IMG/VR virus record: IMGVR_UViG_3300005573_000120
Span: 1 to 52,569 of that record
Source: a virus
Lineage: Duplodnaviria > Caudoviricetes
DNA: 52,569 bases
Reading direction: 5' to 3' (one strand)
This document shows positions 1 to 52,569 of the stretch, in pieces (positions within the stretch are counted from its first letter, which is position 1; each line of letters opens with the position of its first letter). The position numbers were made by a program, and so were the translations under genes. The notes below the pieces were generated by a model that was not told the origin of the DNA, did no database searches, and saw nothing but the letters and a program-made list of their open reading frames with translations.

Positions 1-1
1 T

Positions 2-106
2 GATGCAAGAATTATATATGATTACTATTATGATGATGCAGAATATTTTGCTAAACGGGTTGTTGAAGATGTGATTAAGAGCTTAAAGGGAAAGAGGATG
101 GTATAA
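2..106 (+). CDS. 3' end (partial) of acidic ~170-aa paralogue family protein
   Basis: Frame 2 reads DARIIYDYYYDDAEYFAKRVVEDVIKSLKGKRMV*, matching the C-terminus of 24647..25159 (DARIVYDYSYDDAEYEAKQIVKDVI). Confidence 0.8.
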   Translation, partial: DARIIYDYYYDDAEYFAKRVVEDVIKSLKGKRMV

Positions 107-107
107 T
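99..107 (+). promoter_or_regulatory. Extended -10 promoter candidate (TGgTATAAT)
   Basis: Perfect TGnTATAAT upstream of SD AAGGAGGT and ORF 135; no clear -35. Confidence 0.45.
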
Positions 108-134
108 AATTTTTAAAAAATAAGGAGGTAGATT

Positions 135-359
135 ATGGAAAACTCATCTGATTTATCATTTTTTAGTGATGAGGATTTGATTAGGATAGCAAAGGAAATG
201 GGGGTGGATATTTATGGTGATTGTAATAGGTTAGAGCTAGCCCGTAAGGTTTCTGATGATAATGTTGGTAGAATTGTTAAGTTTGCTCATCGTATTTGGA
301 GGGTTAAGAAGGAAGGGGAGAAGTATTATTTGGAGCGTTTGGAAGATGAGAATGTATGA
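135..359 (+). CDS. Hypothetical phage protein
   Basis: Strong SD (taaggaggt), 74 aa. Confidence 0.75.
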   Translation: MENSSDLSFFSDEDLIRIAKEMGVDIYGDCNRLELARKVSDDNVGRIVKFAHRIWRVKKEGEKYYLERLEDENV

Positions 360-470
360 TTTAAAATTGGAAGATAGAGATTTGAATGCATCGGTTAATA
401 TATTAACAGTTGTGGGGATTGGATAATGGTCTGGTCGGGAAAGCAAGAACTTCCAAAAAGGGGGACCCTG
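351..470 (+). repeat. Internally deleted copy of tnpB 3' end / omegaRNA-like region
   Basis: Matches 7480..7660 (gatttaaaattggaagatagagatt...tgaatgcatcggttaatatatta...atggtctggtcgg..aagcaagaac) with two internal deletions. Confidence 0.85.
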
Positions 471-1118
471 GAAGAAGAGTATTATGATGTTAAGTTGGCA
501 GAGTTAGATGATGCAATTTCCGAAATGGTAAAGGAAAAAAATAGAGCGATTGCTTTGATAGAAAGTGGCAAGGTGGATTTAGAGGGGTGTCCAGAGGGAC
601 AAATTCTAATTGAGGGGATTGGGGTTGAAAATTGGGAGGATTTATCTATGGAGGAAAAGATTGCAGAGGTTGCAGTTTTTTATGATGAAAGAGTAAGAGA
701 GTTGGAAACTGACTACGATAAATTGGTGAAAGAGAGGGAGAAGGAGTTAAAAAGGACAAGAATAAAGGAATACAAGGAAGCTCTAATAAATGATGCTGTT
801 GATGTTGTTAAAAAAGTTTTAGATGATTTGGGAATTGGTTATGAGATTAAAAAATCTCAACATAGCGAGAGTGTATATATCTATGTGGGCGATGTTTCAG
901 AAGAGTATATGGAATTTGACAAAAGTTACTATGTAAAATCTGGGGAAGGTGTGATTATAAGAATTTCTACTCATGAAAGAAGTCCTTTGTATGAAGGATT
1001 GCATCCATTAGATTTGAATTATGTGATAGATGATGAATTTGATGGCGACGAATTTGAGGAGAAACTGGTAACTGATTTGAATGAGTTGTTAAGCGAGATT
1101 GAAGAAGAGGAGGAATAA
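426..1118 (+). CDS. Acidic hypothetical protein (coiled coil plus C-terminal SxSxY...IRISTH domain); N-terminus derived from the tnpB remnant
   Basis: ORF track; begins MVWSGKQEL like 7620 (MVWSVKQEL). Confidence 0.7.
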   Translation: MVWSGKQELPKRGTLEEEYYDVKLAELDDAISEMVKEKNRAIALIESGKVDLEGCPEGQILIEGIGVENWEDLSMEEKIAEVAVFYDERVRELETDYDKLVKEREKELKRTRIKEYKEALINDAVDVVKKVLDDLGIGYEIKKSQHSESVYIYVGDVSEEYMEFDKSYYVKSGEGVIIRISTHERSPLYEGLHPLDLNYVIDDEFDGDEFEEKLVTDLNELLSEIEEEEE

Positions 1119-1120
1119 TT

Positions 1121-1807
1121 TTGGGGAATAAGTTTGAACAGGTTGTGGATAAAATTTTTTCCTTGTTTAAAAATGATGATATTGATAAAGTAGCTGAGTA
1201 TATTGAGAGATGGTATGGTAAAGATATAGCAGATTGGTTTAGAGATGCATCTTCTTATAAAAGAGTAGGGTTTGTAGAGAATGTAGTTAAGAGAGAAAAA
1301 CCTTGGAAGGAGAAGATTACTTTGGGAATGAAAAAGAAAAAAGGATTGGATGAATTTGGAAAGAATTATTGGAGGAGGTATTTAGAGGGAACTGGTTTGG
1401 ATGAGAATTTATTGAAGGTGGCTTATAGTGAAATAGAGGCTTTAATAGAAAAAGAGGATGAGTTATCTCCAGTTGAGCTTTATGCAGAGTATAAAAAATT
1501 GGGAGAGAAATATGCTGATAAAGGGGGATTGGACTTGGTTCGTAGATTGAGAGCGGATTTATTGAGAAAAATTTGTTGTAAAAATAATATAGCTTCTATT
1601 TTTGTAAGAAGGACTCATAAGGTTGATAATTTTGCTAATCAAAGGGATTTGAGGAGTTGTTATCATATTATTGGTGATGATTTAGGTATTTTTCATTTTG
1701 AGAATCCGTCTGAGTTTAATAGGGTTAAGAGTTTTTTAGATGAATTTGAGGCTGATTATTCAGTTCCAGATTCTTGGAATAGTGGTAAGAAAGAGATGGT
1801 AAAATAA
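1121..1807 (+). CDS. Hypothetical protein, possible internal head protein
   Basis: TTG start with gaggagg SD; operonic. Confidence 0.7.
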   Translation: MGNKFEQVVDKIFSLFKNDDIDKVAEYIERWYGKDIADWFRDASSYKRVGFVENVVKREKPWKEKITLGMKKKKGLDEFGKNYWRRYLEGTGLDENLLKVAYSEIEALIEKEDELSPVELYAEYKKLGEKYADKGGLDLVRRLRADLLRKICCKNNIASIFVRRTHKVDNFANQRDLRSCYHIIGDDLGIFHFENPSEFNRVKSFLDEFEADYSVPDSWNSGKKEMVK

Positions 1808-1826
1808 ATTTGAAGGAGGTAGGAAA

Positions 1827-2951
1827 ATGTTTCCTGGGATTGATTTTTTAAGAAGATTAGAGAATGATATAGTTGCTAGTGATAATATAAGTTTTGATGA
1901 GTTAGATTTTCCGATTATCAAAGCTGGTGAATTTTATAGGATAGCTTGTGATGAGGTTAAGAATAGAGATTTTTTGGCAGTTTTAAAGAAGAGGAGTGAA
2001 GATGACCCAAGTAGTTATTGGACTTTTTCTGATTTTAAAAGGTTAGCTGATTATATTAGGAATTATTCAGATGCTGATTCTGTTTTGGATTTTATTAAAG
2101 ATGTATTAAATAAGGTGATTGGTGATTTAGAATGGAAATCTCTTGTAAGAATAGCTAAGGGTGTAAAATCTCTTGATGATTTTATAGATGCTTGTAGAGG
2201 TTTGAGGATATTAGGTTCGGATGCTTCAAGTAATGCTGTTAGAAAAATTTTTACTGATTTAGTAAAGAGATATTCTGGAAAGGATTATAGTTTGGATTTA
2301 AATGTGCTTGATATTAGGGATGTTAAGTCCAGTGTAGAAAATGTTATTGTTAATAAGTTAGATAAATTTGCAAAAGTGGAAGATATAAAGAATAGGTTAA
2401 GAGGTAAGAAGATAGAGAGGCAGGCTAAGATAGAAGAAATTATTGGTAAGATAAGTAAAATTCCAGATGATAGTGGATGGGTTAGATATTTAGTTTCAAA
2501 GTATAATGATGGTGGTTTGGATTGGGATAATTTGCAGAGAGAGCTTTTGAATAAAACTTCTGGAAAGGTTAGAGATGAAATTTTTAGTATTATAAAGGCT
2601 TCTGGTTTTAAAAAAAGAAGGGTTCCAAATAATAATATAATTCGTAAGATTGAGGATTATGGAGTAAAGGAAGGTAAGATTAGAGTTAAAGGTGATAAGG
2701 AAGATAAAGATAAGAAGGATAAAGGTAAGGAAAATAAAAAGAGTGATGAGGATGGTTCTCTGATGTCTGATTATGTTACTGAAGGTTATGCTGTGAGAAT
2801 TGAAGGAAATCCTGCTAGTCCTTATTATGGAAAGGTTGGTATTGTAGAATGGGTAAAGGATGATGGTTGGGTAGGAATAAATTTGAGGAATGGAGATTAT
2901 GTGGAAAGGTGGATTGAGGATGTTGTTCCTGTTACAAAAAAATTATATTAA
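1827..2951 (+). CDS. Hypothetical protein with possible C-terminal SH3/KOW-like beta domain
   Basis: SD aaggaggt; C-terminal GYAVRI...YYGKVGIVEWV after a lysine-rich linker. Confidence 0.7.
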   Translation: MFPGIDFLRRLENDIVASDNISFDELDFPIIKAGEFYRIACDEVKNRDFLAVLKKRSEDDPSSYWTFSDFKRLADYIRNYSDADSVLDFIKDVLNKVIGDLEWKSLVRIAKGVKSLDDFIDACRGLRILGSDASSNAVRKIFTDLVKRYSGKDYSLDLNVLDIRDVKSSVENVIVNKLDKFAKVEDIKNRLRGKKIERQAKIEEIIGKISKIPDDSGWVRYLVSKYNDGGLDWDNLQRELLNKTSGKVRDEIFSIIKASGFKKRRVPNNNIIRKIEDYGVKEGKIRVKGDKEDKDKKDKGKENKKSDEDGSLMSDYVTEGYAVRIEGNPASPYYGKVGIVEWVKDDGWVGINLRNGDYVERWIEDVVPVTKKLY

Positions 2952-2954
2952 TTC

Positions 2955-3027
2955 TTTAATGGAGGGACGCCGAGATATAATCCCACCTCCCCTCCTTTCT
3001 GTTTTAATTTCGGCGTCTCTCCTTAAA
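2955..3027 (+). promoter_or_regulatory. Long stem-loop with anti-Shine-Dalgarno-like loop
   Basis: ggagggacgccgag (2961-2974) pairs with ttcggcgtctctcc (3009-3022); loop contains cccacctcccctcctttct. Confidence 0.6.
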
Positions 3028-3053
3028 AATAAGGGATTTTTAAAAGGTGGTGG

Positions 3054-4217
3054 ATGATGCAGTATATAGGTAAAGAATTTCGTTTAGACCTTATTGGAAG
3101 GGATAAGATTTTGTCTTATTTTTCTGGTTTTGATTTATCTGGTTTTATCACTGATTTTAAAGTGTTGCAGTATCGTATGTTAGATAATAGTAAGGGAGTG
3201 GTGACTTATAGTATAAAGTTGAGAGGTTATACTGGTGGTAATGTTGATATTGAGATACCAGTTATGTTTGATATAGAGGTTGGTGAAGTTCAGCGTCCTG
3301 TGATAGGTTATATAAATGGTAATGTTATTTTGTTGAGTGAGGGTGTTTTAAATAGTTTATTAGATAGTTTTAATCTTAAAAGAAAATTTTATCCTGGGTG
3401 GATTTCTTTTAATTATGCTATTAGTGATAAAGATTATAATATTTATAATGATTGGAATAAGTATAGGGTAGCTTCTTTAGAGGATTTAGAGGATAATGAT
3501 TTAATGTCAGCTTTAAATGGTTATTTTTTATGTCTTGGTGCTAGTAAGGATACTTTATTGAATGTTATTAGAGATAGGGCTAGTTATCTTTGTAGGGATG
3601 GGGTTTCTTATGATGATGCAAGTGTGTATATGGTTGGTTCTTATTTAGGTGGGAATGTTGATTTTTTTGATATTAAAAAGGTTGTGAATGATGTTTATAA
3701 TTTTTCTAAAAGGTATGCGCAGGGTGAATTAGAGATACCAGAGTATTATGAGAGGATAGAGTTTCCAGAGATTGCTGATTTATTAGATGTTATTAAGTTA
3801 TATCATGTAATTAGGTTTGCTTATAGAAAATTAAATGGTGAATATACTACTCGGGTTGTTGAACCTCACTATTTATGGTATACCAATAAGGGGAATGTGA
3901 TTTTGATAGGTTGGGATTATTCAAGAGGGGATTGGAGGGCTTTTGATTTGAATCGTATTAGGGATGTGGATGTTATGTATTTAGGGGATTGGATAGAGTT
4001 AGGAAAATTTTTAGCAATGGTTCAGTCTTATGGTAAAGTTCCTGATGATTATAGGGATGTTTTTAAGCCTCGTGGTCCTTATCATGATTTTGTAGTGAAT
4101 GTTAGGGGTAGTTTAAATAATTTGAGGGATAGGACTAAGCCTGTTTTATCTATTATGATAGATAAAATTGGGAAAGTAATTGATGAGAGAATAAAGAAGG
4201 ATTTGTGTGATGGCTGA
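3054..4217 (+). CDS. Protein with C-terminal WYL domain
   Basis: IRFAYRKLNGEYTTRVVEPHYLW...LIGWDYSRGDWRAFDLNRI is the WYL-domain pattern. Confidence 0.8.
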   Translation: MMQYIGKEFRLDLIGRDKILSYFSGFDLSGFITDFKVLQYRMLDNSKGVVTYSIKLRGYTGGNVDIEIPVMFDIEVGEVQRPVIGYINGNVILLSEGVLNSLLDSFNLKRKFYPGWISFNYAISDKDYNIYNDWNKYRVASLEDLEDNDLMSALNGYFLCLGASKDTLLNVIRDRASYLCRDGVSYDDASVYMVGSYLGGNVDFFDIKKVVNDVYNFSKRYAQGELEIPEYYERIEFPEIADLLDVIKLYHVIRFAYRKLNGEYTTRVVEPHYLWYTNKGNVILIGWDYSRGDWRAFDLNRIRDVDVMYLGDWIELGKFLAMVQSYGKVPDDYRDVFKPRGPYHDFVVNVRGSLNNLRDRTKPVLSIMIDKIGKVIDERIKKDLCDG

Positions 4218-5538
4218 TAAAAGAAAAATATTAGTAGTTGATACTGGGTTAGCTTTGGATGTTGTGAGGAAATTAGCACAGGAAGGGAATGAGGTTTATT
4301 ATTTTGAGAATTGGATTAAGGCTCATCCTGAGCAGGAGGACTTATCTTATGGTGAAGGTTTGTTTGAGGAATGGGGTGTTAATAGGGTTGACAATTTTTG
4401 GCATTTGGTTGATGATGTTGATATGGTGTTATTTACGGATATAGGTTGGGGAGATGATATAGATTTTCTTCGTAGGGAGGGTTGTGTTGTTTTTGGTGCT
4501 GGTAAAGAGGGTGAGGAATTGGAGAATGATAGGGTTTTTGCGAAGTCTATTTGTAAGGAGTGTGGGTTAGATGTTCCTGAAACTTATAGTATGAACCCAG
4601 ATGAGGCTATAGATTTTGTAAATAATGAGGATAGGGAGTTTGTTTTGAAGTTTTCAAAGGTGAGAACTGATTTATTATCTACTTATTTGCCAGTTTGTAA
4701 AGAGGATTGTTTATGGTATTTAAATAAAGTGAAAGAGTTAGATTCTAATGTTGAGGTTATTTTAGAGGAGAGGATAGAGGGTGTGGAGTGTGCTATTTCT
4801 GGATTTTTTAATGGTTATGAGTTTGTGGAGCCTTATTTGATAAATTTTGAGCATAAGAAGCTTATGGATGGTGAAGTTGGTCCGAATACTGGTGAGATGG
4901 GCAATTGTGCGATTTATACTTATAATTCTGATTTGCCTTTTGTTAAGTATTTTAATAATTTATCTGGTTATTTAAAGGATATAGGTTATAGGGGTATAAT
5001 AGATATAGATTGTATGTGTAATGAGGATGGTTTTTATGTTTTGGAATTTACTTGTAGATTTGGTTATCCTATGATTATGATTCAGAGCGTTTTGCATAAG
5101 GATAATTTAGGTGATATATTATTTGGGGTAGCAACTGGAGAGATAGATAGATTTGAAGCTTATGATAATTTATGGGTGGTTGGAGTTTGTCTAAATATAG
5201 CTGGTTATCCTTTTGATGATGTTGTTAAGAAGTCTGGGTTTGTAAAGATATTTGGTTTAGAAGAGGCGTTAGAGAATGGTTATAAGATAGGTTTTCAGGC
5301 GTTGTGTAAGAAGGAAGATGGCTATTATTCTGTGCCTGGTCATGGGAGGGTTTTAGTTATAAATGGGACTGGTGATGATATATCGTCTGCAAGAGGTAAT
5401 GCTTATGGAGCTTTAGATTATATAGGTTTTTCAGATATGATGTATAGATTAGACATAGGTTTAAAAGTAGAGAAAAGGTTAGATAACTTAGTAGAATGGG
5501 GAGTGATAGATGATAAAAAAAGCGGAATTAAGTATTGA
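4207..5538 (+). CDS. PurD (phosphoribosylamine-glycine ligase)-like ATP-grasp ligase
   Basis: LENDRVFAK, ILEERIEGVE, EHKKLMDGEVGPNTGEMG, LEFTCRFGYP, GRVL, YRLDIG motifs. Confidence 0.85.
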   Translation: MMADKRKILVVDTGLALDVVRKLAQEGNEVYYFENWIKAHPEQEDLSYGEGLFEEWGVNRVDNFWHLVDDVDMVLFTDIGWGDDIDFLRREGCVVFGAGKEGEELENDRVFAKSICKECGLDVPETYSMNPDEAIDFVNNEDREFVLKFSKVRTDLLSTYLPVCKEDCLWYLNKVKELDSNVEVILEERIEGVECAISGFFNGYEFVEPYLINFEHKKLMDGEVGPNTGEMGNCAIYTYNSDLPFVKYFNNLSGYLKDIGYRGIIDIDCMCNEDGFYVLEFTCRFGYPMIMIQSVLHKDNLGDILFGVATGEIDRFEAYDNLWVVGVCLNIAGYPFDDVVKKSGFVKIFGLEEALENGYKIGFQALCKKEDGYYSVPGHGRVLVINGTGDDISSARGNAYGALDYIGFSDMMYRLDIGLKVEKRLDNLVEWGVIDDKKSGIKY

Positions 5539-5824
5539 TGCAGTTGGTGATAAAATAGATTTTTTTGAAGAGTTTAGGATGATGGTAGATGATAGTGTTA
5601 TAGATATATTAGCTATTTTGGGTGATATAATGATGGTTATGGACTCATTAGATGATGGTGAGATAGATCAAGATGATAGGAATAGATTTTTTGATTTGCT
5701 TAGTTCGTCTAGAAGTGAGTTGAAGAGGATAAAAGATATGTTGAATAAAATTGGAGATGAAATGATTTTTAATTTAGAGGATTTAGATGATTTGATTGAT
5801 GATTTAGAGGGTGAATTGCATTGA
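5510..5824 (+). CDS. Small acidic helical hypothetical protein
   Basis: ORF track; overlaps upstream gene, SD ggggag. Confidence 0.7.
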   Translation: MIKKAELSIDAVGDKIDFFEEFRMMVDDSVIDILAILGDIMMVMDSLDDGEIDQDDRNRFFDLLSSSRSELKRIKDMLNKIGDEMIFNLEDLDDLIDDLEGELH

Positions 5825-5843
5825 AAAAGGAGGTTAATGCTAT

Positions 5844-6458
5844 ATGGTTGATGGAAGACAGAAAAGAGGTTTATCAGATTTTCCTTATGTTCATCAGATA
5901 GAGGATATAATAGAGAGGGAGAGTAAGGAGACTGATGTAGGTGGGGAGGCTTTTGTTCGTCGTTTTCGTGATAGAGGTGCGGAGTGGTGGCGTAAGTTAT
6001 TAAATTGGTTATCTTATCAGGGGAGAGATGATTTGGTTTATGAGATTCAGACTGCTTTAAAGCTCCCAGAGTTTAGGATAGCTCGTTTGAAGTTTGCTCA
6101 GGATGTAATGGATAAGGTTCGTAGTGGTTTGAATGAGCGGGGTATAAGTGATGAGGAAGTTGTCTCTGTATATCGTGATATAGGGGCGAAGATTATAGAT
6201 ATTGTTTCTAAGATTGAGGGATTTATAAATGATTTAGAAGGTTTTGTAAGTGAGTTAAAATTTCCAGTTTTGGTGGATACTTATAATGATGCTATTGCTA
6301 TTTTAAATGATTTATTAGAGGGATTAAAAATATATGAGGAGTTATCTGGTTGTGATACTATTGAGGATATAGTTTCAGTTTTGGTGGTTGAATATCCAGA
6401 TTTAGAACCATTGGATTTAATTTTAGAGGATTTAATTAGCACCAAATTATCAACCTGA
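5844..6458 (+). CDS. Hypothetical protein; last residues come from a duplicated methyltransferase 3' segment
   Basis: SD aaggaggt; 3' end lies in repeat 6425..6472. Confidence 0.7.
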   Translation: MVDGRQKRGLSDFPYVHQIEDIIERESKETDVGGEAFVRRFRDRGAEWWRKLLNWLSYQGRDDLVYEIQTALKLPEFRIARLKFAQDVMDKVRSGLNERGISDEEVVSVYRDIGAKIIDIVSKIEGFINDLEGFVSELKFPVLVDTYNDAIAILNDLLEGLKIYEELSGCDTIEDIVSVLVVEYPDLEPLDLILEDLISTKLST

Positions 6459-6472
6459 ATTAGATTATTTAG
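6425..6472 (+). repeat. 48-bp direct repeat, copy 1 (copy 2 at 9658..9705)
   Basis: agaggatt[t/g]aattagcaccaaattatcaacctgaattagattatttag, 47/48 identical. Confidence 0.9.
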
Positions 6473-6486
6473 GAAAGAGATAAAAT

Positions 6487-7635
6487 ATGGAACTAATAAG
6501 AGCATATAAGTATAGGTTATATCCTACTAAGAAACAGCTAAGACTATTAGAATATAATTTATACTTATGTCAACAATTGTATAATTTAGCATTAGAGCAG
6601 AGGATAAGAGCTTATAGAATGAATGATAAGAAGAGCTTGAGTTATTATGACCAGTGCTATGAATTACCGAATTTTAAGAAGGAATATCCAGAATTTAATC
6701 AGGTGCATAGTCAAGTTTTATGTGATGTTTTACATAGAGTAGATAGGTCATTTCAGAACTTTTTTGATAGACTTAAAGAAAAAGGTAAGAAAGCTGGATT
6801 TCCGAGATTTAGGTCTTTGAATAGGTATAAGAGTTTCACTTATCCTCAATATATGAGTATTAGGATTGAGAATAAAAGAGTTAGATTACCTAAGATAGGA
6901 TGTATTAAAATAAAGTTAACAAGAGATATAGAAGGTAAGATTAAGACCTGTATGGTTAAGAGAGAAGTAGATAGGTGGTATATAATTTTTACTGCCATAA
7001 AAGAGGTGGAAATTAAGAAAAGGGAAAGAGATAGAGAGGTAGGTATAGATGTAGGGTTAAAGAATTTTATTACTTTAAGTAATGGAATTAAGATAGAAAA
7101 TCCGAGATATTTACAAAAATCAGAGGAGAAATTGAAGATAAGGCATAGAAAGTTGTCAAGGAAGATTAAGGGTTCAAAGAATAGGAATAAAGCTGTAATG
7201 ATATTGGCTAAAACTTATAGAAAAATAAGGGATCAGAGAGAGGATTTCTTGCATAAATTAAGCAGGAATATTGTTGATAACTATGATAAGATATATGTAG
7301 AAGATTTAAATATAGATGGTATGACTAAGAATCATAAATTATCAAAAGGTATATATGATGCTTCTTGGATTGATTTTCTTTCTAAGTTAGAATACAAAGC
7401 GGAAGAGGCTGGTGTTCCGATTAGAAAGATACCTATGTTTTGTCCGAGTTCAAAGAGATGTTCTGTATGTGGATATATAAATGTAGATTTAAAATTGGAA
7501 GATAGAGATTGGATATGTCCTGAATGTAAGAGTATGTTAGATAGGGATTTGAATGCATCGGTTAATATATTATTAGTAGGTAGAGGAGCTACCGAATCTA
7601 CGCTTGTGGAGATTGGGCAATGGTCTGGTCGGTGA
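6487..7635 (+). CDS. tnpB: IS200/IS605-family RNA-guided endonuclease TnpB (no tnpA nearby)
   Basis: AYKYRLYPT N-terminus, GFPRF, RuvC-I GIDVG, RuvC-II VEDL, CSVCG/CPEC zinc finger, RuvC-III DRDLNASVNI; D-E-D triad intact. Confidence 0.95.
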   Translation: MELIRAYKYRLYPTKKQLRLLEYNLYLCQQLYNLALEQRIRAYRMNDKKSLSYYDQCYELPNFKKEYPEFNQVHSQVLCDVLHRVDRSFQNFFDRLKEKGKKAGFPRFRSLNRYKSFTYPQYMSIRIENKRVRLPKIGCIKIKLTRDIEGKIKTCMVKREVDRWYIIFTAIKEVEIKKRERDREVGIDVGLKNFITLSNGIKIENPRYLQKSEEKLKIRHRKLSRKIKGSKNRNKAVMILAKTYRKIRDQREDFLHKLSRNIVDNYDKIYVEDLNIDGMTKNHKLSKGIYDASWIDFLSKLEYKAEEAGVPIRKIPMFCPSSKRCSVCGYINVDLKLEDRDWICPECKSMLDRDLNASVNILLVGRGATESTLVEIGQWSGR

Positions 7636-7670
7636 AGCAAGAACTCTCAAATGGGAGACTCCGAAAGGAG
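7568..7670 (+). ncRNA. Predicted TnpB omegaRNA (reRNA) scaffold and guide region
   Basis: Overlaps tnpB 3' end as known for TnpB; stems ggtag/ctacc, cttg/caag, ctctc/gggag, ctcc-gaaa-ggag; boundaries approximate. Confidence 0.65.
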
Positions 7671-8030
7671 GTAAGAAAAATGATTAAAGGAGGATTAAGA
7701 AAAATGATTAAAGGAGGATTAAGAAAAAATGGGTTAAGAAAAATGGGATGGAGCGATGAATATAGTATGGAGTTTGATTATCAATTAGAGTATGCACCTA
7801 TAATACTTGAGTTTGAAGGTGCTTATGTGTCTCCTGAGAGGGCTACTTTTGATTATCCTGGTCAGCCAGCTATGGTTGAGGATTTTAAAATTAGAATAGT
7901 TGGCATTGAAAATAATGGAGTATTTGTGAAAACTTCTATTGATGTTCCTCGGGATTTTTTTACGGATGAGGAATTAAGCATGTTTAAAGATATATTTATT
8001 GAGTATGTTGAAGACCTTAAAAAAAGATAA
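7620..8030 (+). CDS. Hypothetical acidic protein (real start probably one of the SD-preceded ATGs at 7680/7704)
   Basis: ORF track; repeated aaggagg + ATG units. Confidence 0.65.
   Translation: MVWSVKQELSNGRLRKEVRKMIKGGLRKMIKGGLRKNGLRKMGWSDEYSMEFDYQLEYAPIILEFEGAYVSPERATFDYPGQPAMVEDFKIRIVGIENNGVFVKTSIDVPRDFFTDEELSMFKDIFIEYVEDLKKR
7672..7748 (+). repeat. Tandem repeat of 24-bp unit taagaaaaatgattaaaggaggat (2 full copies plus 2 degenerate)
   Basis: Directly visible; encodes RKMIKGGL x2. Confidence 0.9.
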
Positions 8031-8043
8031 TTAGTTTTAAAAG

Positions 8044-8445
8044 GTGGATAAAGTGGACAAGGATATGAACTATTATCTTGATCTTCCTTGGGAGATTAAA
8101 CTTAAAAGAATCCCAGAAGAAAGAGGAGGTGGTTGGGTAGCTTCAATACCCGTGCTAGGTGAATATCGGTGTCTGGGTGACGGAAAAACAAAAAAAGAAG
8201 CGTTAAAAAATTTAGACCGAATGTTAAAGAATGTGATAAAAGAAAGTATTGAGGCAGGATTAGAAATTCCCGAACCGACGGAAGAGGAAGATAAGGAAGA
8301 AGAATATAGTGGTAGAATTTTGCTCAGAATCCCTAGCTTCCTTCATTTTCTTCTGGCTAAACAGGCGGAAAAAAATGGGATGAGCCTGAATAGTTATTTA
8401 ATTCATCTTCTCTTCTTGAATTATCTGATTGATAAAATTGAGTGA
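8044..8445 (+). CDS. hicB: HicB-family antitoxin (orphan)
   Basis: GGWVASIPVL...GDGKTKKEALKNL...GLEIPEP domain plus RHH YSGRILLRIPSFLH...AEKNGMSLN. Confidence 0.88.
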   Translation: MDKVDKDMNYYLDLPWEIKLKRIPEERGGGWVASIPVLGEYRCLGDGKTKKEALKNLDRMLKNVIKESIEAGLEIPEPTEEEDKEEEYSGRILLRIPSFLHFLLAKQAEKNGMSLNSYLIHLLFLNYLIDKIE

Positions 8446-8489
8446 GAATTTTTTTAGATTTAAATTTTTAGATAGATAAGGATGTAGCG

Positions 8490-9737
8490 ATGGAATTAAG
8501 TAAAATATTTCAAGGGGATGCTCTTGAAGTTTTAAAGACTTTTCCTGATGAGTGCATAGATTGTGTTATTACTTCTCCCCCTTATTGGGGGTTAAGAGAT
8601 TACAAAGTAGATGGGCAGATTGGTCAGGAATATACTTTTGATGAGTATATTAACAAGTTATGTTGTGTTTTTGATGAGGTAAAAAGAGTTTTAAAAAAGG
8701 CGGGGACTTGCTGGGTAGTTTTGGGTGATACTTATTTAGGTCATTCAGTAAGTAAAGAATGGGTAAGTGATTTAGAAAATAAAGATTTAAGAAGTAGTTG
8801 GAGGTCTGGTGGTAGAGATAGTAGTTATAGGGCTCTCAGTATTCCTAGATCAAAGAATTTACCTGATAAGTGTTTATGTTTAATTCCTTCCAGATTTGCT
8901 ATTGAGATGGTAAATCGGGGATGGATTTTGAGGAATGAAATTATTTGGTTTAAGAGAAATAAAATGCCTGAGAGTGTGAAGGATAGATTTACGGTAGATT
9001 ATGAAAAGATTTTCTTTTTTGTAAAGTCAAATAAAACTCAATTTTGGGTTAATAAAAAAACAAAAGAGATTGTTTATCAGAAGCCTAAGGGGGTGAATGG
9101 AGTAGAGGGTGTAGATTGGGAATGGGCAGATTGCCCTGTTTGTAGTGGTAATTTTAGTGATACTAAAATATTAGAAGATGCCGCAGATGATTTTTCATCG
9201 CCTCGTGCAAGAAAATATAGGAAGTGTAAGTGTGTAGAAGGTAAGGTTAAAAAATCTTTATGGGAAGGGAGGGATTATTATTTTGAACAGCAGTTTGAGA
9301 CAATGAAGCAAACATCTATTGAAAGGTTTGAGCGGGCAAATAATTCTATTAAAAGTCAAGCCTATAATTTTACTCCCGAAAAATGGAAAAAGATGGCAGA
9401 TAAGGTTTTAAAGAATAATATAAGGATAAGAAATCGTCGTTGTGTCTGGGAGGTAAATAATAAACCTTTTCATGGGATGCATTTTGCTGTATTTCCAGAA
9501 GATTTGGTAGAGATAATGATGAGGGCTGGTTGTCCTATTGATGGTATAGTTTTGGACCCGTTTATGGGGTCAGGGACGGTTGCTGTGGTAGCTAAAAGAT
9601 TAGGTAGGAATTGGTTAGGTATAGAATTAAATCCTGATTATATTAAGATAGCTTTGAAGAGGATTGAATTAGCACCAAATTATCAACCTGAATTAGATTA
9701 TTTAGAAAGTGGAAGATTAAAAAAGGAGGAAAAATAA
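8490..9737 (+). CDS. Beta-class N4-cytosine/N6-adenine DNA methyltransferase
   Basis: TSPPY catalytic motif before HFAVFP and [11 protein letters not shown] motif; Cys-containing insertion in the TRD. Confidence 0.92.
9658..9705 (+). repeat. 48-bp direct repeat, copy 2
   Basis: Matches 6425..6472. Confidence 0.9.
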
Positions 9738-9757
9738 GAAGGAGGAAGAAAAAGGAA

Positions 9758-11059
9758 TTGAAAAAAAGTAAGAAATATGGACTTGTTTGGGAAGATAAGC
9801 CAGAAGAAGTGGTTGAGATGTGTAAAGAAAAAATGCCAGTGCTGAAGGAAATTAAAGATAAGGAAATTATAACAGACCCTTCAAAGCCAATAAACATACT
9901 TATTGAAGGAGACAATTATCATGCTCTTTCTGTTCTAAATTATACCCACGCAGGAAAAATTGATGTTATTTATATTGATCCACCTTATAATACTGGCAAT
10001 AAAGACTTTATTTTTAATGACAAATATGTAGATCCTGAAGATAGTTATCGCCACTCAAAATGGCTTTCTTTTATGGAGAAAAGGTTAAAACTGGCAAAGA
10101 ATTTATTGAAAGATACAGGGGTAATTTTTATTTCAATTGATGATAATGAAGTAGCGCAGTTAAAGTTGTTAATGGATAATCCAGATTTGTTTGGAGAAAA
10201 TAATTTTATTATTAATTTGTGTTGGAAATCTAGAAATTCAATTTCTAATGATGCTATCGTTTCTACAAATCATAATTATAATTTGGTATATGCAAAAAAT
10301 ATTAACAAAATATCAATACCACAGATGTTTAGAATGGTGCCCGACGAGGAGTATAGAAAAAAATTTAGTAATCCAGACAATGATCCGAATGGTCCGTGGA
10401 AAGATATACATATAGAAATTTCTGGAGTTCATGTTAGCAAGGGACTAGTTTATGAAATTTATGATAAAAAAAATAAAATCAAATATTTTCCTGACGAAGG
10501 AAAATGTTGGCGATTTTCAAAGCCAAAATTTGAAGAATTATTAAAACAAGGAAGGATTATCTTTTACGGCAATCCCAAAAAGAAACCCCGATATAAATTC
10601 TATCTTAAAGAAGCACTAATAACACCTTCAAGTTGGTTGGATAAAGTCGGAACAACTACTGAAGGCACCAATGATTTAGTAAATATTTTTCATAATAAAG
10701 TTTTTAATAATCCTAAACCAAAAAGTTTAATAAAATATTTGATTAAGATGTATTCAAGTAGAAAAGATTTGGTAGTTTTAGATTTTATGGCTGGAACCGG
10801 CACTACTGGTCAAGCGGTTTTAGAGTTAAATAAAGAAGATGGTGGTAATAGGCAATTTATTCTTTGCACTAATAATGAGAATAATATTTGCACTAATGTT
10901 TGCTATCCGAGAATTAAAAAAGTTATTGAGGGGTATAAAAATTTGAAAGGTGAATGGGTAGAAGGTTTAGGAGGTAACTTAAAATACTTTAGAACTGATT
11001 TTGTTGATGATAAGTCAGGAGATAAGAATGAAATTAAAAAAAATGATAAAGGTTACTGA
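9758..11059 (+). CDS. Type III Mod-like N6-adenine DNA methyltransferase
   Basis: KYGLVWE, ILIEGDN, IYIDPPY, KWLSFM, PKP, LDFMAGTGTT. Confidence 0.9.
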   Translation: MKKSKKYGLVWEDKPEEVVEMCKEKMPVLKEIKDKEIITDPSKPINILIEGDNYHALSVLNYTHAGKIDVIYIDPPYNTGNKDFIFNDKYVDPEDSYRHSKWLSFMEKRLKLAKNLLKDTGVIFISIDDNEVAQLKLLMDNPDLFGENNFIINLCWKSRNSISNDAIVSTNHNYNLVYAKNINKISIPQMFRMVPDEEYRKKFSNPDNDPNGPWKDIHIEISGVHVSKGLVYEIYDKKNKIKYFPDEGKCWRFSKPKFEELLKQGRIIFYGNPKKKPRYKFYLKEALITPSSWLDKVGTTTEGTNDLVNIFHNKVFNNPKPKSLIKYLIKMYSSRKDLVVLDFMAGTGTTGQAVLELNKEDGGNRQFILCTNNENNICTNVCYPRIKKVIEGYKNLKGEWVEGLGGNLKYFRTDFVDDKSGDKNEIKKNDKGY

Positions 11060-13004
11060 TTTAAAACCAATAAATAACCTTAAGTTGATATTTAGAGAAA
11101 TTAGAGATTATTTTGCTGGTAACATTACAGGTATTACAAGAGATGAAAAAATTGCGCAGAATATAATGCGGCTTTTATTTTGTAAGATTTATGATGAAAA
11201 AAACAGTTACGGCGTAACCGATTTTTCTAATCGTCCCGAAGATAATTATGAAATTTTACAGCAAAGAATAAATAATTTGTTTGAAAATGTTAAGAAAAAA
11301 TATTCGGATATTTTTGAACAGAATGAAAAAATTGAGATAAAACCAGAAGAACTCTCGTTTATAGTTTCAAAATTAGAAGATTATTCAATTCTAAATGCTG
11401 ATAGAGATGTTATTGGGGATGCTTTTGAAGAATTAATAAGCACCTCTTTTAGAGGTGGAGAGGGGCAATTTTTTACTCCGAGAAATGTTGTTCAAATGAT
11501 GATTAATGTTTTATCTCCTCAGGGAGGAGAGCGAATTATTGACCCTGCTTGTGGTAGTGGCGGATTTCTTGTATATACATTAAAATATTTTATTTCCTAT
11601 AATGTGAAAAATTTTTACCTTGCTGGAATTGATAAAGACGCCTTCTTGTCTAAAATAGCAAAAATTTATCTCTCGCTACTTGGGAATGATGAATTTGATG
11701 TTTTTTGCGAGAATAGTTTAGAAGTGCCCGAAAAATGGAGTGATGATACTAAGAAAAAAATTAAACTTGGCACTTTTGATATGGTTCTCACAAATCCACC
11801 ATTTGGATCAAAAATACCAGTTATTGGAGAAAAATTACTAAACCAGTATCAACTTGGTCATAAATGGAAAAATATCAATAATAAGTGGGTGCATACAAAT
11901 AAATTACTTGATAAACAGCCTCCACAGATTTTGTTTATTGAAAGATGTTTGCAATTACTTCGTAACGAGGGGAGACTAGGGATTGTTTTGCCTGAGGGAA
12001 TTTTTGGCAATCCCTCTGATAGATATATTTGGGAGTATATTTCAAGTGTAGCATCAATTATTGGTGTCGTAAGTTTATCTCAAGAAACTTTTCAACCGAG
12101 CACTCATACAAAGACAAGTGTATTATTTTTGAAAAAAACTACTGAGAAACCAAAATCAATTTTTATGGCTATAGCAAATAGTGTTGGTCACAATAAGAAC
12201 GGAAAACCGATATACAAAATAGATAAATCTAGTAATAAAAAAGTATTAGATGATGATCTTCCTATAATTGCTAAAAGGTTTAATTCGCGTAAAAGCAATG
12301 ATAAGACTGTGGTTGATCATTTGGGATTTAATATCTCTTATAATGAATTAAATGACCATATTTTTATACCTGAATATTACAACCCTGAGATTGCCGAAGA
12401 AATAGACTCGCTTAAAAAAAGTGGAAAGTTTTTGTTATTATCTATTGGTGAATTAATAGATAAAGGAATTTTACAAGTCAGGAGAGGGAATGAAATAGGC
12501 TCGCAATTTTATGGCTCTGGAGAAATACCATTTGTGAGGACAAGTGATATTGTTAATTGGGAAATAAAATTTGATCCAGTAAAAGCTGTATCTGAAGATG
12601 TTTATAATAAATATAAAAAAATACAGGATATTAAAGAGAATGATATTTTATTTGTTAATGATGGCACATTTCTTATTGGGAGGACTGCTATAGTTACAAA
12701 ATTAGATTTAAAAATAGTTATTCAGAGTCACATAAAGAAAATTAGAGTATTAAACAATGAATTTATTAATCCATTTTATTTGTTTTATCTTTTGAATAGT
12801 AAAATTGTAAGAAAGCAAATAGATTCTAAAACATTTGTGCAAGCAACTATTTCAACTCTTGGTAATAGATTGAAAGAAATTATATTACCAATAAGCAAGG
12901 ATCAGAATGAAATTGAAAAAATTATAAGCGAGGTTAAGTCTATTATTGATGGGAAGGCTGATTTAAGAGCCAAAATAGTTAAAATTGTAGATGCAAGTAT
13001 TTAA
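11028..13004 (+). CDS. Gamma-class N6-adenine methyltransferase with fused C-terminal specificity (TRD/HsdS-like) region
   Basis: GQFFTPR, DPACGSGG, TNPPF, VLPEG; start moved to ATG 11028 behind aggaga SD; no nuclease domain visible. Confidence 0.88.
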   Translation: MKLKKMIKVTDLKPINNLKLIFREIRDYFAGNITGITRDEKIAQNIMRLLFCKIYDEKNSYGVTDFSNRPEDNYEILQQRINNLFENVKKKYSDIFEQNEKIEIKPEELSFIVSKLEDYSILNADRDVIGDAFEELISTSFRGGEGQFFTPRNVVQMMINVLSPQGGERIIDPACGSGGFLVYTLKYFISYNVKNFYLAGIDKDAFLSKIAKIYLSLLGNDEFDVFCENSLEVPEKWSDDTKKKIKLGTFDMVLTNPPFGSKIPVIGEKLLNQYQLGHKWKNINNKWVHTNKLLDKQPPQILFIERCLQLLRNEGRLGIVLPEGIFGNPSDRYIWEYISSVASIIGVVSLSQETFQPSTHTKTSVLFLKKTTEKPKSIFMAIANSVGHNKNGKPIYKIDKSSNKKVLDDDLPIIAKRFNSRKSNDKTVVDHLGFNISYNELNDHIFIPEYYNPEIAEEIDSLKKSGKFLLLSIGELIDKGILQVRRGNEIGSQFYGSGEIPFVRTSDIVNWEIKFDPVKAVSEDVYNKYKKIQDIKENDILFVNDGTFLIGRTAIVTKLDLKIVIQSHIKKIRVLNNEFINPFYLFYLLNSKIVRKQIDSKTFVQATISTLGNRLKEIILPISKDQNEIEKIISEVKSIIDGKADLRAKIVKIVDASI

Positions 13005-13026
13005 ATAAAGTTGATGAAAGGAGAAA

Positions 13027-13110
13027 ATGATGGAAAATTTCAAAAAGGAGCACCCAGATTTAACTGAAGAGGAGCTTACTGATTGTACCAAAAATTTTAT
13101 ATTTAGCTAA
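13027..13110 (+). CDS. Possible 27-aa peptide or gene remnant
   Basis: aaggag SD then MMENFKKEHPDLTEEELTDCTKNFIFS*. Confidence 0.35.
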   Translation: MMENFKKEHPDLTEEELTDCTKNFIFS

Positions 13111-13142
13111 TTCTAAAAAAGAAAGGAGGAAGAAGAGTTAAA

Positions 13143-13394
13143 ATGGATAAATATGAATTAGGTATTCTTAGAAAATTTAAAAAATACGCACCTATTGAAA
13201 ACGAAGAAGAAGAAAGAGTTTTAGAAAAGTATTCTCTTATCGGCTGGGTTTACTGGGGTATTGATCCTGATGATAATTACCAACCCTACGCCCAACTTAC
13301 ACAGAAGGCACTTTCATTTATTCGCGTAAAAGAAATTCTAGAGAGTCGCGTAAGGACTTTCTGGCATAAATTAATTAATTCTCCTGCACTCTAA
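13143..13394 (+). CDS. Hypothetical protein
   Basis: ORF track; SD aaggagga upstream. Confidence 0.65.
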   Translation: MDKYELGILRKFKKYAPIENEEEERVLEKYSLIGWVYWGIDPDDNYQPYAQLTQKALSFIRVKEILESRVRTFWHKLINSPAL

Positions 13395-13395
13395 A

Positions 13396-13444
13396 TTTTA
13401 TAAGAACTATGCCTTGTGGGGGTTTTATAAGAACTATGCCTTGT
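13396..13444 (+). repeat. 22-bp near-tandem duplication ttttataagaactatgccttgt
   Basis: Copies at 13396..13417 and 13423..13444. Confidence 0.9.
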
Positions 13445-14590
13445 TGGGAGGAGTTAAAAAGGGAAGGGATAGATATTGATAAAGTTGTAAGAGAGATAGA
13501 GGTGTTAAAAAGGGAAGGGGTAGAAACCGAAGGTATAAAATATGCTGGCTCAAAGGATAAAATAATTCCTTATATTTTAAAACTTGTTTATAAATTAGAG
13601 CCAAAAAAGGTGTTAGATGGTTTTTCGGGCACTACCAGGGTTTCACAAGCATTTGCGAAATTGGGTTATAGGGTTATTGCTAATGATTTTGCTGTGTGGT
13701 CAAAGGTATTTGCTGAATGTTATTTATTAAACAAGAAACCCAAGGAATACTATCAAAAAATTGTTGATTACCTTAATAATTTACCTGGGAGATATGGTTG
13801 GTTCTCAGAGCATTATGGAGGCGAGCCTAAAAAGAAAGGTCCGAAACGACCTTGGCAAATTCATAATACAATGAAATTGGACGCTATAAGAGAAGAAATA
13901 GATAAGATAGCGAAAAATGAGATAGAGAAATCGGTTTTGTTAACGAGTTTAATATTGGCTCTTGATAAAGTAGAAAGCACTGTTGGGCATTATGCATCAT
14001 ATTTGAAAGAATGGGCGCCCAGGTCGTATAAGACTATGCAGTTAGAGGTTCCAAAGTTTATTATAAGTGACCAAAATCACGAAGTTTATCAAGAAGATAT
14101 TTTCAATTTGGTTCCGAAAATAGAAGTAGATTTAGCATATTATGACCCACCATACGGCTCTGGTAATGAGAAAATGCCTCCTTCAAGAGTGAGGTATCAG
14201 GCTTATTATCATATATGGACAACAATTATAAAAAACGACCAGCCAGAATTATTTGGCACGACAAACCGAAGAGTTGATAGCTCCGATAAAATTAGTTATT
14301 CGCCGTTTGAAGATTTTAGAAAAAATAAGGCAGGAAAATTTATAGCTATGGAAGCAATAGAAAAATTGATTCAGGAAACACAATCAAAATTTATCTTATT
14401 TTCGTATAGTTCTGGTGGTAGAGTTCCTTTTAATGACCTGGTCAATGCTTTTTCAAAAAAATCTAAGATAATAGAAATTCAAGAAATCAACTATAAAAAA
14501 AATGTAATGAGTTCTATGCGTTGGACAAACGAATGGGTTAAAGAAAAAGAGGAGCCACACAAAGAATATTTATTTTTATTAGAAAAATAA
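13409..14590 (+). CDS. Alpha-class (Dam/D12-like) N6-adenine DNA methyltransferase
   Basis: KYAGSK, DGFSGT, YYDPPY, FSYS. Confidence 0.9.
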   Translation: MPCGGFIRTMPCWEELKREGIDIDKVVREIEVLKREGVETEGIKYAGSKDKIIPYILKLVYKLEPKKVLDGFSGTTRVSQAFAKLGYRVIANDFAVWSKVFAECYLLNKKPKEYYQKIVDYLNNLPGRYGWFSEHYGGEPKKKGPKRPWQIHNTMKLDAIREEIDKIAKNEIEKSVLLTSLILALDKVESTVGHYASYLKEWAPRSYKTMQLEVPKFIISDQNHEVYQEDIFNLVPKIEVDLAYYDPPYGSGNEKMPPSRVRYQAYYHIWTTIIKNDQPELFGTTNRRVDSSDKISYSPFEDFRKNKAGKFIAMEAIEKLIQETQSKFILFSYSSGGRVPFNDLVNAFSKKSKIIEIQEINYKKNVMSSMRWTNEWVKEKEEPHKEYLFLLEK

Positions 14591-14615
14591 ATAATGCTAA
14601 AAAGGAATTAGAAAA

Positions 14616-15920
14616 ATGATTGAAAAATTGAAAAGATACCATCAGCCCGAGCTTGGATTTACTGCCCAGTTGGAGAACATTTTAGAACCTGCTGAAAATA
14701 AAACTCCTGATGAGTCCAAAAAAGTCCCTATCCTTTTCAGAAACACCATCCCAGAAATTCCATCAACTACCTATGGCACATTTTCTATCTATAAATATCC
14801 TGCTAAATTTATTCCTCAAGTTATCGCTTATGTGCTAAAAAAATACGCAAAACCAGGCTTTAAGATATTTGACCCGTTTGCTGGTTGTGGCACGGTGGGA
14901 GTGGTCTCCAGAATTTATGGCTATGATTATGAGTTATGGGATTTAAATCCAATTTTAGAAGTTATTCATAGCGCGTCAGTTATGAAAAATCCTCGGATAG
15001 ATGTTTTACAACTTTTGAAGGAAATTAAAAATTTCAAAAAGGAATTTCTCCCAGAATGGTCAAATTTAACTTATTGGTTTCCAAAAGAGTTTTTGCCAAT
15101 TCTCTCTAAAGCATGGGGAGCCACTTATACTCTACCTAATCAATCTAAATATGCTTTGGTCATACCTCTTCTTCGGCTGACCAGATATTTTTCATTTAGT
15201 GATGAAAAGGTTCATAAATTATATAAGTCAAAATACTCCATAAAAAAAGTTGAAAATCTTCTAAAAGGGGATTGGAAACATAAATTTTACACTATGCTGG
15301 AGAGAGAGATATGTATATTTCTCAAAAAGGTTTGGGAGTATAATTCTTTTAAACCTAAAGCAGTTAATTATAAAATTAAATCTGGGGTAGATATATTGGA
15401 GAGTAATTTAGATATTTCGGCAAATATCTTAATTACCTCTCCTCCTTATTTGCAGGCTCAAGAATATATCAGGTCAACCAAGCTGGAATTGTTCTGGTTA
15501 GGCTATAAGGAAAAATATATAAAAGAATTGAGTAAAAAAGAAATTCCTTATTGTGAGCTTCCTAAAATAAAAATATACTCGGAAAAGTTCTATGAGTTCA
15601 GAGAGAGAATTAAAGAGGAGCATCTCAGGCAATTATACGATAGATATTTTTATGCTATTCTTAAAGCGTTTTCAACTTTATCCGCTCAGGTTAAGAACTA
15701 TATGTGTATTTTTGTTGGTCCAGCAAAAATAAGGACCACCTCTATTCCGATTGATGAAATAATTATTGAGCAGATGAAAGAATTGGGCTGGGTTCATGAA
15801 ATTACCTTTGTGGATAAGATAGTTTCTCGGGTAATGTTTGAATCCAGTATTAACCCTGCTTCTGGTATGGAAGATAGTAGGATAAAAACTGAGCATTTGG
15901 TGATTTTAAAAAAGGATTGA
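14616..15920 (+). CDS. Alpha-class N4-cytosine-type DNA methyltransferase
   Basis: YPAKFIP, DPFAGCGT followed later by ITSPPY. Confidence 0.85.
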   Translation: MIEKLKRYHQPELGFTAQLENILEPAENKTPDESKKVPILFRNTIPEIPSTTYGTFSIYKYPAKFIPQVIAYVLKKYAKPGFKIFDPFAGCGTVGVVSRIYGYDYELWDLNPILEVIHSASVMKNPRIDVLQLLKEIKNFKKEFLPEWSNLTYWFPKEFLPILSKAWGATYTLPNQSKYALVIPLLRLTRYFSFSDEKVHKLYKSKYSIKKVENLLKGDWKHKFYTMLEREICIFLKKVWEYNSFKPKAVNYKIKSGVDILESNLDISANILITSPPYLQAQEYIRSTKLELFWLGYKEKYIKELSKKEIPYCELPKIKIYSEKFYEFRERIKEEHLRQLYDRYFYAILKAFSTLSAQVKNYMCIFVGPAKIRTTSIPIDEIIIEQMKELGWVHEITFVDKIVSRVMFESSINPASGMEDSRIKTEHLVILKKD

Positions 15921-15950
15921 TAAAAATAAATAAAAAAGAAGGTAAGGAGA

Positions 15951-16949
15951 TTGTTTATGAAAGAAGACCAAGTTGTATGTTTTGTTTGCGGAAATGAAAA
16001 AAAATTAAATTCTAATATAATAATCTCTAAAATTCCCGATTTTGAATATGGCTTTATTTGGGAGGATCCTATTAGTGGCCATAGAGTTGGTTGTCTTGAT
16101 GCTTCAAAAAAAGAAGATATAGAAGAGTTGATGAAAGGAGAAAAGGCAATTCTTGCTATTCACGACCCTCCTTATAATGTTGATATAAATGATGAATTTG
16201 GTAGTTTGCCTTTAGATGAATATATCGCTTGGTGCGAAAAATGGGTTGATAACACAATAGACATTCTTAATAGAGATGCATCCTTTTATATTTGGCTTGG
16301 TGCGGATATTAGGAATGATTTACAACCATTGCCTGACTTTATAATTATGATGAGAAAGAAGCCCATTAAGATTAGAAATTTTATAACAATGAGAAATCAA
16401 CGGGGATACGGAACACAAAAAAATTGGATGGCAGTAAGACAAGAATTACTTTATTACATAAAAGGGAACCCGCCTTTTAATGTTCAAGCTGAATACACAG
16501 ATATTCCTAAAAAAACAAGAGGTTATTATAAAAAGGTAAATGGAAAATTAACAGAAAATTTTGAACGCAGTAAATCTTTAACTATTAGAGCGGGCAATGT
16601 CTGGTATGATATACAACAAGTTTTTTATTTAATGCATGAAAATATAGAAGGTTGCTTTGCTCAAAAACCCCTTAAATCTGCCAAAAGAATAATTGATGCA
16701 AGCAGTAAAGAGGGGGACATTATAGTAGATTTTTTTGGACATTCGGGATCTACTTTATTACAAGCAGAAATTAGCAAGCGTAAATGTTATACGATGGATA
16801 TAAATCCTACCTACTGTAAAATTATGGTTGCCAGGCTATTGCATTATAGACGCACTGGAGAAACTGGATGGGGTAAAACTAAGATTTTAAAAGATGGAAA
16901 AATTTTAGTAGATGAAGAAACATTATTAGGGACGAAAAAAAATAAATAA
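15951..16949 (+). CDS. Beta-class N6-adenine DNA methyltransferase
   Basis: HDPPY, AQKP, DFFGHSGST. Confidence 0.9.
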   Translation: MFMKEDQVVCFVCGNEKKLNSNIIISKIPDFEYGFIWEDPISGHRVGCLDASKKEDIEELMKGEKAILAIHDPPYNVDINDEFGSLPLDEYIAWCEKWVDNTIDILNRDASFYIWLGADIRNDLQPLPDFIIMMRKKPIKIRNFITMRNQRGYGTQKNWMAVRQELLYYIKGNPPFNVQAEYTDIPKKTRGYYKKVNGKLTENFERSKSLTIRAGNVWYDIQQVFYLMHENIEGCFAQKPLKSAKRIIDASSKEGDIIVDFFGHSGSTLLQAEISKRKCYTMDINPTYCKIMVARLLHYRRTGETGWGKTKILKDGKILVDEETLLGTKKNK

Positions 16950-17014
16950 TGCTAAAATGGGTTAATTTATGATATTTTTTAATGTTTTTGATAAATTAGG
17001 ATTATAGTTATAAT

Positions 17015-18361
17015 ATGAGGGAAGAAATGGTAAAAAATATATTAGTTTTGGGCTCTGGGTTGGATTTGAGTATAGCTTTGGAGTTTTGTAAGAAGGCTGT
17101 TAAGGTTTATTATTATTCTTCGTGGTCTGAGGGTTTTCCACAGTTAGATAAGTATCTTGTAGGGTATGGTTTTGAGAGGTTTGGTTTAGAGATAGTAAAG
17201 GATTTTTATAGGCAATTGAGGTGTATTTGGGATATAGATAAGGAGGATTGGTTGGTTGTATTTACTGATAATAATTTTGGTGATTTGCCTGATATGTTGA
17301 GGGATGAGGGTTTTATTGTTTTTGGTTCTGGTTTAGGGGGGTCTTCATTGGAGTTGGATAGGGCTTGGGGTAAGTCTGTTTTATCTGAGTTTGTGGATGT
17401 TCCAGATTTTAAGAGTTTTCATAATTTGAATGAGGTTGAGGATTATTTAAGGGGTGAGGATGGTTCTGAGAGGTTTGTATTAAAGGTTGATGTGGTATCT
17501 GGTAGTATAGATACGGTTGTTGGGACTGTAGATGAGTTATTATCTGAGATAGATAGGGTAGATGATGTTGAGAGGGGATTGGAGTTGAATTGGATTTTAG
17601 AGAGATTTATAGATGGTGTAGAGGTGGCTATTGGGGCTTTTTTTAATGGTAATAAGTTTTTATTTCCTGTTGTAAGGTCTTTTGAGAGTGAATGGGGTGG
17701 GTATTTGATTTGGGGCAGTAAGGATATTATTTTTGAGGAGACTTTAGGAAAGATGGTATCGTTTTTATCTGGTTTGGGGTATAATGGTATGGTTGATATA
17801 AATGGTATATTATCAAATGATGGTAAGTTTTATGCTTTGGAATGGACTGCTGGTAGGTTTGGGTATCCTTGGGGAAGGATTTATACAAGAATGATAAATA
17901 ATATAGTTGATGTCCTTGATAGTATAGCTAGGGGTAAGGATTGTGATATAGATATATCTTATAATTGTGCTTATTTTATATCTGCTTTTTCTGATTTTGA
18001 CTTTTCAAAAATGCCAGAAAATTTTTATGATTGCAATGATTTATATAAGCTGGATAAAGAGGATGATAAGGGTATAGTATATGATAGGGTGATGATTAGT
18101 GAGGATGTCCTGTATTCTCTACCAGGGTATAATCGTATGTTTCAGATAGTAGGTTTTGGGAACGATTTTGATTCCGCTTTTAAAAATGCCAAAGAGATGT
18201 TCAGTAAATGTAAGATGATGTGTGATTTCAAAAATAAATTTGATGAATTATATAAGGATTTAAATAAAAGGTTAAATTTATTAGATAATATATTAAAAAA
18301 TAAAGAAAAATTAGAGGATACTAATGATGGGGATAGAATACCAGCCAATAATAGTAAATAA
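17015..18361 (+). CDS. Divergent PurD-like ATP-grasp protein (paralogue of 4207)
   Basis: LELDRAWGK, ILERFIDGVEVAIGAFFNG, LEWTAGRFGYP; lacks the HKK...GPNTGxMG loop. Confidence 0.75.
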   Translation: MREEMVKNILVLGSGLDLSIALEFCKKAVKVYYYSSWSEGFPQLDKYLVGYGFERFGLEIVKDFYRQLRCIWDIDKEDWLVVFTDNNFGDLPDMLRDEGFIVFGSGLGGSSLELDRAWGKSVLSEFVDVPDFKSFHNLNEVEDYLRGEDGSERFVLKVDVVSGSIDTVVGTVDELLSEIDRVDDVERGLELNWILERFIDGVEVAIGAFFNGNKFLFPVVRSFESEWGGYLIWGSKDIIFEETLGKMVSFLSGLGYNGMVDINGILSNDGKFYALEWTAGRFGYPWGRIYTRMINNIVDVLDSIARGKDCDIDISYNCAYFISAFSDFDFSKMPENFYDCNDLYKLDKEDDKGIVYDRVMISEDVLYSLPGYNRMFQIVGFGNDFDSAFKNAKEMFSKCKMMCDFKNKFDELYKDLNKRLNLLDNILKNKEKLEDTNDGDRIPANNSK

Positions 18362-19100
18362 CAGAGAACCTTTATTTGGGAATATCAGAATGGAATATGA
18401 AGGTAAGATGGGGTTTATCTATAATAAGAGATGTGTTATTTGTAAGGCTTGTGTTATGAATTCCACCGCAGATGAACTAGTTCATAAAGAAAAGTTTAAT
18501 AAAGTCCTCTCCCTAGGGGATGTAGTAAATAAACTCAGGGATATGAACATAAAGGCTACCAGATACATTTTAGGACATCATTATCTAAATCATTTAGAGA
18601 ATGAATTAAAAAATTTGTATATCCAACAAAGGGAGATATTAAAAAGAGATAAAGGTAGAAAAAAATTAGATAAAGAATTAGGTTGTATAGTTAAGTTTCC
18701 AAAGGTCTCAAAAAGGTTTGATTCTCTTGTAGCTTTAAAAGAAATTTATGATGTATTAGATAATAAGTTAAAGATATTTGATAAGGATTCTAATGTAAAT
18801 GATGGAAAAGATTTAAAATTGTATGGATTAGTGGTAGACCAGCTAAGAAAAGTAGCAAGTGATATAGCAAGAATTGAAACAGATAGGGATTATATAAGAA
18901 AATTGTTAATGTCTAGTTTTGAGGAGCTTATAAAAGATTTGGTATATAGGGTATCTAATATATTAAATTATGCTTTATTAGGGTTAAATGTCCCTCAAGA
19001 AGATAAAAGAAAGTGTATGGATAATGTAAAGGTTGAAATGGCTAAAGTTTTACAGAATTCTTTAAGGGTTTTAGAAAGAAAATTTATATCAGAAGGTTAA
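18324..19100 (+). CDS. Putative terminase small subunit
   Basis: Directly upstream of TerL; CxxC, helical DNA-binding-like region and C-terminal helical region. Confidence 0.5.
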   Translation: MMGIEYQPIIVNNREPLFGNIRMEYEGKMGFIYNKRCVICKACVMNSTADELVHKEKFNKVLSLGDVVNKLRDMNIKATRYILGHHYLNHLENELKNLYIQQREILKRDKGRKKLDKELGCIVKFPKVSKRFDSLVALKEIYDVLDNKLKIFDKDSNVNDGKDLKLYGLVVDQLRKVASDIARIETDRDYIRKLLMSSFEELIKDLVYRVSNILNYALLGLNVPQEDKRKCMDNVKVEMAKVLQNSLRVLERKFISEG

Positions 19101-19107
19101 GAATAAA

Positions 19108-20982
19108 ATGAGGCTACCTTTATCAAGGCACGATTTAAGATGGCTATCCATACAGGTAAGCGACTATCTTAATAAAGCCTTCTCTATCACAGAAGATAAT
19201 AAAAAAATAGACCTCCCTTATCCAGTAAATCCAATTGAATGGGTAGCAAGTGAAAAATTCTTAAATTTATCTGCTATTTATGATATGAGAGGTCAATACT
19301 ATGCTTTAAGGGAGTTTTTTCAATGTTATTGTCCTATTTGTTCAAGTTTTAGCAGTAAGGATGTATTTACAATAGATAAGTCAAAGTTGTTAAAGGATAA
19401 TCTATTAGTTTGGGATAATAATAAGATGGACGAATTTTGTCCTAAGTGTGGATTATTAAAGAGGGATTTTATTAAAGAGGGGTTATTAAAGGAGTATAAT
19501 GTTTTGGTTGGTGCTATAGGTATGAGGGCTGGGAAGACTACTTTAGCTGGTATGATTATGTCTTATGTTGAGGTATTTTTTAATAGGTTGGGTGATATAA
19601 GGAGGGCTTTGGGTTTGGAATCTGTTCCGTATATAGAGATAGGGTGTATAGCTGTTTCTGCTCAGCAGGCTAAGGGGACGATATGGGCTCAGTTTGGTTC
19701 TATTCGTGATAATAGTATATGGTATGAGCGTTTTAGGGAGTATATGAATGATAGTGGTTATGTTAAGGATGGTTTATATGAGGAGTTGGGTTCAAGTGTT
19801 CGTAATGATGTAGTTGGTTATCATATAGAGAGTATGAATAGTAGTAGTGCTAGTTTAGCGGGTAAGACGAGGGGATTATTTATTATAGATGAGTTGAGTA
19901 GGTTTGATACGACGGAGAGTAAGAGGAGTGCGAGTGAGGTATGGAGGGTTGGTTTGCATAGTTTAAAGACGGTTAGGAAGGCGGTTAAGGATATGGGTTT
20001 GCCTGGTTGGGTGGGTAGTTTAGTGGCGATTGGTAGTCCTTTGAGTGTGGATGATTATTTGATGATGAAGTTGAAGGATGAGTCTGGGGATAGTGTTTTG
20101 AAGATGCATTATAGCACTTGGGAGTTTAATCGTTTATATAAGGAGTCTGATTTTGTTCAGGAGTTTGAGGATGATTATATAGCTGCGGTTCGTGATTTTG
20201 GTGCGGAGCCACCAGGGTCTGATGTTCCTTTTTTTGAGAATTGGGATATGATAGTTGAGTTGGTGGAGGATAAGGGTTTAAAGCCTGTGGTTGATTTTGA
20301 TGGTATAGAGCGTATAGGTTATGGTGGGGTGGTTTATATAGGTAAGGTTGTGAAGGATATAAGGTTTGATGATGGGGAGTGGTTTATAGGTTGTGATGCG
20401 GGTAAGAGTAGGGATAGTTTTGGTATAGTAGGTTGTAAGAGGATTTGGGATAAGTCTGGTGGTTTTAGTTTGGTATGTGGTTTTGTGGTTCACATCTTGC
20501 CTGATGCGGTTGCTAGGAGGTATGTTGATTATGAGTGTATTCCTTTGTTATTAGAGGTTATATGTAAGAGGTTAAAAGTATTGAAGATTTCTTTTGATTA
20601 TTGGAATAGTGAGAGTATAGTTCAGCATTTAGAGTTAAAGGGTTTACCTGTAGAACAGTATGCTATGAGTGCTTTGAAGGTGGATGATTTTTTGAGTTTT
20701 AGGGGTGGTTTATTATCTGGTAGGGTTAAGTTATTGCCGAGGTTAAGGTCTGAGGATAGTGATAGTAGGTTGATGGATAGTCAGACGAGGTTGTATTGGG
20801 AGATGAAGCGTATGAGGAGGAGTAGGGATTTGGCAAAGGTGGATCATAGTCCTCGTAGCACTTCTGATTTATTTGAGTGTTTGGTTAATTGTTGGCGTAT
20901 GGCGAGTTCAAATATTGATATAGGTAGGAATTTTGAGAGTTTTAATAATTTTGGTGATATAATAAGAATTAGGAAATGGTAG
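19108..20982 (+). CDS. terL: Terminase large subunit
   Basis: Walker A GMRAGKT, Walker B FIIDE, coupling motif IGSP, RNaseH-fold nuclease GCDAGKSRDS / FDYWNS / SDL; Zn-binding insertion near N-terminus. Confidence 0.9.
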   Translation: MRLPLSRHDLRWLSIQVSDYLNKAFSITEDNKKIDLPYPVNPIEWVASEKFLNLSAIYDMRGQYYALREFFQCYCPICSSFSSKDVFTIDKSKLLKDNLLVWDNNKMDEFCPKCGLLKRDFIKEGLLKEYNVLVGAIGMRAGKTTLAGMIMSYVEVFFNRLGDIRRALGLESVPYIEIGCIAVSAQQAKGTIWAQFGSIRDNSIWYERFREYMNDSGYVKDGLYEELGSSVRNDVVGYHIESMNSSSASLAGKTRGLFIIDELSRFDTTESKRSASEVWRVGLHSLKTVRKAVKDMGLPGWVGSLVAIGSPLSVDDYLMMKLKDESGDSVLKMHYSTWEFNRLYKESDFVQEFEDDYIAAVRDFGAEPPGSDVPFFENWDMIVELVEDKGLKPVVDFDGIERIGYGGVVYIGKVVKDIRFDDGEWFIGCDAGKSRDSFGIVGCKRIWDKSGGFSLVCGFVVHILPDAVARRYVDYECIPLLLEVICKRLKVLKISFDYWNSESIVQHLELKGLPVEQYAMSALKVDDFLSFRGGLLSGRVKLLPRLRSEDSDSRLMDSQTRLYWEMKRMRRSRDLAKVDHSPRSTSDLFECLVNCWRMASSNIDIGRNFESFNNFGDIIRIRKW

Positions 20983-21034
20983 GGTTTATGTTATATAAAA
21001 AATTAAAAAAATAAGGAGGTAGAGGTAAGGGAAA

Positions 21035-21559
21035 ATGGAAATTCTTGTTGGGGTTAAGACTGGTGATTCTAGTATAGAAGATTTTATTTTAAAGGTAGAG
21101 TATTATGTGGATGAGGAAATTTATGATAGTGCTCTTGATTATCTTAGGAGATATATTGCACATAATTTTAGTGTTCGTTTTAGAGAATTAGATATAGATA
21201 TACCAGATGAGCTTGATGAATTTGCGGAATGGATTAGTGATATTTATAGTAGTATTGGTTCTGATAATTTTGATGATTATATTGATTCGTATATTAGAAA
21301 TATTGTAAGTAAAAGACCAGAATATGCTAATTTGACAGGTAAATGGGATGTTTATGATGTTGAAGAACGAGATATAGATGAACAAATAAAGCGTGTTATT
21401 TACACGGCTACTGGGGAGAGTAAAACTCTAGAAGACTTTATTAGAAGCTTAGAAGATCTTTTTAAATTTGGTAGAATAAGAATTATACATTATGATTATG
21501 AAAATGCAGATTTTTTTGCTGAATTGATTGTTAGAGATCTAATTAGGGATTTAAAGTGA
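21035..21559 (+). CDS. Acidic ~170-aa paralogue family protein
   Basis: ALDYL...LDIDIPDELDEFAEW...GKWD...TLEDF shared family motifs. Confidence 0.8.
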   Translation: MEILVGVKTGDSSIEDFILKVEYYVDEEIYDSALDYLRRYIAHNFSVRFRELDIDIPDELDEFAEWISDIYSSIGSDNFDDYIDSYIRNIVSKRPEYANLTGKWDVYDVEERDIDEQIKRVIYTATGESKTLEDFIRSLEDLFKFGRIRIIHYDYENADFFAELIVRDLIRDLK

Positions 21560-21596
21560 GGTATAAAGACTTAGAGAATAAGGAGGTAAGAGAAAA

Positions 21597-22211
21597 GTGG
21601 CTAAAGAAGATTTTGTTCCTTATATTTTGTTAGATTTAGCTGGGAGATATAGTGATTTATTTCCATCTCTTAAAGATTGTTATGAGATAGAGGATTGTAA
21701 AGAGATAGCTAAAAATTTAGATATTAAAGAATATTATCGTCATGGCTATCAGTTTAATTTAGATGATCATTCTGTTTTATTTTTTATGAGTGAAAAGGAT
21801 GCAGAGGAGTGTGCTTATTTAAGAGTTGAAGAGATGTTAGATGAGCCTGAACTTTTTAATAGAGATTGGTTAAAAGATTATTTGTATATGAGTGACTTAG
21901 ATATTAGACTTTTTTTGGATGATTTAGAGGAAATATATAGTGAGCAGGGTGATATGTCTGAAGAGGAGATTGAAAAAAGATTGAATGAAGCAAGAAAAGT
22001 TTTGGAATATGATCCATTAGATTTTTTAATTGGTGAACTAGGATATGATGAGAAATCAGCTTTTGAAATGTTATATATAAATTATTCAGAAGCGGCTAAA
22101 AATGCTGTTAATATTGATGGTTGGGCTCATTTTTTAGGGAGATATGATGGAAATGGCTGGGAGGTATCTATTCCTGAAGGTGGCTCAGTATACTATGTAT
22201 TAGGGGATTAA
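21597..22211 (+). CDS. Highly acidic protein, weakly ArdA-like C-terminus
   Basis: GTG start with SD; YINYSEAAKNAVNIDGWAHFLGRYDG; D/E rich. Confidence 0.6.
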   Translation: MAKEDFVPYILLDLAGRYSDLFPSLKDCYEIEDCKEIAKNLDIKEYYRHGYQFNLDDHSVLFFMSEKDAEECAYLRVEEMLDEPELFNRDWLKDYLYMSDLDIRLFLDDLEEIYSEQGDMSEEEIEKRLNEARKVLEYDPLDFLIGELGYDEKSAFEMLYINYSEAAKNAVNIDGWAHFLGRYDGNGWEVSIPEGGSVYYVLGD

Positions 22212-22296
22212 AGAAGATGGTATGGTCTATATTATATAAAAAAATGGTAGGGTTTATGTTATATAAAGAGGTTTAAAAAATAAGGGGTAAGGGAAA

Positions 22297-22821
22297 ATGG
22301 AAATTCTTGTTGGGGTTGACCCTGAGCTTGAATTTGCTGTAGAGCGAGGTTTAGATAGTTTTGTTTTAGAGGTGGAGTGTCAAGAGAAAGAGGAGGTTTA
22401 TGATTTAGCTCTTGATTATCTTAAAGAGTATCTTATAGATGGTTTTAGAGATAAAGGGTTAGATATAAGTATTATAACCGATGATTTTGATGATTTTATG
22501 GATTGGGTTGCTGGTAATTCTGATAATTTTGATGAGTATATTAATTCTTATATTATAGGTGTTGTAAGGTCTTTTCCACACGAAGCCACTTTGACGGGCT
22601 GGTGGTATGTTTATAAAGGGCGTATAGATGAAAAAATGTGTGATACTATTGATAAAATTGTTAAAAAGAGTATAAATTTAGAAGATTTTATTGATAGATT
22701 AAGGGATGCTCCTGAAGTTAATGATGCATGGATTGTAGATGATTCTTCTCCTCCAGGTATAGACCAGCTTGTTAAAAGTGTTGTTAAAGATGCGATTAGG
22801 GCAATGAAAAAAACAAGATGA
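22297..22821 (+). CDS. Acidic ~170-aa paralogue family protein
   Basis: ALDYLKE...KGLDISIITDDFDDFMDWV. Confidence 0.8.
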   Translation: MEILVGVDPELEFAVERGLDSFVLEVECQEKEEVYDLALDYLKEYLIDGFRDKGLDISIITDDFDDFMDWVAGNSDNFDEYINSYIIGVVRSFPHEATLTGWWYVYKGRIDEKMCDTIDKIVKKSINLEDFIDRLRDAPEVNDAWIVDDSSPPGIDQLVKSVVKDAIRAMKKTR

Positions 22822-22838
22822 TTAAAAACAAGGGGTAA

Positions 22839-24062
22839 ATGATGATGAATAAGATAGCTCGTTCAATAGAAGAGATTAAGAATGAGATATTGAGCTTGAC
22901 TGATGATTTTATGCAGTTGACTAATTATTTTGAGGAGTGTAAGAGGCTAAAGAGTCGTTTAGATGATTTGATTTGGAATATAAGTAGTATGAGGACTGGT
23001 TTATTGTATCGTTTAGATAATTTGCGTAGGGAGTATGCTGATTTAGAGGTGCATGCGAGTATAAGATTAGCTCAGAGTCCTGTGGAGAATGTAGAGATAA
23101 CGGAGTTAGGTAATCAGATACAGGATTTATTAGGGAAGTGGGATGAATTGGATAGGGAGATACAGGATTATGAGAATAGTTTATTTGATTTGGAGTTGGA
23201 GCAACAGGAGATAAAGAAGGATTTGGAGAATATAGGTAATATTTTATCTGATGTGGGGGGTGATTCTATGGGTTATATTCCAGTTTATAGTTTTGTTAAG
23301 GTATTTAAGGATTATGACAAGGATAGGAAGGTAGTTGGTAGTTTTTCAAAGGAGTATCAGAAGAGTTTTTTGACTATGGATCAGATAAAGGCTTTATCTG
23401 ATGATGATTTAACTAAGTTAGTAGAGTCTTTATCTATTGAGTTGAGTAATATAATTCAGAAGAGAAGGATGTTAGAAAAGGAAGCGGAGGGTTTAAAGGG
23501 TCAAGAATCTGAATTGGAGAAGCAGTTAGCTAACATTTATTGGGCTACGAAGAAGGAGTTATTTGAGACTGAGAATTTGATAGCAGAAATAAAGGTTAAG
23601 TTGAATGAGAGGACTATAAGTTATAAGCAATTGGTTGCTTATGCTTATACGATAGCTACTGAGGAGTTAAAGAAGAGGTTAGAGGAGTATGAGAAGCAGT
23701 TAAGAGAGGCAGCTGGTTTGAGGGAGGATGTTCGGGTGAAGATTACTCCAAAGAAGACTTCGGGGGTGGTTTCTCCTTATTTTTATGCAGAGAAGCGTAT
23801 TATAGAATTGAAGGAGAGTGGTTGTCCTCGTAAGGAGGCTTGGCGGAGGGTGGTTATTTGGTTTAGTGAGAGTATGGATTTGTATGATTTGCAGGAGCTT
23901 TTTGAGAGTATATATGGTCCAATATCTCCTGAGGGTAAGAGGAAGGCTCAGGTATGGGAGAAGGTTAAAGGCTTTTTTAAGAATTTGGTAAATACGGCTA
24001 AGGGCTTTTTGGATACTTTGGTGGGTATAAATAGGCAGTTAAAGTATTTAGTGGAGAGTTGA
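22839..24062 (+). CDS. Coiled-coil multidomain protein, putative internal head protein
   Basis: Heptad-rich; between TerL and portal; RLAQ and RKAQ motifs. Confidence 0.65.
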   Translation: MMMNKIARSIEEIKNEILSLTDDFMQLTNYFEECKRLKSRLDDLIWNISSMRTGLLYRLDNLRREYADLEVHASIRLAQSPVENVEITELGNQIQDLLGKWDELDREIQDYENSLFDLELEQQEIKKDLENIGNILSDVGGDSMGYIPVYSFVKVFKDYDKDRKVVGSFSKEYQKSFLTMDQIKALSDDDLTKLVESLSIELSNIIQKRRMLEKEAEGLKGQESELEKQLANIYWATKKELFETENLIAEIKVKLNERTISYKQLVAYAYTIATEELKKRLEEYEKQLREAAGLREDVRVKITPKKTSGVVSPYFYAEKRIIELKESGCPRKEAWRRVVIWFSESMDLYDLQELFESIYGPISPEGKRKAQVWEKVKGFFKNLVNTAKGFLDTLVGINRQLKYLVES

Positions 24063-24099
24063 TTGGAGAAAGATAAAAAAATAAGGAGGCAAGGGAAAG

Positions 24100-24609
24100 A
24101 TGGGATTTTTTGCTCATATTGAGATTATTTCTGAATCTCACTTTGGTCCAAATAAATTTAATTTAGCAATAAGGTGTAGAGAGGGGGATGCAATTACTGA
24201 ACATGCTCTTGAATATCTTAAAGATTTTATTACAAATGAATTTAGAAGTATAGGATTAGACATAGGTATTATACCAGAAGATCTTTATGATTTTGAGGAT
24301 TGGGTTATGCATAATTCTGATAGTTTTGTTAGCTATATTACTTCTTTTGCTGAAACTTTTGCAAGAGAACTTCCAACGGATATTATTTTAAATGGTTGGT
24401 GGGATATTTATGGAGGGGAGATAGATAAAGAATCGGAGAATATTATTGAAGGGATTATTGAAGAGAGTATGACTTTAGAAGAACTTGTTGATGGGTTAAA
24501 AGATGCTTTTGGATATAATAATGTAGAATGTTTATATAATCCTAGTTATGAAAATACAGATTATTATGCTGAATTGATTGTTAGAGATCTAATTAGGGAT
24601 TTAAAGTGA
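24100..24609 (+). CDS. Acidic ~170-aa paralogue family protein
   Basis: ALEYLKD...GLDIGIIPEDLYDFEDWV; same C-terminus as 21035 (AELIVRDLIRDLK). Confidence 0.8.
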   Translation: MGFFAHIEIISESHFGPNKFNLAIRCREGDAITEHALEYLKDFITNEFRSIGLDIGIIPEDLYDFEDWVMHNSDSFVSYITSFAETFARELPTDIILNGWWDIYGGEIDKESENIIEGIIEESMTLEELVDGLKDAFGYNNVECLYNPSYENTDYYAELIVRDLIRDLK

Positions 24610-24646
24610 GGTATAAAGATTTAGAGAATAAGGAGGCGAGGGAAAA

Positions 24647-25159
24647 ATGGGAACTTGTTTTATTAGAGTTGATCCTGTATTTGATTTAGATAGTTTTGTT
24701 TTAGAGGTGGGTTATGAAGAAGGAGATGTGATTATAGAAGATGCTCTTAAATATCTTAAGGAACTTATTACAGATAGTTTTGAAAAGAAGGGATTAGATA
24801 CAAGTATTATACCAGAAGATCTTGGTGATTTTGAGGAATGGGTTACATCTGTTTCAGATAGTCTTGATAAATATCTTACTTATTATATTGATTCTGCTGT
24901 AAGTGATAATCCATCTGAGGCTATTTTGTTAGGTTGGTGGGATATTTATGAAGAGGAGATATATAAAGAAATGGAGAGTGTTATTGATAGGATTGTTGAA
25001 AGGAGTAGAACTTTAGATGATCTTGTTAGTGGATTAAGAGATACCCCTGAATTTGCTGATGCAAGAATTGTATATGATTATAGTTATGATGATGCAGAAT
25101 ATGAAGCTAAGCAAATTGTTAAAGATGTGATAGGATATTGGAAGGAAAGAATGAAATAA
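24647..25159 (+). CDS. Acidic ~170-aa paralogue family protein
   Basis: ALKYLKE...GLDTSIIPEDLGDFEEWV. Confidence 0.8.
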   Translation: MGTCFIRVDPVFDLDSFVLEVGYEEGDVIIEDALKYLKELITDSFEKKGLDTSIIPEDLGDFEEWVTSVSDSLDKYLTYYIDSAVSDNPSEAILLGWWDIYEEEIYKEMESVIDRIVERSRTLDDLVSGLRDTPEFADARIVYDYSYDDAEYEAKQIVKDVIGYWKERMK

Positions 25160-25167
25160 AGGGAAAA

Positions 25168-25548
25168 ATGAAGATTAAGATTAAGTATAATTCTATTAAA
25201 CCTGTGGATAATTTTGGTTTAGAGTTTGGGTGTCAAGATAACAGGAATATTCGTGCTTGTGCTCTTCTTAGCCTTAAAAATTATATTGTAGATAGCTTTA
25301 AGGATAAGGCAATTGCTATTCCAGATAATTTTAATGATTTTGAAGTATGGGTTAATAATATTAACAAAGTTATTGAAAGGAGTAAAGATTTATATGAATT
25401 TATTGAATGGATGGGGGATGTTTATGGAGTTGATAGTGCAAAAATTATAGATAATCCTTCTTCTCCGAATGTAGACCAGTTTGCTAAAAAGGTTGTCAAA
25501 AAAGTGAGGCATAAAGGTTTAAAGAATAAGGAGATAAGGAAAAGATGA
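25168..25548 (+). CDS. Internally deleted member of the acidic paralogue family
   Basis: ALLSLKNYI...IPDNFNDFEVWV joined directly to the C-terminal part; start taken at ATG 25168 (ORF track 25138). Confidence 0.6.
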   Translation: MKIKIKYNSIKPVDNFGLEFGCQDNRNIRACALLSLKNYIVDSFKDKAIAIPDNFNDFEVWVNNINKVIERSKDLYEFIEWMGDVYGVDSAKIIDNPSSPNVDQFAKKVVKKVRHKGLKNKEIRKR

Positions 25549-27344
25549 AGCGTAAAGGTTTAAAATTGAAGGGTTCTTCAAGGAGTAAGGGTTCTTCTCT
25601 TGAAGATTTTGATTCTTCTATTTTGAATTTAAGGTCTTCAAGGAGTTTTATAGCTGAGGAGGTATCTAATTTTTATAGGGATATGTATGGTTTAGATGAA
25701 GAAGGTAAGGGTTCTGGTATGAAAAAGGAGGCACAGTTTTTTGGTGGGGTAGGTCCTGTTGGTAGCGGGGCTCCAGTTACGATAACTGTTCCTCAGCCTT
25801 ATATTCCAGAGTTAGCTACTCCTGATAGGTTATTTTTTCCGACTAAGCCTAAGGAGGCTATGAAGTATTGGCGTTATTTTTATGCTTTGGATCCTGTTTG
25901 TGGGAATGTATTGGATATGTATGGTGAGGTGACAAGTTCTGATATAACTTTATCTGGTTTTGAGATAGCTGGGGATGATTTGAGTGCTGAGATAAGGGAT
26001 ACTTGCTATGAGGCGTTAAAGGATACGAATGCAGTAGGTCAATTTAAATGGATGGTGATAGGGTATTTGGTGGATGGTGAGGTTATTCCTCATTTAGTTT
26101 GGGATAATGATTTGCATAGATGGGTTTATTTAGGTTTTCAGGATCCGATGAATGTGAATGTGGTGGATGTTCCTTTTGTTCGTGGTCTGCCTTATTTAGA
26201 GTTAGAGATTAGTGATTCTATTCGTAATATATTTAGGAATCCTGACCCAATTTATGAAAGGTTTAGGAAGCAAGTTCCTAATGAGTTTTTGGATTTGATT
26301 TTGCAGGGTAGGAATATACCCTTGAAGACGGATGAGAATGTGACATTTATTCCTAGAAGGCTGACGCCTTATGATATTAGGGGTATATCTATTTTTGCTC
26401 GTATTTGGCGTGTTTTGATTTATGAGGATGCAATTATGAATGCATCCATTCAGACGGCGAGGAGGCATGCAGCACCAGTAAAGGTGGTTAAATTAGGTGA
26501 TCCGTCTAGGGGTTGGATTCCAGGTCCAGAGCAGGAGGATAAGATAAAGAGATTGCTTGCAATAGCTGAGACTGATCCTCATGCGTGGTTGGTGACTCAT
26601 TTTGGTGTTTCTTTTGAGGCTTGGGGGACGACAGATAGGGTGATGAGTATATCTCGTGAATGGGATACGATAGAGAGGATAAAATTGATAGCTTTGGGTG
26701 TAAGTAGAGCTTTCTTGCACGGAGAAGTCACATATTCGTCGGCTGAGAAGGGTTTGCAGATATTTTTGAGTAGATTAAAGGGGTTGAGGACTTTTTTTGA
26801 GCAGGTTTGGTGGTATCCAAGGTTTTTTGGGATAATGTCTCAGAAGAATGAATGGGTTGCTCCTACGAGGGCAGAGCTTTCGCATAATGTAAGGGTTAGG
26901 AGGAGTAAGAAGGAATTATTAGAGGATGGTCGTTATATTATTCCTCGTATAGTTTGGGAGGAGAATTTAGAGCCTCAGGATAGATCGGAGTTGATTCGGA
27001 TTTATACTGATTTAGTTGAGAGGCTTGGTATAAAGATAAGTCGTGGGACTGTTTTAGCTAATTTAGGGTTGGATTTTGAAGAGGAGGAGAAGAATTGGAG
27101 GGAGGAGCAGAAGGTGATAGAGGATTTGGATAAGGAGTATGGTAAGAAAGAGACTGTTCCAGGGCAATCTCCTATGGGAGTTCCTATGGGAGTTCCTATG
27201 GATTTGGGTATTCCAGAGGTAAGTCCTGCTGGTGTTGGAGTTCCAATGGGTGGGGAGGTTCCTGCTGAAAGTCCTGAAACAGGTATAGGTGAAGAAATGG
27301 GTGAGGTAAGCGAAGAAAGTTTGGAAGGTATTGGAAATAAGTAA
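25545..27344 (+). CDS. Portal protein
   Basis: Size and position between TerL and protease; RYFYALDP, RGISIF, LGVSRAFL-type portal features; acidic Pro/Gly tail with PMGV repeats. Confidence 0.8.
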   Translation: MKRKGLKLKGSSRSKGSSLEDFDSSILNLRSSRSFIAEEVSNFYRDMYGLDEEGKGSGMKKEAQFFGGVGPVGSGAPVTITVPQPYIPELATPDRLFFPTKPKEAMKYWRYFYALDPVCGNVLDMYGEVTSSDITLSGFEIAGDDLSAEIRDTCYEALKDTNAVGQFKWMVIGYLVDGEVIPHLVWDNDLHRWVYLGFQDPMNVNVVDVPFVRGLPYLELEISDSIRNIFRNPDPIYERFRKQVPNEFLDLILQGRNIPLKTDENVTFIPRRLTPYDIRGISIFARIWRVLIYEDAIMNASIQTARRHAAPVKVVKLGDPSRGWIPGPEQEDKIKRLLAIAETDPHAWLVTHFGVSFEAWGTTDRVMSISREWDTIERIKLIALGVSRAFLHGEVTYSSAEKGLQIFLSRLKGLRTFFEQVWWYPRFFGIMSQKNEWVAPTRAELSHNVRVRRSKKELLEDGRYIIPRIVWEENLEPQDRSELIRIYTDLVERLGIKISRGTVLANLGLDFEEEEKNWREEQKVIEDLDKEYGKKETVPGQSPMGVPMGVPMDLGIPEVSPAGVGVPMGGEVPAESPETGIGEEMGEVSEESLEGIGNK

Positions 27345-27369
27345 AAAATAGAGGAGGGTAAGAGATAAA

Positions 27370-28596
27370 ATGAAAAGAAATTTTAAAGTAGCAAGGTTAA
27401 TAGAGGATGTGAGGGATTTGTCTTCTATTGCTTCTACTGATGTTATGGGTAGGCTTGATATATCTAAGGCTATAGAGTTGGTAGCCGATAGGTATAGTAT
27501 ATCTAAAAATCCTGATGATTATTGTTATTTAGTGGTGGTGGCTTTATGTGCTGATAAGCCTAATGATAATGGGGATGCCTTTCCTTTGGCGGAGTTAGAG
27601 AGGTTTGAGCCTCGTTATGGTTGTAAGGTTTATCAGACTTTTGTATTGAAGCCTCATTTTATAGAGCATAAGCAGGATGGTGATGTTTATGGATTTGTAT
27701 TGGATGCTCATTTAGAGAAGCCAAAGGATGATAATGCTTATGTGGAGTTGGTATTGGCGGTGGATACGAAGAAGGATCCTGTTTATGGTGGTTTAGTTAA
27801 GGCGGGTAAGGTGAATGCCTTTTCAATGGGTTGTTCTGTGGATTATACGGTTTGTAATGTATGTGGTCATAAGGCTTATGTTGAGGCTGAATTTTGTGAG
27901 CATATAAAGAGTGGTAAGATGAAGACCTTTAAGGTAGCTGGTTCTAATGAGGAGAAGTTGGCTTTTGAATGGTTATATGGTATATGTTTTGATGAGATTT
28001 CTGCAGTTTCTGATCCAGCGGAGGAAAAGGCATTGTTAGAGGAAAAATTAGCAAGTAAGGTAGAGAATATAAAAGTTAGATTAGGGGTATTGAAACAGAA
28101 GTATAGGGAAGATACAGGTCGTAAGGAGTGGTGTTTGGTATCAAAGGATGGTGATAAGGTTTTGAAGTGGTTTGGTCCTGAAAAACCTTCTGAGGAGGAG
28201 GTGGCTAAAGAGGAGAGAAGGGTGCAGTATTTTAAGCATAAGGGTGGTAAGAGGGTATTATCTCAATCAAGTCAAGACAAGGAGAAGGGATGGTTAATAA
28301 ATTTGTCTAAAGATATATCGGAAGGGAAGGTTTCCGATGAGACTAAGGCGCAAGAGTGGTTTCGTGAGAGATATAAGAGGGAGCCTGATCCTGGTGAGAT
28401 GGAGAATATGAGGTCTTTGTTTAGCCGTAAAAGGATTAGGCAGAGATGGTATAAATTATTGAAAAAAGGCAATAATTTAGTAGAGATAGGGTGTAGGGAG
28501 ATAGAAGATGATACAGATAGTATTATAACAGGATGTAGAGATATAGAGGATAAGGCAGATGATATTGTGATAGGAGTAAAAAATTTAGTAGAATAG
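27370..28596 (+). CDS. Prohead (capsid maturation) protease with C-terminal extension
   Basis: NDNGDAF, HFIEH, FSMG, CNVCG..CEH, EISAV; follows portal. Confidence 0.75.
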   Translation: MKRNFKVARLIEDVRDLSSIASTDVMGRLDISKAIELVADRYSISKNPDDYCYLVVVALCADKPNDNGDAFPLAELERFEPRYGCKVYQTFVLKPHFIEHKQDGDVYGFVLDAHLEKPKDDNAYVELVLAVDTKKDPVYGGLVKAGKVNAFSMGCSVDYTVCNVCGHKAYVEAEFCEHIKSGKMKTFKVAGSNEEKLAFEWLYGICFDEISAVSDPAEEKALLEEKLASKVENIKVRLGVLKQKYREDTGRKEWCLVSKDGDKVLKWFGPEKPSEEEVAKEERRVQYFKHKGGKRVLSQSSQDKEKGWLINLSKDISEGKVSDETKAQEWFRERYKREPDPGEMENMRSLFSRKRIRQRWYKLLKKGNNLVEIGCREIEDDTDSIITGCRDIEDKADDIVIGVKNLVE

Positions 28597-28625
28597 TGAT
28601 TTTTTTAAGGTTTTTGTTTAAATTA

Positions 28626-28673
28626 TGTTATGATATATTGCAACAGGGACTAAGTAATTGAAGATCTTTGAAA
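28626..28673 (+). promoter_or_regulatory. Extended -10 (TGtTATGAT) followed by boxA-like gatctttgaaa
   Basis: Intergenic; boxA-like word recurs at 34063 as gctctttgaaa. Confidence 0.45.
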
Positions 28674-28675
28674 TT

Positions 28676-28770
28676 TATTATTAGTAGGTAGAGGAGATAC
28701 CGAATTTACACTTGTGGAGACTATAAATTGGTCAATGAAGCAAGAACTCTCAAAAAAGGGAGATTCCAAA
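28676..28770 (+). ncRNA. Stand-alone copy of omegaRNA-like scaffold
   Basis: tattattagtaggtagaggag.taccgaat.tac.cttgtggaga...ggtc..tgaagcaagaactctcaaa..gggaga.tcc matches 7568..7662 with no tnpB ORF attached. Confidence 0.6.
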
Positions 28771-28794
28771 AGAAAGAGGAAGGAATAAGAAAAA

Positions 28795-29331
28795 ATGAGA
28801 AATCCTGCTAAAATTAAGGTTAGTCCTAAGCTTGGTGATCCTTATGGTATTTTTAGTTTTATAGTGGAATGTGATGCGGTGGGAAGGGAGCTTTATGAGG
28901 GTGCTTTTGTATATCTTCAGGATTATATTAAAGGTAGATTTGAGGATGAGGGATTAGATACAAGTGTTATACCAGAAGATATTGATGATTTTGATTTATG
29001 GGTTAGAAGTATTTGTGGCACTGAGACGGTTGGTGCATTTATTGTTACTTATGAGGATTCTGCTTTAGGTGAATTTCCAGAGTTTTATTATGTTTCTCAT
29101 ACATGGTATTCTGCGTATTTGGGTAGGAATTTAGATAAAAAAACGGAGAAAATTATTGAGGAGATTCTTGATAAGTCTCTTACTTTAGAGGATGTTATTA
29201 AAGGATTAGAACATGTTTACGGATATGGTAGTGCAAAAATTATATATGATTTTACTTATAAAAATGCGGATTATTTTGCCGAAGATATGTTTAAACATAT
29301 AGTTAGATATTTAGAATATAATAAAAAATGA
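28795..29331 (+). CDS. Acidic ~170-aa paralogue family protein
   Basis: AFVYLQDYI...GLDTSVIPEDIDDFDLWV. Confidence 0.8.
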   Translation: MRNPAKIKVSPKLGDPYGIFSFIVECDAVGRELYEGAFVYLQDYIKGRFEDEGLDTSVIPEDIDDFDLWVRSICGTETVGAFIVTYEDSALGEFPEFYYVSHTWYSAYLGRNLDKKTEKIIEEILDKSLTLEDVIKGLEHVYGYGSAKIIYDFTYKNADYFAEDMFKHIVRYLEYNKK

Positions 29332-29346
29332 AGAGATAAGGGAAAA

Positions 29347-29880
29347 ATGAGAGACAGCGTTTCAATTATAATTATTCCTTCATCTGAACTTGGTTTAGAT
29401 GAATTTGAATTATTAACTGAAATAATGGGGTCGGATAAGGTTTTTGAAGAAGCTTATGAAGAAGCTTATGAAGTTCTGAAGGATTATATTGAAGATAATC
29501 TTATTGAAAGAGGATTAGATACGACTATTGTGCCAGATGATCTAAATGATTTTAAGGTATGGATTCAAAGTATCTCTGATTGGGTTGATGATTATATTGA
29601 GTATTACGCTGGTTTTGCTGTGTTTGAAGCTGAAAAAAATTTAATGCCAATAGGCTATAAGATTGTAGAAGGGCAAGTAGATAGAAAAACAGAGGAGGCT
29701 ATTGAAGAGATTTTTCGGAAGAATGTATATTTTGAAGAAGTTCTTGCAGGGTTAAAAGAGTTTTTTGGGCTTAACATTACAATAGATAAATATGATTATT
29801 GTTATAACGAATCATATGTTACTGCTGTCTTGATTCTTGAAGATGTGATTAGATATTTAGAGGATCGTGAAAAAAAATAA
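29347..29880 (+). CDS. Acidic ~170-aa paralogue family protein
   Basis: LIERGLDTTIVPDDLNDFKVW. Confidence 0.8.
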   Translation: MRDSVSIIIIPSSELGLDEFELLTEIMGSDKVFEEAYEEAYEVLKDYIEDNLIERGLDTTIVPDDLNDFKVWIQSISDWVDDYIEYYAGFAVFEAEKNLMPIGYKIVEGQVDRKTEEAIEEIFRKNVYFEEVLAGLKEFFGLNITIDKYDYCYNESYVTAVLILEDVIRYLEDREKK

Positions 29881-29894
29881 GGAGGTAATGAAGG

Positions 29895-30434
29895 ATGAGA
29901 TTCTTTACTACAATTACAATTATTCCTTTTTGGCATGAATTTAACTTAAGAGAATTTGAATTATTATTTGAGGTATCGGGGTCAGATAGGCTTTTTGAAG
30001 AAGCTTATAAAGATCTTCAGGATTTTATTAAAAGTAGTCTTATTGAAAGAGGATTAGATACGACTATTGTGCCAGATGATCTAAATGAATTTAAGGTATG
30101 GGTTGAGGGCATTTCTGATTGGATCGTTGATTATATTGAGTATTATACTGATTATGCTGTATTTGATACCCAAAAAGATTTTATGCCATTAGGCCTTGAG
30201 ATTTCAAAAGGGCAAGTAGATAAAAAAACAAAGGAAGCTATTAAAGAGATTTTTCGGAAGAATGTATATTTGGAAGAAGTTGTTGCAGGATTAAAAGAGT
30301 ATTTTGGACCTAATTCTACTATAAAAAAAGATCGCTATGATTATAATAGGATAGAAGCATGGCGAAGTGCTGATGAGATTGTTAAAGATGTGATTAACCT
30401 TTTTTATATAACAGAGTATAGAAAAAAAGAATAA
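29895..30434 (+). CDS. Acidic ~170-aa paralogue family protein (recent duplicate of 29347)
   Basis: LIERGLDTTIVPDDLNEFKVW; long near-identical nucleotide blocks shared with 29347. Confidence 0.8.
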   Translation: MRFFTTITIIPFWHEFNLREFELLFEVSGSDRLFEEAYKDLQDFIKSSLIERGLDTTIVPDDLNEFKVWVEGISDWIVDYIEYYTDYAVFDTQKDFMPLGLEISKGQVDKKTKEAIKEIFRKNVYLEEVVAGLKEYFGPNSTIKKDRYDYNRIEAWRSADEIVKDVINLFYITEYRKKE

Positions 30435-30446
30435 GGAGGTAAGAGA

Positions 30447-32291
30447 ATGAAAAAAAGAGAATATTTTATTAAAGCAGGTTCAGGAAAATTTAGTTATAAT
30501 GATTGGAAGGTAGTTATAGAAGACAGAGGGAAATACAAGATAGCTAAATTAGGTGATGGTAAAGAATTTCCGTTTAGGAAAATTATAACAAGTTCTATTT
30601 CTGAGCAGGATTTTGCGGGTTCTGTTTTGAAGGATTTAGTAGGTTCGGGTTTGAAAAATACTATTAAAAAGTATGGTTTTACTCCTCGTTTTAAGTCTAT
30701 AGTTGAAGATGGGGTTGTGGATAAGAGACCTGGTGTTTCTCCTCATAAGGATAGGGTAACTAATGAGGGGATTGTAGATAAGAGGGATTTTAAGGTTAAT
30801 GATGTTGATAGGTCTGTTATAGATGAAGGGGTTTTGGATAAGAGGAGTAGATTAAATAGAAGTCTTGATAGAAGGATAGCGCTTCGGAGATTAGAAAGGA
30901 GATTAGCTTTGAAGAGGTTAAAGGAGAAATTGGCTTCAAGAGGATTGAAAAAGGATGATAAAGAAGGTATTGATAGAAGGAGATTGAGAAGAGGGTTAGG
31001 TGTGAGTTCTAATTCTGGTATAGGTAGAATTAGACCTTTAGGGTTGAGAAAAGTAGATAGAATAGGTTCTGATAAAAAATTGGGTTCAGATAGAATTAAG
31101 AGGTTATTAAGGCGTGCAAGGATAAGGAGATTGCTGAGGGATAGAGGTTTGAGTGGTGAAAGGCTTTCTAAACTTAAGGCTATTAGAGAGGTTTCTAAAA
31201 AGAAAAATTTAAAGAAGAAACCTTTGGATTTAGAGAGGAAGGGATTGAGTCTTGATAATAAGGTTTCTGTTAATAAGCCTAAATGGGTAAATTATATAAA
31301 GGTTGGTTCTTTGATTAAGGAATTGAAGAGGGTTTATAGTGAGTATCATTTTAAGGATCGGGATAATAAGGAAAAATTAGCTAATCATAGTATTATATCT
31401 TTGTTTGGTGATTCTTCTATAAGGAAGGCGCAAGAGGGTGTTGAGACTTTGCCTGATGCTCAATTAAAGGAGAATTTTGATGTCCCAGGGCTTGTGGAGG
31501 AGGTAGTTAATTTTTATATTGAGGATGAGGAGATGGGCTCTTCTGAAGCAGTTGAACAGATTGTAGATTCGTTTGTATCTAAGGAAGCTCCAGAGGAGGT
31601 AAAGGAAGAGATTTCTGAATTTGTTGAAGATATAGCTAAAGGGGTTGAAAAAGAAACCAAAGAAACTACGGAGGAAAAGGAGGTTGAAATTGAAACCAAA
31701 GAAGATGAGGATAAGGGTTCGGAAGGGATTGAAAAGGAGATTAAAGAGGTTGAAGATGGAGTTAAGGAGATTGAGGAAGAGGTTACTACTCCGACTGCGG
31801 AAGAGGTTGGAATTGATGAGGTAGAGGTAGTTTCAAAGAGGACTGCAGATTTAGCTTTAAATAAGTTTAAGAAGGTTTTGAGGATTTCTGCAATTCGTCA
31901 GGCTTTGAATATAGAGCCTTCTGGATTGTATAAGATGAAGATAAATTTAATGGATGAGATGTTGAAGAAGGGATTTAGAAAGTCGGATGCAACAGAGGTT
32001 ATTGAAAAGGCGTTTAGGAATTCTTTAGGTGAGGATGTAGTTGGTGAGTTAATTAAGTCTGCTAGTGATTTATTTGATATGGATGATAAATCTATTGGAT
32101 TGATTGAGAAGGATTTAGAAAAGTTAAGTCCAGTAGATATTTTGAGTATTGTTTCAGCTTCAGATGAAAAGGTAGAAGATAAAGATGTAAAACTTTTTGC
32201 AAAGACTGGTTCAGGTTTATTTGAAGATGACGAGTTTGAGAAGGTGTTAAGAAATTCTTTGCCAAATTTTGGTATTGAGAGGAAAAGATAA
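30447..32291 (+). CDS. Scaffold/core-like head protein with very basic then very acidic tracts
   Basis: Position before decoration and capsid genes; R/K-rich middle, E-rich later region. Confidence 0.55.
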   Translation: MKKREYFIKAGSGKFSYNDWKVVIEDRGKYKIAKLGDGKEFPFRKIITSSISEQDFAGSVLKDLVGSGLKNTIKKYGFTPRFKSIVEDGVVDKRPGVSPHKDRVTNEGIVDKRDFKVNDVDRSVIDEGVLDKRSRLNRSLDRRIALRRLERRLALKRLKEKLASRGLKKDDKEGIDRRRLRRGLGVSSNSGIGRIRPLGLRKVDRIGSDKKLGSDRIKRLLRRARIRRLLRDRGLSGERLSKLKAIREVSKKKNLKKKPLDLERKGLSLDNKVSVNKPKWVNYIKVGSLIKELKRVYSEYHFKDRDNKEKLANHSIISLFGDSSIRKAQEGVETLPDAQLKENFDVPGLVEEVVNFYIEDEEMGSSEAVEQIVDSFVSKEAPEEVKEEISEFVEDIAKGVEKETKETTEEKEVEIETKEDEDKGSEGIEKEIKEVEDGVKEIEEEVTTPTAEEVGIDEVEVVSKRTADLALNKFKKVLRISAIRQALNIEPSGLYKMKINLMDEMLKKGFRKSDATEVIEKAFRNSLGEDVVGELIKSASDLFDMDDKSIGLIEKDLEKLSPVDILSIVSASDEKVEDKDVKLFAKTGSGLFEDDEFEKVLRNSLPNFGIERKR

Positions 32292-32308
32292 AATAAGGAG
32301 GTAAGAAG

Positions 32309-32995
32309 ATGTTAGACAGAACAAGGACTATTGCTGAACGAAGATTAGGGGTAGATCCAGTTGATCCTAATACTTCGTTTGAAGAAGGTGCATTATTGCA
32401 TTGGAGTTCTAATGGTTGGAAGGTTTCAGATGATGCAGATGGAACTGTGATTAGAGGGATTGCAGGTATAAATAAACAGAGCTCAGTTAATGGAGTTGTA
32501 ATTAAGGAGAGTATAACTTTTGGAGATGATGATACTGCTACTTTAAATCATGCTAATTTAGTTGAAGGTTCTGAAATGGTGACTTCTGTAGATGAAAGCA
32601 CTGCATATAGTAAAACCACCGATTATACTATAAATTATACTAATGGTATAGTTACTCGTGTAAGTGGTGGTGGTATATCTGCTGGGGCGACTGTTTTGAT
32701 AAGTTATTCTTATCAGAGGACTTTGCAGGAGATTGAGGAAGAGATTGGGATGCCGATTACGAATAGTTTAGATGAGACTTTTGGTTCCAATAAGGTTGTA
32801 GTTTTTCAGGGGAGATGTAGGATTGCGACTACTTGTTATGATACTTCTAAGGCTTATGCTGTAAATGATGCTTTGTATGATAATGGAGATGGTTTATTGA
32901 CTTCAGATAGCACTGGTAGTAAGGTTCAGGTTGGTAGGGTTTTAAAAGTTCCAGAAGCTAGTGATCCATATTTAATTGCGGATTTATCATTATAA
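32309..32995 (+). CDS. Head decoration/stabilising protein
   Basis: Immediately upstream of MCP; YDTSKAYAVNDALY...GLLT...VGRV pattern; DYTINYTNG beta insertion. Confidence 0.65.
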   Translation: MLDRTRTIAERRLGVDPVDPNTSFEEGALLHWSSNGWKVSDDADGTVIRGIAGINKQSSVNGVVIKESITFGDDDTATLNHANLVEGSEMVTSVDESTAYSKTTDYTINYTNGIVTRVSGGGISAGATVLISYSYQRTLQEIEEEIGMPITNSLDETFGSNKVVVFQGRCRIATTCYDTSKAYAVNDALYDNGDGLLTSDSTGSKVQVGRVLKVPEASDPYLIADLSL

Positions 32996-33013
32996 AAAAG
33001 GAGGTAGGATAAG

Positions 33014-34057
33014 ATGAGAAATCCATATAAAGAATATGCTGAAAAAAAGACTGGAAAGATTTGGGAGGAATTGGATAAAGATTTTGATAGAAAAGGTGAA
33101 TTAAATGCTTGGGATAAGAAAGATGCAGGGACGAAGATAGCTAGTATTTTAGATAAAGTAGCAGGGACGAGACCTCAGCTAATAAAAGAGAAGGCTTTAG
33201 ATGAATCAACTAAGCGTCGTATTTTAGCTTCAATTTCTGCTAATCCTGAAAAGGGTATGAGTGTTGTGGCTCAGGTGATGGGTGATGCAGTTTATAAGAT
33301 TGTGGATTATGCTGGATGGGCAAGAAAAATTTTCAATGTAAAAACTATAGCTCAGGGAGATGTTTTTAGGGTTCCAAAAGATGTTGATGTAGCTGGTTGG
33401 GTGGTAGCAGGTGATGGTCAGACTTTAGTTAGTCAGGTAAGAACTAAATATGTATTTCCTGGTGAGTTTAAGATTACAGCATTTACAGAGATTGATATTC
33501 AGGATGTGGTTCAGGCGAATTGGGATATTTTTGCTCGTGGAATTGATAGGTCTGCTCAACAGATAATGAGGAATGAGGATGTTCGTGCAGTAGCACTATT
33601 AACTAATGCTTCTCGGACTGTGAATGATACTGTTACCTATGCTACTTTGTCTTTGGGTGTATTTGAAGATATTAGGTATCAGGTAGAGAGATGGAGATTG
33701 ACAGTGGATAAATTTATTATTTCTCGTAGTGAACTTTCAGATATAGTTAAGACTATGAGTGGTCAGGTGGATTTTGTTACTCAGCGTGAATTGATTTTAG
33801 CTGGTTATATTGGTAATGTATTGAATGCTCAGATTATTACTAGTGCTGGTATAGGGGTTGAGGAGGTTGTTCCTGCTGGTGTAGTATTTGCGGTGACTGA
33901 GGGGAACTATTTAGGACAGCTTGGTGAGAGGTTGGCTTTGGTAAGTGAGGAGTATAGCGCAGTGGTTAGGAATGAGTTGAAGAGAGGTGTCGCTCAGTAT
34001 GAGATTATTGGTATTGGTATTGGTAATAGCAGAGCGGTTGCGATGGGGACTAAGTGA
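33014..34057 (+). CDS. Major capsid protein (HK97 fold predicted)
   Basis: 347 aa in canonical position; YAGWARKIF...I.RNED...YEIIGIGIGNSRAVA pattern. Confidence 0.85.
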   Translation: MRNPYKEYAEKKTGKIWEELDKDFDRKGELNAWDKKDAGTKIASILDKVAGTRPQLIKEKALDESTKRRILASISANPEKGMSVVAQVMGDAVYKIVDYAGWARKIFNVKTIAQGDVFRVPKDVDVAGWVVAGDGQTLVSQVRTKYVFPGEFKITAFTEIDIQDVVQANWDIFARGIDRSAQQIMRNEDVRAVALLTNASRTVNDTVTYATLSLGVFEDIRYQVERWRLTVDKFIISRSELSDIVKTMSGQVDFVTQRELILAGYIGNVLNAQIITSAGIGVEEVVPAGVVFAVTEGNYLGQLGERLALVSEEYSAVVRNELKRGVAQYEIIGIGIGNSRAVAMGTK

Positions 34058-34150
34058 TTAAAGCTCTTTGAAATTTATTATTAGTAGGTAGGGGAGCTAC
34101 CGAATTTTTGACCTGTTGATATTATATCAGCAGAGGTGGGTGAAATTCCC
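34046..34150 (+). ncRNA. Structured leader: boxA-like word, omegaRNA 5' stem, then two different hairpins
   Basis: 34046..34107 is 57/62 identical to 28646..28707; then ctgttgata/tatcagcag stem and gggtgaaattccc. Confidence 0.5.
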
Positions 34151-34174
34151 TGAAGTTTTAGGAAGGGGATTTAA

Positions 34175-35077
34175 ATGGGGGCAAAGGATAAAGATGGTAA
34201 GGTTGTAATGGTTGTGGATAAAAATGGGTCTTGTCTTGATTTGACAAGACCAGCTAAAGTTAGAAAGTTGATAGCTTCAGATAGAGCAGTTTTGATAAGT
34301 TCTCAGCCTCCAATAATAAAATTAAAAAAATCTGTAAGGAGGATCAAGATGGATATTAGAAAAATTAACGAGTATTTTGACAAGAATCGTGAGGTTTTTG
34401 TTCAGAACATTTCTGGAGGTGTTGTTTCTTTATCTTTTTATCATCCTGATGGTCGTATAGAGCCTTTTTCTTTGCCTAATGATAGGCGTCCTATTTGTTT
34501 GACTAATTGGATTACGAAGGATTTAATAAGGAATAGTGTTGATTTTCGTAGGTTGCTGATGAGGAAGCCACCTGCTATCAGGTTGTTATCGGAAAATGAG
34601 TATTCTGAGTTGATACATAAGGTAGCTAGGGAAACTGGTAAATCTGTTGTGGATGTTGAGTCTGATATAGCGGAGAAGATTACTAATAGAGGAGGTTATG
34701 TTGTTCCTTCTTCTGGTGAGGATTTAGGATTGAAAGTAGAGCCTCCACCAAGTTCTATGGCTGCTGAATTATCTGCTAAGGCTGAGGTTGCTCCTAAGTC
34801 TGATGAGGTTGTTCCTAAGTCTGATGAGGTTGTTCCTAAAAAAGCGGATATAGATGTTCCTGGGATAGCTGATGTGGGTATAAATCCTCGTGTTTTACAG
34901 ATAGTGGCTAATTGTTCTGAAAGCGCAGAGAATAGGATAAAGGCTCAGGATGCTATTGCAGAGTTAGCCTTATTGAATTTAACTGATATAGATTTGAATT
35001 ATATTATAGGTAATTGTGCCTATAAGACGGTTAGGGCTTGGGCTCAGAAAAAGCTTTCAGAGGTGAATAAAAAATGA
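34175..35077 (+). CDS. Head-region protein with N-terminal PLMP/RRXRR-like (IscB-type) domain; second start at 34349
   Basis: VMVVDKNGSCLDLTRPAKVRKLIASDRAVLISSQPPIIKL resembles the IscB PLMP consensus; aaggagg SD before in-frame ATG 34349. Confidence 0.7.
   Translation: MGAKDKDGKVVMVVDKNGSCLDLTRPAKVRKLIASDRAVLISSQPPIIKLKKSVRRIKMDIRKINEYFDKNREVFVQNISGGVVSLSFYHPDGRIEPFSLPNDRRPICLTNWITKDLIRNSVDFRRLLMRKPPAIRLLSENEYSELIHKVARETGKSVVDVESDIAEKITNRGGYVVPSSGEDLGLKVEPPPSSMAAELSAKAEVAPKSDEVVPKSDEVVPKKADIDVPGIADVGINPRVLQIVANCSESAENRIKAQDAIAELALLNLTDIDLNYIIGNCAYKTVRAWAQKKLSEVNKK
34783..34839 (+). repeat. 21-bp coding tandem repeat (EVVPKSD) about 2.7 copies
   Basis: tgaggttg[c/t]tcctaagtctga units. Confidence 0.85.
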
Positions 35078-35310
35078 AAAGAACGGAAAATGGTGGATTT
35101 TTGAAAAAGTCTGATAGAGTAGGTGCTGGTTGGGAGGGCTTACCTCGTGGTTGGACAAGGGAAAGTTTAGAATCTTTTTGGGAATCAATAGGTGGTTCTG
35201 TAACAAAGTGTATAAAGAAAATGAAGGGTAAGGTTTCTGATCCAGCTTCTTATTGTGCAAGTTTGAAGGATATGATAGAAGGGACTACCTATTGGCGGGG
35301 GAAGGAGTGA
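35074..35310 (+). CDS. Small Trp/Cys-containing phage head-region protein
   Basis: KCIKKMKGKVSDPASYCASLK motif; ATGA coupling to upstream gene. Confidence 0.65.
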   Translation: MKRTENGGFLKKSDRVGAGWEGLPRGWTRESLESFWESIGGSVTKCIKKMKGKVSDPASYCASLKDMIEGTTYWRGKE

Positions 35311-35311
35311 G

Positions 35312-35539
35312 ATGTCTAATAGGCTAGATGATTTGCCAGATGCTTTCAATGATTTTAGTAATTATTTAAGTAGATTAAAACTTTTGATTCTTGATTTGAA
35401 TGATACTTATTTAGATAAGAATTTGATGAATGAAGTTAGGAGTTTGATTTTTAACATTGTGGCTAGTAGAGATAGGTTGGGTGTGGTGATTAACAAACTC
35501 TTGGATAGAGAAGAGGAGAATTCAAAAAGGAGTGAATGA
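35312..35539 (+). CDS. Hypothetical protein
   Basis: ORF track, SD aaggag. Confidence 0.6.
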   Translation: MSNRLDDLPDAFNDFSNYLSRLKLLILDLNDTYLDKNLMNEVRSLIFNIVASRDRLGVVINKLLDREEENSKRSE

Positions 35540-35913
35540 TGCCTAAAGTTAGGGGGAAGGTTTTAGGCTCTCTTGTAGATGATTTTTCTGTTAGTTTTGA
35601 TGAGGATTTAGGTGGGGATGAGTTTAAGGGTATATTTAAGCAAGGTATAGGTTCTGTTATATATAGAATATCTTTGATTGTGAATAATGTTACAACTGAT
35701 ACTACAGTTAGAGTTGTGGTTAGGAATTATGATGGTGATGAGTATATTTTGTTTGAAGATAAGACTACTATAATAGGGGGAGATAATCCTGTTGCTTATT
35801 TTTCTTGGTTTGATAAGTTTTTATTTTTAGGTTCTAATGAATATTTAGGGATTATAACAGATGGTGCTACGGGAGGAATGATAACTTTAGTGGGGGTGTT
35901 AGCTCATCCATAA
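35536..35913 (+). CDS. Hypothetical beta-rich virion protein
   Basis: ORF track, ATGA overlap. Confidence 0.6.
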   Translation: MMPKVRGKVLGSLVDDFSVSFDEDLGGDEFKGIFKQGIGSVIYRISLIVNNVTTDTTVRVVVRNYDGDEYILFEDKTTIIGGDNPVAYFSWFDKFLFLGSNEYLGIITDGATGGMITLVGVLAHP

Positions 35914-36764
35914 TGATTGTATCTAATTTTATAGGATTTGGGAATGAGCCTTATACTAGTCCAGAAGGGGTTGTTATTTGTTTAAAGAGTTTAAATAAGA
36001 GGGTAAAGATATTTTTTGTGGATGGGGATGGTAATCCTGCTAATCCTTATTCTGTGTATGTAAAGGTTCTGGATGAATCTGATAGGGTATTGTTAGAGGG
36101 TGATTTAGAGAGTGGTATTGTTAAGAAGGAGTCTGATGGTTGTTATTATGTTAATTTAGTTGATTCTGATTATGATTTATCTTCTTATGCTCCGAAGTTT
36201 TTGACTTTTACTTGGTTATATAAGGAGTTAGTGGATGGTGAGGAGTTGTATGCAGTTAGTAATGTTTATGTGATAAGTAATAAGGTTTATAATTGGTTTC
36301 CTCGTTTAAGGAATGAAATAGATAAGAGTCGTAAGTTATTGAATGCGAATATAGGTTTTTCTGATGGTAATTTGTATTTTTATTTAAAGGGTGGTTTGGA
36401 TGAGATAAATACTTTTCCACCTGTGACTAGTTTTATTTTAGATAATTTTCCTGATAGATATGGTCAATTAATAATTGATAGCTCTACTGTGGTTGCTTTG
36501 GTTTCTCAATCTTTGTATGCGGTTGATACTGATGTTCCGAGTTATTCTGATCAGGGGTTTAGTTTTTCTACGGATCATTTTAATCGGTTGCAGAGTGTAT
36601 TAAATACTTTGTTATCTAAAATTAAAGACCAGTTGAGGATGCTTAAGATGGAGTTTAGTAGTATAGGTTCTGTTAATGTTCAGGTTGTTCCTTATTATCC
36701 GTTAGCGGTGATGTTGAAGACCGCTCCGACTGGTTCTATATTTAGGAATTTTTTTGTTAGTTAG
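35913..36764 (+). CDS. Putative head-tail adaptor/neck protein
   Basis: Position; EINTFPP..., SYSDQGFSFS pattern typical of myovirus neck proteins. Confidence 0.55.
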   Translation: MIVSNFIGFGNEPYTSPEGVVICLKSLNKRVKIFFVDGDGNPANPYSVYVKVLDESDRVLLEGDLESGIVKKESDGCYYVNLVDSDYDLSSYAPKFLTFTWLYKELVDGEELYAVSNVYVISNKVYNWFPRLRNEIDKSRKLLNANIGFSDGNLYFYLKGGLDEINTFPPVTSFILDNFPDRYGQLIIDSSTVVALVSQSLYAVDTDVPSYSDQGFSFSTDHFNRLQSVLNTLLSKIKDQLRMLKMEFSSIGSVNVQVVPYYPLAVMLKTAPTGSIFRNFFVS

Positions 36765-36770
36765 TGGAGG

Positions 36771-37121
36771 GTGAAAATGGATTTGAATGATTTTATTTAT
36801 TTATTACCTTCTGGGTTAGTGGTTCTATTGGTTTTATATTGGGTTTTATCTCAATTTTTTCCTACCTTGAAGGGTAGGAATGGTAATAAGGATGTGATGG
36901 TGAATAAGATTTTTAATTCTTATACTGATTTTTTGGATAAGGTTCTATTTTTATTAAATGAAAATAAAGATGCTCTCAGTGAGTTTAAGGGTTTATCAGC
37001 TTCGTTAGAAAATCATATTAGAGAGATAGAGAAGAGGTTGAATGAGATTCAGAGTCAATTAAGGGAGGTTTGTTTTAAGATTGATAAACTTTTTGATAGG
37101 GTATGGAGGAGTGAGAAATGA
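36771..37121 (+). CDS. Holin-like membrane protein
   Basis: Single N-terminal TM segment then coiled coil. Confidence 0.45.
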   Translation: MKMDLNDFIYLLPSGLVVLLVLYWVLSQFFPTLKGRNGNKDVMVNKIFNSYTDFLDKVLFLLNENKDALSEFKGLSASLENHIREIEKRLNEIQSQLREVCFKIDKLFDRVWRSEK

Positions 37122-37297
37122 TTTTGGATAGGGGTTTAAATAGAAAGATGAAGGAGTATTTGGAACTTATGGAGAAGGTTAACAAAGCTATAGATTTATA
37201 TATTATAGATTTGAGAAAATTTAGAGAAGAGATTGCAAAAATCAAGGAAAGAGCTGGTGGTTCTGATTTAGAGGATTGTGGAAAGTTAGATAATTAA
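37118..37297 (+). CDS. 59-aa hypothetical protein (not in ORF track)
   Basis: ATGA overlap, ggagg SD; MILDRGLNRKMKEYLELMEK...GKLDN*; fills the intergenic gap. Confidence 0.6.
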   Translation: MILDRGLNRKMKEYLELMEKVNKAIDLYIIDLRKFREEIAKIKERAGGSDLEDCGKLDN

Positions 37298-37308
37298 AAG
37301 ATTTAAAA

Positions 37309-38061
37309 ATGTTAGATCAGGTAGCAAAATTTTTAGAAGAAATAAGAAAGTGGATTATTTTGTTTTTGGTTTTATTTTTAGTTGGTGGGATTTGTTTTAT
37401 ATCTTTTAAGAGTTGTGAAAAAAATGAGGAGATTATTGAAAAGGATAAGAAGATAAAGGAGTTGATAAAGCAATTAGAGGAGAAGCCAAAGGTTGAGGTT
37501 AAATATGTTGAAAAGGTCAAATGGAGGGAAAGGGTGGTATATAAAGAGAAGCCTGCTTCTGATGCTACTAAGGATTTATTTTCCGTTTTTTGTTCTAATT
37601 GTGTTAAAGAGGGTGTAGTTCCTTTAATAGTGATAGAATCCAAGGGTATTAGATGTCAGGCTAATATTTGTAATCCTGATGATGAAAATAAGAAGGTTGA
37701 GATTACACAGCAGGGGGAAGAGATTATAGGGGATACAATTGATAATTCTAAAAAAGGTGGTATTATTAGTCATAAGATTTTAGCTGGTTATGAGTTTTTG
37801 GATAGTGAATTTTCTATAGGTTATTCTTTTATTGATTATAAAGGTTTATTTCCTTTGGTTAATGTTAATACTGATTTTAAGAATTTTGATAGGACTGAGG
37901 CGGGTCTTGCTGGTTGTTATCAGCCTCGTTTTGGTAAGGATTTTAGGTGGAAGGTTAATTTTGCAGGTTGTTTAGGTGTTCAGGCTAATATATTAGATTT
38001 TCAGCAAGCTGGTTTAGAGGGGATGATAATGATGAACATTTTGGAGAGAGAAAAGAGATGA
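37309..38061 (+). CDS. Membrane-anchored protein, possible spanin/lysis accessory
   Basis: N-terminal TM/signal, coiled coil, beta-rich C-terminus. Confidence 0.45.
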   Translation: MLDQVAKFLEEIRKWIILFLVLFLVGGICFISFKSCEKNEEIIEKDKKIKELIKQLEEKPKVEVKYVEKVKWRERVVYKEKPASDATKDLFSVFCSNCVKEGVVPLIVIESKGIRCQANICNPDDENKKVEITQQGEEIIGDTIDNSKKGGIISHKILAGYEFLDSEFSIGYSFIDYKGLFPLVNVNTDFKNFDRTEAGLAGCYQPRFGKDFRWKVNFAGCLGVQANILDFQQAGLEGMIMMNILEREKR

Positions 38062-38939
38062 CTTGGTGGGGTAATCAGAGTCCTGAGGTTTATGCAAGAG
38101 GATGGGATGTATTTGGTAGGATTAAGCGCAATATAAATGTTGCTTTGGATGTAGATGGTTTGCCTGCTTATTTATGGTTGCCTCTTTTGGATGGTGTTAA
38201 GTGTTCTTGTGTTCGTGAGAATGTGGGTGAGAAGTTGTGTAATTCTTGTTATGGGACTGGTTTTATTGGTGGTTATCATCGTTATGGATTTGATTATATT
38301 GAGGTATATTCTATTGATACTGGTTTGACTTATAATAGTAGTGAGGTTGAGTTAAATAATAGTTTTAGACCTTTTAGGTTGCAGTTAAAACCCGATGTTA
38401 ATAGTGCGGAGGTTTTATCTGGTGTTTATGATTGGGTTAGTTCTGGTGTGGTTGAGTATAGATTGGATGCTTTAAAGAGGGGTGATAATAATTCTGTTAG
38501 TGTTAGTTATTCATTGAATAGCGGGGATTGGAAGGATATATCTTTATTAGGTAGTGAGGTTGGTAGTGGTAGTATAAGGTTTAAGATTGTTTTACAGAGG
38601 GAGGCTGGTGCCAGGAGTCCTTTGTTTGAGATATTAAGGGTGAGAAGGCAGGCTATTGATGAGCCTTATATTTTGATAGCTCGTTCTCGTAATCCTTCGG
38701 ATAATGAGTTAGATAAATTTGGTTTGAGGGAGAAGGAGTCGGGGATTCGGTTTTGGACTATATTTAATTTTGAGATTTCTCCTTTGAGTTTTGTAGAGAT
38801 AGCTGGTGATCAAACTGTTGGTAGAAGGTATAGGTTATATAATTTAAATAAGTCTTGGTATAAGGAGATAGGTTTTAGATGGTCTTTTGATGTTAGGTTG
38901 AGTAGTGATGATATGGAGGTTTATGGAAGAGTTTTTTGA
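38058..38939 (+). CDS. Putative head closure/neck protein
   Basis: CSC...CNSCYGTGFIGGY zinc motif seen in large myovirus neck proteins; synteny. Confidence 0.55.
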   Translation: MTWWGNQSPEVYARGWDVFGRIKRNINVALDVDGLPAYLWLPLLDGVKCSCVRENVGEKLCNSCYGTGFIGGYHRYGFDYIEVYSIDTGLTYNSSEVELNNSFRPFRLQLKPDVNSAEVLSGVYDWVSSGVVEYRLDALKRGDNNSVSVSYSLNSGDWKDISLLGSEVGSGSIRFKIVLQREAGARSPLFEILRVRRQAIDEPYILIARSRNPSDNELDKFGLREKESGIRFWTIFNFEISPLSFVEIAGDQTVGRRYRLYNLNKSWYKEIGFRWSFDVRLSSDDMEVYGRVF

Positions 38940-38951
38940 AGAGGGTATTAT

Positions 38952-39884
38952 ATGGTGTTGCAGGAATTAGATAGATTTGGTCGTTTGAATGATCTGGTGA
39001 AGAACATCTTTGTTCATAAGTTAAAGGAGTATTTTTCTTGGGATTGGATTCAGAGGGGTTATAGGGAGATTCCTTTTATTGAAAAGTATGAGATTTCTAC
39101 ATCATCTGAGGAGAGGCTTATAACTTCTGTTAATATAGTTATGTATTTCACTGATAGGATTTTTGAGATGTTGCCTTTGATAGCTATTACTACTACTGGT
39201 GGTCGTGGCAAGGCTTGGAGTGTTGGTTTTCCTTATCATTATGTTAGGTTTAAGATGGTTGATATAGTTTCTAGTTTATCTGCTCCTTATTCTTTGAGTA
39301 AGGGTGATTATTTTGATATAAAGATAGGTGATACTTTGGTTAGGGCATGGTTTTTAGATGATTTTTTAAATGTTAGTGCTGATGATATAGCTAATTATTT
39401 AATAGAAGGTTATGGTATAAGGGCTTATAGTAATTCTGATAATAAGTTGGTATTGAGTGATTTTTTTGATAGATGTATGATTATTGTTGGTGGGAATGCT
39501 TTAGAGAAGTTGGGATTTCAAGCTGGTCAATGTAATTATGTTGATAATGTTTTGGTTGCAGGGATGACTATCTCTGAGGAGATGGATGTTTTGATTGATG
39601 TTGTTTGTTCGGATAGGAATCAAAGGAATGAGTTGATGGATATTTTATCTACTTTATTTGGGTTTTATGTTTTTGATGAGAATATAGGTCAGTGGATTAC
39701 GGATAGTGCTCAGATATTATTTCGTGATAGGTATAGTAGAAGGGGTGAGTCTGAGATGGCTTTAGGGGGTGAGAATATAGATAAGTTATATTTTGATTCG
39801 GTTTCTGTTCCTGTGGTAGCTTTTAGCTTTTTAGATAGGAATGTAGAGCAGAATAAGGAAATATCTTATTTAGGAGGTTTTTAA
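38952..39884 (+). CDS. Putative tail completion/terminator protein
   Basis: Directly before sheath; LPLIAITT motif. Confidence 0.5.
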   Translation: MVLQELDRFGRLNDLVKNIFVHKLKEYFSWDWIQRGYREIPFIEKYEISTSSEERLITSVNIVMYFTDRIFEMLPLIAITTTGGRGKAWSVGFPYHYVRFKMVDIVSSLSAPYSLSKGDYFDIKIGDTLVRAWFLDDFLNVSADDIANYLIEGYGIRAYSNSDNKLVLSDFFDRCMIIVGGNALEKLGFQAGQCNYVDNVLVAGMTISEEMDVLIDVVCSDRNQRNELMDILSTLFGFYVFDENIGQWITDSAQILFRDRYSRRGESEMALGGENIDKLYFDSVSVPVVAFSFLDRNVEQNKEISYLGGF

Positions 39885-39900
39885 GATATTTTGTTTATTA

Positions 39901-39911
39901 TGTGTTATAAT
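39901..39911 (+). promoter_or_regulatory. Extended -10 promoter (TGTGtTATAAT) for tail operon
   Basis: Perfect consensus about 40 bp upstream of sheath ATG. Confidence 0.55.
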
Positions 39912-39950
39912 CTATGATAGTATAAATACTTTGAAAGGGAGGTATAAGAT

Positions 39951-41966
39951 ATGGCATATATTGAACCTGGAACTTATATACAGGAAATCCCTGTACCTAA
40001 AACTGCTATTGGGGCTGCTTTAGGCTTCAATGTTTGTATAGTTGGAGAGGGTATAAAGAATAAGACTATTTATGATGAGGTGGTTATAAGGGGTAAGATT
40101 TATGGGGAGGAGCTGACGGTTTCTGCGGTAAGTCCTCATACAGCTGATTTAGCTAATACTTCAGATATGAAGAAGGATAATACTACTTTGTATAAGGATG
40201 GTGCTATTTTAGGTCCTGATGCTTATGATTTTGAAGATGAGGATACAATTGTTATTTTGGATGCTTATTATTCAAGTGATTCAACCTATAAGATTGATTA
40301 TGTAGCGGTAGATTCTTTTACTGATGCTTTGGATTATACCCCGTTGAGTATTGTAAAGATTGGTAGATATATTGGTTCTGGCAATTATAGGGAGAATATA
40401 GATTTTAAGTTGAATACTGGTGTGATAGATTGGAGTATAATTTCTGGGGCTACTTTTACTGGTTTGAATTCAGCTCCTTTTGATTTATCAACTAATGATA
40501 CGATTAAAATTTCGTTGGATGGTAAATCAGCTATAGAGATAACTATTACTGGGGCAAATCAGAGTCAGGTTACGGCGAGTGAGGTAGCAGAGGATATAAA
40601 TGCTGCTTTGGTTAGTAGTTCTTCTTATGGAGAGGCTTATTCTAATGTAGCTTCTGCGGTTAGTAATAAAGTTAAACTTACTTGTCCTAATTTGGATCCG
40701 TATGCTGGGGTTAATTCTTTTATAAGGCTTTATAAAGCCTCAACGAAGGATGCTTTGGAGATAATTTTTGGTTTGGATGCTGATGATGCTCCTTATGAGT
40801 ATCGTGGAGTTGGTAAGAGACCTTTGCCTGGTCAGACTTATTATGTTAGTTATACTATTACTCGTCCAAGTGATGAGTATAATGTTGTAAAGCAATTTAT
40901 TAGTGATACAGATTTTTATAGGGATATAGGTTATCCAGCGAGTGATAATAAGTTAGCTATAGCTGGTTCAATAGCTTGGAGTAGGGGTATAAATAAGTTA
41001 TTTGTGGTTCAGGTTAAGGATAATGATAATGATGGATATTATTCTGATGAGGATTATCAGTTGGCTTTGGATGCGATTGTAGACCAGAGGGAGATAACAG
41101 AGATTGTTTGTTTGCGTAGTTCTAGTTTAGTTAGGGCTAAGATTTTTGATTTATTACAGCAGGAATGTAGTCTTTTGAAGTCTAATCCGAAGAGGTATTG
41201 GTGTGGTGTTCCTCGTGGGACTGTTATAGGGGATTTAGATACTGGGGATTCTTTGATTTATATAGCGAGGAGGGAATTTAGGGTTAATCCTGATTCTGTA
41301 GCTCGTGGGAGGATTATTTTAGTTGCTCCTCCTGATTGTTCTACATCTATTATACAATCTGATGGTTCAATGGTAGAGGTTTCGTTGGATTCTAATTATT
41401 GTGCGGTTTTGTTAGCTTCTGAGGTTTGTGTTTTTGAAAGGGCAAGTGAGACTTTGTTTGGTAGGAAGTTTAGTGGTATTTCTCTTGATTTTGAATATAC
41501 TCATAGTGAGAAAAAGTATTTAGCTGAAAATGGTGTTTTGGTTTTACAGAGTGATGGTAGTTTGATTTCGGTTTATGATTCTTTGACTACTGATGCTTCT
41601 GGTGATGAGAGGTATGAAGAGGTTAGTTCTTCTGTTCAGAAGGATAGTGTTTTATTTAAGGTGATTTATGTGATAGATACTCAATTGAAGGGTATTGTTC
41701 CAGATAGTATTATAGATTTTATAGGGTTGTTAAAGACTACGGTTGGTGGGGTTTTGTTAGCGGAGATAGAGGATGGTAATATAGGGTATTATACTAATGA
41801 TGATGGTTCAGTTAGGGATATAGATTATTCAAAGGATATTTTAGTATTTTCACAGTATGGTGGAGATAAGAGAAATTATAAGTTTAAGTATTGGTTTAAT
41901 TTGAAATATCCAGCTAAGAGGTTTTTTGGGGAGTATCAGGTAGATATTCCTTTGGGGGTTAAATGA
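39951..41966 (+). CDS. Contractile tail sheath protein
   Basis: MAYIEPGTYIQE N-terminus, YLAENGVLVL, SLTTD, LKYPAKR C-terminus. Confidence 0.88.
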   Translation: MAYIEPGTYIQEIPVPKTAIGAALGFNVCIVGEGIKNKTIYDEVVIRGKIYGEELTVSAVSPHTADLANTSDMKKDNTTLYKDGAILGPDAYDFEDEDTIVILDAYYSSDSTYKIDYVAVDSFTDALDYTPLSIVKIGRYIGSGNYRENIDFKLNTGVIDWSIISGATFTGLNSAPFDLSTNDTIKISLDGKSAIEITITGANQSQVTASEVAEDINAALVSSSSYGEAYSNVASAVSNKVKLTCPNLDPYAGVNSFIRLYKASTKDALEIIFGLDADDAPYEYRGVGKRPLPGQTYYVSYTITRPSDEYNVVKQFISDTDFYRDIGYPASDNKLAIAGSIAWSRGINKLFVVQVKDNDNDGYYSDEDYQLALDAIVDQREITEIVCLRSSSLVRAKIFDLLQQECSLLKSNPKRYWCGVPRGTVIGDLDTGDSLIYIARREFRVNPDSVARGRIILVAPPDCSTSIIQSDGSMVEVSLDSNYCAVLLASEVCVFERASETLFGRKFSGISLDFEYTHSEKKYLAENGVLVLQSDGSLISVYDSLTTDASGDERYEEVSSSVQKDSVLFKVIYVIDTQLKGIVPDSIIDFIGLLKTTVGGVLLAEIEDGNIGYYTNDDGSVRDIDYSKDILVFSQYGGDKRNYKFKYWFNLKYPAKRFFGEYQVDIPLGVK

Positions 41967-42006
41967 ATTTGTATTCTGCTGATTTAGATAAAGTTAGAAG
42001 AGGAAA

Positions 42007-42022
42007 TGTTTCACGAGAAACA
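42007..42022. promoter_or_regulatory. parS: parS-like palindrome TGTTTCACGAGAAACA
   Basis: 15/16 match to the chromosomal parS consensus TGTTTCACGTGAAACA, between sheath and ORF 42046. Confidence 0.65.
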
Positions 42023-42045
42023 AAAAAATAAGAGGTATTTTAAAT

Positions 42046-42354
42046 ATGAAAAGAATAAGTATTTATGATAGAACTTGTGATAGGGATGATTTAAGAAAGA
42101 ATTATAGGAGAAGGTTTTCTGAATTAGTTGAGATTCTTGGAAATTTACTTACTGCTACAGAAGGTGTGCGTAGATTTAAAAATGAAGTAGATTTAGTAGA
42201 GGCGTGTAAGGTTTTAAAGACTCCTCATCCTTGTGAGGATTATGAAGGTTATTTATATAGGATATTAAATAGTAATATATTAGATATTAAGGGAGATATT
42301 CTTGTATTTAGTAATATGATTTATAGAGATTTGGAGAAAAGTAAAAGAGGTTGA
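42046..42354 (+). CDS. Small helical hypothetical protein (paralogue of 42376)
   Basis: HPCEDYEGYL vs HSYEDYRDHL etc. Confidence 0.65.
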   Translation: MKRISIYDRTCDRDDLRKNYRRRFSELVEILGNLLTATEGVRRFKNEVDLVEACKVLKTPHPCEDYEGYLYRILNSNILDIKGDILVFSNMIYRDLEKSKRG

Positions 42355-42375
42355 AAAAAGGGAGGTGTTTTTAAA

Positions 42376-42696
42376 ATGAAAAGGATAAGGAGAGCTAATA
42401 ATAGAATTTATGATGAAGATGAGAAGTTAGAGGAGTTAGAGGGGTTAAAAGATGATTATAAAAGTGAGCTTCTTCATTTATCTGAAGATCTTGAAGAGTT
42501 AGATAAGGCTATGGATGGGGTGCTCAGTTTTTACAGAGGAGCTAACTTAAAAGAGATGTATGAACTTTTAGAGCTTTCTCATTCTTATGAGGATTATAGG
42601 GATCATTTAGAAAAGATATTAGAGGTTAAGGATGATGTCTGGTCTTTATATTCTATGATTAAAGAAGATGTTAAGAAACTTTATGGTTGGGATTGA
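42376..42696 (+). CDS. Small acidic helical hypothetical protein
   Basis: SD ggaggtg; aligns with 42046. Confidence 0.7.
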   Translation: MKRIRRANNRIYDEDEKLEELEGLKDDYKSELLHLSEDLEELDKAMDGVLSFYRGANLKEMYELLELSHSYEDYRDHLEKILEVKDDVWSLYSMIKEDVKKLYGWD

Positions 42697-42730
42697 TAAT
42701 AAATTAAAAAATAAAGAGGAGGTGTAAAAT

Positions 42731-43207
42731 ATGCCAAATGCTTACCCAGTAAAAAATCCCCCACATACTTTGGTTAAGAGTTCCCATGGGTTGCAGATAA
42801 AGGTTAATGGGAGAGTTATAGGTTCAATTTCTAGATGGACTCCTGCTCCGATAGATAGAAGGTTTACTCAGGTGTATGAATTGAATGTTTTATCAAGTGG
42901 TCATCCGATAGATAATGTGCCTCAGAATTTAGGGGGTTATACAATAACGGTAGCGAGGGCTGATATTTGGAAGGAGCCTTTTGAGAAGGCTTTTGGTGGG
43001 AATATAGATTTATATGAGGCTATAGGTCGTCAGGATAGACCTTTTGAGGTTTATCAGTATTTTTATCATCCAGATGGATATGTAGAATTGATAGTTTGGA
43101 GGGGGTGCTGGTTTTCAAGAGTAGGTAGAGATTATTCGTCTACTGGGGATAGGATTGTTTTAGTTAATGCTGAGTTAACATTCTTGAGGAGGGATAGAAT
43201 TATGTAG
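42731..43207 (+). CDS. Tail tube protein
   Basis: 158 aa after sheath; IKVNGRVIG, YELN, WRGCWF pattern. Confidence 0.8.
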   Translation: MPNAYPVKNPPHTLVKSSHGLQIKVNGRVIGSISRWTPAPIDRRFTQVYELNVLSSGHPIDNVPQNLGGYTITVARADIWKEPFEKAFGGNIDLYEAIGRQDRPFEVYQYFYHPDGYVELIVWRGCWFSRVGRDYSSTGDRIVLVNAELTFLRRDRIM

Positions 43208-43270
43208 GCTTATATTTTTCCTTTAATCAAATAAAAATCAAATAAAAAAATAAAAGGAGGTAAGGTTAAG

Positions 43271-43747
43271 ATGGACAGAGATTTTATTATAGGCTTAAAG
43301 AAGAGTTTTGAGAGTGGTTTTGTTGAGACAGTTGTAGAGAAGTATGGTCATAAATGGAAGTTGAGGACTTTGACTGATCGTGAGGCTTATATTAGGGATA
43401 AGTTTGTTCCTTTGACTACTGATTCTACTCTTTTATCTGGTAGAAAGACTGCTACTTTGGCTTTGGCTATTAAGGAGATAGATAATAGGTTGGTTTCTGA
43501 TGTTTTTGGTAGTGGTGATGGTGAGAAGTCTCCTGATTTAAATGAGGTAGAGAATGGCATATATCAGATTGCTAAGAAGTTGAAGGAGTTTTTGGATGAT
43601 TTGCCTTCTTATGTTATTGATGATTTATATGCTGAGTTTAATTTGTTAGAGATGAGGGCTAGGCAGTCTTCTATTTCGGTAATTTCTGATAGTGGAGGTG
43701 AAAATGCTGAATTAGACAAATTTCGTAGTGGAGTTGAGCAAGGTTGA
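43271..43747 (+). CDS. Tail assembly chaperone (first ORF)
   Basis: LRTLT...LALAIKEID...VIDDLYAEF; between tube and tape measure. Confidence 0.7.
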   Translation: MDRDFIIGLKKSFESGFVETVVEKYGHKWKLRTLTDREAYIRDKFVPLTTDSTLLSGRKTATLALAIKEIDNRLVSDVFGSGDGEKSPDLNEVENGIYQIAKKLKEFLDDLPSYVIDDLYAEFNLLEMRARQSSISVISDSGGENAELDKFRSGVEQG

Positions 43748-44177
43748 TAGTTTATTTTTGGCAAAGTTATATGTTATGGCAAAGATGGGTTTATTACCTA
43801 CTGATGAAAGGGTTAAAATGATGAGCCCTATTCAATGGTTATTGTTATTTAAGATGTTGGTTTGGATAGATAAAGTGGATAGGGATAAGGATTTTAGTTT
43901 TTGGAAGCTTATTTTAGGGATAGGTAATAAGAAGAGTTTGATACCTTTGAGTTTGATTATTCGTCCAGAGAGCCACGAAGAGATTTTGAAATTATTGACA
44001 GAAGATTTGTCTCAAGAGGAAGGAGAAATTTCAGATAAAGAATCAAAAGAATTGGAGGGTATATTTATGACGGATATAGATTATTTGGTTGGTGGGAAAA
44101 GTAATGCTGCTGATATAGATGAAAAGGCTATTAGAGAATTAGAGGAAAAATTAGGTGTATTAAGAGAGGAAAAGTGA
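43728..44177 (+). CDS. Tail assembly chaperone second ORF, possibly reached by +1 frameshift
   Basis: Overlaps first chaperone in the +1 frame; no SD at initiation spacing before the GTG. Confidence 0.6.
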   Translation: MELSKVDSLFLAKLYVMAKMGLLPTDERVKMMSPIQWLLLFKMLVWIDKVDRDKDFSFWKLILGIGNKKSLIPLSLIIRPESHEEILKLLTEDLSQEEGEISDKESKELEGIFMTDIDYLVGGKSNAADIDEKAIRELEEKLGVLREEK

Positions 44178-44178
44178 A

Positions 44179-46395
44179 ATGGCTTTGGATCCTACAATTG
44201 CTGAACAATTGAAAACTTTGATTGCTGGTGGTGTTGGAGGGGAAGATATAGGTTTAGCGGCTTTAAAACAAGCTGCTCAGATGGCTGGTGGCGAATTTAA
44301 GGAATTGATGTCTTTGTTTAAAGAGCTTGGGGCGCCCGCAGAGGTAGCTAGATCAACTTTTAGAGATATGGGTTTTAGCATTAAAGGGACTAGTCGTGAG
44401 ATTGAAGAATTTAAAAAAGCAATTTTAGATTTATCTGAAGGAATTACGAAGATGAAGGTAAGGGTAGTAGAGGGGACAGATAGTTATGAGAAGTTGAAAA
44501 AGGTAGCACAAGAGACTGGATTGGTATTAGATGTTATGAGTAAAGAGACTTTAGAAAAAATGAAGGAACAATATAAATCTTTAACTAATACTATAAAGGA
44601 ATTGGGTGACCAAGCTACTCCTGACTTAATAAGGTCTCAGCAAATGCTTAAGAGAGAATTAGAAGCAGTAGGTCAAGAGGTGGAGCAGACAACAACTCGG
44701 GCAATTTCTAAAATACCTAGAGAGATTAAATCTACTATTGCTACGGAGATAGGTGGGGATGTTCCTGGGGGGTTTGAAACTTGGGCTAAGTTTGGTATAT
44801 GGGGTTTAATTTTATATGGGACTATTGGTTTTGCTCAGAGGTTTAGACCTGAGGCGGCGTCAGTGTTGGCGGAGCAGACGAGGGTAGCAGGGACGGGGTT
44901 TGCTGCACTTAATGCACAAATTAATGAGGTTAAAAATACTTTGCAGTCTATGCATGTAGCTTGGTTGAATATACTTGATGAGAAGCAATTAGCATCAGCG
45001 CTTCAAGCAGCGGTAAATTTAACAGGGCAAGTTGGTGCGGCTGCTAGGGAGTTAGCTGATGCATCTCTTGAGGCGGATGCATTTTTTGGGTTGAGGTGGG
45101 GTCAGACTTTAGATAGGTTAGTTAATTTGAATATCAAGTTTGGTATGTCTCATAAGGAACTTTTAGAGGATATGAGAAGGATAGTGAGTGTATTTAGTGA
45201 GGCTCATCAGAATGTTAGGATATATTCTAATACGATATTTGAGATGCAGAATAGGTTAGGTCCTTTGGCTTATGATTTGACTCGTATAGGAACTCAGTTA
45301 TCTGTTTTTAGTAATTTATCTCGTGAAGCTGGGGGTGGTTTAGAACAGGGTAGGGCTGCTTTGGAGAATATGTATACCTTTGTTCAAAGGGTGGGTCCTG
45401 CTTGGCAGATTGCTTTAGCTGGTGGTGCTGGTGTTGGTGGGACTGGTTTAGAACAATGGTGGCAGATGCAGAGGTGGTTAGCTGGATTTGGGGGTGCTGA
45501 ATTTCAAAGGGCTGTTCCTCAAATGTTTGCGAATTTATTACAAAGGTTTGGGTTTGTAGAGAATACCCTTCAAGCTACTTTTGGTTTATCTCAGATGGGT
45601 ATAAGCCCTCAGTTGTTGGTAATAGCTCAAGAAGCTTTAAAGGATATACGAAAAAGGGGAGTTCCAGAGGAGAGAATTTATGAAGAGTTGACCAAGGAGT
45701 TGTCTGCGAGTAAAGAATTTCAAAAGGCTTCAAAAGAGCAGTTGGTAGATTTAGGAGCTTTAATAAAAGATACTCTTCAACAACAGGTTCCTTTAATTCA
45801 GCAGGCCTTAAATGCAGTAATAGAACTGTTACAAGGTTTATTTAATCTTATTGCTGCTCTTGTTAATGCTATGGTTGGCTTTTTCTTTGCTATGGATCCT
45901 CGCAGTAAAGTGACTTTTAGTGAGGTAGGTAATTGGCTTAAAAATCAAATGAGTGAAATTTGGACATCTCAAATTAAGCCAGCAGGGAAAGAGCTTGGAG
46001 AAACTGGTTTAGCTCTTTTTAGTAGTATTTTTTCATCTCCTTGGATGGATATAGAGGGTGGAGGTGGTGGAGGTGGAGGGGAGAGGGGAAGGATAATACT
46101 TTCTTCTGAGCAAGTTAGAGGAATACTTGGCTTAAAAAAGGTTGAAGATGCTGAGAGAATACTTATTGATCAAGAAGGGAAGGTTTTTTATACTGGTGGT
46201 TATTCAGAGTCTATTGAGTCAGTAATAGAGAGGAAATTATATGAAAAACAACCTTTACTGAAAAATTTTAAAGCTAATATTAAGTATGAATCAGGTAAAG
46301 TTATAATAGAAGTTGATGAGAAAGCTGTTGATTATGTAGCAGGGAGGATAAGTCAGTCATTATTACATGAGAATGCTTCTCCTACTTCTCAATAA
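44179..46395 (+). CDS. Tape measure protein
   Basis: Long Ala/Gly/Gln-rich helical protein with hydrophobic segments after the chaperones. Confidence 0.8.
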   Translation: MALDPTIAEQLKTLIAGGVGGEDIGLAALKQAAQMAGGEFKELMSLFKELGAPAEVARSTFRDMGFSIKGTSREIEEFKKAILDLSEGITKMKVRVVEGTDSYEKLKKVAQETGLVLDVMSKETLEKMKEQYKSLTNTIKELGDQATPDLIRSQQMLKRELEAVGQEVEQTTTRAISKIPREIKSTIATEIGGDVPGGFETWAKFGIWGLILYGTIGFAQRFRPEAASVLAEQTRVAGTGFAALNAQINEVKNTLQSMHVAWLNILDEKQLASALQAAVNLTGQVGAAARELADASLEADAFFGLRWGQTLDRLVNLNIKFGMSHKELLEDMRRIVSVFSEAHQNVRIYSNTIFEMQNRLGPLAYDLTRIGTQLSVFSNLSREAGGGLEQGRAALENMYTFVQRVGPAWQIALAGGAGVGGTGLEQWWQMQRWLAGFGGAEFQRAVPQMFANLLQRFGFVENTLQATFGLSQMGISPQLLVIAQEALKDIRKRGVPEERIYEELTKELSASKEFQKASKEQLVDLGALIKDTLQQQVPLIQQALNAVIELLQGLFNLIAALVNAMVGFFFAMDPRSKVTFSEVGNWLKNQMSEIWTSQIKPAGKELGETGLALFSSIFSSPWMDIEGGGGGGGGERGRIILSSEQVRGILGLKKVEDAERILIDQEGKVFYTGGYSESIESVIERKLYEKQPLLKNFKANIKYESGKVIIEVDEKAVDYVAGRISQSLLHENASPTSQ

Positions 46396-46407
46396 TAGAG
46401 GGAGATT

Positions 46408-47076
46408 TTGATGGATATAGATAGGTTAATAAGGTCGTTATTAGCGAGAGAGGTTACCCTATTTGGGGTGAGTAGGGTTCCTTTTTATTTTGGTTCTACG
46501 AAGAGTTCTTATATAGATATAGAGAAAGTTATTAAGGGTGGGAGTATGCCATTTTCAAATTTAGGTTCAATGATTAGTTTGAAGGTTAATCCTGATAGTT
46601 TGACTTTGACCCCAGAGATAAGGGTATCTTATGTAAAGACTGCTGGTGGTCGTGCTTATTATCATTGGTTAAATGAGGATAGGGATTCTATTGAGGCTTT
46701 TAGTTTGCGGATGCGTGGTTCTACTGGTAGTTTGTTGCCTGGTTCTAGGGATGCTCGTGTTAAGTTGTATAATTTTTTGAAGTTGAGGGAGTTAACTTTA
46801 GAGCCTTATTGGGTATATGATAAGGATGGTGTTAAGACAAGGAATCATCAGTTTATTTTAGCTTATACGATTGGTTTAGGGATTGCTGTGTTATTTATTG
46901 GTTTTTATACTAAGCCTATAGTTTTGAGTGAGGATGCTTCTCGTCAGTATAATATAACTTGGGAGATAGATTTTATAGTTGAATATATGCTCCCGAGTTA
47001 TAAAAATTTATCTTCTATGGTTTCCAGTTCTGTTTTAGTTCCTGATATTTTAAGGAAGGTATTTGGGGAGCTGTGA
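46408..47076 (+). CDS. Putative baseplate hub/tube initiator
   Basis: LKVNPDSL...KTAGG...W pattern; follows tape measure. Confidence 0.55.
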   Translation: MMDIDRLIRSLLAREVTLFGVSRVPFYFGSTKSSYIDIEKVIKGGSMPFSNLGSMISLKVNPDSLTLTPEIRVSYVKTAGGRAYYHWLNEDRDSIEAFSLRMRGSTGSLLPGSRDARVKLYNFLKLRELTLEPYWVYDKDGVKTRNHQFILAYTIGLGIAVLFIGFYTKPIVLSEDASRQYNITWEIDFIVEYMLPSYKNLSSMVSSSVLVPDILRKVFGEL

Positions 47077-47077
47077 G

Positions 47078-49051
47078 ATGATAGTATCTAATTCAGTTAG
47101 GTTAAAGGTATTTATAGAGGGTATGGATGTATCTGATTATTGTTCTAATGTTTCTGTGAATTTTAGGTTGAGTGATATTTCTAGTTTAGATATAACGCTT
47201 GAGAACCCAGGGCTTGAATTTTTGATAGAGGAGGATGATTTAAGGATTATTAAGTCTCTTCGTGATGGTAGTAATTTGAATAATGATTTTCCTTTTGGGG
47301 AGGATGTTAGGAAATCTTTTAAGAATTGTTTATTAAAGGATTTGGTTTCAGAGGAGTTAGAGTTTGGGGCAAAGTCTGAGAATGTTAAAAATTATTTGTA
47401 TGAGTATGGTTTATATAGTCCTATTTTTCCTTATTTATCTAATGTTCGTGTTTTTGTGGAGTTTGATGGTAGGTGGTATCATTTATTTTGTGGATTGATA
47501 GAAGCTATGACTGTGGTTATGGGTCTTGATGATACATTTTCATTGAGTATTAGTTGTTTTGATGTTTTGGTATGTTTGAGGAGGGCAGTTTTAAGCACTT
47601 CTTTAGCTGTTTATGAGCCTAATAATTTTAAAAGGTATATAAATGAAATATCTTCTGGTGCCGAGAATAAAGAAGGTGAGAATATTATTAAGAGTCCATT
47701 TAGTAGTAGTTTATTTTATAATGTAGATACTGAATTTTCAATTTATAAATACAATATTCAAAGTAAATCTTTGGTAGATGAGTTAGTTAGTTTGATTTAT
47801 GGGGATGTTAATATAGATGGTTCAGGAGATAGTCGTTATGGAATAGAGGATAAAAGTGTTTTTAGGTATGAGATTATAGATAAGGGTAGTAATAAGTATT
47901 CTGTTATTAGGAATCGTAGGGCTGTTGGTTTATTTGGTCTTGATAAGTTAAAGGTTTGTATTATGAGTGGTGAGCATTCTAATGAGCTTGTTGATGAGTT
48001 TAGAGGGTTAGGGTATAAAGATAATGTAGGGGTGATAAGTAATTATGAAGCTTGGGATAGGTTAGTTTCTGATTTAGAGGTTAAAAAGGATGATTTATAT
48101 GATTTATGTGTTATTGAGGATAGAGAAAAGGTTGATTCTATAATTTCTAATGAATCTTTATCTCAGGATGCTATTGTTCAATTTATAGGATTAAGGACTA
48201 AGATAAATGGTTTATATTCTGCTACTGCTGGTGGGTTGAAGGTTTTATTGCCAAGTTCTTTACCGAAAAGTGTTTATGATGTTTTATTGGTTAATATTCT
48301 TGCTTCAAGGCCAGAGTTAGAGAGGTATTCTTTTGCTAATAGGTTTCAGATTTTAAAGTATATTTTGTCTTATAGGACTGATTTTGTTTTTTATGCTACT
48401 CCTCGTGGGGATATAGTGGTTGAGTATCCACTTTATGATGTTGATTATTTTGGTTGGTATGATGAATTGAGTAAAAGAGATGTAAGGAGTTTTATTAAGG
48501 ATGATATTTTAGGTTCTTTTTCTGATACTGTGGATTTGAGGGGTATAGCGACGGTGGTAAGTTGTAATCCTTATGTAGGCACTGTTGAGATTGGAAGTGA
48601 GGCGGGGAATACTTTTCTTGTGCCTATTCCACCTCTTATGCAGTCTGTTTTTTCTCCTTCTTTGATAGCTAAGTATGGTATTAAGATAATTCAGGCAGAT
48701 TCTACTTATGGATGGGTTCCTGATAATGAGGCAAGTGCGAGGCTTAAGGCGGAGTTGGTGATGAGTATTAATAATCGTAAATTGTATTCTGGTTCTCTTT
48801 CGGTTAATTTTAAGGGTTGTTTTATGTTGAATCGTCCTGTAAAGATAGCTTATTTAGGTAGGGTAGGGTTGGTTCTTGGTTGTAGTTCTTCGTTTAAGCC
48901 TGGTGGTTCTCCTAATTTAAGTTTGAGTTTATCTTATTTGAGGCAGTGGAATGGAGAGGGGTATCGGGTTGCTTTTACGGAGAGATTAGATACTTTGTCT
49001 ATAGATTATTCACAATTTTTTAATACAGCTAAAAAGAAGGCTGGAAAATGA
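47078..49051 (+). CDS. Putative baseplate hub protein
   Basis: KVFIEGMDV, FYATPRGDIVVEYP, AKYGIK; start taken at ATG 47078 (ORF track 47063). Confidence 0.6.
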   Translation: MIVSNSVRLKVFIEGMDVSDYCSNVSVNFRLSDISSLDITLENPGLEFLIEEDDLRIIKSLRDGSNLNNDFPFGEDVRKSFKNCLLKDLVSEELEFGAKSENVKNYLYEYGLYSPIFPYLSNVRVFVEFDGRWYHLFCGLIEAMTVVMGLDDTFSLSISCFDVLVCLRRAVLSTSLAVYEPNNFKRYINEISSGAENKEGENIIKSPFSSSLFYNVDTEFSIYKYNIQSKSLVDELVSLIYGDVNIDGSGDSRYGIEDKSVFRYEIIDKGSNKYSVIRNRRAVGLFGLDKLKVCIMSGEHSNELVDEFRGLGYKDNVGVISNYEAWDRLVSDLEVKKDDLYDLCVIEDREKVDSIISNESLSQDAIVQFIGLRTKINGLYSATAGGLKVLLPSSLPKSVYDVLLVNILASRPELERYSFANRFQILKYILSYRTDFVFYATPRGDIVVEYPLYDVDYFGWYDELSKRDVRSFIKDDILGSFSDTVDLRGIATVVSCNPYVGTVEIGSEAGNTFLVPIPPLMQSVFSPSLIAKYGIKIIQADSTYGWVPDNEASARLKAELVMSINNRKLYSGSLSVNFKGCFMLNRPVKIAYLGRVGLVLGCSSSFKPGGSPNLSLSLSYLRQWNGEGYRVAFTERLDTLSIDYSQFFNTAKKKAGK

Positions 49052-49977
49052 TTTATAATAGGATAATGACTGGTCAGATTATAGGAATAACCCTTAAGGA
49101 GGGTTTGAGATGTTCTTGTTTAGTGAGGTTGGTTGAGAAGCCTGAGGATGTTTCTATTGAGTTAGGTTATCCTTTTGTATCTATTAGTTCTGGTATAAGG
49201 TTTGTTCCTCGTGTTGGGGATAAGGTTTTGGTAGGTTGGTCTCCAAATTTAGTTCCTTATATTATAGGCTTTTTGTTGAGTGATATTGAGGGTAAGTATG
49301 ATAAGGTTGATTTGTTATTTTTGAAAAAGTTGAATCAAGGTGATATAGTGTTGTATTCTGGGTTGGGGGAGACAGAGGTTTTGTTGTCTTCTAATGGTTA
49401 TTTAAATTTAGGTTCTGGGGTTAGTATAATTAGGTTAGATTCTTTGCGGAGGGCGATAGATTTTGTTTCCAGCTTTATAAGGAGTAGGACTTTAAATGGT
49501 GTTGATATGTGTTATGGGAGAGTTGTTAGGGATATAGCTGGTCAAGAGGTTTCTATTCCTGATATGGTTGAGTTTTTTGTAGGGGTTGAGAAGCAGACTG
49601 GTGAGGTGGTTGAGTTAAAGATAGGTGATGTGGTAAATAAGTTAGGAGTGCCTGATGTTAACAAGTTATTTTCTTTGAGTGTTCAGGTTGCTAATGTTCC
49701 TATTTCTGAGGTTTATATTGAGAAGACGGGTGCTATTGATTTATATACTAATACTTTTATCAGGTTGGGTGGTGTTTTAGCTGTTCATCCAGTTATTAAG
49801 GGGGATGTTTTGGTTAATTTATTAAAGAGTATTTTTTCTACGATTGATGATATATTTAGTTGTTTTAAGGTTAAGGATGGTATGGAGGTAGTGCTTGCGA
49901 TGAATAAAATAAAGTTAAATGGTTTGGTTGATAGTTTATCTACTTCGTTATCAAGTTCGGTGATGGTGAAAGACTAA
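49048..49977 (+). CDS. Putative baseplate spike (gpV/gp5-like OB fold)
   Basis: GIRFVPRVGDKVLVGW...PYIIG. Confidence 0.65.
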   Translation: MIYNRIMTGQIIGITLKEGLRCSCLVRLVEKPEDVSIELGYPFVSISSGIRFVPRVGDKVLVGWSPNLVPYIIGFLLSDIEGKYDKVDLLFLKKLNQGDIVLYSGLGETEVLLSSNGYLNLGSGVSIIRLDSLRRAIDFVSSFIRSRTLNGVDMCYGRVVRDIAGQEVSIPDMVEFFVGVEKQTGEVVELKIGDVVNKLGVPDVNKLFSLSVQVANVPISEVYIEKTGAIDLYTNTFIRLGGVLAVHPVIKGDVLVNLLKSIFSTIDDIFSCFKVKDGMEVVLAMNKIKLNGLVDSLSTSLSSSVMVKD

Positions 49978-50462
49978 TGGGAGATGAATTAAAGATAGAT
50001 TTTGATTGTATTTCTGATGTTTTGCTTAAGGAGTTAGGTAAGGAAGGTTTAGGTATGTTGAGGGATTTGTTGGTTATGTTAAAAGAATATATTAGTGTTA
50101 TGTATGATATGTTGGTTGTTGGTGCAGTAAATAGAAATTTAGAGGATTTAGTAATGAAGGTTAAAATAGAGCCTTTTTTGCAGATGTCTAAAAAGGTTAG
50201 TAATTCTTTGAATAATTTTTCTGAATTTTTTAATAATGAGGAGTTAGTTAGGTGTTTAGGGGTATCTGAAGTAGTAGATAAATTAAAGAGGAATTTAAAG
50301 ATTGTAGTTAATACTACTGATGTTTTTCAGGAGGTTGTTAATAGGTATAATTTTATGTCTGTTATAGAGGATTATCAAAAGACTTTATTAGATGAGGGTA
50401 TGAAGTATTTAGATTTGTTAATTGATAAGATAAATTATAAATTAGGGGGCTTGGGAGGATGA
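49977..50462 (+). CDS. Hypothetical baseplate-region protein
   Basis: ORF track, coupled start. Confidence 0.6.
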   Translation: MGDELKIDFDCISDVLLKELGKEGLGMLRDLLVMLKEYISVMYDMLVVGAVNRNLEDLVMKVKIEPFLQMSKKVSNSLNNFSEFFNNEELVRCLGVSEVVDKLKRNLKIVVNTTDVFQEVVNRYNFMSVIEDYQKTLLDEGMKYLDLLIDKINYKLGGLGG

Positions 50463-50836
50463 GTCAGACTTTTTGGGTAGAGAATGGTGATACTAAGTTT
50501 GATGATTTTGGGAGGATTGTTCTTATTTCTGGTAAGGATTTATTGAAACAGCATACGAGAGAGTTGATATATAGTTCATTATCTCGTGATGATATAGTTT
50601 CTATAGATGATAGTTTTTTAGCGGAGGCTTTTTTAAATATTAGATTGGTTAGTCAATTAGAGACCTTAAAAAGGTTATTAGATAATTCTGGTATTTATAG
50701 AGATGAAAGTGAGAGGATTTATGAGATAGCGCTTGTTTTGGTTAAGCGGAGTAAGATTGATAAGAGGATGATAAGGTTTTGGGTGCAGTTGAAATCTTTG
50801 GCTGGGGTTATTGAAGAAGGGGGTGTAATTTTGTGA
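50459..50836 (+). CDS. Putative gp25/gpW-like baseplate wedge protein
   Basis: NGD..FD..G...LISGKDLLKQ, SERI; immediately before baseplate J. Confidence 0.6.
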   Translation: MSQTFWVENGDTKFDDFGRIVLISGKDLLKQHTRELIYSSLSRDDIVSIDDSFLAEAFLNIRLVSQLETLKRLLDNSGIYRDESERIYEIALVLVKRSKIDKRMIRFWVQLKSLAGVIEEGGVIL

Positions 50837-52239
50837 AGACTAAGACTGGTTGGCAAGATTATTTAAAGGGTATTATTTTATCTTTAAATCCAAATTTAGA
50901 TACTGAATATGGTGCTATAAATGATTTGGTTATAAATCCTTTTTCTACGATTTTGTCCGAGGTGGATTCAGAGATAGAGCGATTGAAGGCAATTTTGGAT
51001 TTGGATAATTATTCTTTGATGACTGATAGTGAATTTAATGGTTTATTGAGTAATTATTTATTTAAGCTTTTGAGTGGTGAGAGGGCTCGTGGTTATGTTT
51101 ATTTTCAGGCTTATGATATTATTTCTGATATAACAATCCCTCGTGGATTTCCAGTTGCTACCCAAAATGATTTTGGAAGTCGCTTAGTTTTTTATACGAT
51201 AGAGGAAAAGACTATTCCAGTTGATCAGAAGAGCTTATATTTTAATCCTTCTGAAGGGGTTTATGAGGTTGCGGTTCAGGTAGAATGTTTTTCAGTTGGG
51301 TCTATTGGTAGAGTTCCCTCTGGAGTTATTAGTGTGATGATGAGGAGTTTAACTGGGATAGATAAAGTTATAAATAAAGAGGCTTTTAGTGGTGGTTTGG
51401 ATATTGAGACGAGAGAAGATGCTGTTAGGAGGATAAAGTTATTTTTAAATAGTGTAGGTCGGACTAATTTGAAGAGTGGTTTGCTTTTGAATGCGTTGAG
51501 ATTTGTTGATGATGCTTCTGTTTTTACTTATGAAGATACTGGTTATTCAAGAGGAGATGTTGGTGGGGTAGATTTATTTGTTATAGGAGAGGATATTAGG
51601 ACTGGTAGAGATTATTTTAGGGTAGGTTATTATTATATTGAAGATATTTCTAAAAACATTGTTAAGTATTTTGATAGGTCTCCAGTGAAGGAGATTGTTA
51701 AGGTTCAGTTAGGTTCGGATGATAAGACTAGTTGGTTTTCGGTAAAAAAGGATGTAGGAGTTTATTCTGGTTCTATAAGAGGTAGGGATGCTTTATATAT
51801 TGATGATCCTTCTCATTTGGATGGTTATTTTGGTCAATCTGGTTATGTAGATTATAAGTATAATTATGGTATAAAGTATTTACAAGATAAGTTAGATTCT
51901 GCTGATTATAAATCTTTTGGCGTAGATTTGTTAGTTAGGGAGGCTTCTATTGTTTATGTCTATATTAAATTTACTTTATATGTATTATCTGGGTTTGATA
52001 AACTTTCTGTTTCTGATATTGTGAGGAGTAGGGTTTTGGATTATGTTAATACTTTAAATTTAGGATATAACTTAGAGATGGCTGACTTAATTTATGTAGT
52101 GAGAGGGGTTGCTGGTGTGGATAATGTTGTTTTTAGTGATTTTAGGACTACTTCGGAGAGTTCTGGGACAGTTCACGATATTAAGATAAATAAGAGTCAG
52201 TATATTAGAATTTCAGAGGAGGATTTAGTTATCCTATGA
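50833..52239 (+). CDS. Baseplate J-like wedge protein
   Basis: A.G.V.F, TIPRG..V.T, GGLDIET, GGVDLFV, VAGVDNV. Confidence 0.85.
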   Translation: MKTKTGWQDYLKGIILSLNPNLDTEYGAINDLVINPFSTILSEVDSEIERLKAILDLDNYSLMTDSEFNGLLSNYLFKLLSGERARGYVYFQAYDIISDITIPRGFPVATQNDFGSRLVFYTIEEKTIPVDQKSLYFNPSEGVYEVAVQVECFSVGSIGRVPSGVISVMMRSLTGIDKVINKEAFSGGLDIETREDAVRRIKLFLNSVGRTNLKSGLLLNALRFVDDASVFTYEDTGYSRGDVGGVDLFVIGEDIRTGRDYFRVGYYYIEDISKNIVKYFDRSPVKEIVKVQLGSDDKTSWFSVKKDVGVYSGSIRGRDALYIDDPSHLDGYFGQSGYVDYKYNYGIKYLQDKLDSADYKSFGVDLLVREASIVYVYIKFTLYVLSGFDKLSVSDIVRSRVLDYVNTLNLGYNLEMADLIYVVRGVAGVDNVVFSDFRTTSESSGTVHDIKINKSQYIRISEEDLVIL

Positions 52240-52569
52240 TTGATATTTTTAAAAAAGGAGATGTAATAGTAAGATTAGATTATAATGATTATGAGTATTT
52301 GTTTGGTGATTTTAAGAAGAATAATTTTTGGTTAAGTGCTGATTATATTTTTCCGTTAAAGTTTGGGCTTGTTAATTTTAGTTTTGTTGGAAAGTCTGGC
52401 GTTTTTTATAGGGTTAGCTTTGGTGATTTTTCGGATGAGTTCTATGGTAGTAAAGATTTTAGTGTTAGTAGTGATGTTTTAGAGGGTATGGTTGAGATGG
52501 TTATAGAAGAGGAAAATAAGTTTTTTGGTAGGGTGTCTTTGGCTTTTGTAAATTATGGTATTTTTATTT
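52236..52569 (+). CDS. Partial baseplate-region protein running off the window
   Basis: ATGA overlap with baseplate J, ggagg SD, open to window end. Confidence 0.65.
   Translation, partial: MIDIFKKGDVIVRLDYNDYEYLFGDFKKNNFWLSADYIFPLKFGLVNFSFVGKSGVFYRVSFGDFSDEFYGSKDFSVSSDVLEGMVEMVIEEENKFFGRVSLAFVNYGIFI

Follow-up and report, generated by a model that had tools for sequence, protein, structure and literature searches.

In phage T4 the proteins IPI*, IPII, IPIII and Alt are small accessory proteins that possess a capsid-targeting sequence; they enter the prohead and reach the host by injection. One of them, IPI*, inhibits a restriction enzyme, and the T4 internal-protein loci are polymorphic among relatives. 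In giant phages head and ejection proteins form paralogous families of variable number, including families A and B of SPN3US and the inner-body proteins gp93, gp94, gp95, gp162 and gp163 of phiKZ (pfam12699); such head paralogues are encoded by large myoviruses and were proposed to be packaged and ejected (PMC5694885). Here, we report a previously undescribed family of small acidic proteins from a hot-spring myovirus of the jumbo type. The window is the whole stretch of DNA analysed (52,569 nucleotides, IMG/VR record IMGVR_UViG_3300005573_000120), and all coordinates refer to its plus strand.

Family members in the window and in other viruses

A first-pass annotation of this DNA had proposed at least nine paralogues of a very acidic protein dispersed among the head genes. 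A family HMM was built from eight ORFs and run on every stop-to-stop frame of the window with 30 amino acids or more (680 frames). It recovers exactly these eight ORFs (E 4e-74 to 5e-43) together with a C-terminal fragment at 2..103 (E 4.3e-8) and the best non-family frame scores E 0.15, which bears out the proposed number. The eight ORFs and the fragment constitute one protein family with 19–61% identity among the copies. It is a real, rare and lineage-specific multigene family with members of about 170 amino acids. Copy 1 (2..103) is truncated by the contig end; all 34 residues of the fragment are identical to the C-terminus of P0025, a 171-aa database protein on a 37.8-kb contig, and copy 1 is therefore whole in the real genome.

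Immediately 3' of the terminase gene TerL lies a copy of 174 aa with pI 4.31 (21035..21559), and a second one of equal length (22297..22821, pI 4.25) has its 5' leader and first codons in common with it. They are followed by a copy of 169 aa (24100..24609, pI 4.14), which matches 21035 at 92% identity in the 3' end and in the spacer that follows it (repeat D11), and by one of 170 aa (24647..25159, pI 4.05), in which aspartate and glutamate make up a fraction of 0.25 of the residues, in agreement with the quarter given in the annotation. The next copy (25168..25548) carries an internal deletion and is basic (pI 9.45). It matches the HMM in two domains (positions 2-74 and 118-175) and lacks positions ~75-117, i.e., helix 3, strand 3 and the GWWD motif; an alternative TTG start is found at 25138 and its stop overlaps the start codon of the portal gene. 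Three further copies (28795..29331, 29347..29880 and 29895..30434, with 178, 177 and 179 aa) are inserted between the protease and the scaffold-like gene. The latter two represent the youngest pair and had been called near-identical, but the proteins are only 61% identical in the MAFFT alignment (58% by BLASTP), and over 300 nt the DNA is 85% identical. Each copy has its own AAGGAGG ribosome-binding leader of the head-gene type, and eight of the nine retain intact frames and strong ribosome-binding sites.

The description as very acidic is valid for seven of the eight ORFs (pI 4.05–4.74, net charge -11 to -26, intact lengths 169–179 aa) but not for the deleted copy. This acidity in part reflects the composition of the genome, which is C-poor and in which 8 of the 47 non-family ORFs of the window also have a pI below 4.5. 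Nevertheless, acidity is conserved across the family since 17 of 18 members are net negative. In the alignment 11 columns contain at least 70% aspartate or glutamate and no basic column reaches that level, yet the most conserved features are the aromatic core motifs GWWDxY, W65 and Y80 rather than arrays of surface carboxylates. Of 21 members, 20 have a net charge of zero or above in their C-terminal 12 residues, and in 15 it is positive. Members combine a strongly acidic body with a neutral-to-basic C-terminal tail.

Structure prediction, as suggested in the annotation, yielded two confident AlphaFold models (21035, pLDDT 85.7; 24647, pLDDT 92.3) of the same topology, a predicted compact α/β fold with the order b1 b2 a1 a2 a3 b3 a4 a5 b4 a6. 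In both models the N-terminus is an integral core β-strand and not a free targeting propeptide, and no prohead-protease cleavage motif was identified in the copies. A confident match to a known structural or enzymatic family, which would have spoken against the annotation, was looked for and not found: Foldseek gave none at E<=0.001 for either model, no solved DNA mimic is among the VIA matches listed, none of the eight copies matches any Pfam family at E<=1 (ArdA, Ocr and pfam12699 included), PHROG gave no match, PADLOC none below E 0.003, and the best hit of a sequence profile search in the PDB was to histidine kinases (E 0.23). Neither a nuclease motif (GIY-YIG, HNH etc.) nor a transposase motif was found in the copies with Pfam and PHROG. 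A free-standing homing endonuclease of the Seg/Mob type was rejected because there is no such nuclease match and the proteins are acidic; a HicB-like antitoxin N-domain was rejected with an hhalign probability of 0.56% against the HicB of the window itself.

The corresponding database search reveals that the family is rare, with 18 cluster representatives at E<=0.001 among 1.84 billion, and four viruses bearing it have nine, three, one and one copies. At a cutoff of E<=0.01 it is missing from all 79 portal-related IMG/VR loci (1.43 Mb), if a single borderline, partial match (E 0.005) is set aside, and it was found neither in a 41-kb head-module stretch of Rctr197k (L001) nor in five whole records of the closest relatives (24.7–104 kb), for which the same query detected a family member in G001 as positive control. 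Thus, the family is accessory. Outside the window only one of three viruses has its member in the head module: in L003 a distant member is located directly 3' of a T4-type major capsid protein (MCP), L002 has a tandem of three members, flanked by a DNA methyltransferase on one side and replication genes on the other, and in L005 a single one is found between tail-tube genes and an arginine decarboxylase.

Head-module junctions and traces of duplication

TerL (19108), portal (25545), prohead protease (27370) and MCP (33014) were confirmed by PHROG matches, and eight of the nine copies lie between these genes and that of a scaffold-like protein. The annotated dispersal among head genes therefore applies to these eight, with copy 1 located 19 kb from the head module. 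Of the four genes named in the annotation, TerL, portal and protease were supported by PHROG, but the scaffold (30447..32291) has no family match and was assigned via a protease–scaffold fusion of relatives. The closest relatives (L008 and L036) have portals 57–60% and MCPs 69–70% identical to those of the window and show the order TerL, an ORF of 1226 or 1224 aa, portal, a protease–scaffold fusion of 1298 or 1287 aa and MCP. The TerL–portal ORF contains GNAT and DUF5661 domains or DUF5661 alone, and the fusion of L036 includes an AAA ATPase. Among 65 relatives 31 have a long protease ORF (744–1455 aa), and a homologue of the scaffold C-terminal part was inside the protease ORF in five of the six loci where it is detectable.

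The prohead protease of the window (27370..28596, phrog_18299) equals the N-terminal part of this 1287–1298-aa fusion, and its residues 6-362 map to residues 3-756 of the L008 protein; the scaffold-like protein is homologous to the C-terminal part, with residues 3-612 mapping to 826-1297. This means that the three-copy block sits at a single point in a linker and splits the fusion without destroying it. At the other junction a 407-aa coiled-coil protein (22839..24062) corresponds to the C-terminal third of the 1224–1226-aa TerL–portal ORF (29% identity, E 1e-46, to L008 residues 826-1222), and an unrelated acidic ORF of 204 aa (21597..22211, pI 4.18), which was not found in relatives, lies among the copies. 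The copies occupy two head-module junctions, each of which is taken up in the closest relatives by one giant ORF whose enzyme domains vary.

Relics of neighbouring genes accompany the copies. The last codons of TerL (RKW and stop) with the following leader (20971..21002) recur as two relics of this junction upstream of copy 22297 (22212-22243 and 22239-22270; repeat D20, 84–88% identity), which were carried along in the duplication of the 21035 cassette. Copy 28795 is preceded by a gap of 198 nt, and this contains a relic of the MCP 3' end (ATGTK and stop) with 50 nt of its downstream region (28638..28707; repeat D19, 89% identity to its partner at 34038-34107), in correspondence with the position of the L003 member after the MCP. 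Since relics of TerL and MCP 3' ends stand upstream of two copies, the family has spread by segmental duplication together with illegitimate recombination that dragged these gene ends along. Joints between contigs hint at copy-number variants, namely 21008 to 24627 (both runs) and 22212 to 22830 (X2, depth 4.8).

The dN/dS analysis proposed for the paralogues gave a family omega of 0.69 in the codon model versus 0.009–0.041 for six core genes that L008 and L036 also possess; the core-gene trees are saturated, and dS can be distorted by gene conversion among paralogues (repeat D11). For the youngest pair dN is 0.26 and dS 0.25. At the amino-acid level the copies diverge much more rapidly than the core genes. 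Together with the copy numbers and the duplication relics, this agrees with the earlier view of an expanding and diversifying family.

Possible roles of the copies

The copies probably either act on the host or reside in the capsid. Tentatively, the best of the readings considered is that they are made late, packed into the head and passed on to the host. They would be produced along with the head proteins and enter the prohead as free-standing internal proteins, and they would correspond, as separate proteins, to the variable segments that in relatives form part of the protease–scaffold and TerL–portal proteins. They would accompany the DNA out of the capsid and use their acidic surface to bind host proteins, and their diversification would follow variable host targets, e.g., defence nucleases. 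This reading gains indirect support because the insertion sites coincide with the variable enzyme-bearing segments of the giant ORFs. Counting against it are the modelled N-terminal β-strand and the lack of an identified cleavage motif, the unconserved context (L002, L005 and the remote copy 1), the possibility that the slots are simply recombination-tolerant linkers, and the acidity of the supposed cargo, which offers no obvious advantage next to packed DNA. It is improbable that, more specifically, the copies are acidic nucleic-acid-like decoys which dock in the prohead by a short basic C-terminal tail, are injected as a diversified set ahead of the DNA against various host DNA-binding defences, and replaced the fused GNAT and AAA ATPase domains of relatives.

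Alternatively, the copies might be unpackaged cytoplasmic DNA mimics of the Ocr/ArdA type that serve counter-defence, their position being an accident of cassette tolerance. Their size, pI and net charge fit a crude mimic profile, copy number and context are variable, omega is high and DNA modification is a major investment of the virus (six methyltransferases at 8490-16949), and in L002 the family cluster comes after a methyltransferase; we regard a mimic role as somewhat unlikely as neither Pfam nor PADLOC relates the family to such proteins, solved mimics are missing among the fold neighbours (Foldseek, VIA matches listed), conservation is strongest in the aromatic core and acidity is common in the genome. 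A role as prohead assembly or core components devoid of a host target, i.e., small scaffold-like or core proteins in place of lost middle and N-terminal parts of the giant ORFs, would explain why the copies stand exactly where these parts are missing and why they have leaders in common with head genes. Many scaffold and core proteins are acidic, and those of T4 (gp67, gp68) are degraded or expelled at maturation, as would be expected here. Such a role is unlikely because close relatives manage entirely without the family, an omega near 0.7 and a degenerate copy are unusual for assembly parts and the L002 and L005 members are outside head modules.

The travelling gene-end relics, the decayed copy, the high omega and the hints at copy-number variation could also indicate that the cassettes are selfish or near-neutral, have spread through recombination to junctions that tolerate them and bring the phage little benefit. 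With intact frames and strong ribosome-binding sites in eight of nine copies, with fold, motifs and acidity conserved across distant viruses and with no nuclease or transposase motif found, this is unlikely. Derivation from the head-to-tail adaptor of the T7 gp11 type, i.e., a portal-binding protein, is very improbable. Seven podovirus portal-tail or adaptor chains align full-length with one or both models (81–97 residues, rmsd 3.5–4.8 Å), five copies adjoin the portal gene and the L003 member follows the MCP, the usual place of an adaptor, but all Z values (3.7–5.6) are below the noise bar of the tool (~8), the hhalign probability against T7 gp11 is 0.06% and nine copies in a myovirus contrast with a single-copy dodecameric adaptor.

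If the copies are packaged effectors, a phage head-assembly operon has been turned into a store of injected proteins and, across a large group of uncultured jumbo phages, the variable middles of protease–scaffold fusions would be cargo slots. Whatever the function, accessory genes have left at this locus a clear natural record of their multiplication inside an essential operon. The family, with a confidently predicted α/β fold and no significant structural neighbour, is a candidate for structure determination and defence-inhibition screens.

Comparison with known systems

With the T7 gp11-family adaptor the genes share the vicinity of the portal and the proteins weak structural alignments below significance, and they differ in forming a multicopy family in a myovirus. 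Ocr and ArdA are of comparable size and likewise have a very low pI and a strongly negative net charge, but no sequence match was found, no fold match is among those listed and the predicted fold is a compact α/β domain. Unlike T4 IPI*, IPII, IPIII and Alt, the copies have no apparent N-terminal targeting peptide, no identified cleavage site and no homology to these proteins. From the SPN3US and phiKZ paralogues they differ by having no sequence relationship (no Pfam match at E<=1, pfam12699 included), by smaller size and much higher acidity and by genes interleaved with TerL, portal, protease and scaffold. Nevertheless the family resembles these head paralogues in that it is encoded by a large myovirus and consists of multiple divergent paralogues, and in that their number differs widely from one related phage to another.

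Membership, divergence and predicted fold of the acidic family

Eight ORFs of the acidic family, designated here by their start positions (21035, 22297, 24100, 24647, 25168, 28795, 29347 and 29895), can be aligned over their full length. The proposal of the first-pass annotation that at least nine copies of one family are present is borne out: a search of 680 frames of at least 30 aa with an HMM of the eight ORFs retrieved only these and a fragment at 2-103 (E 4.3e-8), the next-best frame of the window following at E 0.15. This fragment represents the end of a 171-aa gene (P0025) that is complete on another contig of 37.8 kb. Identity between the copies ranges from 19 to 61% at the amino-acid level; 29347 and 29895, formerly described as near-identical, are indeed the closest pair, yet they reach only the upper end of this range. 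Seven copies have a pI of 4.05-4.74, and copy 25168, in which HMM positions of about 75-117 are missing, is basic. The acidity is partly a genome-wide trait, and 8 of the 47 other ORFs of the window have a pI below 4.5. It is kept in members from other viruses (net negative in 17 of 18), and the family alignment contains 11 columns with at least 70% D/E but none that is basic. In 20 of 21 members the C-terminal stretch of 12 residues is neutral or basic.

With F3x4 frequencies, a codon model of seven copies yielded an omega of 0.69, and the youngest pair (29347/29895) shows a dN of 0.26 and a dS of 0.25. For six core genes set against their counterparts in L008 and L036, the loci of the closest relatives (which lack the family), omega is 0.009-0.041 at saturated synonymous sites. 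The contrast in rate between family and core still holds, because core genes with 51-70% amino-acid identity are synonymously saturated whereas paralogues at 61% have a dS of only about 0.25. NG86 values of dN/dS above 1 in all 28 pairs were discarded as unreliable in view of C-depleted codon usage and saturation, and methyltransferase paralogues, used as rate control, were saturated.

Searches of the family against Pfam, PHROG and PADLOC returned only noise, and its profile found nothing better than E 0.23 among PDB sequences. The absence of a known family refers to Pfam, PHROGs, PADLOC and PDB, with the literature covered by a sample. The C-terminal extensions of two longer members (P0014 and P0017) have no Pfam match, and a relationship with HicB was rejected (hhalign 0.56%). 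The AlphaFold models of 21035 (8 sequences, pLDDT 85.7) and 24647 (18 sequences, pLDDT 92.3, all five models at least 89.9) share the predicted topology b1 b2 a1 a2 a3 b3 a4 a5 b4 a6. Foldseek found nothing at E<=0.001 in PDB with both models or in BFVD with that of 21035; the ESM Atlas gave no usable feature match and structural TM scores of at most 0.33. In an exhaustive VIA search the best Z values of the two models (5.4 and 5.6) were under the noise level of the tool.

The virus and its genome

The window is the complete record of 52,569 bp for virus IMGVR_UViG_3300005573_000120, and all of its 56 called genes are located on the + strand. C makes up 8.7% of the coding strand vs 25.2% for G, with a GC skew of about 0.5 throughout. 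This asymmetry is extreme in the window, and the bias is common to relatives and other carriers of the family (L008, L002 and L003, with 10.8-12.4% C). Since the samples derive from hot springs, a possible cause is that heat drives cytosine loss on a strand exposed in single-stranded form. The region was found in two DNA runs labelled hot springs metagenome that belong to two studies, and one of these runs may be the source; a look for RNA runs with the region gave none.

According to PHROG and Pfam searches the structural genes, all on the + strand, comprise TerL (19108-20982), portal (25545-27344), prohead protease (27370-28596), an Ig-like protein (from 32309), the major capsid protein (MCP, 33014-34057), tape measure (from 44179) and baseplate J (from 50833). 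The same searches identified upstream accessory genes, likewise on the + strand. A WYL-domain protein, a TnpB (IS605 OrfB) gene and a HicB-like gene lie within 3054-8445, and two GARS-like ATP-grasp paralogues (4207-5538 and 17015-18361) are 32% identical. Six consecutive DNA methyltransferase genes at 8490-16949 (four N6_N4_Mtase, one N6_Mtase/Eco57I-like and one of the D12 class) represent a very heavy investment in DNA modification. The tail region contains a second small paralogue pair (42046-42354 and 42376-42696, 31% identity over 80 aa), and downstream of gene 34175 there are 458 nt (35078-35535) with neither a called ORF nor an Rfam match. A sigma-70 promoter scan revealed no enrichment (56 found vs 62 expected), the GTTATATAAA motif followed no late-gene pattern, Rfam returned no match, and a search of genome contigs with the TnpB protein had no match and so gave no clue to the host.

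Of the phages in the collection, Virus Rctr197k has the nearest portal and MCP (44-46% identity), and jumbo phages, among them Bacillus phage G and the PaBG group, come next. As the records of the closest IMG/VR relatives measure 103 kb at 47% estimated completeness, the genome of this virus is probably of jumbo size. In the Virus Rctr197k locus (KX853510.1) many head-module genes, among them TerL and an ORF of 6.5 kb located between it and portal, are annotated merely as "misc_feature, similar to ..."; this style is suggestive of an alternative genetic code or of in-frame stops. Nine portal relatives (P0033, P0034, P0038, P0041, P0099, P0106, P0107, P0121 and P0123) carry intein or LAGLIDADG Pfam domains, so that inteins are frequent in the portals of this phage group.

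Insertion sites, duplication and distribution

Searching IMG/VR with a portal alignment gave 79 loci, each taken with 10-kb flanks, while a single portal sequence as query found no match there. None of these loci contains a family member at E<=0.01 except for one marginal partial match at E 0.005, and none occurs in five whole records of the closest relatives; as positive control, the same family query recovered a member in G001. In L008 and L036 (portal 57-60% and MCP 69-70% identical with the window) the gene order is TerL, giant ORF, portal, protease-scaffold fusion, Ig-like protein and MCP, the giant ORFs being located at 6187-9867 and 12219-16115 in L008 and at 6124-9798 and 11786-15649 in L036. 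The TerL-portal ORF encodes 1226 or 1224 aa. Its N-terminal two-thirds are variable (GNAT and DUF5661 in L008, DUF5661 in L036), and its C-terminal third is homologous to the coiled-coil gene 22839 of the window, where five family genes and an unrelated acidic ORF stand in place of the variable part. The fusion protein has 1298 or 1287 aa, with an AAA ATPase domain mid-protein in L036. The variable enzyme domains of these ORFs are possibly cargo for delivery by the capsid, joined to assembly proteins. The window protease corresponds to residues 3-756 of the L008 fusion and the scaffold-like gene 30447 to residues 826-1297; therefore the block 28597-30446, a 198-nt spacer with three family genes, is a single-point insertion that splits the fusion. 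Among 65 distinct relatives the protease ORF is long in 31, and in five of the six loci where a scaffold-C homologue is detectable it lies within this ORF.

Traces of duplication surround the copies. The spacer upstream of 28795 contains a stretch that reproduces, at 89% identity, the final codons of MCP (ATGTK stop) together with the 50 nt that follow them; no special RNA fold is predicted for this shared repeat (z 0.2-0.3). The region ahead of 22297 contains the TerL end (KW stop) twice, plus the leader seen before 21035, and the first codons of 21035 and 22297 are identical. The stretch from the 3' end of 21035 through its spacer into the start of the following gene is 92% identical to its equivalent after 24100. 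These relics show that duplicated segments took in the ends of neighbouring core genes, and they imply that a family gene was formerly located directly downstream of an MCP, as in the present-day locus L003. Contig joints in the two hot-spring runs, obtained from fragmented contigs at 80% likeness and in several cases reflecting cross-mapping of paralogues, give a faint hint of copy-number variants. In the second run one contig, with a depth of 4.8, connects 22212 with 22830, which would delete exactly the 22297 cassette and might reflect a presence/absence variant of it.

When 1.84 billion representatives were searched exhaustively with the family profile, 18 proteins scored E<=0.001, and ten of these reached E<=1e-30. 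The members P0016, P0018 and P0023 are encoded on contigs of 119, 96 and 130 kb. A family alignment and P0007 had no match in IMG/VR, nor had another family alignment in genome contigs. In the tree the window copies together with P0007, P0025, P0008, P0009, P0010 and P0015 split from a distant group with a bootstrap of 98. Distant members occur in differing settings: a single one immediately after a T4-type MCP (L003), three in tandem flanked by methyltransferase and replication genes (L002), and one flanked by tail-tube genes and pyruvoyl arginine decarboxylase (L005). Hence the context of the family is not conserved, and it has expanded in tandem on more than one occasion. The head region of L003, a virus unrelated to that of the window, also encodes an ATP-grasp protein (2571-3926) homologous to window gene 17015 (25% identity, E 9e-28). 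The acidic family as a whole is an accessory one that evolves fast and moves both within hot-spring phages and from one to another.

Possible roles of the family

Its copies could be proteins that would be made late, loaded into the head and delivered from there to the host, a reading that we favour tentatively and consider possible though well short of probable. It is suggested by the position of the copies at the exact sites where, in relatives, head-assembly proteins carry fused variable enzyme domains, by leaders that they have in common with head genes and by their distinct C-terminal tail. Against it count the two of three other carrier viruses in which the family lies outside the head module and the lack of an evident targeting peptide or cleavage site in the family.

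The first-pass annotation had suggested an expanding counter-defence set of DNA mimics, possibly packaged and injected. The charge of the copies agrees with such mimicry, which has no further specific support and which we regard as rather unlikely. Three further rival readings would make the copies assembly factors, selfish cassettes or adaptor-like proteins that bind the portal. For the last of these, podovirus portal-tail adaptor chains were the sole recurring theme of the VIA search, aligned over the full length at sub-noise Z values (3.7-5.6), and the adaptor likeness of the predicted models may be kept as an unconfirmed lead. Comparison of the family with T7 gp11 by hhalign (0.06%) gave it no support, and a predicted complex of the portal (residues 60-545) with copy 24647 scored 0.00 and 0.00 vs a mark of 0.32, which speaks neither for nor against binding.

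Delivery from the head, finally, would have a precedent in giant phages, which are known to possess variable paralogue families of head and ejection proteins (PMC5694885).

Follow-up and report, generated by a model that had tools for sequence, protein, structure and literature searches.

The window analysed here, the whole 52,569-nt stretch of a hot-spring phage record that by estimated completeness represents 31% of the genome, carries one tnpB gene with its omegaRNA and, elsewhere, three further copies of the omegaRNA scaffold, of which one is complete and two are broken. The copies were located by BLAST of positions 7540-7670 against the record, and a covariance model (CM) of the family was run with filters off. 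The tnpB locus and the extra copies, termed B, C and D, comprise the following features.

6487-7635 (+): tnpB, ISDra2-like RNA-guided nuclease gene, 382 aa (Pfam domains, triad alignment, PDB match)
7565-7667 (+): cis omegaRNA scaffold (CM R1, 67 bits over 7575-7665; covariation)
7668-7687 (+): predicted guide segment of the cis omegaRNA (homology of the copies ends at the tail)
351-477 (+): copy B, decayed tnpB 3' end (BLAST, alignment, CM)
28683-28772 (+): copy C, complete TnpB-less scaffold (CM 62 bits over 28683-28769, E 7e-15; BLAST)
34072-34105 (+): copy D, 34-nt hairpin-1 remnant (BLAST 94%; CM 14.7 bits; terminator-like site)

An intact TnpB and a covariation-supported omegaRNA

ORF 6487-7635 is the only full-length tnpB copy in the record. 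Its product has the HTH, RuvC (OrfB_IS605) and zinc-ribbon/TNB architecture, with Pfam matches to HTH_OrfB_IS605, OrfB_IS605 and Cas12f1-like_TNB (E-values 3.5e-09, 4e-28 and 5.1e-20, respectively). The residues of the D-E-D triad, D188, E272 and D354, are invariant in an alignment of 22 homologous sequences; their motifs GIDVG, VEDLN and DRDLNAS line up with those of the best match in a PDB sequence search, in which residues 5-362 matched the ISDra2 TnpB chains 8h1j/8bf8/8exa (E 2.5e-63). With the triad conserved and all three domains present, TnpB is intact as originally predicted; by clade, it is predicted to be an RNA-guided, TAM-dependent nuclease and looks like an active member.

The last 71 nt of tnpB lie within the cis scaffold, in which hairpin 1 (7579-7593), helix P2 (CTTGT/GCAAG), hairpin 2 and hairpin 3 (ending at 7657) are followed by the 10-nt tail ACTCCGAAAG (7658-7667). 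Covariation among 15 sequences supports a fold with three hairpins, a long-range helix and a pseudoknot formed by the hairpin-1 loop GGAG and the tail CUCC. Compensatory changes were found in 19 of the 21 RNAalifold pairs and, once the pseudoknot was added, 21 of 24 pairs were changed on both sides. Standard pairs fill 94.5% of the pair cells of this alignment (A5), compared to 35-49% with slid partners, and the observed covariation values were reached by 0 of 500 shuffles. Helix P2, for instance, reads CTTGT/GCAAG in the cis scaffold and in C, CTTAC/GTAAG in the sister contig L008 and CTTGG/CCAAG in the related phage L094. The original prediction held that stems are retained despite substitutions; within the window this applies solely in the sense of one-sided changes or shortened stems, and the compensatory changes become visible with the sister elements. 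The phage tail is unusual, its CUCC pairing with the loop GGAG where relatives have GAAC/GUUC. Judged by these comparisons, the omegaRNA predicted at the window tnpB is real; the model covers this sub-clade only, because the 13 genomic relatives in the alignment were picked from 63 for carrying sequence motifs.

Homology among the cis scaffold, L008, C and B stops at the scaffold tail, and the adjoining segment 7668-7687 would be the guide. It consists of the RBS and the beginning of the ORF that follows (ATG at 7680) and serves as the initial unit of a tandem repeat of 24 nt (TRF 7664-7728, period 24, 2.8 copies).

One complete and two broken extra scaffolds

The four scaffold copies lie where the original prediction had placed them, 7-21 kb apart, and their BLAST similarity is well beyond chance: 80% identity for C (28672-28772, E 1.6e-22), 97% and 79% for two parts of B (373-405, E 7.8e-11; 410-477, E 4.2e-11) and 94% for D (E 5e-10). 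The record is a metagenome assembly and Logan unitigs break at the repeats, but with such E-values it is most improbable that the copies are assembly artefacts or chance similarity; moreover, window positions 1-7606, a stretch that takes in B and the tnpB junction, recur at 99.8% in the independent contig L006, and the same kind of copies occur in related records. The description of the copies as four omegaRNA-like loci was not supported. The CM separated the cis scaffold (67 bits) and C (62 bits) from two low scorers that miss covarying parts, D at 14.7 bits (E 0.035) and B at 10 bits (E 0.63).

Copy B retains remnants coding for the tnpB zinc finger (351-385 resembles 7480-7513, 94%) and has sustained two internal deletions, one of which took out hairpin 1, so that B is left without a pseudoknot partner; one P2 pair is also broken. 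The copy B of the sister contig L006 scores 17 bits. D consists of hairpin 1 (34087-34101) with about 10 nt on each side, without P2, hairpin 2, hairpin 3 or tail, and its low score results from only the first hairpin being left. As read from their sequences, B and D cannot make a scaffold.

That each copy has a different 3' continuation and lies directly 5' of a gene was confirmed for every copy. The copies end 0-25 nt before a start codon, with the RBS inside the predicted guide segment, and hairpin 1 of D is now followed by a T-run, creating a weak terminator-like site behind the major head gene; at the matching place a related phage has a G+C-rich hairpin. TnpB is also described to cleave its own message on the scaffold's 5' side (PMC10278001). 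The copies might thus act in cis on phage expression: TnpB might bind or process polycistronic late mRNAs at these sites, as the original prediction suggested, or the copies might have been reused as a terminator (D) or as RBS-bearing leaders (cis, B, C). Such a role is improbable, however, as the short gene gaps of this phage bring any intergenic insertion close to a start codon, relatives do not share the sites, and the hairpin of D has only 5 bp.

Copy C keeps P2, hairpins 2 and 3, the tail and the pseudoknot. Its hairpin 1 is shortened from 5 to 4 bp with one broken pair, and an A stands where 13 of 15 family sequences have a conserved G. C is nearer to the element of the sister phage (89.6% identity to L008) than to the resident one (80% to the cis scaffold). 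Simulation revealed no excess of structure-preserving change in C relative to L008 (7 differences, 1 broken pair, P=0.49) or to the cis scaffold (12 differences, 1 broken pair, P=0.18), which fits neutral change. Since C is complete and located on the sense strand of a late operon, it may be used; the proposed use of extra scaffolds in trans is thus structurally possible for this one extra copy.

Left ends, transposase and duplicated flanks

The flanks of the copies and the comparison with related phages bring in four further features.

6425-6478 (+): copy of the methyltransferase gene 3' end, just 5' of the tnpB ATG (compare 9664-9712)
28640-28682 (+): ectopic duplicate of the major head gene end (last ~7 codons) with its native downstream spacer; left flank of C
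16950-17014 (+): gap empty in the window, tnpB-occupied in the sister contig L008 (L008 alignment; CM)
36765-36777 (+): gap empty in the window, full tnpB element in the related phage L094/G001 (L094 alignment)

As predicted, tnpA was not found: the 52.6-kb window (~31% of the genome) contains neither a Y1 transposase (PF01797) nor a serine recombinase (PF00239), and PF01797 is also absent from the 14% of the genome seen in G001. Likewise, no left end common to the copies was recognised 5' of the ATG, though one may lie inside the first codons. The three readable left junctions differ up to the ATG, the flanks of the window cis element, the G001 full element and the G001 mini element having no shared sequence 5' of it. 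The TAM of ISDra2 is TTGAT, which was absent from these three junctions, and no other TAM could be read from them. A search for left ends by likeness to the right-end hairpin worked in 1 of 13 relatives and hence is powerless. With no tnpA and no common left end found, the IS label is incomplete and does not account for the route of the cassette to new sites.

Duplicated flank sequence (50, ~80 and 63 nt) adjoins several copies. By self-BLAST, 6425-6501 matches 9658-9739 at 84% (E 3.4e-18), including ~50 nt with one mismatch, and at the left flank of C, 28646-28690 matches 34046-34090 at 93% over 45 nt; the same spacer trails the head gene in L094. Between the C/D junction and the tail the scaffold measures ~100 nt. 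In two independent solo scaffolds, window C/D and a member of a G001 tandem pair, the 5' edges lie ~13 nt ahead of hairpin 1 and differ in position by no more than ~3 nt, a coincidence not expected from random deletion.

Occupancy of gene gaps in related phages

Firstly, L008 carries a tnpB element upstream of the homologue of ORF 17015: its positions 1-379 align to window 7286-7668 (93.75%) and are joined to positions 389-1777, which align to 17021-18404 (91.5%). The CM had no match in the corresponding window gap, 16950-17014. Secondly, L094 5579-5995 aligns to window 36345-36761 (62% aa) with tnpB directly after, so placing a full tnpB (74% aa identity) behind the homologue of ORF 35913 in G001/L094. 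The same phage has a mini-tnpB, in which the first 46 codons are fused to the last ~160 nt (both tnpB ends are kept, with a 106-aa ORF), and, before the homologue of ORF 18324, a tandem scaffold pair with 13 nt of tnpB 3' sequence between its members and no spacer. Over the collinear stretch of ~18.5-37 kb, the window C and D sites are empty in G001 and the two G001 sites are empty in the window; where the phages were comparable, no site was doubly occupied. The element and its derivatives were found at eight sites in three related phage lineages, with copies at different sites. This occupation of different gaps in related phages is mobile-element behaviour and does not support the domestication originally proposed.

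The TnpB-less scaffolds of G001 are complete, scoring 61.9 bits (mini) and 63.7 bits (tandem member). The mini scaffold differs from its full-length neighbour at 13 positions without a broken pair (simulated mean 3.3, P=0.014), and this preservation of pairing hints at selection on solo scaffolds. In a search of ~82 kb of the phage and its relatives, off-locus matches of the 16-nt guides with at most 2 mismatches did not exceed the shuffled-guide expectation, and the multi-guide arsenal of the original prediction found no footing there.

C and the solo scaffolds of G001 might be working trans-acting omegaRNA genes. Loaded with the RNA from C, the single resident TnpB would cut the uninterrupted C site of relatives infecting the same cell, or a different matching sequence. 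In this way a lone nuclease gene would maintain or drive multiple loci, a model put forward for bacterial PATEs. The near-cis score of C with all helices and the pseudoknot present, the recurrence of complete solo scaffolds in G001 and the pairing kept in the mini scaffold are consistent with this, as is the length of the C scaffold, close to the 106-nt processed scaffold described for Alicyclobacillus TnpB (PMC10278001). PATEs, furthermore, often encode omegaRNAs on which TnpB must act in trans (Meers et al., 10.1101/2023.03.14.532601). Against it stand the neutral pattern of change in C, its broken hairpin-1 pair and replaced G, its identity of only 80% to the resident scaffold, the empty C site in G001, and a guide that is a purine-rich RBS with off-locus matches not above chance. 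Service of C to TnpB in trans is therefore possible, though doubtful.

Discussion

Combined, the results make it probable that the window carries a member of a mobile tnpB-omegaRNA cassette family (ISDra2 clade, tnpB-only IS200/IS605-type) together with its deletion relics. The cassette, extending in this reading from the tnpB ATG to the 10-nt tail behind hairpin 3, would colonise intergenic gaps across a group of large hot-spring phages. Its transcript would yield TnpB and an omegaRNA (the 3' ~100 nt together with ~16-20 nt of adjoining flank) which, by analogy with ISDra2 and the Geobacillus elements, would guide TnpB to the element's own insertion site in its uninterrupted state. B would be a tnpB 3' end trimmed by its two deletions, D a 34-nt stump behind the head gene, and C a 5'-truncated copy duplicated along with ~45 nt of the left flank of D. 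As B and D cannot make a scaffold and C is without sign of selection, the copies would record the turnover of a selfish element by insertion, deletion and flank duplication, and not a fixed phage-owned guide set.

Several observations count against the cassette-relic reading: C is structurally whole and may be used, complete solo scaffolds recur in G001, the mini scaffold has preserved its pairing, and the 5' edges coincide. So do the lack of tnpA and of a common left end, over the 31% and 14% of the two genomes seen.

The element resembles the TnpB/omegaRNA (reRNA) system of ISDra2 from Deinococcus radiodurans in protein architecture and D-E-D triad, and in a scaffold that overlaps the tnpB 3' end, ends at the right end of the element and places a pseudoknot beside the guide. 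Unlike ISDra2, it is phage-borne, without adjoining tnpA or a left end common to the copies, and its tail is of the ACUCC type where 12 of 13 aligned genomic relatives have a GUUCAC type, the hairpin-1 loop matching the change. With the tnpB-only IS605-family elements and PATEs described in Geobacillus stearothermophilus (10.1101/2023.03.14.532601) it shares a tnpB without tnpA, many copies with differing flanks, and gene-less derivatives whose omegaRNA would need TnpB in trans. In the Geobacillus elements both ends are conserved, and a TnpA supplied from another locus mobilises them (same source), whereas here no left end is common, C carries the flank of another locus instead and copies are bordered by duplicated flank. 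The tnpB of cyanophage A-1(L) is also phage-borne, absent from close relatives and transcribed in infection; it is identical to host IS copies, and the available part of that report does not describe extra scaffold copies (10.64898/2026.02.14.705889).

Three other classes were rejected. A PATE or gene-less omegaRNA element has both ends and no ORF, whereas C has head-gene flank for a left end and the mini element has its ORF. TldR, as described (PMC10705468), is a transposase-less TnpB relative whose guide RNA may lie apart from the gene, but its nuclease residues are lost, its loci fixed and its guides matched to promoters; here the triad is intact, the locus varies among relatives, and ~82 kb held no guide target. 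A CRISPR-like array, for which an origin by omegaRNA duplication has been proposed (PMC10691335), does not fit copies 7-21 kb apart and a G001 tandem pair without spacer.

Homing genes offer a further parallel. The T-even seg/mob endonuclease genes and the class named 'transposon non-restorative homing' (PMC13565253) likewise have a nuclease gene between conserved phage genes, gaps whose occupation differs among related phages, and footprints of flank co-transfer; co-infecting phages are listed there as targets of +/- transposon homing. For the window element homing is putative and, unlike in seg/mob, target recognition would be RNA-based, so that specificity would follow a new flank automatically. 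It is conceivable, if rather unlikely, that these left-endless, transposase-less cassettes are self-retargeting free-standing homing genes, with solo scaffolds as trans-guides excluding co-infecting relatives, and with the duplications and the shared 5' edge as break-repair footprints. The new flank at the landing site would become the guide, and trans-guides (window C; G001 mini and tandem) would let one TnpB hold or drive several loci.

If the mobile cassette reading is true, these phages provide a clean natural TnpB series, from intact copy to mini-gene, solo scaffold and stump, and an omegaRNA model backed by covariation and featuring a pseudoknot switch. If the homing reading is true, TnpB would have spread without TnpA, by homing between co-infecting phages, and the phages would show how one nuclease gets several separately encoded guides, a transition commonly supposed to link transposon nucleases with multi-guide systems such as type V CRISPR.

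An intact TnpB in a phage genome

The window, 52,569 bases long, is an entire IMG/VR virus record whose completeness is estimated at 31%, and nearly all of its ORFs of at least 80 aa (n=60) lie on the + strand. Three N6/N4 DNA methyltransferases and an RRXRR/HNH protein are encoded, together with the following head genes:

27370-28596, head maturation protease
33014-34057, major head protein

An ORF at 8044-8445 resembles HicB-family antitoxins (Pfam E 2e-08); the neighbours scanned included no recognised HicA-like partner. Paralogous genes of ~175 aa, 67-82% identical to each other at the nucleotide level, occur at least seven times (window 20929-25159 and 28795-30434; positions 3005-3644 of the sister contig L006). 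A tRNA scan and an Rfam scan at gathering threshold both gave no match.

The ORF at 6487-7635 carries all three TnpB Pfam domains, matches the solved ISDra2 TnpB chains (E 2.5e-63) and has residues D188, E272 and D354, which are invariant across 22 homologues. At E <=0.001, 7,505 of the 7,999 scored candidates were homologues; the two closest are 74% and 73% identical and all others at most 53%. No Y1 transposase, serine recombinase or second TnpB ORF was found in the window. Over the early tnpB codons K-Y-R-L-Y, a 5-bp hairpin (GTAYA/TRTAY) is possible at window 6505-6525 and at 6055-6075 and 10477-10497 of L094, a contig of the related-phage record G001. One synonymous-site pair of this hairpin differs on both sides among copies (TAC..CTG vs TAT..TTA), and the hairpin might act as a signal within the ORF, for a left end or in the RNA.

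The cis scaffold folds as an omegaRNA

A genome scan yielded 80 bacterial and archaeal loci with TnpBs 38-50% identical, and 3' regions were cut out for 63 of them. Thirteen relatives with the sequence motifs of the phage element were aligned with the cis copy, which overlaps the 3' end of tnpB, and a sister copy; the other 50 were excluded, so that the model covers this sub-clade only. For these 15 sequences RNAalifold predicted three hairpins (1 to 3) plus a long-range helix, P2 (CTTGT/GCAAG), with compensatory changes in 19 of 21 pairs. A pseudoknot can form between GGAG of the hairpin-1 loop and the CUCC tail 3' of hairpin 3, the counterparts in relatives being GAAC and GUUC. With the pseudoknot counted, 94.5% of pair cells are paired (35-49% for slid partners) and 21 of 24 pairs show both-sided changes, values that none of 500 shuffles reached; the pseudoknot helix alone is 93.3% paired, with two of its four pairs compensatory. 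On these pairing and covariation statistics, pseudoknot included, the cis locus is a genuine omegaRNA. According to the folding model, hairpin 1 and the tail are both required for a working scaffold.

Four unequal copies in the window

The original prediction had listed four omegaRNA-like loci. All four positions were confirmed by BLAST, but their scores were unequal when the family covariance model (R1) was run across the entire window with filters off.

Scaffold copies in the window and their R1 scores
7565-7667, cis copy: 67 bits, E 3.3e-16
28683-28772, copy C: 62 bits, E 7.2e-15
34072-34105, copy D: 14.7 bits, E 0.035
351-477, copy B: 10 bits, E 0.63

The same run gave 15 further rows, weaker or at noise level. 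The match at 24180-24274 (19 bits) and that at 27707-27801 (14.4 bits) fall within ORFs, have many mispaired positions and were considered noise, as were those at 18402-18516 (8-9.5 bits). Copy B retains coding sequence of the tnpB zinc finger (351-385) and has lost two internal pieces, hairpin 1 among them, while copy D is a 34-nt piece with hairpin 1. Copy C keeps all helices, with one hairpin-1 pair broken and a widely conserved G changed to A. The copies were rejected as a CRISPR-like array.

At 34087-34110, just past the major head gene, hairpin 1 of copy D with GAATTTTTGA 3' of it is intrinsic-terminator-like on scan. The GGTGAA found 3' of this hairpin was dropped as a scaffold remnant, similar native sequence being present there in the related phage. 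At 7664-7747, a 24-nt unit, AAAGGAGGATTAAGAAAAATGATT, comprising the tail end, an RBS and ATG, is repeated 2.8 times; it begins within the tail of the cis scaffold, and the first unit differs from the remaining ones by a 2-nt indel.

Copies occupy different sites in related phages

Megablast of window 6000-9000 against the phage-record collection returned no match, hence no near relative there. Among viral contigs, neither the TnpB protein nor a 28-nt pattern had a match; a shorter pattern had record G001 as its sole match. Both phage genomes are partial: G001 (contigs L094-L097) comprises 24,682 bases and is 14% complete. It is collinear with the window over ~18.5-37 kb, the head proteins being 72% identical, and no Y1 transposase was found in the part available. 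Its full tnpB (74% identical) is located 3' of the ORF 35913 homologue. It also carries a mini-tnpB that consists of the first 46 codons joined to the final ~160 nt and still has a complete scaffold (61.9 bits). At a contig end, 5' of the ORF 18324 homologue, two scaffolds lie head to tail (L096 10047-10220, minus strand), separated by only 13 nt of tnpB 3' sequence; one scores 63.7 bits and the other is truncated by the contig end. The G001 homologue of ORF 25545-27344 is split by two ~1.3-kb stretches absent from the window (4563-5926 and 6252-7558, reverse strand, vs window 26444-26771), which may be inserted elements.

Among the sister contigs, L006 is the same phage (99.8% identity across window 1-7606). 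In L008, the final third of tnpB (93.75% identical) adjoins the ORF 17015-18361 homologue (91.5%); unlike L008, the window has no element in the gap 5' of this ORF. Copy C is 89.6% identical to the L008 element vs 80% to the resident cis copy. The window is contained in two public hot-spring DNA runs; for 27300-35100 no RNA run was listed. Logan contigs of two hot-spring DNA runs showed no filled/empty allele against window 1-20000, unitigs breaking at repeats. One low-depth contig of run X1 (4.08) joins position 130 to 7699 via three letters, with RBS-like sequence at both; either strain variation or a graph artefact may account for this junction.

Element sites total eight over three lineages, and none was occupied in both the window and G001 over the stretch that can be compared. 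Domestication of the TnpB, as originally proposed, is not supported, given an intact nuclease and sites that lack conservation.

Constraint and predicted guides

In the five high-scoring phage scaffolds, standard pairs make up 92.8% of pair cells, and both-sided change is seen in three pairs. To assess neutrality, as many substitutions as had been observed were placed randomly and the broken pairs counted.

Broken pairs between scaffold copies
Copy C vs L008: 7 differences, 1 broken pair, P=0.49
Copy C vs cis: 12 differences, 1 broken pair, P=0.18
G001 mini vs full neighbour: 13 differences, 0 broken pairs (simulated mean 3.3), P=0.014

By these counts copy C looks neutral. Its use in trans is a possible but less likely alternative, which would resemble the PATE case of Meers et al. 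(10.1101/2023.03.14.532601); filing copy C as a PATE was rejected. For the G001 mini the counts hint at constraint, and its changes may predate its deletion.

Guide segments of 16 nt from seven copies were compared with ~82 kb, made up of the window and G001 together with L008 and the part of L006 that lies left of the window; this gave two off-locus matches with at most two mismatches. The guide of copy C matches window 91 with two mismatches, shuffled guides averaging 0.74 hits; the other match is the 63-nt flank repeat of the G001 mini itself.

Ends and duplicated flanks

Left flanks were readable at three 5' junctions, those of window cis, G001 full and G001 mini; they are dissimilar all the way to the ATG and so have no common left end upstream of it. 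Searching for a left end by resemblance to the right-end hairpin worked in one of 13 relatives and is too weak a test. On the right side, copies stay alike through the tail ACTCCG-WRAG and then diverge; the 16-20 nt 3' of the tail, the predicted guide, consist of the RBS and the start of the gene that follows.

Several repeats were observed around the copies. About 50 nt of 3'-terminal sequence of methyltransferase gene 8490-9737 (9664-9712) recur at 6425-6478, just 5' of the tnpB ATG, in a different frame, where ORF 5844-6458 ends; the two repeats flank a 3.2-kb block comprising tnpB, ORF 7680-8030, the HicB-like ORF and the methyltransferase. The flank of copy C (28640-28690) matches 34040-34090 and holds, ectopically, the head gene's final ~7 codons (pseudo-codons IATGTK* vs VAMGTK* in the real gene) and its native downstream spacer, so that block 28640-34105 is bordered by an ~80-nt direct repeat. 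The G001 mini is flanked by a 63-nt direct repeat, ~92% identical (L094 10344-10406 and 10763-10825). As the right repeat begins exactly at the right end of the element, the predicted guide of the mini has a one-mismatch match 419 nt upstream. The tandem-pair junction lies ~13 nt 5' of hairpin 1, within ~3 nt of the window C/D junction.

Origin of the copies

The favoured reading of the copies is that a mobile tnpB-omegaRNA family is represented here by one live cassette and three relics. This reading leaves unexplained the duplicated flank that borders three copies, and the near coincidence of the 5' edges in two solo scaffolds that are independent of each other. Among published classes of spread is homing between co-infecting phages (PMC13565253); by analogy, homing is a possible route for a cassette without visible TnpA or left end.

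Follow-up and report, generated by a model that had tools for sequence, protein, structure and literature searches.

What is a guide-RNA scaffold of the TnpB type doing between two structural genes of a phage, with no nuclease gene beside it, and could it still act as a guide RNA there? The question is raised by IMG/VR record IMGVR_UViG_3300005573_000120, a fragment of an uncultured hot-spring phage that was analysed complete, its 52,569 bases being referred to below as the window. The window corresponds to approximately 31% of the genome (CheckV estimate), has a G+C content of 34%, and carries all of its gene-like open reading frames (ORFs) of at least 80 amino acids on the plus strand, according to the ORF list. 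The DNA runs containing it are hot-spring metagenomes, the two main ones being metagenome contig sets. The stretch of interest is the 198-nt intergenic region 28597–28794, which lies inside a head module ordered as large terminase, portal, prohead protease, the intergenic region itself, three acidic paralogues, a 614-residue ORF, an Ig-like protein, the major capsid protein and an RRXRR/PLMP ORF. The genes that frame it are as follows.

19108 to 20982, plus strand: large terminase.
25545 to 27344, plus strand: portal.
27370 to 28596, plus strand: prohead protease, the gene directly upstream of the intergenic region.
28795 to 30434, plus strand: three acidic paralogue genes, members of a blastp family of eight in the window.
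33014 to 34057, plus strand: major capsid protein (PHROG 2522, 2e-44; 46% identity to the capsid gene of Virus Rctr197k).

A single metagenome contig spans 27961–29528 with zero differences to the window, and among the listed contig joints none bypasses the scaffold block, although contigs cannot show that variants are absent.

Scaffolds of omegaRNAs usually sit across the 3′ end of tnpB and just past its stop codon, and the reference for the intergenic copy is therefore the tnpB locus of the window, which lies ∼21 kb away from it.

6487 to 7635, plus strand: intact tnpB of 382 amino acids, the likely effector (Pfam OrfB_IS605 4e-28, Cas12f1-like TNB 5e-20 and HTH_OrfB_IS605; NCBIfam guided_TnpB 1e-94).
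7574 to 7665, plus strand: tnpB-linked scaffold (copy A), overlapping the last 62 nt of tnpB; 103.7 bits.

In an alignment of 20 relatives, the RuvC residues Asp188, Glu272, and Asp354 and the zinc-finger cysteines of this TnpB are invariant or nearly so, and judged from these residues the enzyme is apparently catalytically intact. Its relatives are distributed over many phyla. The homology block shared by the scaffold copies begins 62–72 nt upstream of the tnpB stop codon and extends ∼30 nt beyond it. Just past copy A, at 7663–7745, a unit of ∼24 nt with an RBS and ATG (GGAGGATTAAGAAAAATGATTAAA) was seen by eye in tandem repeat.

A covariance model was built from six copies of the scaffold, four of which come from one phage population: copy A, the intergenic copy (copy B), a decayed copy at 351–471 (copy D), the copy linked to the tnpB of variant strain L206, the tnpB-linked copy of a related phage, and a further copy of that phage without tnpB directly in front of it. 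The related phage is represented by a contig with 72% identity to the window in the capsid protein and 74% in TnpB. Four helices are common to the scaffold copies, namely hairpin 1 (GGTAG/CTACC), stem 2, hairpin 3 nested within stem 2, and hairpin 4, which is followed by ACTCC. Standard pairs occupy 97.9% of 95 cells in the six-copy alignment, as compared with 22–44% when the partners are slid, and double-sided changes occur at four base pairs, with stem 2 for example alternating between CTTGT/GCAAG, CTTGG/CCAAG, and CTTAC/GTAAG. Applied to 80 independent genome loci, the model gives a plus-strand hit where the TnpB match ends in 12 of them (E ≤ 0.01; 44.8 to 21.9 bits), in agreement with nhmmer. 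The scaffold thus occurs where tnpB homologues end and is therefore assigned as the 3′ omegaRNA of this TnpB clade. Among viral contigs, a single-protein TnpB query returned no locus, and the related contig was the sole result of a prohead protease query. Scanning viral contigs for TGAASCAAGAACTYTC gave at least 118 stretches, over which nhmmer recovered only the pattern itself (best E 0.009) and added zero copies.

Alignment of the intergenic region to the tnpB locus bore out the original prediction of a full-length scaffold copy, with 28672–28772 being 80% identical to 7564–7667, the 3′ end of tnpB and the DNA downstream of it. Its 5′ start coincides with the start of homology to the tnpB-linked scaffold, as had been claimed, and the gene directly upstream is the prohead protease and not tnpB, so that the unit does stand without a nuclease gene.

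28682 to 28768, plus strand: gene-less omegaRNA scaffold (copy B), aligned over covariance model positions 1–92 of 92 with 95.8 bits, a score that is partly by construction since copy B is one of the six training rows.
28687 to 28691 paired with 28697 to 28701, plus strand: hairpin 1.
28711 to 28715 paired with 28740 to 28744, plus strand: stem 2.
28719 to 28723 paired with 28729 to 28733, plus strand: hairpin 3.
28747 to 28751 paired with 28758 to 28762, plus strand: hairpin 4.
28763 to 28767, plus strand: tail ATTCC, in place of ACTCC.

Copy B keeps 17 of the 18 modelled base pairs, the sole broken one being the closing pair of hairpin 1 (G·A). Its nearest relative is the L206 tnpB-linked scaffold, with which it is identical in 77 of 89 aligned columns and shares a short hairpin 3. 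The differences between the two that fall in stems comprise one compensatory double change (A-T to G-C), two changes to G·U, and one break. Copy B also has the same 5′ boundary as the copy of the related phage that is not preceded by tnpB, both beginning 11–14 nt before hairpin 1. No Rfam family reaches its gathering score anywhere in the window, the region 28560–28830 yielding chance-level matches only (E 0.9–4.4); no tRNA or tmRNA was found in the window, and blastn of the unit against GenBank phages gave no match. That copy B is a stand-alone omegaRNA scaffold is nearly certain.

The L206 scaffold also bears on whether the phage nuclease could use copy B. The last ∼100 residues of the L206 TnpB are nearly identical to those of the window TnpB, and since this tail is naturally paired with the short-hairpin-3 scaffold of L206, the window TnpB should accept the form found in copy B. 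In the metagenome contig of L206 (minus strand; 91–94% DNA identity), the tnpB 3′ end and scaffold are joined directly to the homologue of ORF 17015..18361, which means either that tnpB occupies another site in the variant strain or that ∼9.3 kb are missing. In the window, ORF 17015..18361 forms a paralogous pair of ∼445 residues with 4207..5538 (32% identity; without family match). Two head-to-tail scaffold copies are located at the end of the related IMG/VR contig (L004 10035–10220, minus strand), separated by a gap of ∼10 nt or less. The second adjoins the RBS of a 229-residue gene that precedes the terminase. The first, truncated where the contig stops, may follow another tnpB and would have the start of the second copy in its guide position.

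Whether copy B could be transcribed depends on what precedes it, and the extended −10 element named in the original prediction, TGTTATGAT, is indeed present at 28626–28634 within a longer motif.

28623 to 28635, plus strand: promoter-like motif TTATGTTATGATA, containing the extended −10 TGTTATGAT; three exact matches in the window.

The bare pattern TGNTATGAT is not enriched in the window (five matches versus 4.26 expected), and the promoter scan lists no −35 hexamer as partner for TGTTATGAT. The 13-nt motif TTATGTTATRWWA has three exact matches, at 20986, 22254, and 28623, versus 0.12 expected, a number attained in none of 100 shuffles. All three sites are intergenic, on the plus strand and upstream of acidic-paralogue genes (starting at 21035, 22297, and 28795). 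This recurrence is suggestive of a promoter without proving one, and shared ancestry with the paralogues is possible. At 20986 and 22254 the RBS lies within ∼20–25 nt of the motif, whereas at 28623 ∼130 nt (28638–28767) intervene. As only this site has such a distance between motif and RBS, the block looks as if it had been inserted into a pre-existing promoter-to-RBS spacer, the scaffold thereby coming to lie in the 5′ UTR. The notion of a purpose-expressed RNA is accordingly not supported in that form, as the same promoter-like motif precedes two other acidic-paralogue genes and the block resembles a spacer insertion, not a dedicated transcription unit. The sequence TTGAAA/TTGACA inside the boxA-like motif described below was considered as a −35 element and rejected, with no −10-like hexamer 16–18 nt away by eye and none listed by the promoter scan. 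A layout resembling the stretch upstream of copy B is found at 39900–39912, where a perfect extended −10 (TGTTATAAT) preceded by TTTTGTTTA lies upstream of ORF 39951..41966.

The three acidic paralogues that had been described downstream of the unit are present at 28795..29331, 29347..29880, and 29895..30434, with pI values of 4.63, 4.11, and 4.74, respectively, and have no Pfam or PHROG match. Between 21000 and 30500 there are eight acidic paralogues of ∼175 residues in two clusters. To these are added a truncated member that is basic (pI 9.45; 25138..25548) and, at window positions 1–106, the tail of a further one. Some metagenome contigs join different paralogues to one another, such as 21015 with 29324 and 24394 with 29138, and these joints could be recombinant variants or assembly chimeras.

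The DNA between the promoter-like motif and the scaffold proved to be a copy of the end of the capsid gene. The original prediction had noted a resemblance to the capsid stop region, and 28638–28707 and 34038–34107 are indeed 89% identical over 70 nt. The block 28638–28767 is thus a chimera composed of a capsid-tail copy, a boxA-like motif, the presence of which had likewise been claimed and is confirmed, and the scaffold.

28638 to 28662, plus strand: copy of the last codons and stop codon of the capsid gene, reading ATGTK and stop (28640–28657) versus AVAMGTK and stop at 34037–34057.
28663 to 28673, plus strand: boxA-like motif GATCTTTGAAA, matching 9 of the 11 positions of the consensus GYTCTTTAANA.
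34038 to 34107, plus strand: source-like capsid-side copy, with the capsid stop region, boxA-like GCTCTTTGAAA, hairpin 1 only (34087–34101) and a T run; 27.9 bits.

The capsid C terminus, A(M/K)G(T/S)K followed by the stop, is conserved in Virus Rctr197k and the related phage and hence native, and copying therefore proceeded from the capsid locus to the site at 28638. In the capsid-side copy, 45 unrelated nt stand in place of stem 2 and hairpin 3, and the T run is flagged as terminator-like by the scan. A stretch of 27 nt across the junction is identical between this copy and copy B, with flanks that are ∼20% different.

Only three sites with the boxA-like motif are present among the sequences searched: 28663–28673, after the capsid stop of the window, and after the capsid stop of the related phage. 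The two matches in the window, versus 0.22 expected, are both copies of one duplicated segment and hence not independent. Measured against the consensus GYTCTTTAANA, given in PMC5725501 for the Nus-factor sites of rRNA operons and suhB and possibly different from that of the phage host, GATCTTTGAAA matches at 9 of 11 positions, and both GCTCTTTGAAA (34063–34073) and GTTCTTTGACA (related phage) at 10 of 11. The motif resembles these sites in being an 11-nt pyrimidine-rich element in an untranslated leader that fits 9–10 of 11 positions; it differs from them in that no copy matches exactly, all three having G for A at position 8 and GATCTTTGAAA also A for Y at position 2. The related phage has no scaffold at its post-capsid boxA-like site. 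Since the motif stands after the capsid stop even in this scaffold-less phage, it belongs to the capsid 3′ region and came to 28663 as a passenger.

This bears directly on the possibility that the RNA is an antiterminated leader, in which the boxA-like motif would recruit host Nus factors so that polymerase reads through an untranslated structured RNA into the paralogue and capsid genes. Its resemblance to the published consensus (PMC5725501) and its placement, ∼25–35 nt after the putative start and ahead of ∼120 nt of untranslated RNA, are in keeping with such a role, as is the situation behind the capsid genes, where the motif lies 2–6 nt after the stop both here and in the phage with 72% capsid identity, although the neighbouring intergenic DNA has diverged, and each time precedes 117–145 nt of untranslated hairpin-rich RNA. 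At 28663, however, its presence needs no selection, the motif having been carried in with the duplicated segment, and it is there that the fit to the consensus is worst. The conservation may also have another cause, in that the pyrimidine-rich motif can pair with nearby purine-rich GGAG runs in minimum-energy folds. Moreover, when a boxA of the GTTCTTTGAAA type was sought as GYTCTTTGANA in one complete bacterial genome (G002), which is not that of the phage host, not one of the 8 16S genes had it in the 2.7 kb upstream. The boxA reading of the intergenic copy is thus weak, and an antiterminated leader is improbable. That diverged phages share the motif behind their capsid genes offers a separate, minor clue to how late genes are transcribed in this uncultured group of thermophilic phages. 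The motif was also considered as part of a transposon left end (LE) or TAM, and this was rejected because the region upstream of the window tnpB is without such a motif and the capsid C terminus is native.

The region following the capsid stop has features of its own. From 34058 to 34174 it comprises the boxA-like motif, hairpin 1 with the T run, a 10-bp hairpin (CTGTTGATAT/ATATCAGCAG), and, ahead of the following ORF, one more hairpin. That ORF (34175..35077) encodes 300 residues, of which 11–56 match the N-terminal RRXRR/PLMP domain of IscB, with no RuvC or HNH match; a homologue with 45% identity follows the capsid gene in the related phage, making it a stable phage gene. The capsid-side copy as an upstream omegaRNA of the IscB type was rejected, because the match to residues 11–56 alone makes the downstream ORF neither IscB nor IsrB.

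If copy B is used as a guide RNA, its guide would be taken from the DNA that follows the scaffold.

28768 to 28794, plus strand: guide position of copy B (16–24 nt after the scaffold), the purine-rich RBS region of the next gene.

For every scaffold copy, the 16 nt beyond its end were compared, at up to two mismatches, with the window and its 7.3-kb extension as well as with the related contig. For copy B no match was found in these sequences beyond its own flank, except an RBS-like low-complexity site at 37139, and the guides of all copies matched only their own flanks and two RBS-like low-complexity sites. In all five full copies with a readable flank (copies A and B, L206, the related-phage tnpB copy and its second tandem copy), the RBS or ATG of the next gene lies within ∼30 nt of the scaffold end.

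This spacing, together with the end of the scaffold being 8–15 nt before the RBS, would also suit a TnpB-dependent switch in cis, where binding of TnpB draws the RBS into the guide channel or cuts the UTR off the mRNA, and translation of the paralogue is tied to the level of TnpB. Processing of its own mRNA into omegaRNA by TnpB is described in PMC10278001. Such abutment is nevertheless expected for any insert tolerated in a tightly packed phage genome, and the related phage, having neither the block nor the paralogues at this place, gives no sign of a conserved regulatory need. The odds of such a switch are accordingly poor. A more elaborate version, in which the boxA-like motif prevents premature termination in the head-module 5′ UTR, TnpB captures or severs the RBS, and the nuclease thereby times or doses the acidic head proteins, is very improbable, as is its wider form, in which promoter-driven and tandem gene-less scaffolds accumulate toward a multi-guide array.

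The fate of other tnpB-derived DNA in the window was considered next to that of copy B.

351 to 471, plus strand: decayed tnpB 3′ remnant with a scaffold lacking hairpin 1 (copy D); 57.3 bits.

Copy D retains tnpB codons (DLKLEDRD and LNASVNIL) and has two internal deletions; its hairpin 4 survives by virtue of a T-A to C-G change. ORF 426..1118, as listed, begins within copy D, and the true start is more likely a later ATG near 484, behind the RBS GGAAGAAGAG. One genome thus shows tnpB-derived DNA in three states: intact, scaffold-only, and decayed. The window, the related phage, and the variant strain each have tnpB at a different location, in the last of them immediately ahead of the 17015..18361 homologue. 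At the site of copy B, the protease of the related phage runs into the homologue of the 614-residue protein, with neither paralogues nor block between them; the two are fused or contiguous in one ORF of 1250 residues (rel_rc 8244–11996, reverse strand). Only 28 nt separate the window tnpB from the preceding gene, no left end being seen there, and a search for the Y1 transposase TnpA (PF01797) gave no match in the 52.6-kb record, which covers ∼31% of the genome. The tnpB-omegaRNA units of the window are modules without transposase or left end and with fast turnover, as expected of selfish elements of the homing type.

The main rival to a working guide RNA arises from this turnover. A tnpB element after the capsid gene may have lost its nuclease gene and its remnant recombined into the present site, to persist as an inert relic, a transcribed spacer with no role at the RNA level. 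Two plainly decayed copies lie in the same window (351–471 and 34082–34107), showing that tnpB-derived DNA decays here, and copy B is possibly a younger relic. Its 5′ part is a capsid-tail fragment without obvious use at this site, its guide is mere flanking DNA of a low-complexity RBS type with its own flank as the only target among the sequences searched, and the differing tnpB sites in the three phages imply that turnover is fast. The broken closing pair of hairpin 1 and the altered tail likewise speak against a working guide RNA, as does the lack of a visible left end at copy B and of TnpA in the record; the covariation, furthermore, is drawn from six sequences, mostly of one population. 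A relic would not, however, be expected to keep every modelled pair in stem 2 and in hairpin 3 despite ∼13% divergence from the nearest tnpB-linked copy, one double change included. Nor does it account readily for a covariance score equal to that of the tnpB-linked copies, albeit with copy B in the training set, or for the identity of the 27-nt junction between two copies with diverged flanks. On balance, an inert relic is somewhat unlikely.

The reading that we favour, with about an even chance (roughly 0.5) of being correct, is that copy B is a stand-alone omegaRNA that is transcribed in the 5′ UTR of the paralogue and that the phage TnpB could employ in trans, with a guide derived from its flank, in the service of maintenance or homing of the element. 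It is preferred because of the homology to the phage's own tnpB scaffold, the covarying and intact helices, the intact tnpB encoded in the same record, the recurrence of the promoter-like motif, and the position on the coding strand of a late region that is entirely plus-stranded, and because the related phage also has a scaffold copy that is not directly preceded by tnpB and adjoins an RBS. In outline, a TnpB element would have lost its nuclease gene, leaving the right-end guide-RNA scaffold as copy B. The capsid-tail fragment and the boxA-like motif would be passengers, copied along with the scaffold, the donor site lying immediately behind the capsid gene. From its place in the 5′ UTR of the first acidic paralogue, between the recurrent promoter-like motif and the RBS, the scaffold would be transcribed with the paralogue mRNA and then bound and trimmed by the TnpB encoded at 6487..7635, to give a complex whose guide, the 16–20 nt after the scaffold, would be flanking phage DNA. 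A selfish effect is likely, as in other TnpB elements, in that co-infecting relatives with an uninterrupted site would be cut and the insert copied in by repair.

Stand-alone omegaRNAs that work in trans beside effector loci were described for the OMEGA systems (TnpB/IscB) by Altae-Tran et al. 2021, as summarised in PMC10691335. Copy B is like these in that an effector-less scaffold and an effector locus are present in one genome, the guide would come from the DNA adjoining the scaffold end, and action would be in trans. It is unlike them in being virus-borne, with no transposon left end seen and no transposase in the record, in being fused on its 5′ side to a capsid-tail fragment and embedded in the 5′ UTR of a structural gene, and in being known here from sequence. 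The PATEs of Geobacillus stearothermophilus (Meers et al. preprint), as presented in PMC10055086, often encode omegaRNAs requiring TnpB in trans. These minimal IS200/IS605 elements and copy B have in common that they are protein-less tnpB derivatives that keep the right end (RE) and omegaRNA and depend on TnpB from elsewhere; PATEs, however, keep the LE and RE needed for TnpA, whereas the 5′ flank of copy B is capsid-gene DNA without LE and TnpA was not found in the record.

For the tnpB-only (IS1341-type) IS200/IS605 elements, a role as RNA-guided homing nucleases is put forward in 10.1101/2023.11.20.567912 and PMC10055086. The family described here resembles them, with a scaffold that overlaps the tnpB 3′ end and runs past the stop, as at the 3′ ends of tnpB homologues in the 12 loci above, and copy B departs from them by lacking the nuclease gene. 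Solo vrRNAs of VIPR on phages and satellites (bioRxiv 10.64898/2026.10.15.759431) and phage sgRNAs without an adjacent effector (10.64898/2026.06.01.729453) are likewise guide RNAs carried by mobile elements with no effector gene adjoining; their RNA and protein families are unrelated to those of copy B, and their guides have targets in rivals or decoys, none of which was found for copy B. As both trans-usable stand-alone omegaRNAs and PATE-borne omegaRNAs are already published, copy B adds one more case. What is unusual about it is the chimeric block carrying a capsid-tail fragment and the coincidence of its 5′ boundary with that of the related-phage copy not preceded by tnpB.

If copy B is active, the phage TnpB has more than one guide, and gene-less scaffolds could spread among co-infecting phages as minimal homing elements that borrow a nuclease. 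Activity would also bear on the persistence of TnpB in viruses without transposase and on the origin of multi-guide systems from single omegaRNAs. The case of copy B shows, in addition, that the scaffold is movable as a chimera with fragments of host genes.

Insertions of other kinds may also be present in the head module of the related contig, where the portal homologue (rel_rc 3637–8172, reverse strand) is an ORF of 1511 residues with portal similarity in three separated pieces, a split that could reflect inteins or other inserts.
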